In this document: piece after piece, positions 1 to 64,000 of the stretch | How the letters are laid out: every line of letters begins with the position of its first letter | How positions within the stretch are numbered: the first letter of the stretch is position 1 | Virus record (IMG/VR): IMGVR_UViG_3300021364_000009 | Span: 1-64,000 of that record | Source: a virus | Length of the DNA stretch: 64,000 bases | Direction: 5' to 3' (one strand) | Position numbers and translations under genes: made by a program | The notes under the pieces: generated by a model | Database searches by the model: none | Seen by the model: only the letters and a program-made list of their open reading frames with translations | What the model was told of the DNA's origin: nothing

Positions 1-41
1 GTGCTGAGGCAGGTACACAAGCAGATATGGGAGCGTAAAAA

Positions 42-392
42 ATGAGAAGAACAGCCACAGAGATACTAAGAGACTTAGAAATAAGAGTTGCTAGGCTTGA
101 AAAAGAGTCTTCACCGAAAGAGTATGTAGACCTTGATTATATAGAACAACTTGCTCGTCTGTTTGTACATCACAGCAGGGGAGTAAAGCTTGTTGAGAGG
201 AAAATGCAGAGAAATGGTCGTGAGGGGGTTTTCATACACCTTAAGAATGGTGGAGCAATCATTTATGAACTTCACATGGGTAATGGTCTTTTAGCGAAGA
301 CTCCAGATGGTCCGATTGGTTGGGGACGAGTTTCTTTTGATGGTATGAAAGAAGTACTGAAAAAAGATTTAGCTTTATATGCCAATAATTAA
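42..392 (+). CDS. Hypothetical protein with N-terminal [12 protein letters not shown] tag (putative internal virion protein)
   Basis: GGGAG RBS upstream; N-terminus nearly the same as that of the protein at 49333 ([15 protein letters not shown]). Confidence 0.7.
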
Positions 393-715
393 GTATTTCT
401 AAGAGTCTTACCTCTACACCACTTGGAGTCTTCAAGCGTCCAACATAACCTTTGACGACCCCTTTTGCGTTTAAGAGCTTTCTCAGCTTTCATAGCTTCA
501 GACCTGTTAGCGTATGTGCCGTAAGTACACATGAGCTTCCAAGGTCTATATTTAGAAGTATATTTGGCTCCGCCTCTTATTTCTCCGTTGTGTTGTCTCA
601 GTCTGCGATTAACGTCAGTAGTACAACCAACGTAGAAGAACCCTTCAGCAGGCTTCCCACTTGCAGTTTTTCGTGGTTGTTGGCTCTGAATTACATATAC
701 GACCCATTCGCTCAT
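389..715 (-). CDS. GIY-YIG nuclease, SLX1-like
   Basis: VVYVI...[30 protein letters not shown]; AAGGAG RBS favours the start at 715. Confidence 0.85.
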
Positions 716-769
716 TGATAGCTCCTTTATGCTCACTTATTATCAACCTTATCGTAAAGGAGTCCAAAG

Positions 770-1588
770 ATGGATAGAGAATTTCAGAGAGATATAGACG
801 GCTTTTATAGTGCAGTTAAAATATTCAAGCCAGAAAGAGTCATCTCTCAAGTAGAAAAAATGATCACAGATTATATCCAACGATGTAACTCGTTAGACCC
901 TTCGGTTGACTATCAGCTTTTCAAAAAAGTTGTAGATCGAGAATACTATCAGAAAAGAATCAACTTCTTAAAGAACTGGCTCTTAGAGAATGGACATCGT
1001 TACGATACTAGAAGAAATAAAGTCGTTCCTCTCACAACAGAAGAAAAGAAAAGAAATATCTTGAGAACAGCATTCTTAAGACTAAAAAAAAATTCCTCTA
1101 GCCGTCTAGGTCTTGAAGCTCTTGAAGTAGCTAAAGAGTGTTTGGGTTTAGGTGAAGAGGGTAAAAATAATACAGGTTGGTTTATAGATATGATACATGA
1201 AACCAACGAGACAGGTATGTGGTGTAGTGCTTTTGTAGGGTGGTGCTTTGAAGAAGCATGTCGTCGGCTTAATATCGAAATGCCTTTCGAGAGGAATAAA
1301 AGAGCAAAGGTTTTTTGGGAGAATGTTGTTTCTGTCGGAGAAATACCTAAGAATCCGATGCCAGGAGACATTATTCTTTGGGACAGGAAAGAAGAAGGTT
1401 CTCCTGATGGGCATATTGGTTTTGTGGAGTCCATTAAAAACGGGAAAGTGTACACTATAGAAGGTAATCGTCGCCCTGTACCAAGCACAGTTCGTAGGTT
1501 TTCTTACGATTTGAAAGATTTGCAAAATAAAGCAGACTGTTCTGATGGAGAGTTTCACTTATTTCTTAACTTTGGAAGAACTCCTTGA
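770..1588 (+). CDS. CHAP-type peptidoglycan hydrolase with N-terminal extension
   Basis: WCSAFVGWC (catalytic Cys), PMPGDIILWD, GHIGFV (His), TIEGN. Confidence 0.85.
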   Translation: MDREFQRDIDGFYSAVKIFKPERVISQVEKMITDYIQRCNSLDPSVDYQLFKKVVDREYYQKRINFLKNWLLENGHRYDTRRNKVVPLTTEEKKRNILRTAFLRLKKNSSSRLGLEALEVAKECLGLGEEGKNNTGWFIDMIHETNETGMWCSAFVGWCFEEACRRLNIEMPFERNKRAKVFWENVVSVGEIPKNPMPGDIILWDRKEEGSPDGHIGFVESIKNGKVYTIEGNRRPVPSTVRRFSYDLKDLQNKADCSDGEFHLFLNFGRTP

Positions 1589-1601
1589 ATAGTTTTTTTA
1601 T
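1589..1601 (+). promoter_or_regulatory. Putative late promoter element ATAGTTTTTTTAT
   Basis: Matches the recurring intergenic 13-mer; just upstream of the 1639 ORF. Confidence 0.45.
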
Positions 1602-1638
1602 TTGCTATCTTGTTTAGTTATTTTCACACGTCAAAAAC

Positions 1639-2388
1639 ATGGAGTCAAACATGAGCCTTACCAACAGAATTGCAAATTTGGTCGAACGTATTGACCGTCT
1701 TGAGAAAACCTCTTCTTTGTCCCCCAGACACCGTGACATTGTTACGATGAAGGGTCGAAAATCTATCGCACAACTCTTCGAGCTTGCCGAAGAGTTCTTG
1801 CAGATTGCTATCAACAAGGGTTTTCTTGGTGCTAAAATTCAAGAAGATAATGATTTTCCTGTTGTTGTTCTTGAGAGAGAAAAGTATGTATTCTTCAGAC
1901 CTACAGAATATGTTTTTGAGGTCGATGGTTCTTCTCGGAGCTACAAAAATTGGCGTGATATTATTAGCCGTTTGAGCCAAGAGCAAGGCTCGTTTGGTAA
2001 CGAAGAGGCTATGATGGACGAAGTTGAGATTATGCCTACTACCGAGGATATTCTCGAAATGCTAAGAGGAGCTAGAGACGGTGATGGCTTCATGGGAGAG
2101 AGATGGACAATCTCTTCAGACAATGGGAAGACTGCTCTTTTTGAGACTGCTACAGGCACAAATTCACTTTCTGTTACTTTAACCCCCCGTGGAATTAAGT
2201 TCTCTTTCACAGGACGCTTTGTAAAGCCAAGACAGCCTGTTGCTACAGTCAACGGCTTTATCAGAGAAGAAGGACGTGCAATGCAACTTCAGATGCTTGG
2301 TTACAAGCTTGATGAGATTGTCGGAAAAGCAGGGAAGCGTCTTCAGAAGTCTCGTATGAAAGCCTTGAAGGAAATGAAACTCGTTTGA
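1639..2388 (+). CDS. Hypothetical protein with N-terminal RIANLVERIDRLEKTS tag
   Basis: 249-aa ORF; tag resembles those at 42 and 49333. Confidence 0.7.
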   Translation: MESNMSLTNRIANLVERIDRLEKTSSLSPRHRDIVTMKGRKSIAQLFELAEEFLQIAINKGFLGAKIQEDNDFPVVVLEREKYVFFRPTEYVFEVDGSSRSYKNWRDIISRLSQEQGSFGNEEAMMDEVEIMPTTEDILEMLRGARDGDGFMGERWTISSDNGKTALFETATGTNSLSVTLTPRGIKFSFTGRFVKPRQPVATVNGFIREEGRAMQLQMLGYKLDEIVGKAGKRLQKSRMKALKEMKLV

Positions 2389-3492
2389 TTACCAGACTTG
2401 GAATAGAAGCCCTAAGCTGAGGGCTTGTTTTTCTGAGGAAACGAGATAAGAGATGTTGGGGGCGAAGTTTAAATATTTCCCCCCAATCTTTGGGTGGTAG
2501 GAAATAGAAGGTCCGACTCCGAAATAGTCTTTGGATATATATCCTACACCTCCTATTCTTAGTTTAGCTTCAAACAGGTTTACGAAGCTACCGCCCGCTT
2601 GTATTCCCATGTCGTATCCAAGAGTGGGAAGTAGACTTGTGCCAACATAGTAAGAAGGCTCATACCTTTTATATTTCTTACTGTGCCCATAAGGGACTGT
2701 AGGGACATAGAAAAATCTAGGGTCTAGGTTCGGGTCTCCTTCTATCAGCTTGTCTTCTACAAGAGTGACAAACTGCCCATCTTCAGAGAAATAACCTCCC
2801 TTGATGTATACTCCTTGGTTTTGGACTGCTCCGCTCCCTAGACTGTCTGGATCTTCTCCAAAGGTCAGTACATCTACCTTAAATACAAGGTTTAAATCTA
2901 ATTCCCCTGCTTCATCGAGCCAAAGGTTGCTTGTTCTAAACTGTGAGACAGGCTTCCCTTTGTTCTGATATTGCATAGCCCAAGTGTAAGAAATAGAAGG
3001 ACACTTGTCAGGGTCATAGTAATGTATGCAAGTTAAGAAGTCGTCTGCGTCTACACCTCTCCAATCTTGTGTAGGTTGTTTTACTTCTTTGGGTTTTTCT
3101 CTTCCTTCAACGCTTACTTTTATTTTCCCACCCGTTAAGGTCGTTTCGATCTGTGTAAACCTTGAAGAGTAAGAAAGAATCTGTGCATCTGTTTTCTTTA
3201 GGTGATCTTCTAGTGCTTGTGTTTGAGTACCTACCGCAGAAATAATCTGTTTGGTTCGCTTCTCCATTTCTTCATAGGAGATCATTTCAGACTTAGCAGT
3301 TTTTAGTTCTTTATCTAGTCTTGCTATTTCTTTAGCTTTCCCTTCCAACACACCTTTGAGTTGGAGTTGTATGGTGCTCTCAAACTTTTGTTGCTTGTAA
3401 TTGTTCCAAAACTGAAGAGCGGTTGAAAGAAATAACGTAAAACCTAAGACATATTTAGGTAATTCTGCGTATGAGAGTAAGTTTTTCCACAT
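2389..3492 (-). CDS. Membrane-anchored coiled-coil protein with C-terminal amphipathic beta strands (spanin-like candidate)
   Basis: Start MWKNLL after AAGGAG; N-terminal hydrophobic helix, coiled coil, alternating beta strands ending LSLGLLFQVW. Confidence 0.55.
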   Translation of the reverse strand: MWKNLLSYAELPKYVLGFTLFLSTALQFWNNYKQQKFESTIQLQLKGVLEGKAKEIARLDKELKTAKSEMISYEEMEKRTKQIISAVGTQTQALEDHLKKTDAQILSYSSRFTQIETTLTGGKIKVSVEGREKPKEVKQPTQDWRGVDADDFLTCIHYYDPDKCPSISYTWAMQYQNKGKPVSQFRTSNLWLDEAGELDLNLVFKVDVLTFGEDPDSLGSGAVQNQGVYIKGGYFSEDGQFVTLVEDKLIEGDPNLDPRFFYVPTVPYGHSKKYKRYEPSYYVGTSLLPTLGYDMGIQAGGSFVNLFEAKLRIGGVGYISKDYFGVGPSISYHPKIGGKYLNFAPNISYLVSSEKQALSLGLLFQVW

Positions 3493-3564
3493 TTTCCTGG
3501 CTCCTTTTCCCTTTTGACGATATATGTAGCATACAACAACACAGCACCGATAAAGGAGGTAAAA

Positions 3565-5016
3565 ATGTTGTATGATACAAATGCGTTGCTCGTAGGTGGA
3601 GAGTCTACCTACGCCACGCAGTTCAAGTTCAAAGCTATTAAGCATGGGATCAACATCAATGTTGCCCACCACATTGATTGGGATCAAACAAGGAAGTCGT
3701 TCCCAACTACAGGCGTAGATGTGGTCATTGTTCTTAAAGACGTGTGTAACCATATGCTCAGAGATTGGGCTTCTTCCGAAGCAAAGAAGAATAATCTTCC
3801 TTTTTGCGAGATTTCTCAGAAAATCTCGTTTGGGATTGCCCGTTTGCGTCAGACTCTAGGTATTGACTCAAAGACTAATGTCTCTTCTGTCGAGGATGAA
3901 GGAGATCATGTTTTCGTGCCTTCAAATGACACCTCTGAAGCTCTCCATGAAGTTCTCGAAGGCTATACTGAAGTCCTTGTCCCAAAAAGCAAAGCGGTCT
4001 TGGCAAGTAAGAAGAAGTACTTGACCTACCTTTCTAGGTCTCTTGTGAAGTTGTGTAAGCAAGAAGTCTCAGACTTTAAGGAGAGCCGATCTCTTGCGTA
4101 CAAAGAGATTGCCTTCCATGACTACGGAGTCTTGAGAGAAGAATATGCTTCTGTCCTCAAGTCAAAAAAGAGAGGCTATGTTGAGATTGAAGAGCTTGCG
4201 AGGAGCGTAATCATCTTAATGTCATTAGATGATATGTGGACGATCTTTGATATTAAGAGGACACTTAGCTTCGCACTAGGTTACTCCTTAACTAAGAAAC
4301 AGGAACAGGAAATAAAAGACATGAAGACGGACAGAACGTCTCTTCCTTTAGAATTGAAACCTATAGTTTCTGAGGTTCTTGAAAACCCGACACAGACTTT
4401 GGGCTTCTGTAGAACCTCAGAAGAGCGATTAGATATGCTCAACGCTTATCTAAGCTATCACTTAAATACGCAGATTTCAAAATCTCGTTTTGAGACAATT
4501 ATGGGTGTGCTTCAGGAGACGAGCAGAGACAGAAAGAATCTTAAAGCAGACTTAAAGCAAAAGCTTATTTCTGCCCGAGATAAATGGGCAAGACACTACT
4601 TGGAGCTAATTCAGCTAGGTGTGTTGGATGTTTCTAAATCTGAGTTCAACAAGGTGCATAAGCTGACTTGGGGCAGTCGTGTTTCAGACGCTGTAAGAAA
4701 AGAGATGTCTGATAACTCTCATACAGAAGCCCCTACGCAAAAAACGACCCAAGAGGAAACTGCTCCTGTAGTGGAAGCTCCTGTAGTGGAAACTCCTGTA
4801 GTGGAAACTCCTGTAGTGGAAACTCCTGTGGCTTTACAGGAGGTGGCTCAGAGTTTAGCTACAGTGCTTATCGGAGACTTGGAGCTTGAGATAGATGGTG
4901 CTCTTTCTATTAAAGAAGTAGCAGTGGGCACACAGATTAAAGTCTTAAGTGGTCAAAAGAAGATCACTATCGAGAGCTTTGATGGTAATGTTTTGAAGGG
5001 TGTGGTTATCAGCTAG
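3565..5016 (+). CDS. Protein with N-terminal DUF2325-like domain
   Basis: AAGGAGG RBS before ATG 3565; LLVGG...DVVIVLKDVCNH...AKKNNLPF pattern. Confidence 0.55.
   Translation: MLYDTNALLVGGESTYATQFKFKAIKHGININVAHHIDWDQTRKSFPTTGVDVVIVLKDVCNHMLRDWASSEAKKNNLPFCEISQKISFGIARLRQTLGIDSKTNVSSVEDEGDHVFVPSNDTSEALHEVLEGYTEVLVPKSKAVLASKKKYLTYLSRSLVKLCKQEVSDFKESRSLAYKEIAFHDYGVLREEYASVLKSKKRGYVEIEELARSVIILMSLDDMWTIFDIKRTLSFALGYSLTKKQEQEIKDMKTDRTSLPLELKPIVSEVLENPTQTLGFCRTSEERLDMLNAYLSYHLNTQISKSRFETIMGVLQETSRDRKNLKADLKQKLISARDKWARHYLELIQLGVLDVSKSEFNKVHKLTWGSRVSDAVRKEMSDNSHTEAPTQKTTQEETAPVVEAPVVETPVVETPVVETPVALQEVAQSLATVLIGDLELEIDGALSIKEVAVGTQIKVLSGQKKITIESFDGNVLKGVVIS
4762..4829 (+). repeat. In-frame 15-bp tandem repeat (about 4.5 copies; [A/T]PVVE linker)
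   Basis: [G/A]CTCCTGTAGTGGAA units at 4762, 4777, 4792, 4807 and a partial at 4822. Confidence 0.95.
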
Positions 5017-5029
5017 TGGGTTGAGTAGG

Positions 5030-5061
5030 TGAGGGAGGTTCTAGCCTCCCTCATTATATTT
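5030..5061 (+). terminator. Rho-independent terminator candidate
   Basis: TGAGGGAGG/CCTCCCTCA stem followed by a T-rich tract after the stop at 5016. Confidence 0.65.
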
Positions 5062-5137
5062 CACTGACTTCACTAAGAACCTTTATTTTTCGATCTCTTG
5101 TTCGGTAGTGTAAGACACCACTTAACAGGAGAGAAAA

Positions 5138-5716
5138 ATGAAAATAAGCGTTGAAGGGTTGATAGGGGTGGGCAAGTCTACTTTTGTCCGTCATTTTTGT
5201 CAGCAGACCTCTTACACTCCGTTGTATGAGTCTGTTTCAGACAATCCTTTTCTGTCACGGTTCTATGAAGACCCTAAACGCTGGGCTTTTACCCTTCAAA
5301 TGTATTTCTTGTATGATCGGTGTAAGAACCATACTGAGCAAGGCGACATACTTCTTGACCGTTCGATCTATGGTGACATTTGTTTTGCAAACATCTTACA
5401 CGATCAAGGCACATTAGACTCCGAAGAATACCATTCTTATATGAGTCATTTTAATCTTGTAGAGTCCTTTATCCCCAATCTTGACCTTTGTATTCATCTT
5501 CATATTTCAGAAGAGAAGGCTATGGAGCGAATTGCAAAAAGGAACAGGAGCTTCGAGTCTGACCTTCCGTTAGATTACTTACAGAGGCTTCAATATCAGC
5601 TTTTCAAGCTACCTGATCTTCTTCCTAAAGAGACAAAATACATCCGAATTGATTGGGGTGATATGGATGAAGAAGAAATAAGAGAAAAAACTCAGAGTAT
5701 TATTTCTTCCCTTTAG
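5138..5716 (+). CDS. Deoxynucleoside kinase (dNK family)
   Basis: ISVEGLIGVGKST P-loop, FYEDPKRWAFTLQMYFL, LLDRSIYGD, RIAKRNRSFE lid. Confidence 0.92.
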   Translation: MKISVEGLIGVGKSTFVRHFCQQTSYTPLYESVSDNPFLSRFYEDPKRWAFTLQMYFLYDRCKNHTEQGDILLDRSIYGDICFANILHDQGTLDSEEYHSYMSHFNLVESFIPNLDLCIHLHISEEKAMERIAKRNRSFESDLPLDYLQRLQYQLFKLPDLLPKETKYIRIDWGDMDEEEIREKTQSIISSL

Positions 5717-6566
5717 TGTTAGCAGGTGTCTGCCACTTCTTTGGGTACGGCTTCATTTTCTTAGGGTCTTTTTGACCTTGGTTGATGAGGTAGTATCTCT
5801 TATTTCTTTCACAATGAGGGCTGTTTGGCTCTTTATACTTGCAATAGATACTCCAAGCTAAAGCCCATGCCTTTGAAGTCTCGTAGTCTTCTTCCTCTTC
5901 AAAGTAGTGTGCTTTCTCAGTGACGTACTTAGGTACGTCTCTTTCTTTCTTCTCTGCAACTATGGTTTGTTCTGCATTTCGAGTAGGTAGAGAGTGGGTG
6001 GAATAACCCCCCCAAGACTTCTCATAGGAATTGAAAGCGAGTCTCAGATTATCTATGTCTCCTGCAAGGATTGTATGGTTATTGCTTTTTACCCACTGCT
6101 CAATGGCTCTCAGATACTCCCTCTCTCTCTTTTCATCTCTCTCATTTTGAACCTTTTCTAGCCACCTGTGAAAAAGAACTGTAGCTTTGTTTATTTTTCT
6201 CTTTTGAGAGGCGTAAATAGACCCATAAGGCTCTACGAGAAACCCTGAGTCATTCAAATATGCTTTACTTCCAGGGATATAAATACGAGCTAAGAATCCT
6301 TGTCCTGTTTGTTTTGTCCATACATTATGGTTTTGACCGACTTGGGTTAGAAGATCGGAAAGTTTCTCTATGTTTTCGATAGCTTCTTCTTTATCCCACT
6401 CTTTATTTCTTTTGCTTTCGTTTCGTTTCCACTCTTTATACTCAAGAGATTTGCTAAACTTGAATTCTAAAAATTCTCTACTGTCTGAATCAGTTAGATC
6501 AAAGGAATGCCCTAGTCTCTTTAAGTAAGCAGTTCTGACTATCTTTTTTAACTGTATATCACTCAT
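5700..6566 (-). CDS. Hypothetical protein (putative virion protein; KKIVRTAYL tag, AWALAWSIYCK motif)
   Basis: 288-aa ORF with RBS; divergent from the tail tube gene. Confidence 0.65.
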   Translation of the reverse strand: MSDIQLKKIVRTAYLKRLGHSFDLTDSDSREFLEFKFSKSLEYKEWKRNESKRNKEWDKEEAIENIEKLSDLLTQVGQNHNVWTKQTGQGFLARIYIPGSKAYLNDSGFLVEPYGSIYASQKRKINKATVLFHRWLEKVQNERDEKREREYLRAIEQWVKSNNHTILAGDIDNLRLAFNSYEKSWGGYSTHSLPTRNAEQTIVAEKKERDVPKYVTEKAHYFEEEEDYETSKAWALAWSIYCKYKEPNSPHCERNKRYYLINQGQKDPKKMKPYPKKWQTPANTKGKK

Positions 6567-6581
6567 ATTATTTTTCCTTTA

Positions 6582-6605
6582 ATAGAACATTTATAGTCTT
6601 TCTAT
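6582..6605. promoter_or_regulatory. Back-to-back pair of putative late promoter elements
   Basis: ATAAATGTTCTAT on - (6582-6594) and ATAGTCTTTCTAT on + (6593-6605) between divergent genes. Confidence 0.45.
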
Positions 6606-6646
6606 TTTCTGTGGCTATTAAGATTCTATAAGAAGGAGAAGGTGAG

Positions 6647-7471
6647 ATGGCAAATACAGACTCAACCCCAGCAAATGGAGCACAAGGCTCTAGTCATATC
6701 TATGACTATAATTCTAGTCCTAATACTAGAGCGGCTATTTCTCAGAAAGTAAGAATTCTTACTCCTGTTTACAAACCAGGAGCAGGAAACAATAATCTTC
6801 TTTATCAGTTAGGCGTATGTTCTTCTTTCTCTGCTGACTTTAACCGAGGCGTAGAGGATATTAGAGGAATTGGTTTTGGTGATCAGATCGCAGAGCGTGT
6901 TCCAGGCGTTTCAGACCCTGTGGATGTTTCTATAGAAAGAACTCTTATGTATCTTTCTAATGGACACCAAGCGTTTGGTTTTGCAGGTGGTGTGGATGGT
7001 CCAGTTCGTACCCTTCAACACCACAGATGGCCTTTTGACATTGAGCAACAGCTTGTTTTTAGTTCGATTGCAGATGTAGAAACACCTACAGAAGTTAACA
7101 GTAATCAACTTGGCTTAAGAGACATTGATTTCAGCGGTCAAAAAGTGACAGGTGCTGAAGAAGCTTATGGTGCTAATCAGAAGCACAAAGCGATCATCAC
7201 TTATTTCGAGGCTTGTTGGATGACAGCTATTTCGGGTGCTAATCCAAGTGCAGACTCTTCACTTATGGCTCAGAGTATTTCTGCCGCCGCTCAAGACGTG
7301 CATGATCTGTTCTCAACATATGGCGAGTTCTTACCTAGCGGTAACGACCCGACTATTGGTCAGAACTCAACTATCCGCCACAACAATGTTGCAACCGCTT
7401 CAGGGAGCGTAGCTCTTGAGAGAACAGGTGCAGAAGCTGTGTCAGGCACTAGCGGAGGCATTCAGCCATAA
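6647..7471 (+). CDS. Putative tail tube protein
   Basis: Beta-rich; IRGIGFGDQIAERVPG, RWPFDIEQQLVF, ITYFEACW; first gene of the block leading to the tape measure gene. Confidence 0.65.
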   Translation: MANTDSTPANGAQGSSHIYDYNSSPNTRAAISQKVRILTPVYKPGAGNNNLLYQLGVCSSFSADFNRGVEDIRGIGFGDQIAERVPGVSDPVDVSIERTLMYLSNGHQAFGFAGGVDGPVRTLQHHRWPFDIEQQLVFSSIADVETPTEVNSNQLGLRDIDFSGQKVTGAEEAYGANQKHKAIITYFEACWMTAISGANPSADSSLMAQSISAAAQDVHDLFSTYGEFLPSGNDPTIGQNSTIRHNNVATASGSVALERTGAEAVSGTSGGIQP

Positions 7472-7546
7472 TTCATCATAAGAATATAATTTCTTGTGGT
7501 AAAATAGGGTAGCCGTACCCTTAAATTAAACGGACAGGATTAAAAT

Positions 7547-8137
7547 ATGATTGCGTTAAAAGATTTGAAGAGTGCTTTAGCACCTCTTTCTGAAATAGGC
7601 CACAAAGAGAAAGAGTTTGATCTTTTTGGGATGAAGATCACGCTCTCTACTTTGACCCCCTCTCAAGAGTCTTCCGTACAACGTGCTATTTCAGATAGCC
7701 AAGAAGATACGGATGCTCTTGCTTTGGAGTTCGTGGACAAGTTCCGTGTTGAAACTTTGTGCCGTTGTATCGTTCAGATAAATGATTTCGATCTTAGATC
7801 ACGTTATGTGACTACGGGAGAGGTTCTTGATAACGGAGTGGAAGTTAAGATCACTAAAGAAGAAGCAATCTATGATGTTATTTCTTCTTGGTCGAGGACA
7901 GTTGTTTCTCAAGTATTTAATTCCTACGCTTTACTCGTAGAAGAAGTAGAGCAAGAGCTTGATAGCAAGTGGGAGCTGAAGAAGTTCAATGCAGAAGATG
8001 AGAAAGAAAATCTTCAGAGTAGGATAAAGCACCTAGAAAACACTGAAGCGGTTGAAGACGTTTCGGAAACCCCTAAAAAAGATATTGATCTAGCTCAGTC
8101 AGCGTATACTGAAGCTCTGAAGGGTATGGGGCAATGA
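7547..8137 (+). CDS. Putative tail assembly chaperone
   Basis: Acidic helical protein between tube and tape measure genes; ITLSTLTPSQE pattern. Confidence 0.55.
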   Translation: MIALKDLKSALAPLSEIGHKEKEFDLFGMKITLSTLTPSQESSVQRAISDSQEDTDALALEFVDKFRVETLCRCIVQINDFDLRSRYVTTGEVLDNGVEVKITKEEAIYDVISSWSRTVVSQVFNSYALLVEEVEQELDSKWELKKFNAEDEKENLQSRIKHLENTEAVEDVSETPKKDIDLAQSAYTEALKGMGQ

Positions 8138-8140
8138 TAG

Positions 8141-9262
8141 ATGTCCAACCCATACGAGGAAATAAGACACCTTATTTATGATGGTTTTTTACAAAACCAC
8201 ATCATAATAAAAGAGCATGATTTCTTTCTGAAATTCAAGAACCCTTCTAACGAAGACTTAGACTGGATTTCAGAATATTCTCCTACTATAATGTGGAAGA
8301 AAGAAATCGCTCTTCTTGGGAGAAGCATACATTCGATTAACGGTCAGTCAGTGGACAAGAGTCAAACGCTCGAAGTGATACAGCTCTTGTCTACTTTTAA
8401 CTCTCAGACTATTAACCGTATTTCTTCTCTTGTATATAGGTTGATGGAGAGTGCTAAAGAGGCTCACCAATATTTAGAGGCGTACTGTTATGAAGACGAG
8501 TCTCGTTCTTTGTGGGGTATGTGGTTAGCTAATCAGAAGTTTGGCTATTCTCCTATAAGAAATCAGACTATCCTGAACGAGATACAAACTTCTTGGGTGA
8601 ATTGGAACCTTGCTGAAGATGAGAGGAAGTCTTCTCGCATCGCTTGGGATCAAGCTTTGTTGGTTACTTCTAGTATGAACCATAAAGGAGCCAAAGAAAT
8701 AAGCTCTAAGTGGGAAGTGACGGATAAGAAAGAAGAAGAATATCGCTCAGAAATAAAGAGAAAAGCTAAAACAGGCACTCTCGACACGGCTTCTGTTTCT
8801 AATTTAAGAAATAAGCTAGACACTTTTGATGATCTCAAAGAAGAAATGAGAAAGTGGGTGGCAGGGGAAGAAGACGATCACGATAAGATCGTAAGAGAGT
8901 ATAAAGAGTCGATGTATCAGCGGATAGAAGAGAACAAGCAAAGAGCTGAAGACATCAGAAGAAGGAACGAAGAGAGAAGGAAAGATTTATCAATTTTTAA
9001 TGATCCTTCTTATAGGAGTAGTCCTGTGGTTGCTTTATCTGATGAGGAAGTGAAAAAGATGGTTTCTTCTACCAAGAAATACAAAATCTCAGACGATCAC
9101 GAAGAGAAGTTCGAGCATGTTAAAGAGAGATACATTACGGCTCGGCAATCTAGTGGCAATTTGAAGATTGGTGAAGATGGGGACATCGTAGACACTAAGA
9201 AGAGTAAGCAATCTTTAATGGATGAGATTAAAAAAAGACCCACTGTTTTAGGAGATAGATGA
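8141..9262 (+). CDS. Putative second tail assembly chaperone
   Basis: Directly upstream of, and overlapping, the tape measure gene. Confidence 0.5.
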   Translation: MSNPYEEIRHLIYDGFLQNHIIIKEHDFFLKFKNPSNEDLDWISEYSPTIMWKKEIALLGRSIHSINGQSVDKSQTLEVIQLLSTFNSQTINRISSLVYRLMESAKEAHQYLEAYCYEDESRSLWGMWLANQKFGYSPIRNQTILNEIQTSWVNWNLAEDERKSSRIAWDQALLVTSSMNHKGAKEISSKWEVTDKKEEEYRSEIKRKAKTGTLDTASVSNLRNKLDTFDDLKEEMRKWVAGEEDDHDKIVREYKESMYQRIEENKQRAEDIRRRNEERRKDLSIFNDPSYRSSPVVALSDEEVKKMVSSTKKYKISDDHEEKFEHVKERYITARQSSGNLKIGEDGDIVDTKKSKQSLMDEIKKRPTVLGDR

Positions 9263-12200
9263 TGGCTAGTGACGCAACTAAAGTAGCAGAAATAGGGGGT
9301 AGCTTAGATAGTATTTTAGGGACTCTTCAAAAAGCAGGAAAGCTAGATATTATTTCTGCTGAAGACTTAAAGAGAATGAAGTCTATGGAGAAGTTGTCGA
9401 GAGACGTTTCTAAGACTTTGGTTGAGGGCGGTGCTAAGAACTATTCTCTTATGGCTCGGAACTTAGAGGCTATTTCTTCTCGTCTTGGTGGTCTTCAACA
9501 AGAGCAGATGAAATATCTTAAGATTTACGAAAAAGCAGTTCAGTCGGGTAATGAGAATATGATCAGACTCGCTGAAAAGAGGCTCAAACTAGCCAATAAA
9601 CAAATGGAGTCTAAAAAGAAAGAAATAGAGATAGAGCAAAAGAGATACACGTTAGAATATCAGAAGCTCAAAGATTTAAAGAAAGAAATGGAATTTGCAG
9701 GGTCTAACATGCAGGGTACGATCTTTGACCCTGACCTTAACTTTAGAAATATAGATAAAATCTCAGAATATGCTGAAGGTCAGTTCGGGAACGTAGCAGA
9801 CGCATTTGGTGATGCTATGAGTGGGAGTCTTGATAATGTTGCTCAAAGAGGCATTGGAATAACGAGAGGTATAGCTAAAAGACTAAGAATAGCTGGCCAA
9901 CAAATCGAAGCTAAGTCAGGAGCTGGTGGACATTCTAAGTTAGGAGGAGCTTTAACTAAGCTAGGAAAAGGATTGGCTATTTTTGGAGGTGTGGCTGCAG
10001 GTTTGTTTGCAGTAGCAAAAGCAATGCAAGCAGTAGAGGAAGCACAAAAAGGTGCGAACAAAGAACTCTTAGACTCTATTGGTGGCACAGACCTAATGGT
10101 CGAGGGGACTAACAATCTTTATGATTCAGTGAATAAACTGAGGAAAGATTTAGCTGACGGGTCATTTGCTAATTCTATGGGTATGACTCTCGATGAAGTA
10201 AGAGGGCTAGTGGGCGAGCTTCATAATGTAGACATCACTATGAGAAGTCTTGGTGGAAATACTTATGCTCTCAAAGACATCATGAAGGATTTCCAAGCAC
10301 AATCTAAGATGCTAGGTGTTTCTTTTGGAGAGGTTGCAGAGTATTCTAACAACTTTAGGATGGAGCTAGGGTATGCGGCTTCGGATGCGTCATTCTTAGA
10401 AAGAATGGCAGACCAATTCAATACCATCAGAGATTTAGCTCTTCAATCTGGATACAACACTAACAAGTTTTTTCAGACTGTAAAGAAATTGACAGAGGGT
10501 GTTGACAACATGAACTATCGTGTTGGTCAAGCAGGTAAGTTATTTCTTAACTTGTCTAAGGTTTTAGGTCCGAAAGCGGCGGAAGCCTTCGCAGAAGGTC
10601 TAGCAGGTGGGTTCAAAGGCGAGGGTGTTGTTGATAGGTACAAAAGAATAATTCTTACAGGTGGAAAGAGATCAAAGAAAGTTATTCAAAGTGTAGCCGA
10701 ATCCGCAGCTACCAATTTCAAGAAAACCTTTCAAGGGTCAGGCTCAGAAGATTTTAGCAAAGAGAAAGAAATACTTCAGAAATACGGAATTAACGTAGAT
10801 GGAGACAAGAAGGCAATAGTACAGGCTCTAGCAAGTAAGTCAGATAAAGAACGACAGATGATTCTGGGTGAGTTGCAGACTACAGGGACTAAAGGTCAAG
10901 GTATGTCTCGGCAACTTATGGGGATGTTTGACTTAGCTAAGGGTACTAAAGGTGGGCTTTCTAATATGGCTATGGCACTTGGTCAAATGGACATGATGGG
11001 CAGTATGCAAATGCAAATGGCTCAAGTGAACGCATTTCTTGGGGAGAAAGGTTTTGCAGGAGCAAGTGCTACACAACTAGAAGCTCTTTCTAACTACACA
11101 GGGAAGAGCATGGAAGAGCTTGAGAATATGCGTCAGATTGACTTCATGATGAGAGGTCAATATATGGAGCTTGAAAAAATAAAGCAAAGTGCCAAAACAG
11201 ACGCACAAAAAACCGCAGAACTAGAACAAAAAGGTTTTAAAGGTCTAAAATTTGAGGGTGGTAAGTTAGTAACAGACTCGGGAGACGAAGTTAAGAATCT
11301 CAATGACTACATGGCTTCTCAAGGTTCTGTAATAGAAGACATGAAGATGGACACCACTACTCAAAATCAACTTTTGAGAGATAATACAGATGCCACGCTT
11401 ACTTCGGCTCAAATGATTAACAATCATTTAGGTGGTATTATGCAAAATGCCACGGACTATTTAGGCATGATGGCAAGAAGAAAAGTTAGTAAAGAAGAAC
11501 AAATACAACTAGACACTATAGAGCAAATTAACGCTAAAATAAAAGCTCTGAATCAGGATGGCACAGAAAAAGAGGCTAAGATTAGATCAGAGATCAATGC
11601 TTTAGAGGCATCTAAAGAGGGTGTTACAGACGCAGGGAGATTATTAGAAATAAACAGGGCTATTGAAGAAAAACAGAATTCTCTTACTACTTTGAGAGAA
11701 GATAAAGGTTTAAGGAGTCGGAAATTATTGGCTCAGAAGCGAGCGGCTTCTGGATCGCAGGGTTTGCAGTTAATAAAAGAATTGAATGCTAACTCTGCCT
11801 TTTTGGAAGGAGGAGGTTTTACTTCCCCAGAGTATAGCAAAACATTACTAGATAGAGGTTTAAAGGGTAAGAGTAGGGAGGAGTTGCAGAAAATGGGGTA
11901 CACTCCCGAACAGGCAAGTAATCTAATTGCTCGAAATGCTGTTTTAGATAGTCAGGGGGCACATCTAAAAGGTTCGCATGTTGCTACATCGAGTCAAGCA
12001 CAAGCTTTAATTGATGATTTGGCGAGTAGTGATGACAGCAAGGTGCATGGGGGAGCAATAAATCAAACTACGATGCAATCTGGTTATTATGCAAACGTCG
12101 CAAAGGCTCATATGGAGACTACAACGGAAGTAAGGCAGGCACTAGAATCAGTAGGCATTCAGAAGCAAGGGTTTGCTCCTAATTCTCCGTTTATAGATAC

Positions 12201-12819
12201 CAAAAGTGGGATAGACATTACTGACCGAGAAAAGAATGCACAAAAAATTGCAGATGAAATCAAGAGTTTACAAGACAAATTAACTAGCGAGACAGATGAG
12301 AAGAAAAAAGAGGAACTGCGTCAGAAAATATTCACTAAGAATAGACACATGAAAGATTTCTATGTGGACACACAAGTTCAAGCATTACGAGAAGCAAAAA
12401 AAATAGAAAGTCAGGGTTATGTTAAGGATATTTTAGGGGAAGAAACTAAGCTTGATACTGCAAACCAACGCAAAAACGCTATGCAAAAACTGAGGCAAAA
12501 GCTTGAAGGTATGGCCGCAGATGACCCGAATAGGGATAGGGTTCAAAATGCGATAAATCAATTAGGTGCAAGTGAAGTTTTCTATTCTAAAGACTCAAGA
12601 AGTGCTTCAACTAGCAATAGACCTATGCTCTTTAGGAGAGGTACTCTTACAGTAGGGCAACCATACGATCAAGTCGATATGTATGACCCTAGAGGAAGAG
12701 GGGCAAGCGGAGGGGGAGGCGTCACAAATGTTATTAATGTTTATGGAGGAGATGAGAAGAGGATCGTAGATTTATTTAAGAGAGTTACAAAAGCTAACTC
12801 AGGAAGAACAATGGGGTAA
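9259..12819 (+). CDS. Tape measure protein
   Basis: 1186 aa, helical, Ala/Gly/Met-rich, hydrophobic segment GLAIFGGVAAGLFAVA, C-terminal GGGGVTNVINVYG; position in tail module. Confidence 0.8.
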   Translation: MMASDATKVAEIGGSLDSILGTLQKAGKLDIISAEDLKRMKSMEKLSRDVSKTLVEGGAKNYSLMARNLEAISSRLGGLQQEQMKYLKIYEKAVQSGNENMIRLAEKRLKLANKQMESKKKEIEIEQKRYTLEYQKLKDLKKEMEFAGSNMQGTIFDPDLNFRNIDKISEYAEGQFGNVADAFGDAMSGSLDNVAQRGIGITRGIAKRLRIAGQQIEAKSGAGGHSKLGGALTKLGKGLAIFGGVAAGLFAVAKAMQAVEEAQKGANKELLDSIGGTDLMVEGTNNLYDSVNKLRKDLADGSFANSMGMTLDEVRGLVGELHNVDITMRSLGGNTYALKDIMKDFQAQSKMLGVSFGEVAEYSNNFRMELGYAASDASFLERMADQFNTIRDLALQSGYNTNKFFQTVKKLTEGVDNMNYRVGQAGKLFLNLSKVLGPKAAEAFAEGLAGGFKGEGVVDRYKRIILTGGKRSKKVIQSVAESAATNFKKTFQGSGSEDFSKEKEILQKYGINVDGDKKAIVQALASKSDKERQMILGELQTTGTKGQGMSRQLMGMFDLAKGTKGGLSNMAMALGQMDMMGSMQMQMAQVNAFLGEKGFAGASATQLEALSNYTGKSMEELENMRQIDFMMRGQYMELEKIKQSAKTDAQKTAELEQKGFKGLKFEGGKLVTDSGDEVKNLNDYMASQGSVIEDMKMDTTTQNQLLRDNTDATLTSAQMINNHLGGIMQNATDYLGMMARRKVSKEEQIQLDTIEQINAKIKALNQDGTEKEAKIRSEINALEASKEGVTDAGRLLEINRAIEEKQNSLTTLREDKGLRSRKLLAQKRAASGSQGLQLIKELNANSAFLEGGGFTSPEYSKTLLDRGLKGKSREELQKMGYTPEQASNLIARNAVLDSQGAHLKGSHVATSSQAQALIDDLASSDDSKVHGGAINQTTMQSGYYANVAKAHMETTTEVRQALESVGIQKQGFAPNSPFIDTKSGIDITDREKNAQKIADEIKSLQDKLTSETDEKKKEELRQKIFTKNRHMKDFYVDTQVQALREAKKIESQGYVKDILGEETKLDTANQRKNAMQKLRQKLEGMAADDPNRDRVQNAINQLGASEVFYSKDSRSASTSNRPMLFRRGTLTVGQPYDQVDMYDPRGRGASGGGGVTNVINVYGGDEKRIVDLFKRVTKANSGRTMG

Positions 12820-12822
12820 AAA

Positions 12823-13461
12823 ATGGCTAAGATTATAAACACCCCTTTTAGATCACACGAAGATCAGTTTTTAAATCAGAATAAGCGTCCTGTTGTTTTT
12901 GACATAATCGCCCCAGATGGACGCAACTCTATGCTTCCCGAAGGGATTAAGCTAGTCTGCCACTCGAACCCAAAAGATTTAAATTTCAGCTACACTAAAA
13001 AAGTCTCACGTTCTCCTACTATTGGGGGGTGGGTTGAGACGTATTGGGGAGAAGAGCCTTATACTATTTCTTTATCTCTTTCTTCTGGAGGCTTCATCCG
13101 TCTAGGTTCGGGTTTGTCCAATGTTACAGGTCCTGTTAAGACTCTTGGCAGTGCATTAGACTCCAAAGAGACTTTCGGTGAAGACTTGGGTGGAAATAGA
13201 AGAGAAACAATTACTTATGACAAGTATTTAGACCTTCTCTCTTTGTTTCACAACAATGGCTCTATCTACGACGAGCAAGGCTTTGTGGTATTACAAGGCT
13301 CTATTAAAATGTCTTATGACGGGGGGACATGGTTTGGTTGGTTTCAGAGTTTCTCCGTGGCAGAGGCTGCTGAGAAGCCTTATTCTTTCGATCTCTCTTG
13401 TGTCTTCCAAGTAGAAAGAGAAATACACGGTGTGAGAACACAAGGAGGCGTGTTTAGATGA
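12823..13461 (+). CDS. Putative tail tube initiator/baseplate protein
   Basis: NPKDLNFSY..T.GGWVETYWGEE; follows tape measure; paralogous to the next gene. Confidence 0.6.
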   Translation: MAKIINTPFRSHEDQFLNQNKRPVVFDIIAPDGRNSMLPEGIKLVCHSNPKDLNFSYTKKVSRSPTIGGWVETYWGEEPYTISLSLSSGGFIRLGSGLSNVTGPVKTLGSALDSKETFGEDLGGNRRETITYDKYLDLLSLFHNNGSIYDEQGFVVLQGSIKMSYDGGTWFGWFQSFSVAEAAEKPYSFDLSCVFQVEREIHGVRTQGGVFR

Positions 13462-14456
13462 AAGGAACTACCGCTACATTTCCCTATGTTAATCTTCCTA
13501 CAGATGAGGACTTCATATTATTTCCTGAAGATAATATTGGAACCATCCCTATTGATGGCAGTCATCAGAATCTAAGAAGGTTCTCACCTTTCATCTTGGA
13601 AGTAATACCTCCTAAGATTAATGATCCAAGCACAGGACAAGAAAGAGTCATAAACTATGGTTTAGTCTCAAGAGTACAAGAAAGAAATAAGCCCTTCTCT
13701 TCTCCTTTGCGAGAGGTACAGCAAACAAGACCTGTGAGAAGCTCTAGGATTTCCCCTAATATTTCTTCATTAGCGTCTCAGCCTGTAGGAGGCCGAAGAA
13801 GCCGAGCACAAGGAGAGAGCTTTGTTACGATTTCTGACTCTTTAAGCTCTAGGTTTACGGACAGAAATAACCTCTTAGAGGTTGCAAGGCAGACATTTGC
13901 TTTGGATTTCTTGCCTCCTATAGTGTTTCTGATAAACCCTGCTAGTTTAGATGTCGCTTATAATGCCATTCAGAATTTCTCTGAACAGACTAGATATGGT
14001 TTTATATTTCAGAGATGGGGTGAGGAACTTCCTGAGTTGTCTTTGAGCTGTAGGATTGGTGGTTTTATTGCGGGTCGTGCTCAGAATGAGTCTGTAGACG
14101 AGAATGGAAATCTCCGAGGGGTTTCAGGTTTACAGATGGCAAGCAAGAAAGACAGTGCTTCTTATCGTCAGTTGATGTCTTTGCTCGCTATTTATAAGAA
14201 TGGGTCTGCTCTTGTAGATACTGTAAGCAGATCGAGGGCATATTATGCTGTAGGTAGACAAGCTATCCATTATGACGGGCAAACATGGGAGGGGAGAATA
14301 AACTCCTTCTCCTATACTGAAGATGAGAACTCTATTCATGGAGGTCTTACTTTGGATATTGGATTTACTGTCTATAAGCACTACTGGCACGATCAAGGTA
14401 GTGGTGGCATACAATCACATCTGACGAATGTGAACAAAAAAGAAGGAGGTAGATAA
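13458..14456 (+). CDS. Putative tail tube initiator/baseplate protein (paralog)
   Basis: NPASLDVAY..TRYGFIFQRWGEE..GGFI pattern shared with 12823. Confidence 0.55.
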   Translation: MKGTTATFPYVNLPTDEDFILFPEDNIGTIPIDGSHQNLRRFSPFILEVIPPKINDPSTGQERVINYGLVSRVQERNKPFSSPLREVQQTRPVRSSRISPNISSLASQPVGGRRSRAQGESFVTISDSLSSRFTDRNNLLEVARQTFALDFLPPIVFLINPASLDVAYNAIQNFSEQTRYGFIFQRWGEELPELSLSCRIGGFIAGRAQNESVDENGNLRGVSGLQMASKKDSASYRQLMSLLAIYKNGSALVDTVSRSRAYYAVGRQAIHYDGQTWEGRINSFSYTEDENSIHGGLTLDIGFTVYKHYWHDQGSGGIQSHLTNVNKKEGGR

Positions 14457-17400
14457 TGTCTGTAGAAAAAAGACCTTTTGCAGGAAATTGGTCTCCTGAC
14501 ATTCTTAATTATAAGAGGAAATACACCACTTGGACACCTGACGCTATTGTGCTTTTCAATGGAGACACAAAGTTACCTGGATGTAATGAGTGTAAGAATA
14601 AGATAGATTTCCAATCTTTTATTACGAGCGTCAACTGTAGTGCAGGTACGGATTCAGGTTCTTCTTCAGCGGATATTTCTTTATCTATCCCATCTCATTA
14701 TGGGGACAGTATATTTAAAGATGGAGAGTTTTTATTTGAAACAGGTGTAGAGATAAACATTTATTACAGAGGTTTTTTTGAAGTAAGTGGTTTAAGACCA
14801 GAAGGGGAAATAGTTTCAGAGAATATAGGCGGAGAGCAAGCGGAGTTTGACTTAAATAAAGTAGAGATGAGACCTTACTACCCTGTGTTTCATGGTGTGG
14901 TGACATCTGTCAGCTATAACTTCTCTGGAGGTTTTTATTCTGCTTCTCTTTCTTGTGCAAACATCCTTCATTTTTGGAACAATCAAAAGATTAGCACCTC
15001 CGCCGCTTACATGGCGGCTAAACCTACTGCGAGTAGAGGTTCTGTAAGATTTGATGGTCATGTTTATACAAACATGACCCCACATCAGATTATCTATGAC
15101 TTGTATCGTGACTCAGCTGGTTCGGCAGATGGGGTAAGTTGGACATTCTCTAAGAAATCTAATCTCACAGGAAAGACACAGTTAGAGGGCAGGTCGGAAA
15201 GTCTTTATTCTCTTTCTTTATTGTATTGGAATACTAGATTCGCTCAAGGTGCTTATTCTTTAAGAATGTACGGAGCTTCGGGGGCAGTCTACACCGGTCT
15301 TCAAACAACATATCTTGGAAATAAGACTGCAACCTCAAGGCGTCTGCAAAAGTTGAGCACTGCAGCTCCTGGATCGAAAAGTGCGAGAGAGTTTCAAACG
15401 GAATATGCGATTAAGCTCTCTGAGAGCGATGAGAAGCTCAGAGTATTAAGACAACCCGATGGTGATCTTCTTCCTGCTCTTCCGGGAAGTAAGACAGGAG
15501 TATCTGTAGCAGATCAGAAAGCGTTTATTCCCGATGTTTCTGCGATGGGTAGTTTCGAGCTTTTTGACACACAATATGACACAAAGCTTGGTATTGCAGG
15601 TCTAGTCGCAGACAAAGCTGGCTATGAGTTTTATCAAGATGTAGATGGTTCTTTGGTTTTTAAACCGCCCTTCTATAACTTAGATACAAGTTCGAGCCGT
15701 GTTTACAGGATAGAGAATGAGGACATTCTTGATATTTCTTTTGAGAACCAAGAGCCTGAGTACACTTATGCTGTCTGTAAGGGGGGCTTATTTAGAAATA
15801 CAGCAGGTCTTGGTATGGAAGGTACTTGGGGTGTTAAGAGTACTTATGTAGACTATAGGCTAGTAGCGAAATATGGTTGGAAAGCATTAGAGTTCGACAC
15901 CACTTTCTTTAACAATAAGATTGCCGCTTACTATGCGGCCGTCGTTGAATTAGAGAAATCTAACGTAAACATAAATGGGTGTAGTGTGACTATACCTTTA
16001 CGTCCAGAGATGAGACCGGGTTATCCTATATATATTCCTTACATAGATTGCTTTTATTACGTCTCTGCAATAAGCCATTCATTTTCTTTTGGGTCAGATT
16101 GCACTACTAGCTTGACTCTGACTGCGAGAAGAAAGAAGTTCCATGCTCCCGCAACTTCAGAGAAAAATGGCATCGAAAGTATCAACTTAGCTAACCCTGC
16201 TCTCCCTCCCAAGAGACTTATCGCTAAAGATAGGCGTGGACACTACAACACTATTGGTTTCCCTAATGTGGTCATGGCACTTGACCCTACAAAAGTGAAT
16301 CCCAACCATTCTTTCTTTAGGTTTGATTTCCATCAAGGGCTTACTTCTAACAACAGTAAGCTTAGGACGGCTTTTAAGAATGGACTCGTATTACAAGCCT
16401 ATGAGATGGGGGTCTTAACTCTCTCAAGAGATGCGAGTGCAAATCCACAAGACGATGGCTTCTTTAATGGTCCTTGGGTTTTGTCAATTCCTTCAGAGGA
16501 AGGTGGTGTGATTCAAACTCGTCTTGGAGTTGAGAAGGGGTATGCTTCAACGTATGATGCGGCTAAAGACAGATTCAAAAGAGGTAAATATGTAGGTGTG
16601 GATATTTCTGGGACAGGGGCACTTAGAAAATTAGCACAGCAGAGAGATGCGAAGATTCAAGAAGCACTTAAGAGTAAGAACAGTAAAGACTTTGGAGAAA
16701 TAGATAAGGAAGCAAGGGCAGAATATTATCGTCGTCGTAGTGAGCTTAGAGCAAAAGAAGGGGGTAGTTTTTCGGTAATAGATTTAATCGACCTTGTACA
16801 AGATAGTAATCCTAGTGGAGGTCAGCCTGAAAACACGACAGCAAGCACCGCTAATATTCTTAAGATGTTGGATGATAAGAAATCTTCTTTTAATCCTAAT
16901 GTTCCAGGTTATTACCGCTACTATTCTAGTTCTCACCCAAAACCTGAACACCAAGCTCCTGAAGATATGAAAACAGACAAGGATGGGAACCTTGTTTCTT
17001 TAGACCCACAACTTTTAGTCGATGGCGTTGAAGGCTTTATCTTAAAAGATAAGCAAACCTTTGGAGCCTTGCCCGATGAGGTTGTGGTACAGAAAGAGAA
17101 AATTAAAAGAGGGTTTAAAACTAAGACCAAATATTCTAAGACAGAACCAGAAATAGTTCCTACGAAAGATATTCTTCATCTTTCTTTCCAATATCATGGA
17201 GCTTATAAGAAAAAAGGAATCTACAAGGACACGATCAAAGTACAGCGTAGTCCTAAAAGTATCGAAAGAGACATCAGGATAGCAGTCAAACGTGGTGTGG
17301 ATAGTGCGTTTAAAGGGAAGAAGTCTATTTCTTCTTCCGACTTAGTGGCGAAAGTTTTCAACAATGCTACTAAAGCAAATGCTGTAGGTGCTCAATTGAA

Positions 17401-18415
17401 GGCCGCCCAAGTCCGTTTTAAAGGAGAGTATGTTTCGATAACAGATAACCACCCTACTGTTCCTATTAAAGAAAAGAGGGGTATTATATCTCAAACCGCC
17501 ACAGGTATTATTTTTGCAGTCAAATCAGACCATCCTGCTATTTTTACTAGAGGTGCGTCCCTTTCTGAAGCAGAGTACAAAGCAGAAGTAGATAAAATAG
17601 CTTCAGACTTATCGAATATATTTAATGTATCTATCTCAGGGTCAGCAGGGATTTCAGGGAAATCCAAAGTTGGAGAGTCTAATAAGTTTAATGGCTATGT
17701 CTCACCGATATTTCCCATTTCAGATGAAAAAGGCTATGAGGTTTTCGGGGCTTACCAATATGGTAGGGGCTTAGATATTGTCCCAAACGCTGAGTTTGAT
17801 TCTCTTTTGAAGAGAGACGCTACTCAGCTTCTGACGAACAGAGAGTCAGATCAGCTTCTTGAGGATATAAAGGGAGGTAAAGGACGTTTTGCTTTTATTG
17901 CAGCCGCACAAAGTGCTTATAAGAGAATAAACGGCGATGGGGCAGAAATAGGTCAAGAATTAAAAGATGTGTATTTCAGACTAACAGGCGAAGAAGCACC
18001 TGGAACTAGAAAAAACCTAATATCGGGTATTGCGAATGCTTTAGAAGGTTCCGATAGGCAAGATCAAGTCGTAGTAAATACACCGATACGACTCAGAGAC
18101 CTTCGACCATTATTACAAGACAAAGAAGCCTGTGATTGTCGTGCAGATAATGCAGATATTCAGATAGTGCTCGCAGAAGAATTTCTTCAACCTGTAGACG
18201 GTGACGAGCAAGAATCTGCGATAGTGAGAGCACAAAAAGCGAAGATTAAGGGTAAAGTTAAAGAATGGTCTGACAGGCAGTCTTCTTTACAAGGAGAGGT
18301 AGAGACTTCTTCTTCTGCCCCACTTCCAACAAATATAAGAAGTAGACTAGAAGGAGCACTTAAAGATTTAGGCTCTCTGAGTGATTTTCCAATACCTAAG
18401 CCTCCAAAGGATTAA
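14456..18415 (+). CDS. Baseplate hub protein (gp27/gpD-like) with long C-terminal extension
   Basis: YEFYQDVDGSLVFKPPFY; PLRPEMRPGYPIYI..YYVSAISHSF..TTSLTL; synteny. Confidence 0.7.
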   Translation: MSVEKRPFAGNWSPDILNYKRKYTTWTPDAIVLFNGDTKLPGCNECKNKIDFQSFITSVNCSAGTDSGSSSADISLSIPSHYGDSIFKDGEFLFETGVEINIYYRGFFEVSGLRPEGEIVSENIGGEQAEFDLNKVEMRPYYPVFHGVVTSVSYNFSGGFYSASLSCANILHFWNNQKISTSAAYMAAKPTASRGSVRFDGHVYTNMTPHQIIYDLYRDSAGSADGVSWTFSKKSNLTGKTQLEGRSESLYSLSLLYWNTRFAQGAYSLRMYGASGAVYTGLQTTYLGNKTATSRRLQKLSTAAPGSKSAREFQTEYAIKLSESDEKLRVLRQPDGDLLPALPGSKTGVSVADQKAFIPDVSAMGSFELFDTQYDTKLGIAGLVADKAGYEFYQDVDGSLVFKPPFYNLDTSSSRVYRIENEDILDISFENQEPEYTYAVCKGGLFRNTAGLGMEGTWGVKSTYVDYRLVAKYGWKALEFDTTFFNNKIAAYYAAVVELEKSNVNINGCSVTIPLRPEMRPGYPIYIPYIDCFYYVSAISHSFSFGSDCTTSLTLTARRKKFHAPATSEKNGIESINLANPALPPKRLIAKDRRGHYNTIGFPNVVMALDPTKVNPNHSFFRFDFHQGLTSNNSKLRTAFKNGLVLQAYEMGVLTLSRDASANPQDDGFFNGPWVLSIPSEEGGVIQTRLGVEKGYASTYDAAKDRFKRGKYVGVDISGTGALRKLAQQRDAKIQEALKSKNSKDFGEIDKEARAEYYRRRSELRAKEGGSFSVIDLIDLVQDSNPSGGQPENTTASTANILKMLDDKKSSFNPNVPGYYRYYSSSHPKPEHQAPEDMKTDKDGNLVSLDPQLLVDGVEGFILKDKQTFGALPDEVVVQKEKIKRGFKTKTKYSKTEPEIVPTKDILHLSFQYHGAYKKKGIYKDTIKVQRSPKSIERDIRIAVKRGVDSAFKGKKSISSSDLVAKVFNNATKANAVGAQLKAAQVRFKGEYVSITDNHPTVPIKEKRGIISQTATGIIFAVKSDHPAIFTRGASLSEAEYKAEVDKIASDLSNIFNVSISGSAGISGKSKVGESNKFNGYVSPIFPISDEKGYEVFGAYQYGRGLDIVPNAEFDSLLKRDATQLLTNRESDQLLEDIKGGKGRFAFIAAAQSAYKRINGDGAEIGQELKDVYFRLTGEEAPGTRKNLISGIANALEGSDRQDQVVVNTPIRLRDLRPLLQDKEACDCRADNADIQIVLAEEFLQPVDGDEQESAIVRAQKAKIKGKVKEWSDRQSSLQGEVETSSSAPLPTNIRSRLEGALKDLGSLSDFPIPKPPKD

Positions 18416-18420
18416 GAAAT

Positions 18421-20736
18421 ATGCCTCCTAAAAATCCAATAAATAGAGCGAACATTTCAGCCAATGAGCTGAACCTTGAAATGAAAACACAGGGAGCAAG
18501 AGACCGAGACCCTGGAAGCAATTTTGGTTTAGCCGTCGCAAGAGTTACACATGTTTATTGGGAAGAAATGCGTGTTTCTATAGAAACCGTGTTTGGAGAC
18601 TCGGACAGGACACCATATCATGGTGTAGAAATAACTCAGTCTTCTATTGGAGCACGACATTTCTTAGGTGCGATGCCAGAAATAGGAGATTTCTGTGTTG
18701 TTGGTTGGTTCGGTGCAAACACAGGAGCTGAAGCAGGGAAAAAGTCTCCCGCCATTATTTCTTGGATGCCAAGAACTTCTTACTTTGGTTATGATTGGCT
18801 ACCTGTTCAAGATTATGGTCCTGATGAGGGTGTGCAAGGAACTCCGGCAGAGCGAGCAGAAATAGAAACTCATGCAAATCGTATTCGATTTAAAATGAGA
18901 CATTGGGAACCTGGTATGGTAGGCGGAAGCTCGTCTCAAGGTTCAGATTTAGTGTTGGATGAAAGTGTGTTGCTCTCAAACAGGAGAGCAAATGAAATAC
19001 GAATTCGTGACCAAGACCAAGCCATAGTTATGCGTTCTCTACAACAGTTCCACGCCATGTCTGGAGCTAGACTCTATGCAGGAATGGTGCAGAGAGACGC
19101 ACAGCTCCTCCCTAAAGAAATGGTCTATGAGGACACAAATTGGGACATTCAGAATGTCTTAGATGATAGTGGGCTTCCTGCTGAGAATACTGACACCGAT
19201 GAAAGCAAAGTGGGCTTTTTAAACCCACATAGTATCTTCATTCGAGGTACGGACGGGAAGACAGACATAGAAAGAGAGCGAGGTAAAAAACTTCCTGCCG
19301 AGATCGACCCTTATGTATTTCTTAACGATGCTGGTGTTATTTCTTCTGATGGTCAAGTGCTCTTTGATTACGATGCTGGCGTAGTCTACGGTGGGAAGAA
19401 TATTTTCAGAGTCAGAAGGTATATAGATGAATCAGAGTCGGTTGAGTCTTTGACGGAATATCGTGTTGAATTAAATCACACCGCTGATGGGACATTACCT
19501 GTAACAGAAGAGACTGAAGGCTTCGATGTAGACAAACAGGAGAATAAAGAGAAATACATAGAGAGTGTTTTAGGTACGGTGGTGGGAAATGATCCTTTTG
19601 GAGATGAGTCTCACTTATATGGGCTTCCTTTAACTGCTGTAGTAGATGAGGATGGAGGCTATTTAGAAGCTGAGTCTTCGGAAATAAGCGGTCAGAGTGC
19701 CACGTTATTCAGATTGTTCCCTGTAGATGAGCCAGAGCAATCTGCTACTTTCACGTCTTTCAAGAAAGATGGTTCCTTTGTAGCCAACATAGGTTCTCTT
19801 TCTTCTCAAGCTGTAAACATAAATGTTGAGGGTGGCTTAAAAGTACGCTCTCGAACTTCTTCAGAAATACAATCTTCAAAGATAAACATTGTCGGGGGTG
19901 TAGATGAAGGAGAGGGTGTAGAGATTTCTTCAGGTCGTGGTGTGGTGGTTATTAAGTCAGAAGGAAGCCAAGAAATAGGAGGTCAAGGTTTAGGTTCAGA
20001 CTTAAAGAAGACGAGTATTTCTCTACAGGCAACCAAAAGTATTTCTTTACAGTCTGCTACTGCTATTGTGATGGATGCTCCTACGGTGGATTTCTCTAAT
20101 GTGAAGAACTTCAACTTTGCCGCTCAAGACCAAATGGCGTTGAAGGGTGGCAGACAAGTAAAGATCGACACAGAGAATATGCTCATAAACTCATCAGGTC
20201 CAAAAAGCGAGCTTATTTCTGGTCCTTCTCAAGGAATCCCTATTAACGCTCAGGGTGAAAGTAAGACAATCGCTTGCTCTCCTGGTACGGGTTCAGTCGG
20301 GGGTGTAGTTAAGAATACGACTATTGTTGCAGGAGACGAGTTAAAGAGTCAGCTTGGTCCAGGAAATAACACTACGGTAATGAGTGCAGGAAATCACTCC
20401 ACATCTTTAGGTACGGGTTCTATTTCTCACACAGTTGGGACAAATAACACGACCCACAGTCCTCTTGGTGTAGTTCAGACTTTAACGACAGGTAACTCTG
20501 TTGTTAGTGTACCTACAGGAGCACATGTCGTGAACTCAAGCGTCTCGATAGGTATGCGTTCTGTGGGTGTGAACAACACATCGGGAGCTACAGTCGTTTT
20601 AGAAGCGACTGCATCTCCTTCAGTCGTAGGACCAATTATGTGTGGTTCAGACATTCATCCATTGATTGGTTTACCCTATGCGGCTCTTGGGATGTTGCCT
20701 AGAGCACATGTATTAGCTCCAAAGGTAGCCCCTTAA
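18421..20736 (+). CDS. Baseplate central spike protein (gp5/gpV-like)
   Basis: N-terminal OB-fold-like AMPEIGDFCVVGW; C-terminal Ser/Thr/Gly beta-repeats with terminal His residues. Confidence 0.7.
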   Translation: MPPKNPINRANISANELNLEMKTQGARDRDPGSNFGLAVARVTHVYWEEMRVSIETVFGDSDRTPYHGVEITQSSIGARHFLGAMPEIGDFCVVGWFGANTGAEAGKKSPAIISWMPRTSYFGYDWLPVQDYGPDEGVQGTPAERAEIETHANRIRFKMRHWEPGMVGGSSSQGSDLVLDESVLLSNRRANEIRIRDQDQAIVMRSLQQFHAMSGARLYAGMVQRDAQLLPKEMVYEDTNWDIQNVLDDSGLPAENTDTDESKVGFLNPHSIFIRGTDGKTDIERERGKKLPAEIDPYVFLNDAGVISSDGQVLFDYDAGVVYGGKNIFRVRRYIDESESVESLTEYRVELNHTADGTLPVTEETEGFDVDKQENKEKYIESVLGTVVGNDPFGDESHLYGLPLTAVVDEDGGYLEAESSEISGQSATLFRLFPVDEPEQSATFTSFKKDGSFVANIGSLSSQAVNINVEGGLKVRSRTSSEIQSSKINIVGGVDEGEGVEISSGRGVVVIKSEGSQEIGGQGLGSDLKKTSISLQATKSISLQSATAIVMDAPTVDFSNVKNFNFAAQDQMALKGGRQVKIDTENMLINSSGPKSELISGPSQGIPINAQGESKTIACSPGTGSVGGVVKNTTIVAGDELKSQLGPGNNTTVMSAGNHSTSLGTGSISHTVGTNNTTHSPLGVVQTLTTGNSVVSVPTGAHVVNSSVSIGMRSVGVNNTSGATVVLEATASPSVVGPIMCGSDIHPLIGLPYAALGMLPRAHVLAPKVAP

Positions 20737-20801
20737 AAGCTCTTGGCGTAGTAGTATATAAAACTAACTTCGAGAATACCTAACACGATAGCATATGTCA
20801 T
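20733..20801 (-). CDS. 22-aa hydrophobic peptide MTYAIVLGILEVSFIYYYAKSF (not in ORF track)
   Basis: AAGGAG 7 nt upstream of ATG; fills the gap after the 20815 gene. Confidence 0.45.
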   Translation of the reverse strand: MTYAIVLGILEVSFIYYYAKSF

Positions 20802-20814
20802 GATCAGACTCCTT

Positions 20815-21081
20815 TCATATCAAATCTTGGTACATCTCTCTTAATGTATCGACTATCTTTCCGAAATCATTAGTCTTAATTTCAAATGCAGGGACTTTTA
20901 TTTCATAGGAGCCTTTAAGCTCGCAGTAAATGACAACATCATCAGGGAATTGGTTTTCCCTGAGAGTCAGTTGGTATCTCATGTCTCTCAGAGTTTTGGA
21001 ATCAAACTCAAGTTTGATTCCAAAGTCCCTTGCTTTTAGTATTTTTTCCGAGATGGAGTTCGCTTTTTCTTTTGCGTTCAT
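20815..21081 (-). CDS. Hypothetical protein
   Basis: 88-aa ORF, AAGGA RBS. Confidence 0.6.
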   Translation of the reverse strand: MNAKEKANSISEKILKARDFGIKLEFDSKTLRDMRYQLTLRENQFPDDVVIYCELKGSYEIKVPAFEIKTNDFGKIVDTLREMYQDLI

Positions 21082-21130
21082 TCTAGTAGAAGTCCTTTTT
21101 ACGGGCTATACGCCGTAACATCGTTCTCTT

Positions 21131-21988
21131 TTATAGGTTATCTAGGAAGTCATCTATAGACTCTTCCACATTTTGTTCTTGTTGCTTTTTCCACTTAAGA
21201 AATAGCTCCCTATTTTCTTCGTACTCTTTAAAGGTAGCGTAGGAGTCTCTGTCCATAGCGTCTAAAGACCAATACCTTTTCGGATGCTCCTTCGTGGCTT
21301 TGGCTTCTTTGGGTGTGGAATAAAGGTTGTCAGGTGTGACACAAGTCCAATGCCCATCTTTTTTATTGAGAGGAGTCACATAAACAGAGACGTGTACCTC
21401 ATCAACTTCCATCTGCTTTACAGAGGAGTCTTGCCCTTTCACCCAAAAAATATCTCCTTTTTTGGGTACATATGTACCTTGTGGGAGGACATTTGCCTTG
21501 ATATTTCTAGGTTGAGTTACGGAGCTTTTGACAATTGAAGTTCCTGCAACATAGTCGCTTGGCAAAAAGCCTCTGCTATTTCTCTTTGTCTTTGTGTCTT
21601 CTTCTTCTTCCTTAGATACTTCAGACTTTTTGGTTTTCTTTGTGGTGGGACTGCTTTTTGATTTCTTCCAAGCAGAGTCAATGTCAAGAGCTTCCCCATC
21701 AAGAGCAGTGCTGAGAAGTTCAGTGTCGATGTTCAAGTCTAAAATCGCAGTTTGCTTCTCAGAGCCGACTACTAGAATAGTCTTTGAGGGTAGAGCGTTA
21801 CTGTCCCTGTAAAACAGCCCAAGTTTCTCACCATGCTCTAAGAGTAAGTTCCACCGAGAAGAACCCATCTTTTTGATATTGAGAGCTTCACAAGCATATT
21901 TCTTCCAATGGTCTACTTTTTTCCGTTTCCCTGTGTCATTCTTCAATGCCGTCAAAATTGCGTGGCAAGCCTTTGTTTGCTCGTCCAT
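21131..21988 (-). CDS. Hypothetical protein
   Basis: 285-aa ORF with RBS; acidic-hydrophobic C-terminus SIDDFLDNL. Confidence 0.7.
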   Translation of the reverse strand: MDEQTKACHAILTALKNDTGKRKKVDHWKKYACEALNIKKMGSSRWNLLLEHGEKLGLFYRDSNALPSKTILVVGSEKQTAILDLNIDTELLSTALDGEALDIDSAWKKSKSSPTTKKTKKSEVSKEEEEDTKTKRNSRGFLPSDYVAGTSIVKSSVTQPRNIKANVLPQGTYVPKKGDIFWVKGQDSSVKQMEVDEVHVSVYVTPLNKKDGHWTCVTPDNLYSTPKEAKATKEHPKRYWSLDAMDRDSYATFKEYEENRELFLKWKKQQEQNVEESIDDFLDNL

Positions 21989-22601
21989 AAAAAACTTTCT
22001 CCTTGTGTGAGTAATGTACTAAGTGATCCTCCTCCATGAACACACAATGTGCGTCTTTGAAGTTGGATACGTTCCCATAGGTTATTTCTGTGATCCTATG
22101 TTCAACACCTGCGACTTTGTAGACAATAACTTCTCCTATAACATGAGCTTGCGTTTCAGAAAAGAAACCACTCATAAAAGGGTTTGTAAGTATGCGAACG
22201 TAAGTTCCATCACTTTTCACACCGTATTTCCCACGGTTTAAGAGTGGACACCATCCGTTTGTCTTGACGAGGTGCTCTATATTGTTTTCAGAGGAGTCTT
22301 GATCCAGACTTTGAGGGAGATTTTGTTCTGCACTCTGCCAGAGTAGAGGAGGAGAGATCGGATTTGCCCCTTGTTTTGTGTAGTAATGGATTTGCTTACG
22401 GGCTAGTTCAAGTTCAGAAATACTCCTAGTCCTCCCACAGTGGTCAGAGGTGTTGTATTTCCTCTCATAGTAGGTGTACGAGTTATTTCCATTAAAAATA
22501 AGGTGGTAGAAGCTCTTTTTGCTCTCTAACAGGACGCACAGTGGCTTCTTGTACTCTAGGTTTCTTATTATTCTTATATCTTTCGGGTGAATGTAGAGCA
22601 T
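21936..22601 (-). CDS. Hypothetical protein
   Basis: 221-aa ORF with strong GGAGGTG RBS. Confidence 0.65.
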   Translation of the reverse strand: MLYIHPKDIRIIRNLEYKKPLCVLLESKKSFYHLIFNGNNSYTYYERKYNTSDHCGRTRSISELELARKQIHYYTKQGANPISPPLLWQSAEQNLPQSLDQDSSENNIEHLVKTNGWCPLLNRGKYGVKSDGTYVRILTNPFMSGFFSETQAHVIGEVIVYKVAGVEHRITEITYGNVSNFKDAHCVFMEEDHLVHYSHKEKVFYGRANKGLPRNFDGIEE

Positions 22602-22648
22602 TTTTCACCTCCTTTGTGATTTAGATATATCGTTTAAAGGTTTTTATT

Positions 22649-23860
22649 ATGATAAAAATAGCGAAAGCAGATGTGGACCCTATTCGGCAGCGATCTCAAT
22701 TTACCTGTGTGACAACTTCCACTTGCATGGCTCTCAATGCCCTTGGAGTAGTTTGTTCAGAAGATGACGTAAATAAAGTAATAGGTGCGAAGCCCATGCA
22801 AGGGGCGAGATGGGAAGAGGTTTTAGCTTGTGCTCAGTATTTTGGTGTACGAGCTACATTGACTATGCCTGCAACTCTTACACAAGTTAAACAGTGGACA
22901 GACGCAGGGAAGCCAGTGTTGATTGCATGGAACCCCGAAGGTAGAGATTGGAGCCATGCTAGTCTTATCTTTGATGTCACAGGGGAAAAAGGCAGTTACG
23001 AAGTGCATGTGGCAGACCCCAATATTCCAAACCCCGATAAGACGGTAAGGATTGTTGGCGAAGATGACTTCTATTCTAAGTGGTTTGAGAAGTGGCCTAA
23101 CTATTTAGTGAGAAGACCTGCTCTAATGTTAGAAAGAGAAATAACTTCAGACGGTAGGCAAGTCATGGCTAGTTCTAACGAGCATGTCGCTTCTAAATAC
23201 ATTAAGGACTTGCATGGTCATGAGTTTGGACCTCGCAGAGGTTTAGAAGGTCCTTTCCGTTTTAAGAATGGGCAAGTGCTTTATTATGACCGCAGTGAAA
23301 AAGGGGGTACTTACTATAACCCTCTTACAGACATGTATCTCACGCATGATGAAGCGTATCAAATCACAAGTGGTTATTCTAAGTCTGCTAACGCAGAGAC
23401 ACCAAACTTCTTCTCTGTTGTTAAAGAAATAACTTCTACTGTAAGGCATCTTGGCTATCTTATGACCTTTGACAGAGGGTCTTCAAAGATATGCACGAAA
23501 GAGCCGTACTTAGTGTTTAAAATCTCAGTTCCCGGCATTGGGCATTATTCTTTAGACTTTGAAAGAAATAATGCTTCCCTTTACGAGGGAGAAGAACTTT
23601 TGCAGTCTTTTAATGATGTTAAAGACTTTCCTGAGCTTCTAAGATTTCTTCCCAAACAGCTTTCGGACATGAGTTTGAAACCAAAAGTTAAAGAAATAAC
23701 CGTGGTAGATGAGCATACTGTAGAAGAAATAACAGAGCTTCTGAACTCAGACTTACCTAAAAGAGAGAAAGCTCTAGGTATCAAAGACCTGATCCCTGAG
23801 ACTAAAGATAGATTGAGCAAGACGGATCGTGCCTTAAGAGAAATGAACAAGTTTAATTAG
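22649..23860 (+). CDS. C39-like cysteine peptidase fused to further small domains
   Basis: RQRSQFTC (Gln, Cys), WSHASL (His), VADP (Asp); then HVASKYI tag and a GLEGPF..LYYD..YYNP domain. Confidence 0.7.
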   Translation: MIKIAKADVDPIRQRSQFTCVTTSTCMALNALGVVCSEDDVNKVIGAKPMQGARWEEVLACAQYFGVRATLTMPATLTQVKQWTDAGKPVLIAWNPEGRDWSHASLIFDVTGEKGSYEVHVADPNIPNPDKTVRIVGEDDFYSKWFEKWPNYLVRRPALMLEREITSDGRQVMASSNEHVASKYIKDLHGHEFGPRRGLEGPFRFKNGQVLYYDRSEKGGTYYNPLTDMYLTHDEAYQITSGYSKSANAETPNFFSVVKEITSTVRHLGYLMTFDRGSSKICTKEPYLVFKISVPGIGHYSLDFERNNASLYEGEELLQSFNDVKDFPELLRFLPKQLSDMSLKPKVKEITVVDEHTVEEITELLNSDLPKREKALGIKDLIPETKDRLSKTDRALREMNKFN

Positions 23861-24177
23861 TACTTAATTATACCAAAGTATTTCTTCCCCACTATTTCTA
23901 GTGGGGAAGCCTCTGTTCTTTTGATCGTCCACACAACGTGGTACTCTCCCATCCCCATAGCGGTGGAGATGACTTCGTTTACATAGTAATAACCTTCAGA
24001 AAATCGAGTAGGGTTTCTGTCGGGCAGTCCAACTCTCCAAACGCCTCTAGTATTTGACTCTCCAAAGATAGAGTAAGAAATATAATAGGGGTCGAAGGGG
24101 TTTCCTTGTTCGTCTTTGAATGTGACGAAAAGGTCATTCTCATTAAGTTGTTGCAACTGTTGGAATGCTACAGCCAT
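23857..24177 (-). CDS. Hypothetical beta-rich (Ig-like) virion protein
   Basis: FVTFKDEQGNPFDP, GEYHVVWTI. Confidence 0.55.
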   Translation of the reverse strand: MAVAFQQLQQLNENDLFVTFKDEQGNPFDPYYISYSIFGESNTRGVWRVGLPDRNPTRFSEGYYYVNEVISTAMGMGEYHVVWTIKRTEASPLEIVGKKYFGIIKY

Positions 24178-24189
24178 AAGCTCTCTCCT

Positions 24190-24540
24190 TTAAAAAGAAG
24201 TATAGAAGCGTTGTGTGGAGATTGCACCGTTAACTACAACTACTTGGTTGGACGTGATTGTGCTCTGATCTTCAGTGTATGTCGCAGAGAACTCACAGAA
24301 GATAATCTCACCTTCAAACCCCTCGGGTATTTCTGTTCTTGTTATAAACCTGTGCGGTTGGTCAGTGGCTACCATAGGGGTGTTTGCTTCTATGATTAGT
24401 GTTTTTACTCCACCGACATAGTAGAAGATGTTTACGACTACATCTTCTACTGAAAGAGGTCTGCCATAGGGGTCTACCCATGCAACTTGAAACGGGTGTG
24501 AGTCTCCGACTCTTGCTGTAGTTGTGTAAGTCATCGTCAT
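24190..24540 (-). CDS. Hypothetical beta-rich (Ig-like) virion protein
   Basis: QVAWVDPYGRP resembles the neighbouring gene; AAGGAG RBS. Confidence 0.55.
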   Translation of the reverse strand: MTMTYTTTARVGDSHPFQVAWVDPYGRPLSVEDVVVNIFYYVGGVKTLIIEANTPMVATDQPHRFITRTEIPEGFEGEIIFCEFSATYTEDQSTITSNQVVVVNGAISTQRFYTSF

Positions 24541-24569
24541 GTCTCCTTTTTTCCATAGAAATAAGTAAG

Positions 24570-24596
24570 ATAAACAGACTATTATACTTTCTTTAT
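24570..24596. promoter_or_regulatory. Back-to-back pair of putative late promoter elements
   Basis: ATAGTCTGTTTAT on - (24570-24582) and ATACTTTCTTTAT on + (24584-24596) between divergent genes. Confidence 0.45.
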
Positions 24597-24653
24597 TGTG
24601 TAGCTTGGTTAGCTGTTGTTTTATTCTGTGGAAAGATACAGAGGAGTGCGAAC

Positions 24654-25691
24654 ATGGATATTTTCGACAAAATCGCTAATGATTATTTAACAAAGAAATC
24701 TGCTCTAACTCAACCTCTCAGACTTAGGAGAGACTATGGTGAGGAAGAGCTTTTGAAGGAAGCTCGAATGACCAAAGAGAAGTTTGCCGAGCGTCTTGAG
24801 AATGATCCTGAGTTTGCAGAGAAGTGGGAAGCGAACAAGTTTAAAAAGAAAGAAGCGGGTGAGAGTGACATTGATCGTATCGCTTCAGAGTTTATTTCTG
24901 AGAGAGAAGCTTATGCTAAAGGTCCAAAAGGCTCTAAGGACTTCAAGAAATATCACAGCAAGCACAAAGAGTTTGCTGAGATTTGGGACGGACAGATAGA
25001 AGCTAATAAAGACAAGATCAAACCTAAGAAGAAAAAGACCGAGAGCAAGCCTAAGTCGAAGTCTGTCGATATTTCTGCTCTTGGTATGTTAGGTAAGAAA
25101 GCAGACGAGAGTGATATTGATCGTATTGCTTCAGAGTTTATTTCTGAGAGAGTAGCTTATGCTAAAGGTGAAGAAGGTCGTAAGCAACTAGAAGAGAAAA
25201 AGAAGAACGATCCTGAGTTCGCTGAGAAATGGGACGAGAATATTGTTCACTCTAAAGAGGAGATGGATGAGAAGATGGGTAAGAACGCTTCTGACATCTT
25301 TGATCGTATTGCTTCAGAGTTTATTTCTGAGCGTGTAGCTTACGCTAAAGGCGAAGAAGGTCGTAAGCAACTAGAAGAAAAGAAGAAGAACGATCCTGAG
25401 TTCGCTAAGAAATGGGATGAGAACATTGTTCACTCTAAAGAAGAGATGGACGAGAAGATGGGTAGAAGTGCAGGTCATCATGAGCACCACAGAGGTTCTT
25501 ATATGAGCGTACAGCATCTTAATGAGATGCAAGACCTTATTGCAGGTATTTCTGAGATGATACATCGTGGAGAGGAGCTTCCAGATTGGGTTGAGTCTAA
25601 GATCGCCCACACTCATCAGACTCTTTTAGACCTTGTAGGCTATTTCCAATACGGAGAAGGCTACCACACACATGAAGAAGACCTTTACTAA
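24654..25691 (+). CDS. Charged, internally repeated putative internal virion protein
   Basis: GAGGAG RBS before ATG 24654; DKIANDYL plus three DRIASEFI tags; C-terminal LPDWVESKI motif. Confidence 0.7.
   Translation: MDIFDKIANDYLTKKSALTQPLRLRRDYGEEELLKEARMTKEKFAERLENDPEFAEKWEANKFKKKEAGESDIDRIASEFISEREAYAKGPKGSKDFKKYHSKHKEFAEIWDGQIEANKDKIKPKKKKTESKPKSKSVDISALGMLGKKADESDIDRIASEFISERVAYAKGEEGRKQLEEKKKNDPEFAEKWDENIVHSKEEMDEKMGKNASDIFDRIASEFISERVAYAKGEEGRKQLEEKKKNDPEFAKKWDENIVHSKEEMDEKMGRSAGHHEHHRGSYMSVQHLNEMQDLIAGISEMIHRGEELPDWVESKIAHTHQTLLDLVGYFQYGEGYHTHEEDLY
25118..25464 (+). repeat. Internal duplication, 183-bp (61-aa) period
   Basis: Near-identical blocks starting TGATCGTATTGCTTCAGAG at 25118 and 25301; partial third copy near 24872. 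Confidence 0.9.
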
Positions 25692-25700
25692 GAGTTTGTC

Positions 25701-27449
25701 GTGGATAGGAGACTAAAGCCATCTGAAGAAATAGACAGCTATATTTCTTTCTTAGGGGGAGATGTTGATCTTCTTTTGGAACAATCTCCTAATGGTTTAC
25801 ATGATCCTATAAATGCCCTTTTTGGTAGAGTGGCTTCTTGGCTTAAGAAAGATTTGAGAGCAACAACTCTTAAACTCTATGGCTATAAGTCAGAAGCTTT
25901 TCTTAATTTTTGGCGTGGTGATGTGACTTTAGATCAGATTTTGGACTTTATCAAACAAAGCCCTGCTGACATAAGCTCAGTTGAAAAACTGATCGAGGGT
26001 CTGCGACATTTAGAATCTGTTGCTAAAAATTCAGAAGCTCACTATATCGACCAAGAAACAATAGACCGGCAACGATTTAAATATAAAGGCTTCAAAATAG
26101 AAGCTTTCAACATTAGCAAAGAAACTACATCAGCGATGTTAAAAGCCATCGACTGCTTGGTAGACATATTTAAAAAGCGTGGGGTTATACCTGTAATGCA
26201 CAAAGCGATTGATAGAGTGTATTTGCAACATAACCCTTCTAATGAAGAAGGTGCAGGTTGGGGTAAGAATCACGCTTATTATGTAAACAAGAAAGTGTTT
26301 CTTTACGACACGATTTTAGACGTAGATCGAGAAATGCCTGAAGTAGATACTATCTGCTATGTCCTTATACACGAAATAGGACATTGGCTTCATTTTGACT
26401 ATCTTCCAAGAGAGGCACATGTATTGTGGAACTCTTCTTGGGATGGTGTGATGAGAGGTCGGAGAGAGCTTCCTTTTGAAGAAGCTCAGAATAACGACAC
26501 TCTGTCTAAGTTAAATATTCCTACTTCTTACGGCAAGAGAAATCCAAATGAAGACTTTGCAGAGACATTTGCAAGGTTTATGGTCAATCCGAACAGTATC
26601 TCTACAGAAGCAAAAGAAAGACTAAAAGCAACCCTGTCGCTTAGTGCAGGTTTTGGGAGAAGATTTATGAGACTTGGTAGTATTATTGGACAACTTGAAG
26701 AACGTGTAGCTCTCTTAGAAAAAAGAGTTTCTATGTCTCGCACTGCTTCGATTCAGAAAATCGCAGGCAAGGCTTATTTGTTCGATGAAGGTTTGACTAA
26801 AAGAAAAGTAGAGCTTGGAGAAGGTGCGATGCTCTACAAGATTGATAAAGCTAAGAATCAGTCTAAATATTATGAGATGCTCATTACACCAATTCGAGAT
26901 AAGCATGGTCTTCCTAAGTTTGAACTAAAGAAACAACATGGTAGATTAGGTCCTAGTGGGCGTCAGATTGTGAAAGTGTTTGATACTCTTAGAGAGGCGA
27001 AGCAAGCACTTGCAGTGACTCTTGCGAGCAAAACAAGCAGAGGCTATATTTCTACCTATGATCGTGCAAAGCATAAGACAGTAGGTGGGCAACTGAAACA
27101 AGGTCAGTATCCCATAGGTCTTGCGTCAAGTGGAGGCTCTTGGAAGAATGAAGGTGTCAATTCGCAAACAAGAAAACTTAGAAATCTTGTAGGCAAAATT
27201 AACGACTCTCTTGAGCTTTTGGAAGAGGGTACGATGCCTAAAACGGTTCTGAGACACCTTGAAAGAATTAACGCTAGTATTTCAGACTTTGACAGCTCTC
27301 TTACAGGGGAAATAAGAAAGAGACTTCGACCCCCGATGGAGAGACTGAGAGGCACAAACAAGAGATTTATTCAGTGTCCTAAAAAGACTGTTTCTGAATT
27401 AAAAACCTTGAGAAACTACTTGAGAACTCAACTTAGCGTGGTCAGTTAA
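25701..27449 (+). CDS. Zinc metallopeptidase-like domain fused to a WGR-like domain
   Basis: HEIGHWLH plus SYGKRNPNEDFAETF; later DKAKNQSKYYEM..HGRLG..KTSRGY. Confidence 0.7.
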   Translation: MDRRLKPSEEIDSYISFLGGDVDLLLEQSPNGLHDPINALFGRVASWLKKDLRATTLKLYGYKSEAFLNFWRGDVTLDQILDFIKQSPADISSVEKLIEGLRHLESVAKNSEAHYIDQETIDRQRFKYKGFKIEAFNISKETTSAMLKAIDCLVDIFKKRGVIPVMHKAIDRVYLQHNPSNEEGAGWGKNHAYYVNKKVFLYDTILDVDREMPEVDTICYVLIHEIGHWLHFDYLPREAHVLWNSSWDGVMRGRRELPFEEAQNNDTLSKLNIPTSYGKRNPNEDFAETFARFMVNPNSISTEAKERLKATLSLSAGFGRRFMRLGSIIGQLEERVALLEKRVSMSRTASIQKIAGKAYLFDEGLTKRKVELGEGAMLYKIDKAKNQSKYYEMLITPIRDKHGLPKFELKKQHGRLGPSGRQIVKVFDTLREAKQALAVTLASKTSRGYISTYDRAKHKTVGGQLKQGQYPIGLASSGGSWKNEGVNSQTRKLRNLVGKINDSLELLEEGTMPKTVLRHLERINASISDFDSSLTGEIRKRLRPPMERLRGTNKRFIQCPKKTVSELKTLRNYLRTQLSVVS

Positions 27450-27816
27450 GGTTTATTATTTCTTTGAATGGTCTGTCAGCGTAAGATAAATGGTTTGAGA
27501 TAAGAATCTTTTTTAAAACTCTACCCTTCCATTTATATCTGACAGTTCTTACAGGCTTCTTTTCTTGGAAGCCTTTTTCATAGTTATAGATGAGTACATC
27601 TGACAAGAGCTTATTTTCGCTGTACTTACAAACTACTTTTTTAGAAATAGGGATGCCGTATTCAGGTCTAACTAGGACTATTTCTTTATAGGGGTATTGG
27701 CAGTTTTCAGAGTGTGGGATATTTGTGGGGTAGCTCTTTTTTTGATGTATTGATCTCTGCATCATAATCAAGTTGAACAGAATAGCTAAAAGAAATATCG
27801 CTTGTGTTTTCATCAT
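27442..27816 (-). CDS. Hypothetical membrane-anchored or secreted protein
   Basis: N-terminal hydrophobic segment. Confidence 0.55.
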   Translation of the reverse strand: MMKTQAIFLLAILFNLIMMQRSIHQKKSYPTNIPHSENCQYPYKEIVLVRPEYGIPISKKVVCKYSENKLLSDVLIYNYEKGFQEKKPVRTVRYKWKGRVLKKILISNHLSYADRPFKEIINLN

Positions 27817-27820
27817 GTCT

Positions 27821-28420
27821 TTAAATGCTCTCTATGAAAGACTCATATTCTTCTTTGGGTATGTTGTTTTCAGGTTGCTCAATCTTAATGAGGTGTCCGT
27901 AGAAAGGGATACCTAGTCCTTTACAGACTTCTTCGTATGCTTCTATGTTTTCTTTTCTGTCTTCCCAGAGATGGACACTTTTGACAGGAAGAGTGTTGAT
28001 CTTATTCAGCAGTACGCTGACTTTATACTCTATGCCCTCTAAATGTTTTTCTCTTAAGAATATCTCATCAAAGTCGATATTTCTAGCCGAGAGTATTTCT
28101 GCAATACGATACCTTAAACCTCCGTTGTCTTCTCTTGCTGTACATAGGATCGCCCATGTGTTTTGAGAGTTGATGGAAGTCATCGCCGCTTTAACGGTTT
28201 CAGGAATCCAATACTTGGAGCTTTGGGGGAAATCAGGTACGAAGGGTCTTCCTAAAGAAATAGAGTCTGACTCCCAAGCTCCATGTTCTACATAGTCCCA
28301 CCATTTTGGAGGAGGTGGGCTTTTAAACAACGTCCAATCAAAGTCATAGACGTGGAGACTCAGATTATCTGATGCTTTTTTTAGGAATTTAGTGGCTACT
28401 CTAGCTGTTTTCGTTCTCAT
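27821..28420 (-). CDS. HAD-superfamily phosphatase (Swiss-army-knife RNA-repair HAD-like)
   Basis: LHVYDFDWTLFKSP, ILCTAR, YK, LWEDR; N-terminal RVATKFLKKA tag. Confidence 0.8.
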   Translation of the reverse strand: MRTKTARVATKFLKKASDNLSLHVYDFDWTLFKSPPPPKWWDYVEHGAWESDSISLGRPFVPDFPQSSKYWIPETVKAAMTSINSQNTWAILCTAREDNGGLRYRIAEILSARNIDFDEIFLREKHLEGIEYKVSVLLNKINTLPVKSVHLWEDRKENIEAYEEVCKGLGIPFYGHLIKIEQPENNIPKEEYESFIESI

Positions 28421-28459
28421 TTCAGTCTCTCCTTTTGTATTTATTATACATAGAATAAA

Positions 28460-28498
28460 TACAAAAAGAGCAGACTTTAGAGGTCTGCTCTTTTTGTA
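28460..28498. terminator. Bidirectional-type rho-independent terminator
   Basis: Perfect inverted repeat TACAAAAAGAGCAGAC / GTCTGCTCTTTTTGTA downstream of the Hc1-like gene. Confidence 0.8.
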
Positions 28499-28530
28499 AG
28501 GAGATACGTTCGTAAAGGAGAGTTACAGGT

Positions 28531-28719
28531 TTAGCCCTCTGTATTTCTCGCCTCAAGCACTGCCTTACGGACTTCCTTGCACTCAGCGATGACTTCTTGC
28601 ATTAGCTTTCGTACTCGGGTTCCTGCCGCCTTATTTCCCTTATCGCACTTAGCTGAGTCAACCTGTGCTTCTGAGAGGAGGGTAGATAGATTCTGAATTC
28701 TTTCTGAAATGGTGCTCAT
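28531..28719 (-). CDS. Histone H1-like Hc1-family small protein
   Basis: DSAKCDKGNKAAGTRVRKLMQE..KEVRK signature. Confidence 0.8.
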   Translation of the reverse strand: MSTISERIQNLSTLLSEAQVDSAKCDKGNKAAGTRVRKLMQEVIAECKEVRKAVLEARNTEG

Positions 28720-28772
28720 ATCTTGAGTCCTTTCTTTCGTTGTTAGTGTTTGCTCTTGACTATACCGAACAT

Positions 28773-29135
28773 TTACAGAGGTTTTTCTATTTTTTGAAGC
28801 TCTTTTAGTATCTTTTTCTTGTCTGTGCCTAGCTCTTCTAGCTTTTCAGCACTCATTTTGGCGATCCTGCACCTTATAGTGAGGTCTTTTAAGCTAGGTT
28901 CGCTTTCTTCACACATATAAATGATACCCTCGTCAGAAACCCAAACTTTCTCTGCACCTTTAGCTATATTTTGGACAAATAGTATCGTAAGGCCATGTTC
29001 TTCTATCCACAGCTTTGCTTCTTCTATAGCTTTAGGTTCTTTTTTCAGAAAGTCCTCTATGATGTCTGTCGGGATTCTACTTTGAGGCTTGATTTTTCGC
29101 CATGTAATTTCGCCATACTTGTTTTTCTTGCTCAT
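28773..29135 (-). CDS. Hypothetical protein
   Basis: 120-aa ORF in the - strand operon. Confidence 0.6.
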   Translation of the reverse strand: MSKKNKYGEITWRKIKPQSRIPTDIIEDFLKKEPKAIEEAKLWIEEHGLTILFVQNIAKGAEKVWVSDEGIIYMCEESEPSLKDLTIRCRIAKMSAEKLEELGTDKKKILKELQKIEKPL

Positions 29136-29310
29136 TTAGCTTCCCCAGAACCACTACTTTTTTGTTTCTATCTTCTTCTCTTATTTTTGAAGGGTGGAGG
29201 TACGTTGACTTCAAAGCATATTCTGTAAGATTTAATTTTAAAAGGTCACTTTGAGAAATAGCGACGATGTTTCCTTTGAGTATTTCTTCTGTGATGTTTA
29301 TCTCAATCAT
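29077..29310 (-). CDS. Hypothetical protein
   Basis: 77-aa ORF following 29316; overlaps the next gene. Confidence 0.45.
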   Translation of the reverse strand: MIEINITEEILKGNIVAISQSDLLKLNLTEYALKSTYLHPSKIREEDRNKKVVVLGKLNEQEKQVWRNYMAKNQASK

Positions 29311-29315
29311 TTTAG

Positions 29316-29825
29316 TTACTCCCCCATCTTAAAAGTGCCACCAACTTTTAGGTTGTTTTTAGCAGGTACAGCCCAAGGGTCATTCTTAGGCTTGGACTCT
29401 ATATTACCGCCAATGGTGATACTTTTAGCAGGTGTATTAAAACTACTGACTCTTTGTTCAGGTTCTGATTTTACAACTGTAGGTTTTTGCTCTACTTCCG
29501 CTATTTCTTCTGCCGTAGAAATAATTTCGACTTGTTTTGGTGTTTCTTGTGGCGTCGGATCGAAGTTCCAAACTTCGACTACACCAGAATTCTCAAGAGT
29601 TTCCAAGTTAGAAATACCCTCCCAACGGGAGCTTTCTGTTTGTGAGACAATGTTGGGGTTGATGAGCATACGATCTGCTTGTGTTAGAATTCTTTTGTCC
29701 CAAGAAGAGAAAGCCCAATCTGCACGAACGCACTCTCTATTTCTACAGACATCACAAAAGGTTTGTTTGAACTCTTTTTCAGACAAACCCATGTCATTAC
29801 ATTCTACAAACAAATCTTTCATCAC
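29316..29825 (-). CDS. Hypothetical protein with Cys cluster
   Basis: C...CDVCRNREC; directly downstream of the polymerase. Confidence 0.65.
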   Translation of the reverse strand: MMKDLFVECNDMGLSEKEFKQTFCDVCRNRECVRADWAFSSWDKRILTQADRMLINPNIVSQTESSRWEGISNLETLENSGVVEVWNFDPTPQETPKQVEIISTAEEIAEVEQKPTVVKSEPEQRVSSFNTPAKSITIGGNIESKPKNDPWAVPAKNNLKVGGTFKMGE

Positions 29826-29831
29826 TATTTC

Positions 29832-32573
29832 TCACAACAATGTATTGATATTTCGACCTTCAAAGAAGACTTCTGTCTTCTTGTTTTTATTTTCATTTAA
29901 CCACAAAGCAAGAGACTCTGCTTCTTTTTTTGTAAGCTCTTTTATCTCGTATCGCTCTGCTTTCGTTTCTTTTGTAGGAGCCACCTCAGTCGTCATATCT
30001 TCAGAGTGTGGTTCTTCCTTTTTGCTCTCTTTGAAAATAGAGTAAAGCTCATCTACTTCGTTTTGTGTGAGCAGTCTTTCTTCTGCGGAGTATTTATAGT
30101 CTATGTTTGAGCTTCCACATTCATGGCAGACTGTTTCAGAAATAGTGGTCTTGATCTTCCCTGTCTCTTTGCAATCAGAGCACTTGTATGTCTTTAATAT
30201 TTTCTCACCTGCGGTACGCTCTTTAATGTCCTTTACATCATAAGGTACATCCCAACGCTTACCAAGCTCAACATCTACAAGAAGAGGTACAGGCCAATTT
30301 TGGTTGGCAATCGCTTTATTTCTTGCCATGATTTTAGAAATAATCTCGATAGCTTCTTCAAGGATAGAGCCATGTATCTCGAAGACGATCTCATCGTGTA
30401 CCGTAAGAATCATGTGGAGCTTATCGAACCAATTTCTTTGCTGTACCGCTTTATATATGAGGCTCATGGCAAGTTTGGTGATGTCTGCTGACGTTCCTTG
30501 TATAGGGCCGTTTACTGCTTTTCTCTCATCTTTTGATTTCTTTCGGAAGTCCTCAGAGTTTATTTCTGGCAAAGGTTGGACTCTCCCAAAAGCAGTCTTC
30601 ACATACCCTTGCTTTCTTCCTACTTTGTGCTGGTGGCTCCACCAACCTGTCAGTGTCCTGTATGTCGTGGTGAATTTACGGAACTTCTCCTCTCCTTCTT
30701 CTGCCGTACACCCTTCAATTGATCGCTGAACTGCTTTACCTGTACCTCCGTAACTCAGTGCAAAGTTACAACGCTTCCCATGTCCACGGAGTGCTTTCCA
30801 ACGTGGGTCTTTCTTAGCGTTTTCACCATAGAAAGCAACAGCCGTGATTGTGTGCAAGTCTCCTATTTTGTCGGAGCCACACTTAGGGCAGAAAGGAGGA
30901 GTCTCAATCGGTAGGTTTTCTTCTGTTATCTGCTGTGGAAGCTCATGCTCACATTCAGAGCATTGATAGAACGCCTTGATCCATTTTGGCTCAGTAGAGA
31001 GGTTGGTTACGAGTCTTAACTCGACACCTGCATAGTCGATAGCTACTAACCAATTCTCTCTGTCTCGTACATCAATGCAACTACGCATTTGGTTTACAAT
31101 ACGAGGCTTACTTGAGTCATAGGAGGAAGGTATCCCTTGAAACGGCACACGACAGCCTCCGTCTTTTGTCTTTTGGGGGTCTTTGGTGGTTTTACAGCTA
31201 AACCTGCCTGTGTCGGCTGAAAACTGCTTAAAAGAAGGCTTAAGCGTACCATCTCTTCCGACATCCTCTAAGAATGGGATTAAGTATTGGTTTAAAGCCC
31301 GACTGATATTTCTCAGTCGTTTCATCTTTGCCATGAAAGGGAAGTCTTTGTACGACTTCTCGATCACTTCGTCTAAAACATCTGCACCTGTCTTAACTTG
31401 CCCTGACTTCTCAGATATTTGGAGGTTTGGAATGTTTAGCTCTCGAAATAACAGACCCAACTGTTGTGGCGACATAATGTCGTAAACAAGAGGGAACTCG
31501 ATTTTCTCTGTGCCTTCCTTGCCTACAATATTGACGTTCTTTTCAAGAGTTTGATTGGGGTCTGGATATAATCTCCTCGCCTCTTTTCGTGCTTCGTCTA
31601 AGATTGTCTTATAAAAAACACCTTCTTTGATCTTGTCTGTCTTAAAGTGGTTCTCACCCTTTAACTCTCCTTTCATGAGCTTGAGGAAAGACGGAGAAAT
31701 ATCTCTCCCAAGAATGTCTTTCGCTCCACTATACACTTCAAGTAGAGAGTCCCACCACTCTTGGTGTCCTTCTAACACAAACTCTTTTGTTCTTACTGCG
31801 TCTACATGTACACGGCATCTGTGCATCCATCTGACAGAAACAGCACAAGATTTCTCTAAATTATACATAGAGTTGGTGTGTTCGGGAGCTTCTTGGTATT
31901 TCTTGTAGAGGATGTTAAACACTCTTAGAGTACAAAGAGGATCAGCAGCCGCATATAAGACGCTAGGAGGCCAAGAGGGGTCGAGTGTGCTGTAATCTTT
32001 GACTTTTGAATCGGGTATAAGTTCGTTTAGCTCTATCATCTCCATACCGCAGAGGTTTTTAGAGAGGGCTTTCAGACCTCTGCCCCCCTTTTCCCGAGGA
32101 TTTAGCAGATAAGTCAGAATAAGGGTGTCTTCCCACTTCTTCCCATCATTAAATCTTTTGCTTCCAATATCGAAGAAGCCGTTGTAGTCGAGAAATTCCA
32201 AGTCAAAGTTAGCGTTGTGAAATACGGGGTTTGCTTTCACTTCTGTAGAGAAGAGGCGTCCAAACTCTCGACCTAATACAGACCAAGGGATGTTGTTGCT
32301 GTCTCCCACTCTATGTCCGACAGGGAAATAGTAGGCTTTCTCTTCATTCGGAGCGATACCGATACCTACAATAGAGTCTACAGTCCTTCCCCCATAGACT
32401 CTGTTGTCTAGTCCCGTAGTCTCAATGTCACACCCATAATAATCTGAGGCAATACACTCATCTATCGCTTGAGAGATGTTCTCTGTAGTACCGAGAATAA
32501 GCTCGACATCCTTCATCCAATCTTTGGGCTTTATTTCGGGTCTTCTTATTTCTTCCAAGAAATCTGCGAACAT
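29832..32573 (-). CDS. polA: DNA polymerase family A (3'-5' exonuclease plus polymerase) with two Zn-ribbon insertions
   Basis: CDIETTGLD, FHNANFD, YAAAD exo motifs; DYAGVELR (A), KRCNFALSYG (B), LTVHDEIVFE (C). Confidence 0.95.
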   Translation of the reverse strand: MFADFLEEIRRPEIKPKDWMKDVELILGTTENISQAIDECIASDYYGCDIETTGLDNRVYGGRTVDSIVGIGIAPNEEKAYYFPVGHRVGDSNNIPWSVLGREFGRLFSTEVKANPVFHNANFDLEFLDYNGFFDIGSKRFNDGKKWEDTLILTYLLNPREKGGRGLKALSKNLCGMEMIELNELIPDSKVKDYSTLDPSWPPSVLYAAADPLCTLRVFNILYKKYQEAPEHTNSMYNLEKSCAVSVRWMHRCRVHVDAVRTKEFVLEGHQEWWDSLLEVYSGAKDILGRDISPSFLKLMKGELKGENHFKTDKIKEGVFYKTILDEARKEARRLYPDPNQTLEKNVNIVGKEGTEKIEFPLVYDIMSPQQLGLLFRELNIPNLQISEKSGQVKTGADVLDEVIEKSYKDFPFMAKMKRLRNISRALNQYLIPFLEDVGRDGTLKPSFKQFSADTGRFSCKTTKDPQKTKDGGCRVPFQGIPSSYDSSKPRIVNQMRSCIDVRDRENWLVAIDYAGVELRLVTNLSTEPKWIKAFYQCSECEHELPQQITEENLPIETPPFCPKCGSDKIGDLHTITAVAFYGENAKKDPRWKALRGHGKRCNFALSYGGTGKAVQRSIEGCTAEEGEEKFRKFTTTYRTLTGWWSHQHKVGRKQGYVKTAFGRVQPLPEINSEDFRKKSKDERKAVNGPIQGTSADITKLAMSLIYKAVQQRNWFDKLHMILTVHDEIVFEIHGSILEEAIEIISKIMARNKAIANQNWPVPLLVDVELGKRWDVPYDVKDIKERTAGEKILKTYKCSDCKETGKIKTTISETVCHECGSSNIDYKYSAEERLLTQNEVDELYSIFKESKKEEPHSEDMTTEVAPTKETKAERYEIKELTKKEAESLALWLNENKNKKTEVFFEGRNINTLL

Positions 32574-32636
32574 TCCAACTCCTTTAGTATGTTTATGACG
32601 CTCTTATTTTGTTATATGGTCTACAGGAGAAAACTA

Positions 32637-32984
32637 ATGTCTAATTTTTGGATAAACAAAGAAGGTGTCAACACTCTGAAGGGGACACACACTAATCCTC
32701 TAAATAAGATATATCTTCCAGACTATCTTATTGCAGAATTTCTAGTCCAACACCCACATAGTCGAAAAGACTTTTTAAGTTTGTTTGATACTATGCTTCC
32801 AGAGGAGCAGTTTCGGCTCCAAGAAATACTCGATTCTTATCCCGGACTCTTCAAAGATCGAGAACACGACCAAGAAATAGAAGACAACTTTCAGTCGAGA
32901 GCAAATAAGTCAAGAGTCAACACGATTTCAAAGATCAAACCAAAACAAGAGAAGGTTAAGAAAACTTTGAGGGTAAATAGATAG
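32637..32984 (+). CDS. Hypothetical protein
   Basis: AGGAG RBS before ATG 32637; preceded by TTAGTATGTTTAT (32584-32596). Confidence 0.55.
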   Translation: MSNFWINKEGVNTLKGTHTNPLNKIYLPDYLIAEFLVQHPHSRKDFLSLFDTMLPEEQFRLQEILDSYPGLFKDREHDQEIEDNFQSRANKSRVNTISKIKPKQEKVKKTLRVNR

Positions 32985-32993
32985 TTTATTTAT
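32981..32993 (+). promoter_or_regulatory. Putative late promoter element ATAGTTTATTTAT
   Basis: Identical 13-mer also at 48281-48293, each upstream of a + gene. Confidence 0.5.
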
Positions 32994-33032
32994 GTGTTCG
33001 AGTTTTAAATCCTCAAATCTAGGAGCACTCTC

Positions 33033-33398
33033 ATGAGCAATGAAAAACCTCAAGACCCAACACAGTTTGATAAACTACCTCTCAAGAGCAAGAAGTTTTT
33101 AGCGTACTTGCTCGCAGACCTTGGGTGGAAATTCCTTATGTTTTATGTGATCTGGGAATATCAGACTAAGATTGAGCATTATGCTTTCATGGTGCTTGTA
33201 ACCATGATCGTTACGAGTGGCTTCATTCAGATTGGCTACATCTTAGGTCAAGCGGCACTCGACAAGTACACTCACGTTGCCGTTTCAGCTTTAGATAAAG
33301 ATAAAAGCCCTAGTTCCCCAACCCCTTCTCCATCTCAGAAAAAGCAGAAGCCTTTAGGCGAATTAGAAGACGGTGAAGACTTTGACGGGACGCTATAA
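33033..33398 (+). CDS. Putative holin
   Basis: KSKKFLAYLL..two hydrophobic helices..YILGQAALD, charged C-terminal tail. Confidence 0.55.
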   Translation: MSNEKPQDPTQFDKLPLKSKKFLAYLLADLGWKFLMFYVIWEYQTKIEHYAFMVLVTMIVTSGFIQIGYILGQAALDKYTHVAVSALDKDKSPSSPTPSPSQKKQKPLGELEDGEDFDGTL

Positions 33399-33400
33399 TC

Positions 33401-33913
33401 ATGGGTGGTAGTTCCGCAGAGAGAGTGGCAAAGAAATACGCTTCTTCTATTAAGAATAAGAAGTTTTCTTTACCTATCTCATATGAAGAATATTATGAGA
33501 GAAGTAGCTTTGGTAGGCACTTATCTCTTCAGCTTCAATATGAGGGTTCTGATGTCGGAAATATCTCGGGCATCTTAGTTGAGACAAAAGACTTATCTTC
33601 TTATCAATGCAAGTCTGATATTCAAGCACTAGCAGAGAGCCACTCAACTACCTCTACAATCAGAGGTGATGTTCGGATTCTTACTCTAAATGAGTCTGAC
33701 TTGTCCGAGAGCTTTCGTGGTGTAGGTCTTGGGCTTCAAATGTACACTGAGTTTCTTCGTATTTTTTGGGATAAGGTGAAGAAGCCTTTTATTTTTATTC
33801 CTGATGCTTGTGAAGTGGGGCGTACATCACAAGATGCTAGAAGAGTTTGGAACTCACTTGCGAGAAATAAACCTTCTTCTAATCTTTGTATCGCAATATT
33901 AGAGAGACCTTAA
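33401..33913 (+). CDS. GNAT-like acetyltransferase
   Basis: FRGVGLGLQMY acetyl-CoA motif A; TSQDARRVWNSLAR; N-terminal ERVAKKY tag. Confidence 0.7.
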   Translation: MGGSSAERVAKKYASSIKNKKFSLPISYEEYYERSSFGRHLSLQLQYEGSDVGNISGILVETKDLSSYQCKSDIQALAESHSTTSTIRGDVRILTLNESDLSESFRGVGLGLQMYTEFLRIFWDKVKKPFIFIPDACEVGRTSQDARRVWNSLARNKPSSNLCIAILERP

Positions 33914-33925
33914 GGAGAAATAGTC

Positions 33926-35281
33926 ATGCCAAAATATGTGTTAAATGCAGTACAGCAAAAAGAACAAGCGAGGCATGTTTCTCAGGCACTACGCTCTTAC
34001 ACTAGATTAGCTAGAGAAGTTAAGAGTATAGCGACAACAGCTAAAGCAGATCGAAGTCCTGCAAGGAAATTTGTTCAGTTAGCTAAAGCAAGCTCTCAAG
34101 TGTCGTCATTTTTAAATGCTTTTGTGGGTCAGCCTACGGACTATAGTGTCGCATATAGTTTTCGAGAGAAGTGTATCTACGCCTTGAGAGATCATCTCTT
34201 AGGTGCAAAGACGGCGACAGAGGCGAAAGAAATAATAAAAAACAACGTAGAGAAAGCATACATTCAGATTACTATTTCTAATGCACAGCAAAATCTACGG
34301 AGTCTGTTGCCTCCTGAAATCAAAGCGTTCTTGCCAGATAACATTGTGATCGAGACAGATGACGATGGCTCTATCCGTAACATGACGGATATTTTTGGTA
34401 ATGAAAGAGATACGCTTCAGAATAAAGTGAACCTTGTTCGCAAGATTGTAGAGAAGTACAACACTATCGTGCAACAGGTTAAAAAAGACTTGAAGAGTTC
34501 AAACGAGAGAACAAAGTTCAAGGCTATTGTCACTTCTATTCTTATGGAAACAGGAATCCGTCCCGGACGTGAAGGTAACGCATCTAGTGTTGCAGGAGTT
34601 CAGGTAGAGACTTTTGGTGCAGTTACCCTCGCACCCGAACACATTACGTTTGTTAAGTCGAACTTTGCCGAACTTCAGTTTATCGGAAAAAAAGGCACTT
34701 TAAATGTAGCTTCCCTAAGAGACAGTGTAGTGATTAAAGAACTGAAGTCCTACGCAAAGAAAGCACTGAAGGGTAAACTTAACCGAGTATTTGTAGATAG
34801 GAATGGTATCCCTTTATCTCATGTTGAGATAAACTACTATTTCCAAGAGTATTTTGGAGAGATCAGACCTTCAGACTTGAGGAAATACAAAGCTACTGAG
34901 CAGATGTTTGAAGCCTTGAAAGAGGAACAAAAGTCTTTGCAGGCCAAAATACTAGAGTTTGTGGAAGATGAGGTAGAAGACCTTAAACCTAGAGTTGTCC
35001 AAGAAATAGTAAACACGCTAAATGTGGCTACAGAAAGAGCAAGAAGTTCTTTGAGCCATCTTTCCGGCTCAGACACTATTAGTTATTATGTCAATCCTGA
35101 TGTAGTCTTAACTTTTCTCTCTCAAGGTTTTGTGGAAGAAGACTTGAAAAGTGCAATCATAAGAAACCAACGTGTGCTTTCTTTTGACGTTGATGTTTTT
35201 GTTGATCACGCCATGTCTAAGAGAGGCTCATCGAACGAGTCTTTGCTTTCTATTTATACAGACCTCTCAAAAATGTTTTAA
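33926..35281 (+). CDS. DNA topoisomerase IB (bacterial/poxvirus type) with N-terminal extension
   Basis: ETGIRPG (Arg), TFGAVTL, FIGKKG (Lys), DLRKYKA (Arg), LSH (His), SYYVNP (Tyr). Confidence 0.85.
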   Translation: MPKYVLNAVQQKEQARHVSQALRSYTRLAREVKSIATTAKADRSPARKFVQLAKASSQVSSFLNAFVGQPTDYSVAYSFREKCIYALRDHLLGAKTATEAKEIIKNNVEKAYIQITISNAQQNLRSLLPPEIKAFLPDNIVIETDDDGSIRNMTDIFGNERDTLQNKVNLVRKIVEKYNTIVQQVKKDLKSSNERTKFKAIVTSILMETGIRPGREGNASSVAGVQVETFGAVTLAPEHITFVKSNFAELQFIGKKGTLNVASLRDSVVIKELKSYAKKALKGKLNRVFVDRNGIPLSHVEINYYFQEYFGEIRPSDLRKYKATEQMFEALKEEQKSLQAKILEFVEDEVEDLKPRVVQEIVNTLNVATERARSSLSHLSGSDTISYYVNPDVVLTFLSQGFVEEDLKSAIIRNQRVLSFDVDVFVDHAMSKRGSSNESLLSIYTDLSKMF

Positions 35282-35327
35282 TGGTCGGTATTCTCCTTTA
35301 TAGTGAAACACAACAAGGAGGTGTGCT

Positions 35328-35516
35328 TTGAGAGTTTCTTTTTTTTACTTGGTCTTAATTCTTACTTTTATTTTTGCTTTGTCTTCTGAAGCTGTTTCTT
35401 TCGTCTCTGTGGGAGACGTACCTTCCGTAGAAGGCGAAGAAGGTGGGAATATGTTGGACTCAGATGTTCCGCAGAAATACGACGAAGAAGAATTTGAAGA
35501 AGACTATGGGTGCTAA
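35328..35516 (+). CDS. Small signal-peptide-bearing acidic protein
   Basis: AGGAGG RBS, TTG start, hydrophobic N-terminus. Confidence 0.5.
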   Translation: MRVSFFYLVLILTFIFALSSEAVSFVSVGDVPSVEGEEGGNMLDSDVPQKYDEEEFEEDYGC

Positions 35517-36124
35517 AAATGAAAGATAAGAATGATTTTGGTGGGGGAAATAAGAACTCTCTTTACATCCCAATGTCGGAGATTGAGCAAGAATTCCTAC
35601 AACGTCTTGTAGAGTCCAAAAGTTTCAGATTGATCATACATGAGTGGGGCTATGTAGATGAGCCAAGAGTGACGTTTGGAGATAAAAACCTCCATGTGTT
35701 CTTTAAGCTCACTTTCGATAAGCCTGAGACACCAATGCCTGTTCATTATTTCGATTTGGAGCTTCAAACAAGATCGGGGATTACTCTATCGAAGCAAAGA
35801 ATGAGCACTGAGTACGGAGGACAGCCAATCTTAGTGGCACAAGGCTTATCTCTCGATATGGTTTGGGACATTGCTATTAAGCATATTGACCCTAAACTCT
35901 TAAAGTCTTTAATGCCTAGTGTTACAGGGCTTACTTCACGTCTTCAAGACCGTGACAACCATGAGTTTACGGTCTTTGGGAACATGAGGCTGAACCGAGA
36001 CCTTAAAGATAAAGCTCTTGCTCTGCATAAGGCAGAGATTAAGCTCAAAGAAACAGAGAAGATTATCCGAGAAGAAGCGAGGAAAAACCCTCGAAACATG
36101 TTTGAAGATTATCCGAAAAAGTGA
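35510..36124 (+). CDS. Hypothetical protein
   Basis: 204-aa ORF. Confidence 0.65.
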   Translation: MLKMKDKNDFGGGNKNSLYIPMSEIEQEFLQRLVESKSFRLIIHEWGYVDEPRVTFGDKNLHVFFKLTFDKPETPMPVHYFDLELQTRSGITLSKQRMSTEYGGQPILVAQGLSLDMVWDIAIKHIDPKLLKSLMPSVTGLTSRLQDRDNHEFTVFGNMRLNRDLKDKALALHKAEIKLKETEKIIREEARKNPRNMFEDYPKK

Positions 36125-36378
36125 TTCTTTTCTCGCTCTATTTTGTCTCTTATCACTCCCATAAGAGAATAGACTGCTTCAGACTTTCGCTTGTTTAAAT
36201 AGAACTCAGGTATCCACCATCTGTCAAATCTGCGATTGCCTTCATGCAGTAACGTGGCGAGTGCATTTCTGTATTTCTCTTTTTCATTGTCGTCTTCAAC
36301 ATGGTCGATCATCTTTTTTGTAGTATGCAAGATGACGATAAAACGTGTTTTGTATTTGTGGTTAAAGAAGTCGAGCAT
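36109..36378 (-). CDS. Hypothetical protein
   Basis: Likely start MLDFF immediately after the ClpP-like stop. Confidence 0.5.
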   Translation of the reverse strand: MLDFFNHKYKTRFIVILHTTKKMIDHVEDDNEKEKYRNALATLLHEGNRRFDRWWIPEFYLNKRKSEAVYSLMGVIRDKIEREKNHFFG

Positions 36379-36380
36379 TC

Positions 36381-37016
36381 TTAATTTCTCTCGTAATGTA
36401 TGATCTCGTCTACGACACCATGCTGTAGACATTGTTCTGCATTTAGCCAAAGGTCTCTTTTTAAGAGTTTCTTTAGCTCTTTTTTCTTCATTTTAGTGTG
36501 CTTCAAATAAATGGACTCTATCATCTCCATAAGAGAGTCCATACTTTCTTTTTCGTCTTTTAAGTTTTCGTAAGTCCCCCAAACTCCAGTTGAAACTTGG
36601 TGCATAAGGAAGAAGGAGTGCTCAGTGATATATCTTTTAGCCCCTACTACAGAGAGCATTGTCCCAGCGGAAGCGACACTGCCTTCTACATATGTGATGA
36701 CAGGAACTTGGCTATTCAGAATGTGGCTTGCACCTGCAAGACCCGCAAAAGCGTCTCCACCATAAGAGTTGATATGGAGGTGGATTGGAGGGGCTGTACT
36801 CAAACCTAAGTTTTGAGATACTTGGATAATCTGATCGTTTAGGTTTTGGATAGCAATCCCTAGAAGCATAACAGACTTGGGGTTTACAGACTCGTAGAAA
36901 TAAATATGGTTCTCTACGGTAGTGACTGCCCCTTGAGGGCTATGGCTATCGTCCATATAAACGCTCTCTGTGTTGCTGTTTCTTACGACTCTTCGATTAA
37001 AGGGTGTATTGATCAT
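36381..37016 (-). CDS. ClpP-like serine protease
   Basis: HINSYGG, VASAGT (Ser), FLMHQ (His), RDLWLNAEQC..GVVDEI. Confidence 0.9.
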   Translation of the reverse strand: MINTPFNRRVVRNSNTESVYMDDSHSPQGAVTTVENHIYFYESVNPKSVMLLGIAIQNLNDQIIQVSQNLGLSTAPPIHLHINSYGGDAFAGLAGASHILNSQVPVITYVEGSVASAGTMLSVVGAKRYITEHSFFLMHQVSTGVWGTYENLKDEKESMDSLMEMIESIYLKHTKMKKKELKKLLKRDLWLNAEQCLQHGVVDEIIHYERN

Positions 37017-37429
37017 ATCACTCTCACAATGTGGTAATTGTCTCTCCAAGCAGAGATCAGTATATGGTTTAAATTAGATTCTTCCATAGAAAAACAATCA
37101 GGCATTTTCTTATGTTCGATCTGGCAGTATTTCTTGTGATAGGAGGCACAGCTTTTATAGCTAGAGCAAGTTTTATTTACAGGTGCTTTTTTTAAACATC
37201 CTTGCGGTTCTCTGACTTCTCGCATTAGAGGTGTCGCATCTCCATGTAAAGCACGATCCAATATATCTTCAGAAATACTTGGTATGAGGCTTTCCCACTC
37301 AGTCCCCTTGAGTTCAGCGTATTCGCCCCAAGAGTCTCCATCTACAGGCATTATTCTGGCTATTTTAGGGTTCTGCCAGATTTTGCTTTGGATAGACATA
37401 AAGACTATCCCGTTTCTTTTATAGATCAA
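37013..37429 (-). CDS. Hypothetical Cys-rich protein
   Basis: ORF in - operon, several Cys. Confidence 0.55.
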   Translation of the reverse strand: MIYKRNGIVFMSIQSKIWQNPKIARIMPVDGDSWGEYAELKGTEWESLIPSISEDILDRALHGDATPLMREVREPQGCLKKAPVNKTCSSYKSCASYHKKYCQIEHKKMPDCFSMEESNLNHILISAWRDNYHIVRVI

Positions 37430-37743
37430 TGGTACACCCCTCTAGTGTTCTTTATTTCTTTGAGCACAATGTCTATTATCTCATCTGTCATAACTTCTTC
37501 TGAGCTGAAGAATTCTACTATTTCTTCAGAAGGAGAGCCGACTAAAGCTACCATTTCTTTAGTACCATCTTCGTCAGAGTGTACGACCACTTTTAAGTGT
37601 GGAAAGTAAAAATTCACACCCAACTTTGTCCCTATATTAATCCAAATGCTTATAAGCTCTTCTGGACTTTTAGCTTCCTCCATTAGAGTCTGCATAGTGC
37701 TATCGAATATGGCTTTTAGCTCTTCCTTAGAAAACAATGACAT
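37426..37743 (-). CDS. Hypothetical acidic protein
   Basis: AAGGAG RBS, 105 aa. Confidence 0.6.
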   Translation of the reverse strand: MSLFSKEELKAIFDSTMQTLMEEAKSPEELISIWINIGTKLGVNFYFPHLKVVVHSDEDGTKEMVALVGSPSEEIVEFFSSEEVMTDEIIDIVLKEIKNTRGVYH

Positions 37744-37753
37744 TGGTATCTCC

Positions 37754-38266
37754 TTATGTGAGTTTGCTATATAACTTCTGCCATTGTTCCAAAGATTGAA
37801 GTTCTAGTGAACTTATGAAGTCATATGCTTCCCACATTCTTATTGCTTGAGATAACTCTATTTCTCTATTGTCGGTTTTGTTTTTCAACAGCGTATATAC
37901 TCGCTTGGAGAGCACTTCTATTTCGGAAGGGTTTGTGTTTTTTTCAGAGTACACGTCCTTCTTTTTTTTGAAGACCCACTCACTAAGTCCGTATTTCTTC
38001 TCCAAAACGGAGCAAGAGTCATTGAAAGAGAGTCCTTCTTTTTCCACTACGGTAGAAATAGCATCTCTGCTTTTTCCACATGCAAAGCAAAACCAACTAT
38101 TCGTTTGAGGATAGACTCTAGCTGAGGGTGCATTATCTGAACCGTCACCATGCAAGTCACATCGGAATTGTTGTTCTCCACCGTCTACATGGACATCGTA
38201 GCCGTACTCTTGTAGTACGGCTTCTATGTTTATTTGCTCTTTGATTCTTAAAGCACGTTTGTTCAA
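37754..38266 (-). CDS. Stand-alone CHC2 zinc-finger (DnaG primase zinc-binding domain) protein
   Basis: FRCDLHGDGSDNAPS..WFCFACGKSRDAI; no TOPRIM domain in 170 aa. Confidence 0.85.
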   Translation of the reverse strand: MNKRALRIKEQINIEAVLQEYGYDVHVDGGEQQFRCDLHGDGSDNAPSARVYPQTNSWFCFACGKSRDAISTVVEKEGLSFNDSCSVLEKKYGLSEWVFKKKKDVYSEKNTNPSEIEVLSKRVYTLLKNKTDNREIELSQAIRMWEAYDFISSLELQSLEQWQKLYSKLT

Positions 38267-38325
38267 CTTGTACCTCCTTTATATCTTCTTTATATGTTTT
38301 GATTATTAAAGTTAAAGGAGAAGCT

Positions 38326-38880
38326 ATGAGAAAGAAAATTGCGAACGATCTGCTTAAGCCCTTAGAGACATATGGCAAGTATGAAGGTGTTTTAGAGTAT
38401 GACACATACACTCTTGGCGATGACTTGGGTGTCACCTTCTATGGTAATGGAGAACAGATCGGATATATTCGAGGACAGAAGCTTGACTATAAGAACTTCC
38501 AATCTTTGCAGAAAGTTAGAGATTGTTATCCCGATGTTGTGAACTTAGCAGAGATGGGTGGTAGTGATGTGTGTGACAGGAAAAAAGGAGTCTCCTGTCT
38601 TTTACCTAGAGTTTTCATGATTACAGACTCAGATTTAGATACGAACGACAATCAAGGAACCTCGCTAAGAGGCACAGGCATTGGTCGGATGATGTATGAA
38701 GCTATCTTCACAGAGTTTTATGAAGACCAAAAAAATAAGGATTTCATAGCTGTACCTATGAAATGTATTTTTGGTCGAAGCAGTACTTCTTCAGATGCTC
38801 AGAGAGTGTGGAACTCTCTTGCTAGGACATTAGAGTCTTCTAATGATCTTGTTCTTGTAGACAGACCTTTGATCTTTTAG
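38326..38880 (+). CDS. GNAT-like acetyltransferase (paralog of 33401)
   Basis: LRGTGIGRMMY; TSSDAQRVWNSLAR; AAGGAG RBS before ATG 38326. Confidence 0.7.
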   Translation: MRKKIANDLLKPLETYGKYEGVLEYDTYTLGDDLGVTFYGNGEQIGYIRGQKLDYKNFQSLQKVRDCYPDVVNLAEMGGSDVCDRKKGVSCLLPRVFMITDSDLDTNDNQGTSLRGTGIGRMMYEAIFTEFYEDQKNKDFIAVPMKCIFGRSSTSSDAQRVWNSLARTLESSNDLVLVDRPLIF

Positions 38881-39221
38881 TTTTTTTCCCACCAATCGTC
38901 AAAACCCCCAAATGGGATGAGGTCATATATTTCTACAGGAATACTACCCACACAGTCATAACTGAACCATTCTCCTGAACCTCTCCACTCTTTGAGTTCT
39001 TCGTGGAGTTCTTTCTCTCTCCACCCCAAACCCTCTAAAGATGCAACTATTCTCAGAGTATTGGGGTTTCCTGTCTGTAAGTTTTTGAGTCTTCTTTCAG
39101 GATGTTTAGACCTCCCTATCTTTATTTCTCCCGTGTTAGAAGATTGGATGAAATAAAGATAGTCGCCTTTCCTTTCGAGCTTCCTTGCTCTGTAGTTTTT
39201 CACTAGCTCTTCATATTTCAT
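38877..39221 (-). CDS. T5orf172/MUG113-like GIY-YIG protein
   Basis: YLYFIQ..IKIGRS..PERRLKNLQTGNP..EKELH..GEWF. Confidence 0.85.
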   Translation of the reverse strand: MKYEELVKNYRARKLERKGDYLYFIQSSNTGEIKIGRSKHPERRLKNLQTGNPNTLRIVASLEGLGWREKELHEELKEWRGSGEWFSYDCVGSIPVEIYDLIPFGGFDDWWEKN

Positions 39222-39223
39222 TC

Positions 39224-40453
39224 TTAGACTCCAAAGAAATTCTCTTTAGCCCATTTAGGTTCAGGAGCTTCTCCTTTGCTCCAAACCCAAATAGGCTCAC
39301 CATAAACAGAACCACCTACTTCTCCCATCCTATCGCCAGGTCTTTTGTTCATCCTATACCCGATAACACCTTCATACGTTGCTCCTATTGACTCCATATA
39401 ACTCAACATAGGTTCACAGATAGAAGCATTTACATCGGTTCTTGAGTGTCCCTTATCTGCGATGTTGATTGCAATTCTCCCCCCTTGGACTAAGCTCTCC
39501 CAAGCTAGTTTTAAACTAGGTAGAAAAAACAGATCGAGCCATTCTTGGTTGGTTTTATATCGTTTCCAACTTTGTGTCTCTTCTTCAGAGTATTTCTCAA
39601 TGTTGAAATAAGGGGGAGAGGTAAATACAAAGTCGAACTTACGATCTCCAAGATCAGCATCTTCAGCGGGAGAGCAAATAAACTCTGTTTTCTTTCCTGT
39701 GTTGCAGAATTCAGAAATAGAGTTGTAGTGTGGGTGGAGCTTTGAGTTAGGGTCAATACCTACATAGCTCTCTGCGTTGGAAGCGTGGAACCCAACGAGT
39801 CTGTCACCCCAACCTGCGGAGAAGTCGATCACATTTTTAGCGTCAAAGAAATCGTAAAGTGTTTTTGCACATGAAGGTTTGAACTGAGACGCCATGTAGT
39901 TTCCTAATCTCAGACAATCTCTAAGTTGCTTATTTCCGACACCATTTTTCAAAGCGTCTTTCTCGGAAAGCGTCCAAAGAACTCTTAATACATATCGAGT
40001 CTTTGATTTGCATCCGTCTCTAGTCCATTCTCTCATCGGGCTTTTGTGCTCAAAATGAGCACACTTCATTCTTTCAATGTGTGTGTGCTGATCTGACACT
40101 TTTAAACCATGAGATGAAGATTGGAAGTAACACGGCTTATCTAAATATGTAGTGGGCACATCAGGGATGGTTCTTAGACAAACCCAATCTCCAATCTCTA
40201 TTTCTTTGCTCTCTTGTTTCAGACTATTAAAGTCTTTGTTTAGCTTATTGTGTGTGTATTTTCTTTCGGGGAAAGGTAGGTTATTTTCTTCTATCAGACT
40301 AGAAAGATGTTCGATTATTTCCTTCTTCTCGAAGTTATGTTTTATTTCACTCCAAATATGAGGGGGGATTGAAATCTCGTCTTTTTCTATAAGACTGTAG
40401 TCTGAGAGCTTTTTTGTTGTTTCTTTTTCTGCACTTAAATCAAATAATTCCAT
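39224..40453 (-). CDS. DNA amino-methyltransferase (N4-C/N6-A), array copy 4
   Basis: DFSAGWGDRL (motif I), FTSPPYF (motif IV). Confidence 0.88.
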   Translation of the reverse strand: MELFDLSAEKETTKKLSDYSLIEKDEISIPPHIWSEIKHNFEKKEIIEHLSSLIEENNLPFPERKYTHNKLNKDFNSLKQESKEIEIGDWVCLRTIPDVPTTYLDKPCYFQSSSHGLKVSDQHTHIERMKCAHFEHKSPMREWTRDGCKSKTRYVLRVLWTLSEKDALKNGVGNKQLRDCLRLGNYMASQFKPSCAKTLYDFFDAKNVIDFSAGWGDRLVGFHASNAESYVGIDPNSKLHPHYNSISEFCNTGKKTEFICSPAEDADLGDRKFDFVFTSPPYFNIEKYSEEETQSWKRYKTNQEWLDLFFLPSLKLAWESLVQGGRIAINIADKGHSRTDVNASICEPMLSYMESIGATYEGVIGYRMNKRPGDRMGEVGGSVYGEPIWVWSKGEAPEPKWAKENFFGV

Positions 40454-40455
40454 TT

Positions 40456-41634
40456 TTAAACTCCGAAGAAATTATCTTGTGACCATTTAGGTTCGGGGGC
40501 TTCTCCCTTACTCCATATCCAAATAGGTTCAGCAAAAGGCTTTTCTGTTTTCTGGCCGCCTCGTTGATAAAGTTCATATCCAATCGCACCTTCGTAGTGG
40601 GCGTTCAGTTTTTCCATGTGTTTGAGCATAGGCTCACATAAGTTTATGTTCTTTTTGTCATTGATATTAACACATACTCTCCCACCCTCAGATAAATGAT
40701 TCCAACATTTCGTTAGAGTTGGAAGCAAGAACCCCTCTAACCATTTTTCAGGTGTTGCGTATCGCTTCCAACTCTGTGTTTCTTCTTCAGAGTATTTCTC
40801 AATGTTGAAATAAGGTGGAGAGGTGAACACAAAGTCGAATACTCTATCTTCAAGATCAGCATCTTCAGCAGGAGAGCAGATAAACTCTGTTTTCTTTCCT
40901 GTGTTGCAGAATTCAGAAATAGCGTTGTAGTGTGGGTGGAGTTTAGTGTTTGGGTCTACTCCCACATAAGAAATAGCATTTGAGGCGTGGAAGCCAACGA
41001 GTCGATCTCCCCAACCTGCTGAGAAATCGAGTACATTTTTAGCGTCAAAGAAATCGTATAGCCATTTTGCAACCACAGGTCTAAACTGTTGAGCCATATA
41101 AGAGTGGCTCATGATTGCTCTCCTTAAAGTTTGACTATTGATGCCACCTCTAGTGTAAGGTTCATCGCTCCTAAAACCAAAGAAGCCTCTGAGGAAGTTA
41201 TTCTTTTTATCTGGATTTTGCCATTCATAGATAGGGGACTTACTCGAATGATACCCACAGTTCATTCTTACTATTTGAGTGTATTGGTCTGAGATAGTTT
41301 TTCCCCTATTATTTCCTGAAAATAATAGGTGTTGGTCTAAGTATTTATTCTCTAAGCCTCTTACTTGTCTTGGATTTTCCCACTCTATTTCTTTCAGCTC
41401 TATTTCTGACTGTTTTAGTTTCAACCAGTCTTTTTTAACTTCGCTTAGTTCATACTCTCGTAGAGGAAAAGGTAGCTTCTTTATTTCTTCTGATAGGTGT
41501 GCTTTTATTTCTTCTTCAGAGAAATAATGGAGCAAGTTATCCCATTCTTTTGTAGAGATATAAAGACGGTTCTCTATTACGGTAGAGTACTCTTCTATCG
41601 GTTTTTTGGGTTCTCGTTCTAAATCAAACAGCAT
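40456..41634 (-). CDS. DNA amino-methyltransferase, array copy 3
   Basis: DFSAGWGDRL, FTSPPYF. Confidence 0.88.
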   Translation of the reverse strand: MLFDLEREPKKPIEEYSTVIENRLYISTKEWDNLLHYFSEEEIKAHLSEEIKKLPFPLREYELSEVKKDWLKLKQSEIELKEIEWENPRQVRGLENKYLDQHLLFSGNNRGKTISDQYTQIVRMNCGYHSSKSPIYEWQNPDKKNNFLRGFFGFRSDEPYTRGGINSQTLRRAIMSHSYMAQQFRPVVAKWLYDFFDAKNVLDFSAGWGDRLVGFHASNAISYVGVDPNTKLHPHYNAISEFCNTGKKTEFICSPAEDADLEDRVFDFVFTSPPYFNIEKYSEEETQSWKRYATPEKWLEGFLLPTLTKCWNHLSEGGRVCVNINDKKNINLCEPMLKHMEKLNAHYEGAIGYELYQRGGQKTEKPFAEPIWIWSKGEAPEPKWSQDNFFGV

Positions 41635-42807
41635 TTAGACTCCAAAAAAGTTTTCTAATTTAAACTTAGGTTCGGGGGCTTCACCTTTACTCCATATCCA
41701 AATAGGTTCACAGAAAGTTCCGATTAAACCAATACCATTCCTCTTGTTGAGCTTGTAGCCAACTACACCCTCATAAGTAGCTCCCAACGACTCCATATGT
41801 TTCAACATAGGAGTACATATATCTTCACCTTTTTTATCTGCTATATTGATCGCTATTCGACCCCCTTCAACGAGACAACCCCAAGACTTACTAAGCATGG
41901 GAAATAGAAAGCCCTCTAACCATTTATCTGTAGTAGGATAACGCTTCCAACTCTGAGTGTCTTCTTCACTATATCTCTCTATGTCAAAGTAAGGTGGGGA
42001 AGTGAATACAAAGTCCACTTCAACCCCTGTAAGATCAGCATCTTCAGCGGGAGAGCAGATAAACTTAGTCTCTTTACCTGTATTACAGAAATTGCTGATC
42101 TCTTCGTAGGGTTGGTGTAGCTCAGAGTTAGGGTCTATCCCTATGTAGCTGATCGCATTAGAAGCGTGGAAGCCTACAAGTCGATCTCCCCAACCTGCTG
42201 AAGTATCTAACACTCTTTTCGCACCAAAGAAATCGTAGATAGTCTTAGCACATGAGGGCTTGAACTGACTCGCCATGTAGGTGTGCATTTTTAATGCTCG
42301 ATAAAGAGTGCTTTGGTCTATGCCTTTAGAGGCTAACTCGCTCTTGAGTATGCCGAACAAACACCTTAGAAATGAATTTTTTTTGTCGCAGTTCTCCCAT
42401 TCAAATACAGGAGCTTTCCCTGAGTGGTAGCCACATTTCATACGCATAATCTGAGAGTGTTGGTTAGACACTTTCAGACCATAATTACCACAGGTGAACA
42501 CTACAGGCTCACCTCTATAGAGTAAGGGTGTTTCTTTACTTTGTCGGGGGGCTAACCATGACTCTTTTGCGTAGCTTATTTCTTCTGCCTTTAGTTTTGC
42601 CCAGTCAGACTTAACCTCTTGTTCTGTGTATTCTCTAACAGGGAAAGGCAAGCCTTTGATTGCTTCGGCTAGTTGAGGCTTTATTTCTTGTTTCGAGTAA
42701 TGGTCTAGCATAGCCAACCATTGGCTAGGGGGGATTACTAGCTTGTCTCCTATTATTTTTATGTACTCTTGGAGAGGTTTCTTTTCAGTGGTGTAATCAA
42801 ATAACAT
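41635..42807 (-). CDS. DNA amino-methyltransferase, array copy 2
   Basis: DTSAGWGDRL, FTSPPYF. Confidence 0.88.
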   Translation of the reverse strand: MLFDYTTEKKPLQEYIKIIGDKLVIPPSQWLAMLDHYSKQEIKPQLAEAIKGLPFPVREYTEQEVKSDWAKLKAEEISYAKESWLAPRQSKETPLLYRGEPVVFTCGNYGLKVSNQHSQIMRMKCGYHSGKAPVFEWENCDKKNSFLRCLFGILKSELASKGIDQSTLYRALKMHTYMASQFKPSCAKTIYDFFGAKRVLDTSAGWGDRLVGFHASNAISYIGIDPNSELHQPYEEISNFCNTGKETKFICSPAEDADLTGVEVDFVFTSPPYFDIERYSEEDTQSWKRYPTTDKWLEGFLFPMLSKSWGCLVEGGRIAINIADKKGEDICTPMLKHMESLGATYEGVVGYKLNKRNGIGLIGTFCEPIWIWSKGEAPEPKFKLENFFGV

Positions 42808-42810
42808 CTC

Positions 42811-44007
42811 TTAAACTCCAAAAAAGTTTTCTAATTTAAACTTAGGTTCGGGGGCTTCACCTTTACTCCATATCCAAATAGGCTCACAAAACATAAGACT
42901 TGTGTCTCCCATGTTTTTTCCTGGTCTCGCACCCATCTCATATCCGATAACACCTTCATATGTAGCCCCTAGTGTTTCCATGTGTTTTAACATAGGCTCA
43001 CATATTTCTTCTCTCTGACCCTGTGTATATGCGTCTGCAATGTTGACACAAATACGCCCACCTTCAGATAAATGATTCCAACATTTCGTTAGAGTTGGAA
43101 ATAAGAAACCCTCTAACCATTTTTCCATTTTGGGGTATCGCTTCCAACTTTGTGTCTCTTCTTTAGAATATCTCTCCAAAGTGAAATAAGGTGGAGAGGT
43201 AAATACAAAGTCGAATACTCTATCTTCTAAATCAACGTCTTCTGCGGGAGAACAGATAAACTCTGTTTTCTTTCCTGTGTCACAGAATTCAGAAATAGCT
43301 TCATATTTTGGATGGAGTTTTGAGTTAGGATCAACACCCACATAGCTCTCTGCATTTGAGGCGTGGAAACCAACAAGGCGATCACCCCAACCTGCTGAGA
43401 AATCGAGCACATTTTTAGCGTCAAAGAAATCGTAGATTACTTTTGCAGACTGAGGTTTGAACTGAGAAGCGATGTAGCTTCTCATAGCTAAAGCACTCTT
43501 CAATGCTTTTGGTGTGACATCCTTATTGAACATCACAGGATTAAGTAAGAATTTGAGGAAAGACTTCTTTTCACTTGTCCATGCAGACCACGGTGAGCGA
43601 AACCTCTCATGCCCTACTTCCATTCTCTCTTCTTGTGTGAAAAAATCAGAAACAGAAGCCCCTATTCTCAGAGCTTGTGGCACATATAAAGATAGCTCTT
43701 TATACTGAGTAGGTATTTCTTCAGAGATACGCTTGCACGACCAACTTCCTTCTTGGACAGAGGCGTCTTTGCTTTGAAGTAAACTAAACTCGTTTCTTAT
43801 TTCTTCAAGGTTATATTCTCGGTATGGGAATTTGATTTTCCCTTCATCAATTAAAACGATCATTCTTTTCATTATTTCTTCGTTGCTGTACGAAGAAATA
43901 ATGTTTTGCCACAGACCTCTAGGTATGAATATTTTTTGGTCTATGCCAAATATTTCATTTTCATCTAAGAGGTTTGGTTTTTTTATTTCTAAGTCTTCAA
44001 ATAGCAT
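42811..44007 (-). CDS. DNA amino-methyltransferase, array copy 1
   Basis: DFSAGWGDRL, FTSPPYF; starts right after the helicase stop. Confidence 0.88.
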   Translation of the reverse strand: MLFEDLEIKKPNLLDENEIFGIDQKIFIPRGLWQNIISSYSNEEIMKRMIVLIDEGKIKFPYREYNLEEIRNEFSLLQSKDASVQEGSWSCKRISEEIPTQYKELSLYVPQALRIGASVSDFFTQEERMEVGHERFRSPWSAWTSEKKSFLKFLLNPVMFNKDVTPKALKSALAMRSYIASQFKPQSAKVIYDFFDAKNVLDFSAGWGDRLVGFHASNAESYVGVDPNSKLHPKYEAISEFCDTGKKTEFICSPAEDVDLEDRVFDFVFTSPPYFTLERYSKEETQSWKRYPKMEKWLEGFLFPTLTKCWNHLSEGGRICVNIADAYTQGQREEICEPMLKHMETLGATYEGVIGYEMGARPGKNMGDTSLMFCEPIWIWSKGEAPEPKFKLENFFGV

Positions 44008-45522
44008 TTATCCGTCCAAAACATCAGCTAATGGGTCTTTTTTCTGCTCTCCCTTTTTCCCTTGATATGTGGGGATAGAGTGCATGGGGATATTGAGGAT
44101 TCTACCAGAAGGCCAAGCAGGTTTAGCTTCAAAAGGCTCAAACCCTCCACCCTGTCTGACTTTCAGACATTGATATTTGATCGCTCCTTTTTCTCTCATG
44201 TCATCTCCGTACCAACAGGAAATAACAACGTCAGAAGAACGCTCTGCTTCGTTAGCATAAGAGAGGTGTGTAAGATTGTAAGAGCCTCCATTTTTCTCAG
44301 CGGCTCTAAATCCTTCACGGGAAATCTGAAATAAACAGAGAAGAGGGATGCCTTCACCTCTGTTAAAGGAGAGAGCTAGTTTCTTTAAGTCTCGTATGAC
44401 CTCATTTAGTCTCTCTGTAGTACTAGCCACCCATCTTCTTGATGAAACTAAGAGAGCGTGATCTACAACCAAGACTTTTGCAGGTCTTCTTTGATGTAAC
44501 ACTTCAGCCTTAGTCTTAATATCTTCGACTGTAATGTCCATCGCATCGGGGTCTGCTATTTCAAATTGAATAGACCCATACTCTCCACTCTCTACACCTT
44601 CTCTTAAGTCCTTAACGACATCCTTCAGCAAGTCGATTTCGTCTTCTGTGAGTGTGCCATTCTTAATAGAGTCAGGGTCAATCCCCACGTCAGGTGTTTG
44701 TTGTTTTTGGATACCTAACGCTATTCTCTTATCTCTAAACTTCTTGTGCATAGAGTGGAAAGCATAAATAGTCTCTCTGCACTGCTCATAGTGCATTTCT
44801 AGCTGAAAATAAATGCTGTTTAGACCTTGATAGACAGCTTGGTTGTATATCCAATTCATCGTAGTCTTGGATTTCATGTGTGCGGTAAACCCTGCCACCA
44901 TATAAAGCTCTTTTTTACGGAACCCTCCGATAGCATCGTCTATGCACTTCAGACCTGTCTTAGGGAGTACGCCAACATCTGTATCTACAGTTTTCTGATA
45001 ATGCTCCCAAAAAGCGTCTTCGTCGTTGAGTACATCCCCACCTAACTTCGCCCCAAAGGTTGGGGTGAGTAGATCAGAAAGCTCTTTAGAGAGGAACTTT
45101 GTAGCATCTCTGACTCCTTTCAGAGTAAAAGTGTTCCGCCCTTCTTTTATTTCTAGTCCTTGTCTTGCAATCGTTTTAGCAGAAGATATTGCCTCTGCTA
45201 ATGCCATGTGTCGTGCGTCCTCTACACTCTTTTCAATCTCAAGAATAAAGTCGCCACGATATATGACAGGAGTGCTAGAAATCTGTCGGATGCGATCTGC
45301 TTCATCAAAGTCATTGTTAGAGTCAAAATATTGTATGACAACATCTTGCTCAGGCAGATGTCCGTGAGTAGACGCAAAAGTCTTAATAAAGTCATAGATT
45401 TTTACGTCAGTGGGTTGGTCGAATTGAAAAATACTCTCTCGAAGAGAAATATAATTCTGAAACATCAAGTCGTCTTTGTCGCCAACTCTAGTGTCGGGGA
45501 GTATTGCTCTTAATATCTTCAT
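44008..45522 (-). CDS. DnaB-like replicative helicase
   Basis: KTGLKCIDDAIGGF, variant Walker A AGFTAHMKS, FQLEM, LVVDH, QISRE, EAERSSD, LKVR. Confidence 0.85.
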   Translation of the reverse strand: MKILRAILPDTRVGDKDDLMFQNYISLRESIFQFDQPTDVKIYDFIKTFASTHGHLPEQDVVIQYFDSNNDFDEADRIRQISSTPVIYRGDFILEIEKSVEDARHMALAEAISSAKTIARQGLEIKEGRNTFTLKGVRDATKFLSKELSDLLTPTFGAKLGGDVLNDEDAFWEHYQKTVDTDVGVLPKTGLKCIDDAIGGFRKKELYMVAGFTAHMKSKTTMNWIYNQAVYQGLNSIYFQLEMHYEQCRETIYAFHSMHKKFRDKRIALGIQKQQTPDVGIDPDSIKNGTLTEDEIDLLKDVVKDLREGVESGEYGSIQFEIADPDAMDITVEDIKTKAEVLHQRRPAKVLVVDHALLVSSRRWVASTTERLNEVIRDLKKLALSFNRGEGIPLLCLFQISREGFRAAEKNGGSYNLTHLSYANEAERSSDVVISCWYGDDMREKGAIKYQCLKVRQGGGFEPFEAKPAWPSGRILNIPMHSIPTYQGKKGEQKKDPLADVLDG

Positions 45523-46190
45523 AGCTTCATACTCCTACGTTTTGGTTGTGTGCTAGTTTCAGTCTTTCTTCCCATGAGATTTATTCTTTCCCAACCTTCA
45601 ATAGACTCGTCTACTGCTCTCGACCAAGAAATATGTCCTTCTTGTAAAGGGCGGTTTGGCTCTTCTACAATCCATGTAGGTTTAGAGAGATGCTCTCTAA
45701 GTTCTATTGTCTCTACGAGTACTTCAGGCATGGCACTATTTCTTGCCATTTTGACTCCAAGTCTCACGATTAAGAGTGAGGGAGACTCTGCTAAGTCTTC
45801 AAGAGATTGGACACGAATGTTTCTTTGGAAATCGGGGTCTATTATTTCTGACTGAGCTAGTTGAAGATTACTGAGCCAAGCACTCATGAGCGTTGCATCT
45901 GAAACTACTTTAACAAACTCTTCGGGCTTTTTTCGGTGTGCAAGAGCACTCCTCAGATTGAGCATCAATGAGCTTTTGTCACCAACAATGACAACATTGT
46001 CCTCCATCTTTCCTTTTAAAGAAGATGCTTTTGTTAGCCTAGTATCCGTTAAGCCTTTCCAAGCTCTCTCCGCTTGGATATTTAAGGCTTTTTTTACAGC
46101 ACAACTACAGGGTATTGCGTATGGCATACCCATGTAGCCATCGTCTTTTTGGAGATACCCTGCACCTCCACATTTTTTACACATAGACAT
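45519..46190 (-). CDS. Helicase-loader-like (DnaC/DnaI-type) protein, degenerate ATPase
   Basis: N-terminal CKKCGG..PCSC Zn site; LLIVRLG and IELREHLSKPTWI resemble loader ATPase segments; adjacent to helicase. Confidence 0.55.
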   Translation of the reverse strand: MSMCKKCGGAGYLQKDDGYMGMPYAIPCSCAVKKALNIQAERAWKGLTDTRLTKASSLKGKMEDNVVIVGDKSSLMLNLRSALAHRKKPEEFVKVVSDATLMSAWLSNLQLAQSEIIDPDFQRNIRVQSLEDLAESPSLLIVRLGVKMARNSAMPEVLVETIELREHLSKPTWIVEEPNRPLQEGHISWSRAVDESIEGWERINLMGRKTETSTQPKRRSMKL

Positions 46191-47772
46191 TACGAGCGTC
46201 CTCCAATAGTCCGTCAAATAGTTCAGCAACTTCGCTTGTACCGACTTCTACTATATCGGAATCTTCGTCGTTTTTGAGTCTCTTGCCTAAAACACTCTCA
46301 ATTAAGTTCATCTTATTTCTCAGAGTTTTCATTACTCTATCGTCAATCGTTTTAGGGGCTACCATATGGTAGGCAAACACCTTGTCGTGAATACTACCGA
46401 TGCGGATCATCCTACCTACAATTTGAAGATAATCTCCCGCTGACCAAGGCGTGTCATAGAAGATAACCGCTTTAGCTAGTTGAAGATTGACGCCTTCAGC
46501 CGCCGCCATTGTAATAAGACAGACTTTAACTTCAGACTTTTCGTCTTGGAAAGATTTCTGAGAGGCAAGTCTTTCTTCACCGCTCTCGGCTCCTGTGATA
46601 CGGCAAGTCTTGATCCCCTTGCCTTCTATTTCTGCTTCTAAAATATCGACCATCGCTCTAAAGCGAGAGAAAATAATTACTTTCTCACCCTCCAAGTCTG
46701 TAGAAATAGTCTCAATCAGAGCTTCGAGTTTCCCACTGTCTCCATCAAAGTCGAGTAAAGCAGGGTGATTTACGATTTGTTGGCAGATCGTCACCGCTGT
46801 CAGCTTTGTCACTTCACGCTCAACTAACTCGCCAGTTTCGGGGTCTATACACTCTAAGAATCCTTCCAAGGCTTCTTTGTATTTAGTCTTTTGAGGCTTG
46901 GTTAAGTCACACTTGATTACTTTGGTGGTCAAAGGGGGTAGTTCTTTCGCTACTTCATGTTTAGGTCGCCCTAAGAAATAGGGGTCTATTATCTTTCTAA
47001 ACTCCTCTATGTCTGATTTCCTATGTCCCACCACTACGGGGATTCTACGCCTACCTCCCGGAAGGATTTGATCTCTTGTAATACAGAAATGTCGCATAAA
47101 TGCGTTCTTTGTAGTGAACAGGCCGGGGACTGTGACTTTATATATTGCCCACGCTTCCATGAGCCTGTTCTTAATGATCGTGGCGGAAAGACTCCAAACT
47201 CGCTCTGCTGAACCTGCGAGATGCTTACAGACCTGATGGACTTGAGACTTATCATTCTTAAAGGCAGTAGCCTCGTCAAAGACCATTACATGACCTGTAA
47301 TATTTCTGAGGGTATCAAAGTCCATACACGCAGTCCTGTACCCCATGACAATCGCTTTAGGTCCTGCGTTGTAACTTTGAAATTCTGCGTGTATTTTTTC
47401 TCTCTTCTTTTTTGTCCCTAAACACTTGAATATCTTCACTCCATTAGTGAAGCGATCAAACTCTGCTTCCCACTGACCTACCGCAGACTTAGTAGTAAGA
47501 ATGATCGCAGGAACATCGGGACGCTTATCCCAAAGATAAGAGAGAGTTGCTATTACTTGGAGCGTTTTTCCAAGTCCCGTGTCGTCACCTAGAACAAAAC
47601 GAGGCATCGCTAATAAATGGAGAACCCCCTGAACTTGATATTGTCTCAGAGTTAGCGGAACACCTTGTTTTATTTCTGACTTGAGTATCTTACTTGGAGG
47701 AGCTTTAAGGTCGCTTTTAGTCCTTACTTTCCTCAGTTTTTCAATCGTTTTGATCAGTTTTTCTTCATTCAT
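46177..47772 (-). CDS. SNF2-family helicase/ATPase
   Basis: GDDTGLGKT, FDEA, SAT, SGKL, EGVNLQ, QIVGRMIRIG. Confidence 0.92.
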   Translation of the reverse strand: MNEEKLIKTIEKLRKVRTKSDLKAPPSKILKSEIKQGVPLTLRQYQVQGVLHLLAMPRFVLGDDTGLGKTLQVIATLSYLWDKRPDVPAIILTTKSAVGQWEAEFDRFTNGVKIFKCLGTKKKREKIHAEFQSYNAGPKAIVMGYRTACMDFDTLRNITGHVMVFDEATAFKNDKSQVHQVCKHLAGSAERVWSLSATIIKNRLMEAWAIYKVTVPGLFTTKNAFMRHFCITRDQILPGGRRRIPVVVGHRKSDIEEFRKIIDPYFLGRPKHEVAKELPPLTTKVIKCDLTKPQKTKYKEALEGFLECIDPETGELVEREVTKLTAVTICQQIVNHPALLDFDGDSGKLEALIETISTDLEGEKVIIFSRFRAMVDILEAEIEGKGIKTCRITGAESGEERLASQKSFQDEKSEVKVCLITMAAAEGVNLQLAKAVIFYDTPWSAGDYLQIVGRMIRIGSIHDKVFAYHMVAPKTIDDRVMKTLRNKMNLIESVLGKRLKNDEDSDIVEVGTSEVAELFDGLLEDARNVYV

Positions 47773-47808
47773 ATGTCCTCCATTTCAGCATAGAGGACAT
47801 ATATAATA

Positions 47809-48282
47809 TTAAGGGAGGTTTTTGATGAAGATTTTGATCAGTTTCCTATAGGGTATACCGTTGGTGAGCTTTAGGTACTTGTGCTTTAAGAGATCGAAAG
47901 CCACGTTATCTAGTTCATTCTTGTCTTTTGTCTGCATATATAACTTTGCAGAAATAACGGGACTCCAATGAAGATAGACCCAGAGGGCCGCTCTTTTGTG
48001 GAGCCTGTTTATTTCTAGCTTTTGCTCTGTAGTTAATGTGCTCTCTAAGTCTCTTGAGTAAGATTTATCTTTGCTTTGATTGTGGTAGATAGTCCCAAGA
48101 TGAAAAAACTCACTGCTAATTCTTAGGAGCCTTGAGGAGATGCCATAGCCATTCTTCCACCTTCGGATAGCGATTATCCTGACTAAAGGGTCTTTAGTGT
48201 CCGAAAGAGTGTTGAGTATTTCTAAGATAGCTAAATTACAAGAATGCTCTAGCAGTTTCACAATTTTTCTTGTGTTGCTCAT
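47809..48282 (-). CDS. Hypothetical protein
   Basis: 157-aa ORF with AAGGA RBS. Confidence 0.55.
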   Translation of the reverse strand: MSNTRKIVKLLEHSCNLAILEILNTLSDTKDPLVRIIAIRRWKNGYGISSRLLRISSEFFHLGTIYHNQSKDKSYSRDLESTLTTEQKLEINRLHKRAALWVYLHWSPVISAKLYMQTKDKNELDNVAFDLLKHKYLKLTNGIPYRKLIKIFIKNLP

Positions 48283-48359
48283 AGTTTATTTATCCTTTTT
48301 CTATTCTTAGTCCGTTACCTGCTACCTAGTACAACTATAAACTTACTATTGGAGTCCTT

Positions 48360-48734
48360 ATGTTTAGAGACGTAAAACCTATCTTTGTAGAGAATTCAAA
48401 AGTCCCTGTCTTTCTCAGTCGGTTTGCACCGATAGAAATAAATGCGATCACTCTTTTCTTTCTCGTTTTCTCAAAGGGAGAAATATCTGAAGAAACAAGA
48501 AGACATGAGACGATCCATTTTCAGCAGTACTTAGAGACTTTTGTGGTGGGCTTCTTGTTGATTTATATTTTTGAATATCTTTACTCTGCACTTATCAAGA
48601 AGAAAGGTTTTAGTCGAGACTCATACCTAGCCATAAGATTTGAGCAAGAAGCGTGGACTCAAGATAAAGATGTAGACTACTTAAAAACACGGAAGCGTTT
48701 TTCTTGGTTGAATTACCCTCTCGGTGGAGAATAA
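48360..48734 (+). CDS. Small HExxH metallopeptidase-like protein
   Basis: RRHETIHFQQY and IRFEQEA; preceded by ATAGTTTATTTAT. Confidence 0.65.
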   Translation: MFRDVKPIFVENSKVPVFLSRFAPIEINAITLFFLVFSKGEISEETRRHETIHFQQYLETFVVGFLLIYIFEYLYSALIKKKGFSRDSYLAIRFEQEAWTQDKDVDYLKTRKRFSWLNYPLGGE

Positions 48735-48737
48735 TCT

Positions 48738-48860
48738 TTGAGTAGATATTATATCTTCCTGAAAGCTTCTGAGTCTTCAGACTTTACCTCCTTTTACTTG
48801 TTGGGCGTTTTGGTCTTAGTCATGGTGGCTCTAATTCTTTTAAATTTAAGAACAAAGTAA
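48738..48860 (+). CDS. 40-aa single-TM peptide (not in ORF track)
   Basis: GGAG RBS, TTG start, FYLLGVLVLVMVALILL hydrophobic helix. Confidence 0.4.
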   Translation: MSRYYIFLKASESSDFTSFYLLGVLVLVMVALILLNLRTK

Positions 48861-48880
48861 GTATTCTTCTTACCCCTTTA

Positions 48881-49231
48881 CTAAGCTAAGAAATATTTTA
48901 GAGAGCGGTAGTCCTTTGGGTGTATTTCTAAGTCAAAAACTTCAGAAATACTAACCCAAGCCCAATCTATACTCTCTTCATTTATTTCAGGCGTAAACGG
49001 CTCTTCTAAAATCCCATAGAAGAGTGTGTATGTTTTAGTGTTGTGGTGGTCTACTATTTTCAGAGTTTCGGGCACGTTGACTATTTCTTCGTTCATCTCT
49101 CTTATGGCAGTTTGGAATCTGCTCTCTCCCTTTTCTGTAGAACCTCCAGCACAGTTCCACATATGGTCTTTAGATCGCTTTAGAAGAAGAACTCTATTTT
49201 TACATGTGATCATGACACCAGCACCCATCAT
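48881..49231 (-). CDS. NUDIX hydrolase
   Basis: GGSTEKGESRFQTAIREMNEEI Nudix box. Confidence 0.9.
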   Translation of the reverse strand: MMGAGVMITCKNRVLLLKRSKDHMWNCAGGSTEKGESRFQTAIREMNEEIVNVPETLKIVDHHNTKTYTLFYGILEEPFTPEINEESIDWAWVSISEVFDLEIHPKDYRSLKYFLA

Positions 49232-49332
49232 CTTATACTCCTTTTATAGTTTATTGGGATAGAAACCCACACAGATCAAAGGCATAAAAAATGTACGACA
49301 AAAAAGCAGATAACTTTTCGGGGAGAAATAAA

Positions 49333-50181
49333 ATGTTAGAGAATACATCTACTGAACTACTTAGAGATTTAGAAATAAGGGTCGCATCTTTAGAGAGAGA
49401 AGCCTTGTTTGGGTTCAACCTTAAAGATATGGGAGTTGGTATTGTCAAAGAAAAAATTACTGAGTTCCTAAGTAAGATTCCTTACTTCAGAGAAATCGAG
49501 AGATTCTTTAAGCAGATTTTCAAAGGCATCCGTGATTTTGGAGACGCTAAGAAGAGAGCTAAAGAGGTTTTAGATTTTGGCAAAAGAAATAAAGAAGCTA
49601 AGAAATATCTCGACTTGGTATATAAAGAAGAGTCTTCTCTAAAAGGTCGGCTAAAACTTATTCTTTCTCATATAAAAGACTCGGAAGCACGTTCTAGTTT
49701 TATGCGTTCTGCAGCAGATACACTAGGACAAATGTTTGGCTATATGCTCTTAGCTTGGGCAATCCTAGAGATTCTTAGCAGTATTTGCGTCAAGTTGGGG
49801 ATTGTGAATTATGTTCTAGGTTTCTTAGGTGCAGGTGCGATTATTTTTGTAGTCGCATTTATACTTCTTTTCATGGTCGATTGGAGAGGGGCTGAAAAAG
49901 AGATTTCAGAAATTGACGCTGAAAGAAAAAAGAGAGAAATCCCAGAGGGCTATGAAGACCTTTTTGATGAATACGGTGATCTACTCCCCGGAATGACCTC
50001 CGAACTCCACAGAAGACAAGACGAAGATAGAATCAAAAGAGAGAGAAATAACCCTTTCTTTAGATCGGCAACGAGTCAAACAGCTAATCTTAAAAAGAGG
50101 GCTAGTTTTATACTCGATTATTGTCTTTCCGAGGAGCAAAAGAGAGCGAACCGTGTAGCCTCAAGATACCTTCTATCTTAA
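49333..50181 (+). CDS. Membrane-spanning putative internal virion protein with N- and C-terminal tags
   Basis: [15 protein letters not shown] at the N-terminus, two hydrophobic helices, C-terminal RVASRYLLS. Confidence 0.65.
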   Translation: MLENTSTELLRDLEIRVASLEREALFGFNLKDMGVGIVKEKITEFLSKIPYFREIERFFKQIFKGIRDFGDAKKRAKEVLDFGKRNKEAKKYLDLVYKEESSLKGRLKLILSHIKDSEARSSFMRSAADTLGQMFGYMLLAWAILEILSSICVKLGIVNYVLGFLGAGAIIFVVAFILLFMVDWRGAEKEISEIDAERKKREIPEGYEDLFDEYGDLLPGMTSELHRRQDEDRIKRERNNPFFRSATSQTANLKKRASFILDYCLSEEQKRANRVASRYLLS

Positions 50182-50227
50182 TTTTAACGCATCTATCGGT
50201 CTTTAATCTACTAGGAGAGATATTATT

Positions 50228-51460
50228 ATGGCTACTATTTCTAAACTAATACTCACGCACACAGGTCTTGGTCCACTTGACCCAAGAACTCAGACTAACC
50301 TTCAAGCAACAGATGGCTTTTCGGTCTATTTCACAGACGTTGTGGGCGATCTTGATAACTCTCAGAACACTCGCTCTCAAGCACAACCCACACAGCTTAC
50401 TTATAGAGTAGGTGGGGATAATACAGTCACTCTTGAGATGACTGATCTTGTAGAGAAATCTTACAACACAGGAGCTATTTCTAAGCTCATCGCAAGTGGA
50501 CACCTAACGGCTACTCTTGAGGGTGCTGTAAACTCGGTTGATGGTGAGTCTTTATTTGCCGTTGACCCTAGTGGTCGAGGACTAGATGACGCTGACCCTA
50601 ACGATCAAGGAATAAGAATTAAGGGTAAAGAGGGTAATGGCTATGTTGATCTGTTCTATGACAACGGAAATAACGCATTAAGAGTTATCAGCCACCCTCC
50701 GACCAATCTTGTAAATGACGCTGATGACGCTGATATGTACTTTATGACATCAGCAGGGTATGAAGTTGGAAATGACAGAACAGGAGGTGGTGAGTTCATT
50801 GTCAATACTGGTAAGGGATTTGACTCCAATGTCGTAGATGAAGATGGGCTTAGTGGTGGAAACATTACTTTCTACACAGGTGATGGTGGTTTGTTTGGTG
50901 GAGGTGGGGGTGACTTCACAGTAGAGTTGGGTAGGGGGCACAAATCTAGTGGGGGTCGAATAGAGCTTAGGGCAGGGGACTCGGCTCTCGACTCAGATGG
51001 AGGCAACATCTTCTTAAATGCAGGTCGAGGTGATGGTAATGGCAACAGAGGTGGGGACATAGAGCTTGTCGTTGGGACAGGTGCTAATGGTGCAACAGCA
51101 GGTGATCTTATCATTGATCACTTAGGGAATGGTGTTCTTCACATGGACGGTGGTGTTGTTAAGAGTACAGGCTCTGACTTTGCCCCTAACTTCTATCAAG
51201 GCAAAGAAATCTTTAATGCCCCTGGAGGACAGACTACAAGTATCACAGTAACAGTTCCCGTTGCAGGTCTTGTTAATGGTGGTAGCTCAATCGTTGTAAG
51301 TCTTATGTTCGTAGGTGGTGTTGGTGGTCAGTTTACTGTTGCACAGACACCTTGGGTTTCAGAGATTGACGGTGCAAACAATCAATTCACAGTCTCACTC
51401 GACATCACAAATAATGGAAATGCTACCGACATTGCTATTGCATACAGTATCAAGGGATAA
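50228..51460 (+). CDS. Gly-rich beta-repeat virion fibre/decoration protein
   Basis: Repeated GG[DN][IF]x[LV]xxGxG units; AGGAG RBS. Confidence 0.6.
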   Translation: MATISKLILTHTGLGPLDPRTQTNLQATDGFSVYFTDVVGDLDNSQNTRSQAQPTQLTYRVGGDNTVTLEMTDLVEKSYNTGAISKLIASGHLTATLEGAVNSVDGESLFAVDPSGRGLDDADPNDQGIRIKGKEGNGYVDLFYDNGNNALRVISHPPTNLVNDADDADMYFMTSAGYEVGNDRTGGGEFIVNTGKGFDSNVVDEDGLSGGNITFYTGDGGLFGGGGGDFTVELGRGHKSSGGRIELRAGDSALDSDGGNIFLNAGRGDGNGNRGGDIELVVGTGANGATAGDLIIDHLGNGVLHMDGGVVKSTGSDFAPNFYQGKEIFNAPGGQTTSITVTVPVAGLVNGGSSIVVSLMFVGGVGGQFTVAQTPWVSEIDGANNQFTVSLDITNNGNATDIAIAYSIKG

Positions 51461-51466
51461 TGAAAC

Positions 51467-51838
51467 ATGAGTCTTAATTTATACCATTACAAAGCAGAGG
51501 TCATTTCTGTATATGACGGAGACACCATTACAGTTATGATCGACCAAGGCATGAAGCACTTTGCTCGTGTCAAGGTTCGCATGATTGGTATCAACACACC
51601 AGAGCTACGAACCAAAGACTTAGAAGAAAAAGCTAGGGGTTATGAAGCTAAGAATTACCTCAAATCTCGTATCGAGGGTAAGACCGTTGTCATCAACACA
51701 GTTAAGAAGGGCAAGTTTGGTCGCTGGTTAGGTGTCATCTGGCTCTATGAGGAGGGCATGGAAGAACTAGGTGAGTCTCTCAATGATGAGATGATCCGAA
51801 TGGGTCATGCAGTAGCTTACGATGGTGGTAAGAGATAA
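51467..51838 (+). CDS. Thermonuclease (SNase-like)
   Basis: VYDGDTI, VRMIGINTPE, GKFGRWLG, LNDEMIRMGHA. Confidence 0.9.
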   Translation: MSLNLYHYKAEVISVYDGDTITVMIDQGMKHFARVKVRMIGINTPELRTKDLEEKARGYEAKNYLKSRIEGKTVVINTVKKGKFGRWLGVIWLYEEGMEELGESLNDEMIRMGHAVAYDGGKR

Positions 51839-51843
51839 ACCTC

Positions 51844-52704
51844 TTACATAGAGAGGTTTTCTCTCAAAGCCTTTTTCATCTGTGCCTTGTGCTTACGGAG
51901 GTCTTTGAGAGGGATACCGAACAAATCTGCCCACTCGGAGTCTGAGTGTTTCTTAATGTTACACACCTTGTCTTGAATGAAGGCGTCTAACAGCTCTGAC
52001 CAAATGGCGTATTTCTCGTCATCCCCCAAACAGGACTTCTTTACAATGTCCTCCATAGACTCAATGAGAGTCTTTAAATTTAACTCTTCTTCTGCTGTGG
52101 TCTGACAAGGATCATACAGCTCCTTCTCGAACACTCCTTCTTCTACTTCAACAGAAGCATAAGAATGTGGTGTGGGGGTTTGGTAGCTGTCTTCTCCTTT
52201 TTTAATGTCTCGTAGGGTCTTATTTCTCTTGTCAGTCCTACAGTCTGCGAGCTTTCCTAGTTTCTGACGCTGTTGAGTCATCCATTGGCTGAACATGGTG
52301 TGCTTGACGTAGTTGAACCTTCGCTCTTCACAGTACCCTCCTAGCTTATTCTTATAGGCGAGTTCTGTTAGGAAGCTGTGAGCGAGATCGAGAGCTTCTT
52401 CTTTGATCTGATATTTTGGCTTGTAGTCTAAACCGCTCACATATTTTTTACGGATGGCTTGACGTTGGAGTTTCTTTGCCCATGCGTAAAAAATGCGACA
52501 GTCGTCTTTGAACAAGAAGAGTCGTGTTTCATCCGATGATGGGGGGTGCTGTTCCTCTAATTCTTTGAAGAGCAGATCAAAGTCTTCTTCAGAAATAGAA
52601 TCTGGATAGATACAATCCAAGTTGTCGAGTAGTTGGTCTAGTCCTTCAGTGCTTGAGGTGGGTTGAGATGGTGTGAGTATGTCACAAATCACATTGTCTT
52701 TCAT
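51844..52704 (-). CDS. Divergent sigma-factor-like (ECF-type) protein
   Basis: EALDLAHSFL (region 2-like) and SDSEWADLFGIPLKDLRKHKAQMKKALRE (region 4 HTH-like); AGGAG RBS before ATG 52704. Confidence 0.45.
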   Translation of the reverse strand: MKDNVICDILTPSQPTSSTEGLDQLLDNLDCIYPDSISEEDFDLLFKELEEQHPPSSDETRLFLFKDDCRIFYAWAKKLQRQAIRKKYVSGLDYKPKYQIKEEALDLAHSFLTELAYKNKLGGYCEERRFNYVKHTMFSQWMTQQRQKLGKLADCRTDKRNKTLRDIKKGEDSYQTPTPHSYASVEVEEGVFEKELYDPCQTTAEEELNLKTLIESMEDIVKKSCLGDDEKYAIWSELLDAFIQDKVCNIKKHSDSEWADLFGIPLKDLRKHKAQMKKALRENLSM

Positions 52705-52902
52705 GAAGACTCCTGTTGTTGTTACGCCCGAAATCGGGGTTTGAAGTTGAGAAGCTCTGTGTGACAGTATCGGTCTTCGAGAGCTGTGGTTACTTTTCTC
52801 ACAAACACCCACCCTGTGCAAGTACTTTTTTTATTTTTTTATCTTTTATGCTGTGGGTATTCTAGTGAGGCAGACACTAACGAACATATTGGAGAAAAAA
52901 AC

Positions 52903-55900
52903 ATGAACACTGAGGCTATTTTACAACTTTGCGTGGATAGAGCTACGAATCTCTATCTCTTGCACATCATGGGCATCCGTCTTGAGGCTATTCAAGGAGC
53001 AAATAGACAGAGAATTGTGGAAACAGAAAGCTCTAAGCTCTTTGCCAAGCTTTGTGCAAGCATACACCACCAAGGTGAAGAAGGTTTTGTGTTAATGGAC
53101 GATCTTTTCAGATTGTGTGTTTGTCCTACTTTCAACACTTATGAAGATGTCAAAGAATACAACGCACTAGCGTCTGACAAAGAAAAGAAAGAGCTTATTT
53201 CTTCACGAAATATTTTAGTGCGTAGAAATAAGCAGGTTAAGTTCCTAGAGCAGTTGCACCGTACTGTTCGAGGTTACTTTAATTCTTACTTCAATAAGGC
53301 GATTGGGACTTTAATAAAGCAAGACATCACTCAAATCCAAGGTGTCCCCTCAGACGAGTATTTCGTAGGTAAGATTTTAGAGTTGGTTTCTGTCGGCAAG
53401 AGAGATGAGATTTTAGAGATTAGTTATGCACAAGAGTTTCTCCGAGAGCTTCCTGAGCTTCAGGGTGCATTAAAAGCAGACCTTCTTAAGAAATTACGTT
53501 TTAAAGGTAGGTCTACGCTCTACGCAAAAACATATGTCTTCTACAACAATAGAAGAATGAGAGGGACTCAATTCCAAGGCATCAAAGGTCTTAGAATGAG
53601 AATCCTCAAAGATGCCAAATACTTTAATAATCAGATTAAGATGTATGCACAGGCAGAGCTTTCTAAGTATGTAGATCGTAGCTTCATCGGTGAGAACATG
53701 GAGCGAGAGATCACGGATGCTAACGAAGACCAACAGCTTTATAAGAGCGTGTTGAAGAAAACAGACGGCATTTTTGACTTGATTGAAGGCAGAGAAGAGT
53801 CTGTAGAGAGATACAAAGAGGTCAAGAGAAATAAAGCTGATCTTGCGAGGACAGACATCACTAGAGAGACTACGCTTGAAGAGCGTAAAGAAATACTAGA
53901 CGCTCGCTCAGACTTTATAGAAGCCGTTGTTTCTGCGGTAAAGCATAAAGACGTTGCGAAAACTGACTTGCAGTTTATTTCAAGACAGCTTTTGAGAGAT
54001 ACTGCTTCTTCTTTGGGTGGGATCACAGATAATGATCGAAGAGCATTTCAAGAGTATGTAGGTTTCCTCCAAGACAAAGACACCATGATGGACGTTGTTG
54101 GAGACGCAGATGAACTAGAAGAACTACAGGGCATCTTGGAGAACATCTTAGTTCAAAATCCAGACTCTACTCAGATTATTTCTGACTTCATCGGTGCTAT
54201 TTCTAAAGTCAATAAAGCTACAAAGAAAGCGATGGCTGAGGTTGGGGAGCATCTTGAGATCATTAATAAGGTGATCGAGCAATCTTCGGATCAGTTTAGT
54301 CCTTCAGAGTTTGATAGCGTTAGAGAACTCTTGTATCAGAGAAGACTGAACAAAGGTGATCTTTCTACTCCAGAAATACTCGATTTGTCTGATTCTGATC
54401 GTAGGGCTTATCTTTCAGGTTTAGCGACAGGCTATGCCAACGATTTCGTTAAGAATGAGGAAGATGTAGAGCGGTTTGTTATGGGTCGTCTCGGTAACGT
54501 AGAGAAGTTAGACGAGTGGAGGAGGCTCTATAAGTCTTCAGACCCTTCGGAGAAAGCGAAAGCAGAAGAAATGCTTTCAGATTTTAGGGGGAGACTAGAG
54601 GCTGATCTTCGACCTCAAAGAAGAAGAGGGAGACAGAACAAGTCACGCCAAGATGTTCGTCTCAGTGCCTCACAGACTCTTCTTGCACCTACAAACTCTT
54701 GGGTTTCTTCAAGAGAGAAGGACAAGAGCAGTAAATTCCCATACGCTGAAGCGACTGTTCCTCCACTCGATGTACTCAAAGATGCAATTTCAGAGGTTCG
54801 TACTGATTTGTCATCAAGAGAAGTTACAAAGTTAGCGAAGGAAGCCCTCAGTGAGAACGAGAGCGTGTTTTTGATTGGTGGTCTTATTTCTGACTCTGAC
54901 GGTAAGAAAAAGATTAAGACCGCTCTCGACAGCATGAAGATCATAGATCGTGACTCTTGGTTTAAAAAGAGAGACGCACTCTTAAAGAAGATCAAGATGG
55001 ACGCAGTGAAAGAAATGGCGTTGTTGCGTTCTATAGAGGAGTTGTTGAATACAGACGCTGAGAATATCTTAACTACAGAAGGCGTGGCAACAGAGCAAGA
55101 CTTCTCAGACATGAGAGTCCTTACTGTTGAGAGAAATATTGATGCTTACACAGGAAGCGTACCTAAGAGTGAGCTAGTGAAAGCAAAAGAAGAAGCGTTC
55201 CGCCAACGTGCGGTTGCGTATTCAGCTTCGGACTTTGACCGTGATCTTTTTGAGTACGACAATGATCCTAAGAACAACTACGAGTCTGCCAAGAAAGCTT
55301 GGAAAGACGAAGTTGAAGATAAGCTCAAAGACGCACTTAAAATCTTGAAGGCGATGGGCGTTCAAGTTGACGGTGACGAGCTTGAGTTGATGGTAGACAA
55401 CAAAGAAGTTCCACCTCAATCTGAAACTAGCTTAGACGATCAGAAATATGCGGTAGCTCAAAGAAAGCTGTCTGCAATTTATGTCGCTTTGCAGAACTTA
55501 GATATAGACAGCGGAACTGACCGACTCGTACAAGAGTACAAGAGTGCCGCTAGTGCTAGAAGGACATTTGTAGATGGTCTTAAAGCTAAGTACAAAGAGA
55601 GCAGTGCGGCAGAAGAAATAGAGCAAGAGCTTTCAGATAAAGAGATGGAGACTCGAAATGAGCTTTCTCAGGGAATACAGCAAGCTCTTGAGAATCTACT
55701 AGAGAGCCGAGACAAGAACGAGTTTACGGGTGCTCGAAAGCGTAAGATGCAAAGAGCACAGGCAATTCGTAGTAAAATATATGAAGACCTCAACGCAAAA
55801 GTCACCGAAGCGGAGCGTAACCTTGGCTTTAAGAATGTCAACGATGTTCTCAGAAGTGCTAAGGTTATGGACATGTCTCTAGCTTCTTTGAACAGTTTGC

Positions 55901-56751
55901 TTGATCTTTCAGAGTGTCTGCCTACAGCACCAGACCCTAAAGCGAATAAGATACTGATGAAGATGTATTTTAAAGCAGTAGATCAGGGTCTAAGCATTTT
56001 TGCAGACTTTAGCACAGGCGTCTATCAGTCAAGTGACTTGAAGTTCCCCAATGATTTCTTAAACGCTCAAATTGGTCTTGATCTTATCAAGAGCTTCAGA
56101 AGAGGTTTACGTTCTAAGTATAGTCCTAGAATGGCAGACCATATGGATTTCTTTGGTATAGATAACAAAGACAATACTATGGTTATGCCCGACAATACTT
56201 TCGGTGTCGATGCACTCGACAATGTGCTTCGAGTGAATAAGAGTATTGATGGGAGCATTGGTTCTATTCCAGAGTCTTTCTTTACAGGTGCTTATGCTCC
56301 TATTTTGGAGATCGTTCAGTTCTCACAAGATCGAGTCAATGTCGCAATAAAAGGTGACAAAATGACTTACACTAATGAGGACGGGGTAAAGCTAACCCAC
56401 TCTATTTCTCAAATTCAGAACGACATGAAGGCTCTTATGGTAGAGCGACTTGCTTCAGACTTTGGTATTTCTTCGGCAGACGCCACTACGATTATTGATG
56501 GTTTCCAAAACGTGATCGAGAAAGAAGACCAAGGGATCAGAATTGCACGATCTCGTCTTATGCTAGAGTGGTTTAGATCAGCAGTCATGGACTTGGCTTA
56601 TCTTTCCTCTGTTTGGGCTTTAGAGTCTATTACAGGCGATCTTGCAGACCCTGATATTTCTGATGAGTGCCTTGACTTCATGGATAGTCTTGCCACAGAT
56701 GCAGATAAGCGAAAGACGGCAAAGAAAGTACAAAAAGCTCTCGGGAACTGA
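52903..56751 (+). CDS. Large helical hypothetical protein (possible internal virion protein)
   Basis: GGAG RBS before ATG 52903; highly charged and helical; preceded by GTACTTTTTTTAT (52822-52834). Confidence 0.7.
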   Translation: MNTEAILQLCVDRATNLYLLHIMGIRLEAIQGANRQRIVETESSKLFAKLCASIHHQGEEGFVLMDDLFRLCVCPTFNTYEDVKEYNALASDKEKKELISSRNILVRRNKQVKFLEQLHRTVRGYFNSYFNKAIGTLIKQDITQIQGVPSDEYFVGKILELVSVGKRDEILEISYAQEFLRELPELQGALKADLLKKLRFKGRSTLYAKTYVFYNNRRMRGTQFQGIKGLRMRILKDAKYFNNQIKMYAQAELSKYVDRSFIGENMEREITDANEDQQLYKSVLKKTDGIFDLIEGREESVERYKEVKRNKADLARTDITRETTLEERKEILDARSDFIEAVVSAVKHKDVAKTDLQFISRQLLRDTASSLGGITDNDRRAFQEYVGFLQDKDTMMDVVGDADELEELQGILENILVQNPDSTQIISDFIGAISKVNKATKKAMAEVGEHLEIINKVIEQSSDQFSPSEFDSVRELLYQRRLNKGDLSTPEILDLSDSDRRAYLSGLATGYANDFVKNEEDVERFVMGRLGNVEKLDEWRRLYKSSDPSEKAKAEEMLSDFRGRLEADLRPQRRRGRQNKSRQDVRLSASQTLLAPTNSWVSSREKDKSSKFPYAEATVPPLDVLKDAISEVRTDLSSREVTKLAKEALSENESVFLIGGLISDSDGKKKIKTALDSMKIIDRDSWFKKRDALLKKIKMDAVKEMALLRSIEELLNTDAENILTTEGVATEQDFSDMRVLTVERNIDAYTGSVPKSELVKAKEEAFRQRAVAYSASDFDRDLFEYDNDPKNNYESAKKAWKDEVEDKLKDALKILKAMGVQVDGDELELMVDNKEVPPQSETSLDDQKYAVAQRKLSAIYVALQNLDIDSGTDRLVQEYKSAASARRTFVDGLKAKYKESSAAEEIEQELSDKEMETRNELSQGIQQALENLLESRDKNEFTGARKRKMQRAQAIRSKIYEDLNAKVTEAERNLGFKNVNDVLRSAKVMDMSLASLNSLLDLSECLPTAPDPKANKILMKMYFKAVDQGLSIFADFSTGVYQSSDLKFPNDFLNAQIGLDLIKSFRRGLRSKYSPRMADHMDFFGIDNKDNTMVMPDNTFGVDALDNVLRVNKSIDGSIGSIPESFFTGAYAPILEIVQFSQDRVNVAIKGDKMTYTNEDGVKLTHSISQIQNDMKALMVERLASDFGISSADATTIIDGFQNVIEKEDQGIRIARSRLMLEWFRSAVMDLAYLSSVWALESITGDLADPDISDECLDFMDSLATDADKRKTAKKVQKALGN

Positions 56752-56758
56752 GTTTTTA

Positions 56759-56822
56759 ATACTTAGTTTATTCTCCTAGAATGTTGTGAGAGAAGATTTA
56801 ACAACATTCTAGGAGAGTAAAC
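56759..56822 (+). promoter_or_regulatory. Putative late promoter (ATACTTAGTTTAT) overlapping a 22-bp RBS-sequestering hairpin
   Basis: Arms 56766-56787 and 56801-56822 pair fully (one G-U); the right arm contains AGGAGAG and ends at the ATG. Confidence 0.7.
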
Positions 56823-57866
56823 ATGAGCGAAGATGCTTTGTTAGCACACGCTTGTCCTCACCATATAAGGTATGAGAGGGCAACGATTATGGGGGGTAGA
56901 GAAATAACCACCCAATCTCCTATTTCTTCCACTAATCTTCTCGTTTTAAGATTTAATGGGGAAGAAATACCCAAAGAAGGTTTAGTGCTGGCATCTGAGA
57001 CTGTGTTCCCTTCTTCAGCTCCTTATCGTTTTACCTCAAGCACAAATACGCTCTTAGTCTTATCTGACGGCAAAGAAAGAAACATACAGTTCCCAACAAA
57101 CCTCCTATTTACTCAGAAAGAGATAGTTTCCTTCTTAAATAAAGAGCTTCCCTTTCCCGTGTATGCCGAACCTTACGAGTCTTCTGTAAAACTGACTAAC
57201 CAAAAGAATAGTGAGAGCTTGTCTCTTAAAGGTACAGCTTTGGCAAAACTAGGGTATGCTTCTACTAAGGTTTTCGTAAGAAATAAGAAAAAGATTGGGG
57301 AGTGGGGTTTACAGAAGCGTTTTGGAGGTGGATATAAGATATTCTTCAAGAAAGAAGAACATTTTGACGGGATTGTGGATATTTCTTACCTCACAGAAAA
57401 GAATTTTTGCAGAAGGTGTGCAACTACAGGAGTTGAGAACGACTTCAGATTTGATGAGAGAGGCGGGATAAAGACGATTTCAGACCATAACCTGCTTTAT
57501 CAGTCTCTTTCTAAAGTTCTTCTTACAGAGATTACCTCAAACCCATACCATAATTGGTATGGCTCTAACGCTATGACTTTAATTGGTCGTAAAGTTAGTG
57601 CTTCTGTAGTTCAGTCCCTTCGTGCGTCTGTTCGTGATGCTCTTACTACTTTTAAGAATGTCCAAGATCAGCAAGCCTCTATCCAAGATATGTCTTTGAA
57701 AGAAAGATTGCGTAGGGTGGTAAGTATAGATGTTTCTACTATTGGAGAAGATGAAACCTCTTATTTGGTTTCTATTGTGGCAGAGAGTATGTCTAGTGAA
57801 CAAGTAAGCATCAACCTTGTATTTGCTGTTCCTGGTTCGTTTTCATTAGATGGAGATTTGACATGA
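56823..57866 (+). CDS. Baseplate wedge gp25-like protein with N-terminal extension
   Basis: LYQSLSKVLLT..NPYHNWYGS; upstream of the gpJ-like gene. Confidence 0.7.
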   Translation: MSEDALLAHACPHHIRYERATIMGGREITTQSPISSTNLLVLRFNGEEIPKEGLVLASETVFPSSAPYRFTSSTNTLLVLSDGKERNIQFPTNLLFTQKEIVSFLNKELPFPVYAEPYESSVKLTNQKNSESLSLKGTALAKLGYASTKVFVRNKKKIGEWGLQKRFGGGYKIFFKKEEHFDGIVDISYLTEKNFCRRCATTGVENDFRFDERGGIKTISDHNLLYQSLSKVLLTEITSNPYHNWYGSNAMTLIGRKVSASVVQSLRASVRDALTTFKNVQDQQASIQDMSLKERLRRVVSIDVSTIGEDETSYLVSIVAESMSSEQVSINLVFAVPGSFSLDGDLT

Positions 57867-60800
57867 TTAAGATTATTAAGCCCGATGGGAATACCGTAGA
57901 AACACCTGTCCACTATAGTACAAGCCTACAAACAGTTTATATACGAGGTCTAGTGCCAGTAGAAGTTAATCGCATAGAAATAGAATATGCGAATACGAGG
58001 TTTTCTCCCGAAGACGTATATGTAAACAACGGACAATTTACTTTCCCTAATCCAAATGTATTCTCAGAAGGTATTGATCTTTCTACAGGTCAAAATAACT
58101 TTAAGATTAATGCTTTCAATAATAACATTTCGTATGGGATGTTAGAGCTGAATGTCATTTTCTCTTCTGACGTAGTAGGCTTGGCAACTCCTCCAAGTGG
58201 GTTGAAAGTCAACCGCTCTAATAACTTCGTAGAAATATCTTTCGACCATATAGACGAGAGTGTTTCTTACTATAATATCTATGCGAGTAGTGTTTCAGGT
58301 GGTGTTCTTAGTAACTATTTTAAAATAAACTTCGAGCCACTTAGTCCTAGCAAATATGGGAAGAGAGAAGAAATCTCTAGTCCGATCAAAGAAATCTCTT
58401 CAGACATGAGTGTTGAGCCTGTAGACCCTCTTTTCTTAGAATTGTCCGTACAACAAAAAGACGTTTCTGACGTAACTCTCTCTAACAATGTTCTTGATGC
58501 GTTTGAAGTGCCTGAGACTGTGAGTCGAGTTCGTATTTCGTCTTCTTTTCAGAGTGTCGCTTTAAAGACCCGTGTTTCTTTTAATCACTTTAGAAATGCA
58601 GAGCCAACCTCTATCCCCCCTACCATACCTGTGGGTGTTCTTAGCTCTACTCCTTTAGATAAGCCTCTCTACTATGTGGCGACTTCCGTTAAGGTTATCG
58701 GAGGTGTAGAAGTAGAGAGTGCTATTTCTAGTGAAGTTTCGGGGATGCCAATACAAGTGACAAACACCACACTCTCCCTACCTGTTGTAGGGAGAGATCA
58801 AATGGCTACGGATATGATTCAGAGTATATTTCTAGCCCAACCTAACATTGCGGTGCAAGCAGGTTCGGTGGTCAGAGATGTGATCATAGACCCCTTCTTG
58901 TCAGAAATGGAGCGAGTTCGTTTCCTTTTAGATTTCTGTTATCGTTCTTCTTCTTTTTCGGGGTTGCTCAGTATTGACGACCCTCTAAATGAAGGGGCTT
59001 CTATTCCGGTAGAGGATAGTCAATATAAAACTGTCTTAACCCAAGCTCTTTTTACAACGGAAGACCAAGTTCAGTATTTCATAGACTCGGCATTTGAAAA
59101 ACTTGCCTCTAATTTTGGAGTGAGCAGAAGTATAGGAAAACAAGCTTCTGGTGAAGTTGAGTTCTTTACTACCACAACACCTACTTCTTCTATTTCTATA
59201 CCGACAGGCACTGTGGTTTCTTCTTCCACTTCGGATTTCATCACCACCCTCTCTGTTGTGATGAACGTAGATCAGCTAAGTCAGTATTACAACCCTACCA
59301 CTAAGAAATACTCGATCACGGTTCCAGTCCAAGCTTTAGAAGCAGGTCTAAATGGTAATTTGACCTCTGACCAAATAAATCAAGGAGCACCTTTTGGGCT
59401 GAAAGTGACGAACTCAGCCCCTACTTTTGGAGGGACAGAGACTGAGACCAACTCAGAGTTAGCTTCAAGAGCTTTAGCTACTTTATCCTCAGTCGATGTA
59501 GGTACGAAGGCCGGCTTAGAGCGTGTTTCAAGAAGTATTGCAGGAGTAGTTAACAGCTTTGTAGTGGACAGCGAAAGTCCTTTCATGCAAAGAGATGAGG
59601 GTCTTGGTGGGAAGGTAGACGTGTGGGTAAGAGGCGAGAGTTTAGCTACTGTTTCAGATATTTATGCTCCGAGCTACCAATCTCATTTTGAGAGCAGATT
59701 CATTCCTATTTCTACAGGCTATGTTTTCAGAAATATGGAAGCTACTGTAGAGTCTCCTATTTCTCAGATGATAGACCGAGGAAATCTAGGCTTTGGGTTG
59801 AGAAACCTAAGTACCTCTACAGTATTTGATCTTACAAACGTGACGGTTTTAGACTACAGGACGATACAGCTCGACAACACCATCCCCCAACCAACCTACA
59901 ATGTGGCAGACAACATTGTGGGAGATTGGAGATCGAACGTCTCAAGTAAAATCGTTTTAAAGAGACAACCGGTAAGAGAAATTAAAGCGATAAGCTACGC
60001 TGAAGGTACAGAAATCTCAGATTTTGTTTTTGTAGACAAAGAGGACGCTCTTAGATTGGGACGTTCTTCAAAGTCTTCTGACCATGTTTTGATCACGAAT
60101 GACACCACAAGAAATAAGATTATTTCCATTACGGGAGAGGCACATACTGTAGTTGGGTTCTACCCTGAAAGGCTTGGAAATCTTGGAGTCGATCAGCTTT
60201 CTATAGTTGTGTCGGATGTTGCAGGGACGACAATATACAAAAGCCCGTTTTTGAACGACTCTCCTGACTATACTATTTCAAGAGACTCTAATGACATTAC
60301 TTACATACAGAGAACTTCAGACAGTGCCATAAAAGACGGAGACGTGGTTCATGTTTCTTACGAGCACTTGGAGAATATTGTTGTTAGTTACGTTACAAAT
60401 CTAGTCGTATCAAACGCACAAAACAGCATCGACAATAGTAAGAATATCTTTGCCGATATTGTAGTGAAAGAAGCTATCGGTTGTTTTGTTGATATAAAAG
60501 CTACCGTAGTTTTAGATCGTGGAGTTCGGTCTACGCTTGTAGATTCAGAAATACGCTATGCTCTGACTTCCTTCATCAATGAATCTTCTCTTGGGGGTTC
60601 AATAAGACATTCAGAAGTAGTCACCGTTTTGAATAGCGTAGATGGCGTAAATCATGTGGTGTTGCCTTTAACTCAAATGTCCTTCGCACACGACACCTAT
60701 ATCCTAAGAGAGGGTATTTCTCTTGGGTCTAGTGGCTTCAATCGTGTGCCTTCTCTCTCGAATTCAAGAGTATCTGTGTGGGCAATAGACTCAGAACTTT

Positions 60801-61135
60801 TAAATAAGACACAAGACTTAGGTGGGGCTAGAGGTCGAGTCTTTATCGAGAAAGAAGAAATGAGGATGTTGGACACTTTGGAGAGGGTGAACTCGCCTTC
60901 TTGGGAACATAAAACCTGTACCATCGTAAATGATGTTGGCTTAGGTATAGAGGGTATAAAGACCAACAACAGAATTTTGATTGCTTTAAATATAGGGGAG
61001 AGTCCTTCAGAGTATTCTTACTATGTAGACTACAATGTTGAAGGACAAATAGAGACAGTTTCGGAACTCAAGCTAAACAACTTCTCTTTCTTTAGAACAG
61101 GTGATCTGAATTTCACATATGAAGAGGTACAGTAA
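57863..61135 (+). CDS. Baseplate J-like (gp6-like) wedge protein
   Basis: GSVVRDVIIDP, LASNFGVSR..ASGEVEF, IPTGTVV, VQALEAGLNGN, GGTETETNSELASR. Confidence 0.85.
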   Translation: MIKIIKPDGNTVETPVHYSTSLQTVYIRGLVPVEVNRIEIEYANTRFSPEDVYVNNGQFTFPNPNVFSEGIDLSTGQNNFKINAFNNNISYGMLELNVIFSSDVVGLATPPSGLKVNRSNNFVEISFDHIDESVSYYNIYASSVSGGVLSNYFKINFEPLSPSKYGKREEISSPIKEISSDMSVEPVDPLFLELSVQQKDVSDVTLSNNVLDAFEVPETVSRVRISSSFQSVALKTRVSFNHFRNAEPTSIPPTIPVGVLSSTPLDKPLYYVATSVKVIGGVEVESAISSEVSGMPIQVTNTTLSLPVVGRDQMATDMIQSIFLAQPNIAVQAGSVVRDVIIDPFLSEMERVRFLLDFCYRSSSFSGLLSIDDPLNEGASIPVEDSQYKTVLTQALFTTEDQVQYFIDSAFEKLASNFGVSRSIGKQASGEVEFFTTTTPTSSISIPTGTVVSSSTSDFITTLSVVMNVDQLSQYYNPTTKKYSITVPVQALEAGLNGNLTSDQINQGAPFGLKVTNSAPTFGGTETETNSELASRALATLSSVDVGTKAGLERVSRSIAGVVNSFVVDSESPFMQRDEGLGGKVDVWVRGESLATVSDIYAPSYQSHFESRFIPISTGYVFRNMEATVESPISQMIDRGNLGFGLRNLSTSTVFDLTNVTVLDYRTIQLDNTIPQPTYNVADNIVGDWRSNVSSKIVLKRQPVREIKAISYAEGTEISDFVFVDKEDALRLGRSSKSSDHVLITNDTTRNKIISITGEAHTVVGFYPERLGNLGVDQLSIVVSDVAGTTIYKSPFLNDSPDYTISRDSNDITYIQRTSDSAIKDGDVVHVSYEHLENIVVSYVTNLVVSNAQNSIDNSKNIFADIVVKEAIGCFVDIKATVVLDRGVRSTLVDSEIRYALTSFINESSLGGSIRHSEVVTVLNSVDGVNHVVLPLTQMSFAHDTYILREGISLGSSGFNRVPSLSNSRVSVWAIDSELLNKTQDLGGARGRVFIEKEEMRMLDTLERVNSPSWEHKTCTIVNDVGLGIEGIKTNNRILIALNIGESPSEYSYYVDYNVEGQIETVSELKLNNFSFFRTGDLNFTYEEVQ

Positions 61136-64000
61136 TGAAGTTTATCCCTGATCTTCGAGAAGACAAAGACCCTCTAGGGTCGTCGTCTCAAAACAAAAAG
61201 AAATTTGTCGATTATATTTCAGAGCAAGTCACTCTAAACTTAGCTAATTCGACAGCTTCTAACTATAACTTCCAAAACTACGGCTCAAATCAGAGGATTA
61301 TTTTTGAGTCTGTAGCGAAGATCATTGCAGAAATATTTGTAGACATTTCAGACTTTGAAGACGATATTTCTTTTTCTAACTTAAGATCGGAGTTTATAGC
61401 CAACAAGCTCCTAAGCTTGGTTTTTGAAGAAGAAAACATCCCAAACATAAAAGACACAGAGAATTTAAGATACCTCTGCCAAGAGGTAGTTCAAAGTCTT
61501 CTCTTGGGTTCTACCGAAGAAAGCATACTAAAAGCTTTAGAGAGCACTAAAGATGGTGACTTAATTGAGCTAAGGCAGATTAGTCAGCATGTTATTTCTA
61601 TATATTCTTCGACCCTTAAATACACAAGCAACCCTTTAGATACGACAACCCCAATGCACCGACATGTAGTGTTCGCTAAGTCGAATGGTGTCGGGGCGAC
61701 TTCTGCACCTATCGGTAAGAATTGGGGAGAAGAGCTTCACTACCACGAAGTTGTAGATGGGGTGGTTCAACCTTATAACGGGCATACACATGATGTAGAG
61801 CTAGGTATTTCTTCCACTTCTCTTGAAGAACAAGAAAATCTGAGAAAGGTGTTGCGTACCACTAAGCCGGCTCACCTAAAGATCGGAGAAGTGTCTTCTG
61901 TTTTAGCTGAGAGAATTCAGCCTCCTTCAGGTTCGACCGTGAACTTTAAAAAAGAAGGTGGGGTTATTTCTGTAGTTAACCCTGAAAAGGAAGAAGACTT
62001 CATCTTCTCACTTGGAGGCTCTTACCAAGAAAATATGAGAAAGGTAAGGGTTGGTACATGGGAGAATGTAGTCTTCGGATACTATAAAGACCAAAAGATC
62101 AGAGTTTCTAATGCTCTTGTAAGTCCTCTCGACAACATCTCTGTAGGTGGAAAAATCAGAAAAGTGTCGGAGGTTGTGGAAGTCTCTGTTGCAGACGGAG
62201 AATATGTTGCAAACCTTCTAAGACACAACAAAACTTTAACTGTGAATGTGTTAAATGGGTTTATTTCTGTAGATGAAACAATAGGAAACAACGAAGTTTT
62301 TGTAATAGAAGGAGAGTGTTATTTTGCAGAGAAAAGGGCAAAAGGAGTTTCGTATCTTAAAGCTATAGAAATAAGATTAGCTTCTTCTGTAGATGTCGGA
62401 GAAGGTCTAAATGAAGTTTCTTTCTTAGATTTAAGCTGGTATTCACCCACCACACTTAAATACCGAAAAGCTGTTATCCGAGTTAGAGAACACGGGGGTT
62501 TTTTCTACGCAGAGTTGAATGTGCCTCAAAGAAAAACATTTAGAGGGCTACCTGTTCTTAAAGAAGATTTTATTATAGACCCACAATATGTTCTTTTAGA
62601 GTACTATCCTTATTTCTTGTCTATAGCAGGTCTCTCTAACAAGATTGTCTTGAAATTTGAGAACACCAACCTAACTGAAGGGCAAGAAATAGAAATACTA
62701 TGTCCACTAGGTGAAGACGATCTTATCAACTTCACGGAACTCAACTCAGAACAATTCGTTTTAAATGCTTCGAGAAAAACAAGAAGGAGCGAGAAAGTAC
62801 CTAGCCCGTCAAAGATCGCAACTCAGAGTAAATACAACTCTAGTTCTTCGCCTACAGTCGGGTTGTACCCAACTCTTCCAACACAGCCGTTTAACTTTGA
62901 GACATTCAAAGCAGACTCTACTTCTTTAGGTACTTTTGGCTTAAACACATATGATCCGACAGACATTACAAACTCACAGAAGAACCAACTTCTCGTAGGT
63001 TTGAACTCTAAGTATAATTCTTATACGCACTTCACATTAAACACATACAACAAAGTCTCCTCTAATGTTTCTGATATAAAAGACTATGCAAGAAAGACTT
63101 TAAGTGTTTTTGGAGGCGTTGTATCTTTCAACGCTCTAGGCTTCAGACCTGACTTTATCGTTTCGGTTTTAGATTCAGACTTGAGAGAGTATCAATATGA
63201 GATCACGCCTAGAGGGTTGAAGGTTTTTGGAGCGGAAGAAGGTCTTGAAGTTACAGTCACTTCGATTTCTACCAATCCGTACAAGAAATCTACTTGGGCA
63301 AAAGGAAATGTCCTCAGCGAAGGACAAGCTCCTTTTGATTTCCCTGAGAAGAGTATTCGAGAAACTACGTCTTTCCCCGAAGACATCATGCGAAATCCAC
63401 AAGGGAGAGTGCTAGACTCTTCAGATTTTGCGGAAGACAAACAAAGACTAGACTTATATCACAAAGAAATAACATCTGAAGGGGTGGTGGCAGAGGAGAT
63501 TTTCTACGAAGACGATCTGACTCGGTTAGAAATAAAAGGACACCCCTTTATTAGAAATATAAAAGCGATTAAGCCCACAGTTAAAGTAGTTCGTCCCTCT
63601 CTGATGACAAATACGTCTAACACTCTTATTGGGATACGAAGTGTTCTAAACAGACGTGAAGTGCTTGAAAGTGAAGGGCTAAGAATAAAACTGATCCCCA
63701 AGGAAGACATTGATCTTCTTTCACGTTTCTTTTTCGGTGTGTTCTTGGAAGATCAAGTCAATATCAATGATGCCGACCAAGAAATACCTCTTATTTCTTT
63801 CAAAGACCATCAAGATGTCGGTGATGTGTTAAATATCAATGACGATGGTGTTTCTTTAGAGTTTAACCTTTCTCTCGAAGACGAAGTTCCTCTAATCCGA
63901 GACAACCCTTTAGTGATAGGTGGGGATTTCCTTTTAGAGGAAAACCTCGAAGATGGCGTATCCATCTCAGATTTAGACCCTCTCGACACTGTGTATTTGC
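61135..64000 (+). CDS. Baseplate wedge gpI/gp7-like protein, truncated at the window end
   Basis: ATG overlaps the gpJ-like stop (MKFIPDLREDKD...); LRTTKPAH motif; His-rich HRH/HYH/HTH insert; appears open to the window end. Confidence 0.7.
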   Translation, partial: MKFIPDLREDKDPLGSSSQNKKKFVDYISEQVTLNLANSTASNYNFQNYGSNQRIIFESVAKIIAEIFVDISDFEDDISFSNLRSEFIANKLLSLVFEEENIPNIKDTENLRYLCQEVVQSLLLGSTEESILKALESTKDGDLIELRQISQHVISIYSSTLKYTSNPLDTTTPMHRHVVFAKSNGVGATSAPIGKNWGEELHYHEVVDGVVQPYNGHTHDVELGISSTSLEEQENLRKVLRTTKPAHLKIGEVSSVLAERIQPPSGSTVNFKKEGGVISVVNPEKEEDFIFSLGGSYQENMRKVRVGTWENVVFGYYKDQKIRVSNALVSPLDNISVGGKIRKVSEVVEVSVADGEYVANLLRHNKTLTVNVLNGFISVDETIGNNEVFVIEGECYFAEKRAKGVSYLKAIEIRLASSVDVGEGLNEVSFLDLSWYSPTTLKYRKAVIRVREHGGFFYAELNVPQRKTFRGLPVLKEDFIIDPQYVLLEYYPYFLSIAGLSNKIVLKFENTNLTEGQEIEILCPLGEDDLINFTELNSEQFVLNASRKTRRSEKVPSPSKIATQSKYNSSSSPTVGLYPTLPTQPFNFETFKADSTSLGTFGLNTYDPTDITNSQKNQLLVGLNSKYNSYTHFTLNTYNKVSSNVSDIKDYARKTLSVFGGVVSFNALGFRPDFIVSVLDSDLREYQYEITPRGLKVFGAEEGLEVTVTSISTNPYKKSTWAKGNVLSEGQAPFDFPEKSIRETTSFPEDIMRNPQGRVLDSSDFAEDKQRLDLYHKEITSEGVVAEEIFYEDDLTRLEIKGHPFIRNIKAIKPTVKVVRPSLMTNTSNTLIGIRSVLNRREVLESEGLRIKLIPKEDIDLLSRFFFGVFLEDQVNINDADQEIPLISFKDHQDVGDVLNINDDGVSLEFNLSLEDEVPLIRDNPLVIGGDFLLEENLEDGVSISDLDPLDTVYL

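Follow-up and report, generated by a model that had tools for sequence, protein, structure and literature searches.

Short peptide tags on unrelated accessory proteins of uncultured jumbo phages form a modular address label linked by gene order to head genes

Unrelated proteins of a widespread, uncultured clade of jumbo phages carry two short peptides, T1 and T2, as a modular address label. These tags exist, are selected as peptides, can be combined with many kinds of cargo and occur in great numbers, and gene order ties them to the genes of the phage head. They were followed up from a stretch of 64,000 nucleotides (the window; positions 1 to 64,000 of IMG/VR record IMGVR_UViG_3300021364_000009). 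The contig (96.6 kb) is a fragment of roughly one third of one uncultured jumbo-phage genome. An earlier note had proposed that helical tags on about a dozen proteins of this phage load varied enzymes into the head, and all tag strings that it quoted are present where it had placed them. The candidates in the window are listed below.

42 to 110, plus strand: canonical 23-aa T1 with which the 116-aa product of gene 42-392 begins; T1 profile E-value 3e-16.
1055 to 1090, plus strand: RTAFL-type motif of gene 770-1588, at the boundary that precedes the CHAP domain; T2 membership uncertain.
1657 to 1716, plus strand: gene 1639-2388 (249 aa), beginning with a decayed T1; canonical T1 in orthologues.
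6513 to 6548, minus strand: RTAYL-type N-terminal motif of gene 5700-6566; string present.
23183 to 23203, plus strand: HVASKYI in the C39-like peptidase gene 22649-23860; unsupported as a tag, T2 score 3.1, within the shuffle range.
24654 to 25691, plus strand: charged repeat protein; repeats about 4.5 on the T2 profile.
24669 to 24689, plus strand: DIFDKIAxxYL, N-terminal motif of the repeat protein; kept in the L004 and L024 homologues.
24876 to 24896, 25122 to 25142 and 25305 to 25325, plus strand: three DxxDRIASEFISE repeats of the same protein.
26682 to 26729, plus strand: internal T1 (second half) in gene 25701-27449; T1 profile E-value 7e-3.
28370 to 28420, minus strand: N-terminal T2 (17 aa) of the HAD phosphatase gene 27821-28420; T2 score 12.3.
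33401 to 33454, plus strand: N-terminal T2 of the GNAT-like gene 33401-33913; T2 score 7.8.
38335 to 38355, plus strand: N-terminal KIANDLL of the GNAT-like gene 38326-38880; unsupported as a tag, no T2 profile match.
49351 to 49407, plus strand: T1 lacking the MRRTAS start, close to the N-terminus of the membrane protein (gene 49333-50181); T1 profile E-value 4e-8.
50140 to 50178, plus strand: C-terminal T2 of the same membrane protein gene; T2 score 7.4.

T1 is a 23-residue N-terminal peptide, M-R-R-[TS]-A-S-E-[VI]-[IL]-x-[ND]-L-E-x-R-[VI]-A-R-L-E-[KR]-Q-[AS], and conservation stops sharply at residue 23. Its strict pattern occurs three times in the contig, against 0.01 expected from within-protein shuffles. 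A profile built from other phages matched the contig at 42-113, 49351-49407 and 26682-26729, with the E-values listed. The products of genes 42 and 49333 agree over a 19-residue N-terminal stretch (79% identity, 49 bits) with a DNA identity of only 65%, and this pair is the sole short match between proteins that exceeds shuffled proteomes. The tag proved real on a far larger scale than the earlier note had described: among 1.84 billion representatives from public metagenomes, 1,126 protein clusters are headed by T1 (E<=1e-3). No phage in INPHARED, a collection expected to cover T4-type phages, matched it. Of the best 149 of the 1,126 matches, 145 start with T1 at residue 1. The proposed modularity was likewise borne out, as 143 proteins among the best matches fell into 120 cargo clusters and 43 distinct T1-tagged proteins from 31 IMG/VR loci into 40. 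The cargo consists almost entirely of unrelated and unannotated small proteins, about 10% of them with membrane segments, and in the protein database T1 heads unrelated proteins such as a JmjC cupin and a WGR protein. Across the clusters, 16 of 20 tag residues are fixed, including the initial M-R-R-T-A-S, while the cargo diverges freely.

The codons of T1 point to selection at the level of the peptide and not of the DNA. Invariant residues use two to five synonymous codons and codon identity is 52% at the third position versus 79% at positions 1 and 2; this synonymous variation shows that it is the peptide, and not the mRNA, that is conserved over 20 codons. At codons 2-3, AGA-AGA is strongly preferred. 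The hydrophobic residues of T1 follow heptad spacing (5, 8/9, 12, 16, 19, 23) and its two L-E pairs lie seven residues apart. T1 is a predicted N-terminal amphipathic helix with coiled-coil spacing, which is followed by a short Ala/Ser-rich linker (Ala, Ser and Gln are enriched) and then by the cargo. Coiled coils often contain strings resembling LExRVxxLE, and a repeat protein turned up as one false positive of the T1 search. A K/R-x-A/S processing site, which had been suggested to follow the tags, did not turn out to be conserved, and the cleavage rule finds no support; what follows the T1 helix is [KR]-Q-[AS], after which conservation ends.

Homologues of gene 42 (about 60% identity) are nearly invariant over their first 20 residues, and the same tag also heads the unrelated protein P0005. 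AlphaFold2 predicts a helix at residues 5-22 of the gene 42 product, a linker and a compact alpha/beta domain. The profile search gave no T1 match in gene 1639, the N-terminus of which is regarded as a decayed T1 because its orthologues P0014, P0015, P0018 and L010:18542 carry canonical T1 at the equivalent place; the counterpart in the closest relative is degenerate too. In gene 25701, the internal T1 separates a Zn-peptidase-like half from a WGR half (Pfam E-value 2e-8). A free-standing WGR protein that begins with T1 is seen in the closest relative and in P0020; in the window, an added peptidase-like domain precedes this T1. Gene 49333 is missing from the closest relative. The earlier identifications of the cargo held for the CHAP, C39-like, HAD, WGR and membrane proteins and were otherwise weak: the Zn-peptidase call derives from a weak ATLF match and an HExxH string, and the two supposed GNATs have no Pfam match and only a weak profile match to E. 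coli YjdJ (E 0.03).

T2, [ST]-A-x-[RK]-[VI]-A-x-x-[YF]-[LM], is real as well, though weaker, and is a short motif of about ten helical residues found at N-termini, C-termini or domain junctions. Its strict pattern was seen seven times against 0.28 expected, the pattern being post hoc and four of the seven occurrences lying in one repeat protein. On a profile seeded from distant relatives only, with a shuffle maximum of 3.9, scores of 12.3 (HAD protein), 7.8 (gene 33401), 7.4 (49291 C-terminus) and about 4.5 (the three repeats) were obtained, and these comparisons support T2 in the HAD phosphatase, gene 33401, the 49291 C-terminus and the repeat protein. HVASKYI of 22649 scored 3.1 and the KIANDYL at the start of 24654 scored 1.9, both at noise level. 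The earlier list of T2 bearers was thus shortened by the C39 peptidase and gene 38326. Both of their strings are at chance level and absent from the orthologues in the closest relative, which has a different insert in place of HVASKYI and lacks the KIANDLL N-terminus. Exact look-alikes of seven to eight residues arise by chance in large structural proteins. As the earlier note had reported, the tags are missing from replication proteins: profile searches of the contig gave no T1 or T2 score above noise in the polymerase, helicases, methylases and topoisomerase.

In the HAD protein, tag residues M1, R2, A6, R7, V8, A9, K11, K14 and S17 do not vary among homologues as distant as 47% identity, the tag codons differ from those of the relative by ten synonymous and three non-synonymous changes, and AlphaFold2 places a helix at residues 2-15, ahead of the first strand. 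The T2 of gene 33401 reads RVAEKFS in the relative, which also has a paralogue of this gene with T1 instead of T2; GNAT-like paralogues carry T2, T1 or no tag, an exchange of tags within one cargo family. The first 28 residues of repeat protein 24654 resemble the N-terminus of the major capsid protein of the clade, with a TQPLRLRRDY stretch in common. The RTA[YF]L variant, which had been counted among the tags, is present in both genes but only loosely kept in the closest relative (RNAYL, RVACF), and its membership of T2 is putative. The motif of gene 5700-6566, which the closest relative has as RNAYL and L024 as RLAYL, is a family-specific N-terminal one, its kinship to T2 being putative. In gene 770, the motif precedes a CHAP domain at aa 148-233; the homologue in the closest relative (588 aa) has T2 at its start, no CHAP domain and a C-terminus 13 residues past the equivalent motif.

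The head module was not found on the 96.6-kb contig and was seen in relatives only. Its order there is a large protein ending in T2, a prohead protease, an acidic scaffold-like protein containing T2, a 210-aa protein, the major capsid protein and then an array of T1 genes. The prohead protease (phrog_18299 match, 9e-16) is encoded three genes upstream of the capsid gene, the product of which matches phrog_2522 (2e-50) and, weakly, Pfam Phage_capsid. T2 ends the large protein, the first of the operon, in all three big genomes; it starts 13-14 residues from the C-terminus in the relatives and nine, a similar place, in the membrane protein of gene 49333. In the relatives, T1 genes form tandem arrays, and a T1 gene is located at most 3 kb downstream of the major capsid gene, on the same strand, in 23 of 49 loci and upstream in none; the 23 represent about 15 independent lineages, since the count takes in closely related loci. 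A promoter-like motif at -51 to -74 upstream of 24 of 43 T1 genes also precedes the first head-operon gene and the baseplate operon of the phage studied here. The capsid protein is the only neighbour that matches the conservation of the tag (91-100% identity versus 40-76% for adjacent genes), and this co-conservation is the one observation from which docking of T1 to the capsid protein might be proposed.

Near-complete genomes of the clade (275-376 kb) hold 12-32 T1 genes each, namely 32 in a 376-kb record, 17 in one of 290 kb and 12 in one of 275 kb. Gene order, the promoter-like motif, T2 in the head operon and the half-tags that lie between domains in 13 of the 149 best-matching proteins, counted as possible processing, make head loading, proteolytic removal and co-injection, as put forward in the earlier note, the best-supported reading of the tags, at the level of genomic context. 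That they direct their bearers into the head for co-delivery with the DNA, like the capsid-targeting sequence (CTS) of T4, is given a little less than an even chance. Counted against it are the location of most T1 genes of the big genomes far from the capsid gene, the position of the window's tagged genes amid replication and accessory genes, the absence of a shift in the pI of T1 cargo, and the HAD phosphatase, cupin hydroxylase and WGR protein, which have no obvious need for injection.

The same dispersal outside the head module, together with the adjoining replication genes and the membrane segments in some of the cargo, would suit docking peptides for a common hub outside the prohead that accessory proteins must reach, be it a tail or baseplate component, a membrane or replication-compartment assembly, a phage chaperone or a host factor. 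Extreme conservation over many cargo types asks for one shared partner and leaves its identity unspecified. Such a hub is nevertheless rather unlikely in view of the T1 arrays that follow the capsid gene in roughly every second locus, T2 on the head-operon proteins themselves and the promoter-like motif common to the head and baseplate operons; moreover, no T1 or T2 was seen in the recognised baseplate proteins.

Improbable is the use of T1 as a coiled-coil module by which tagged proteins oligomerise or bundle with each other, without a separate receptor. The heptad spacing and paired L-E residues, the isolated helix in the AlphaFold2 prediction and the frequency of similar strings in coiled coils would agree with it, but oligomerisation alone needs no 16 of 20 fixed residues over 1,126 clusters, and both the strict N-terminal position and the linkage to head genes are left unexplained. 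Slightly less credible still are regulatory N-terminal peptides (degron, timed proteolysis, translation control) that switch accessory proteins together. A tag exactly at the start codon with AGA-AGA preferred behind it, a shared upstream motif and internal half-tags as protease sites could be so understood, although the synonymous variation speaks for the peptide rather than the mRNA, and neither the C-terminal end of a large head-operon protein nor the interior of a scaffold-like one is where a degron would be expected. Chance or compositional matches picked by eye, which do account for HVASKYI and KIANDLL and for short look-alikes in large structural proteins, are refuted for T1 and the core T2 instances by per-genome profile E-values of 1e-16 and 1,126 clusters with the tag at residue 1, by the invariant residues of the HAD homologues and by the same C-terminal position of T2 in the head protein of every genome checked.

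Loading of the head by terminal peptides would have parallels. In encapsulins and microcompartments, a short terminal peptide or amphipathic helix plus a flexible linker docks enzymes inside a shell, which in encapsulins has the HK97 fold. The proteins of the clade resemble these in their predicted terminal helix, linker and globular domain (AlphaFold2) and in the HK97-type capsid protein. They differ in consensus sequence, and encapsulins and microcompartments are cellular compartments with one or few cargo types, whereas the clade's shell is a DNA-filled virion. Short C-terminal tails tie internal proteins to the capsid protein in HK97-type prohead proteases and herpesvirus scaffold proteins; a head-operon protein of the clade has T2 in its final 9-14 residues, a similar position, although there is no sequence relation and T2 also occurs at N-termini and inside proteins.

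The T4 internal proteins IPI-III and Alt carry an N-terminal CTS of 10-20 residues, which the prohead protease cuts off (Mullaney and Black 1996, as summarised in PMC5694885). As with the CTS, the clade has a short N-terminal peptide common to unrelated small proteins of one phage, movable between cargo, with genes in variable arrays and a prohead protease encoded in relatives. No ordered similarity was found between the T1/T2 consensus and the CTS. T1 is longer (23 aa), is predicted to be a coiled-coil-type helix and lacks the terminal L/I-x-E site of T4; the clade uses its tag much more widely, with up to 32 genes per genome and 1,126 clusters, and has T2 as a further motif at C-termini and junctions; packaging is a prediction. 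The giant phages SPN3US, 201phi2-1 and phiKZ have dozens of head proteins, with propeptides that are thought to target the prohead and to be cut by the prohead protease (PMC5694885, PMC7411985, PMC10052503). SPN3US ejection proteins carry such propeptides, one with a transmembrane mature part (PMC5694885). The phiKZ-like propeptides are mostly long (79 to >160 aa), are common to paralogues only, with no universal tag, and follow the cleavage rule A/S/G-x-E; the clade, with its small (291 aa) HK97-type capsid protein, is not phiKZ-like.

In conclusion, the tags would probably attach the proteins that carry them to a single shared partner that evolves slowly. More speculatively, this partner would be in the assembling prohead, with the inner surface of the capsid or the core/scaffold as candidates, and the tag would be cleaved and the cargo injected. 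The prohead protease may trim the tag at the T1 end, R-[VI]-A-R-L-E-[KR]-Q-[AS], which recurs between domains. At E20, the sequence A-R-L-E-[KR]-Q-[AS] fits neither the T4 rule nor the phiKZ-like one, and A-S-E at residues 5-7 fits the SPN3US/phiKZ rule; these rules come from other phages and may not be that of the clade's protease. Thirty-two packaged species per genome would be a high number; SPN3US heads hold about 50 proteins. In this widespread clade of jumbo phages, the tagged proteins would thus be enclosed with the DNA and then delivered to the next host.

The short strings quoted in the earlier note were all found in the window, and the patterns drawn from them were enriched over shuffle controls. 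The T1 pattern, written post hoc, occurred three times where 0.01 was expected from within-protein shuffles, and the T2 pattern, also post hoc and with four of its seven matches in one repeat protein, occurred seven times against 0.28 expected. In an unbiased all-against-all short alignment, a single pair exceeded shuffled proteomes, namely the N-termini of genes 42 and 49333 (19 residues, 79 % identity), and chance exact 7-8-mers, such as ASRYLLS, also turned up in giant structural proteins. Given the post hoc patterns and these chance words within one genome, the tags had to be tested in other genomes.

The window represents the first two thirds of a linear virus record of 96,571 bp with an estimated completeness of 31 %. 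A terminal repeat was not found at the ends of the record, from which it follows that the genome is incomplete; a contig of 247.5 kb also carries proteins encoded on it. Its gene products comprise a family A DNA polymerase, a DnaB-like helicase, an SNF2 helicase, a type IB topoisomerase and a deoxynucleoside kinase. Baseplate proteins and four methylases are also encoded:

Window 39224-44007: a tandem array of four paralogous DNA methylase genes, about 400 aa each, right behind the helicase

The 96,571-bp record showed no recognisable capsid, portal or terminase gene, and megablast and tblastn searches of 50,697 GenBank phage records yielded no close relative. The top outside match was the DnaB of an uncultured phage of 485 kb (46 % identity), and the closest relative is an 84-kb IMG/VR contig with a protein identity of about 75 %. 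Membership of the bS21-encoding huge-phage clade was rejected, an S21 gene being present in none of five records. Two long ORFs of the window overlap on opposite strands (2389-3753, minus; 3514-5016, plus). As a homologue in the closest relative was seen only for the plus-strand ORF, which has a DUF2325-like N-terminus, the minus-strand ORF may be genuine for only part of its length.

In the other genomes, T1 is a real and nearly invariant N-terminal tag with the consensus M-R-R-[TS]-A-S-E-[VI]-[IL]-R-[ND]-L-E-[MI]-R-[VI]-A-R-L-E-[KR]-Q-[AS], and conservation ends abruptly past residue 23. Homologues that share about 60 % identity with gene 42 differ very little in their first 20 residues, and an unrelated protein of 96 aa begins with the same tag. 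A tag-restricted word search placed T1 at residue 1 of, among others, a JmjC/cupin enzyme, a WGR protein and the orthologues of gene 1639. Scanning IMG/VR revealed tagged genes at 31 loci, at many of them two to five, and their start Met precedes D-L-E by exactly ten residues. The modularity claimed in the earlier note was borne out: the same N-terminal T1 precedes different protein bodies, the 43 distinct tagged proteins from these loci forming 40 cargo clusters, and beyond WGR and one membrane domain none of the 43 matched Pfam or PHROG models. A T1 profile recovered 32 genes in a complete record of 376 kb, 17 and 12 in records of 290 and 275 kb, and three each in the close relative and the 96,571-bp contig. 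Among 1.84 billion representative proteins, 1,126 clusters matched the profile at E<=1e-3, and T1 starts the protein in 145 of the 149 best matches. T1 was not found in the 50,697 phage records or in 185,579 GTDB prokaryote species genomes. Pfam and PHROGs lack a model for the tag, models for its cargo are almost absent as well, and a literature search gave no match to the tag strings.

The invariant Ala, Ser, Leu, Arg and Glu residues of T1 are encoded by two to five synonymous codons, with codon identity of 52 % at third positions versus 79 % at positions 1 and 2. This synonymous variation shows that selection acts on the peptide and rules out a DNA or RNA element. In AlphaFold2 models, the T1 helix spans residues 5-22 and is followed by a linker enriched in Ala, Ser and Gln and then by a compact domain. 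For the cargo of gene 42, fold comparison showed no more than a weak likeness to frataxin (E 0.02), and no bias towards basic proteins was found in cargo pI.

T2 is real as well, albeit weaker than T1. Across relatives, its consensus is [ST]-A-x-[RK]-[VI]-A-x-x-[YF]-[LM]. Besides N-termini and protein interiors, it occupies, strikingly, a position 11-14 residues from the C-terminus. Six C-terminal instances were observed against 1.0 expected, a count inflated by orthology since they come from three independent families. Homologues of the HAD phosphatase down to 47 % identity retain M-R-T-x-T-A-R-V-A-x-K-x-x-K-x-x-S before the catalytic DxD strand; this segment is a predicted helix preceding the first strand, and its codon changes relative to a relative are mostly synonymous. 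A T2 profile made from distant loci scored above shuffles for the HAD protein, the GNAT-like protein 33401, the C-terminus of membrane protein 49291 and the repeats. It did not recover HVASKYI of the C39-like peptidase 22649, which had been listed as a T2 tag and is absent from the orthologue in the nearest relative; KIANDLL of 38326 is likewise missing from its orthologue there. Chance matching, excluded for T1 and rejected for the core T2 instances, is accepted for these two. The RTA[YF]L variant is conserved only loosely.

The tags also behave as modules. In relatives, the WGR protein is free-standing with T1 at its N-terminus; in the window, a peptidase-like domain is fused before it, so that T1 has become internal. 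In one GNAT-like family, some members bear T2, others T1 and others no tag. The RTA[YF]L equivalent in the closest relative ends a 588-aa protein that begins with T2 and has no CHAP domain, which indicates that CHAP was added after the motif in the window. A second, partial T1 copy, R-[VT]-A-R-L-E-[KR]-Q-[AS]-S, lies between two halves in 13 of the 149 best T1 proteins, and further T1 proteins are tandem fusions of whole tagged units. The metagenome protein P0026 (1,639 aa) has at least eight exact repeats of 123 residues, each with the T1-half-like R-V-A-F-L-E-K-R-S-S beside H-V-A-S-Y. The closest relative lacks the doubly tagged membrane protein 49333. The block at window 49291-51838, which comprises this protein, a 410-aa and a 123-aa protein (compared with relatives L006 and L028), lies elsewhere in the closest relative, adjoining the gene 42 homologue and without the membrane protein; its displacement indicates rearrangement of accessory cassettes.

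In several relatives, the head genes follow the order large protein of about 1,070-1,250 aa ending in T2, prohead protease, acidic 600-aa scaffold-like protein containing T2, 210-aa protein, 291-aa major capsid protein and T1 genes. The large head protein closes with T2 in each of the three big genomes; this protein (portal?) had no match in PDB sequences or the ESM Atlas. A T1 gene lies at most 3 kb downstream on the same strand in 23 of the 49 capsid loci with enough downstream sequence (about 15 independent lineages) and upstream in none of the 49; in the big genomes, T1 genes are mostly scattered. The HK97-type capsid protein (L027:4368-5243) is 91-100 % identical across the best 80 of 577 matching IMG/VR loci (L041-L120), a range that also covers the 275-376-kb records (G001-G003), while neighbouring genes reach 40-76 % and the adjacent protease, scaffold-like and large head proteins only 37-76 %. 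By these comparisons, the capsid protein of the clade is unusually frozen. The first 28 residues of the charged 24654 repeat protein (window 24654-24737) resemble the capsid N-terminus (L027:4368-4500), with K-I-x-x-D-Y-[LI] and T-Q-P-L-R-L-R-R-D-Y in common, which suggests that the protein may mimic the capsid N-arm or have a scaffold-like role. In locus L029 (2449-5061), the prohead protease is split by an intein that bears a LAGLIDADG domain (870 versus 465 aa) and is inserted at a conserved, probably catalytic S-M-G-C/S-V-D site, and in L015 (8968-9879) a free-standing LAGLIDADG homing endonuclease gene separates the capsid gene from the first T1 gene.

A promoter-like motif was found 51-74 nt ahead of 24 of 43 T1 genes versus 20 % of all ORFs, and also ahead of the first head-operon gene (L031) and the baseplate operon of this phage:

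Positions 718, 1589, 6582, 28450, 32981, 38270, 49235 and 56759: example sites of the promoter-like motif [AG]TA-N5-T[TC]TAT

Across 718-66688, the motif is not over-represented (51 copies, 52 expected); for 21 of the 51, a gene on the same strand starts no more than 150 nt downstream, and the genes concerned include tagged ones and the baseplate operon.

The extreme conservation of the peptide on many unrelated bearers implies one shared partner. The prohead is indicated by gene order, the promoter links, T2 on head proteins and a capsid protein just as frozen as the tag, and the tags could quite possibly serve capsid targeting, as do the T4 capsid targeting sequence and the propeptides of giant phages (PMC5694885). 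The likeness to these is one of analogy, not homology, and at its end T1 departs from the T4 cleavage rule. More doubtful is a universal cargo-loading code, modelled on the encapsulin loading peptide, in which the T1 helix would dock to the 291-aa capsid protein or to a capsid-bound core protein; such a code would account for the frozen sequence of both tag and capsid protein. That the tags lead to another hub instead of the prohead is rather unlikely, that T1 is a self-association module improbable, and that the tags are a regulatory peptide quite improbable.

If T1 is a cargo-loading code, proteins carried in the head to the next host would be the products of 5-8 % of the genes in these abundant jumbo phages, and more than 1,000 effector families, as yet unknown, would be recognisable as delivered from the tag sequence alone. 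As a head-loading signal, this 23-residue string would reveal, from metagenomes alone, the full injected protein set of a large and environmentally common giant-phage group. The more than 1,000 families of no known function would then be prime candidates for anti-defence or host takeover, T1 would be the first general, sequence-defined packaging code outside T4, and it could offer a practical handle to load foreign proteins into phage heads. With any other partner, one peptide that governs what becomes of 5-8 % of a genome's proteins would still be a notable organising principle.
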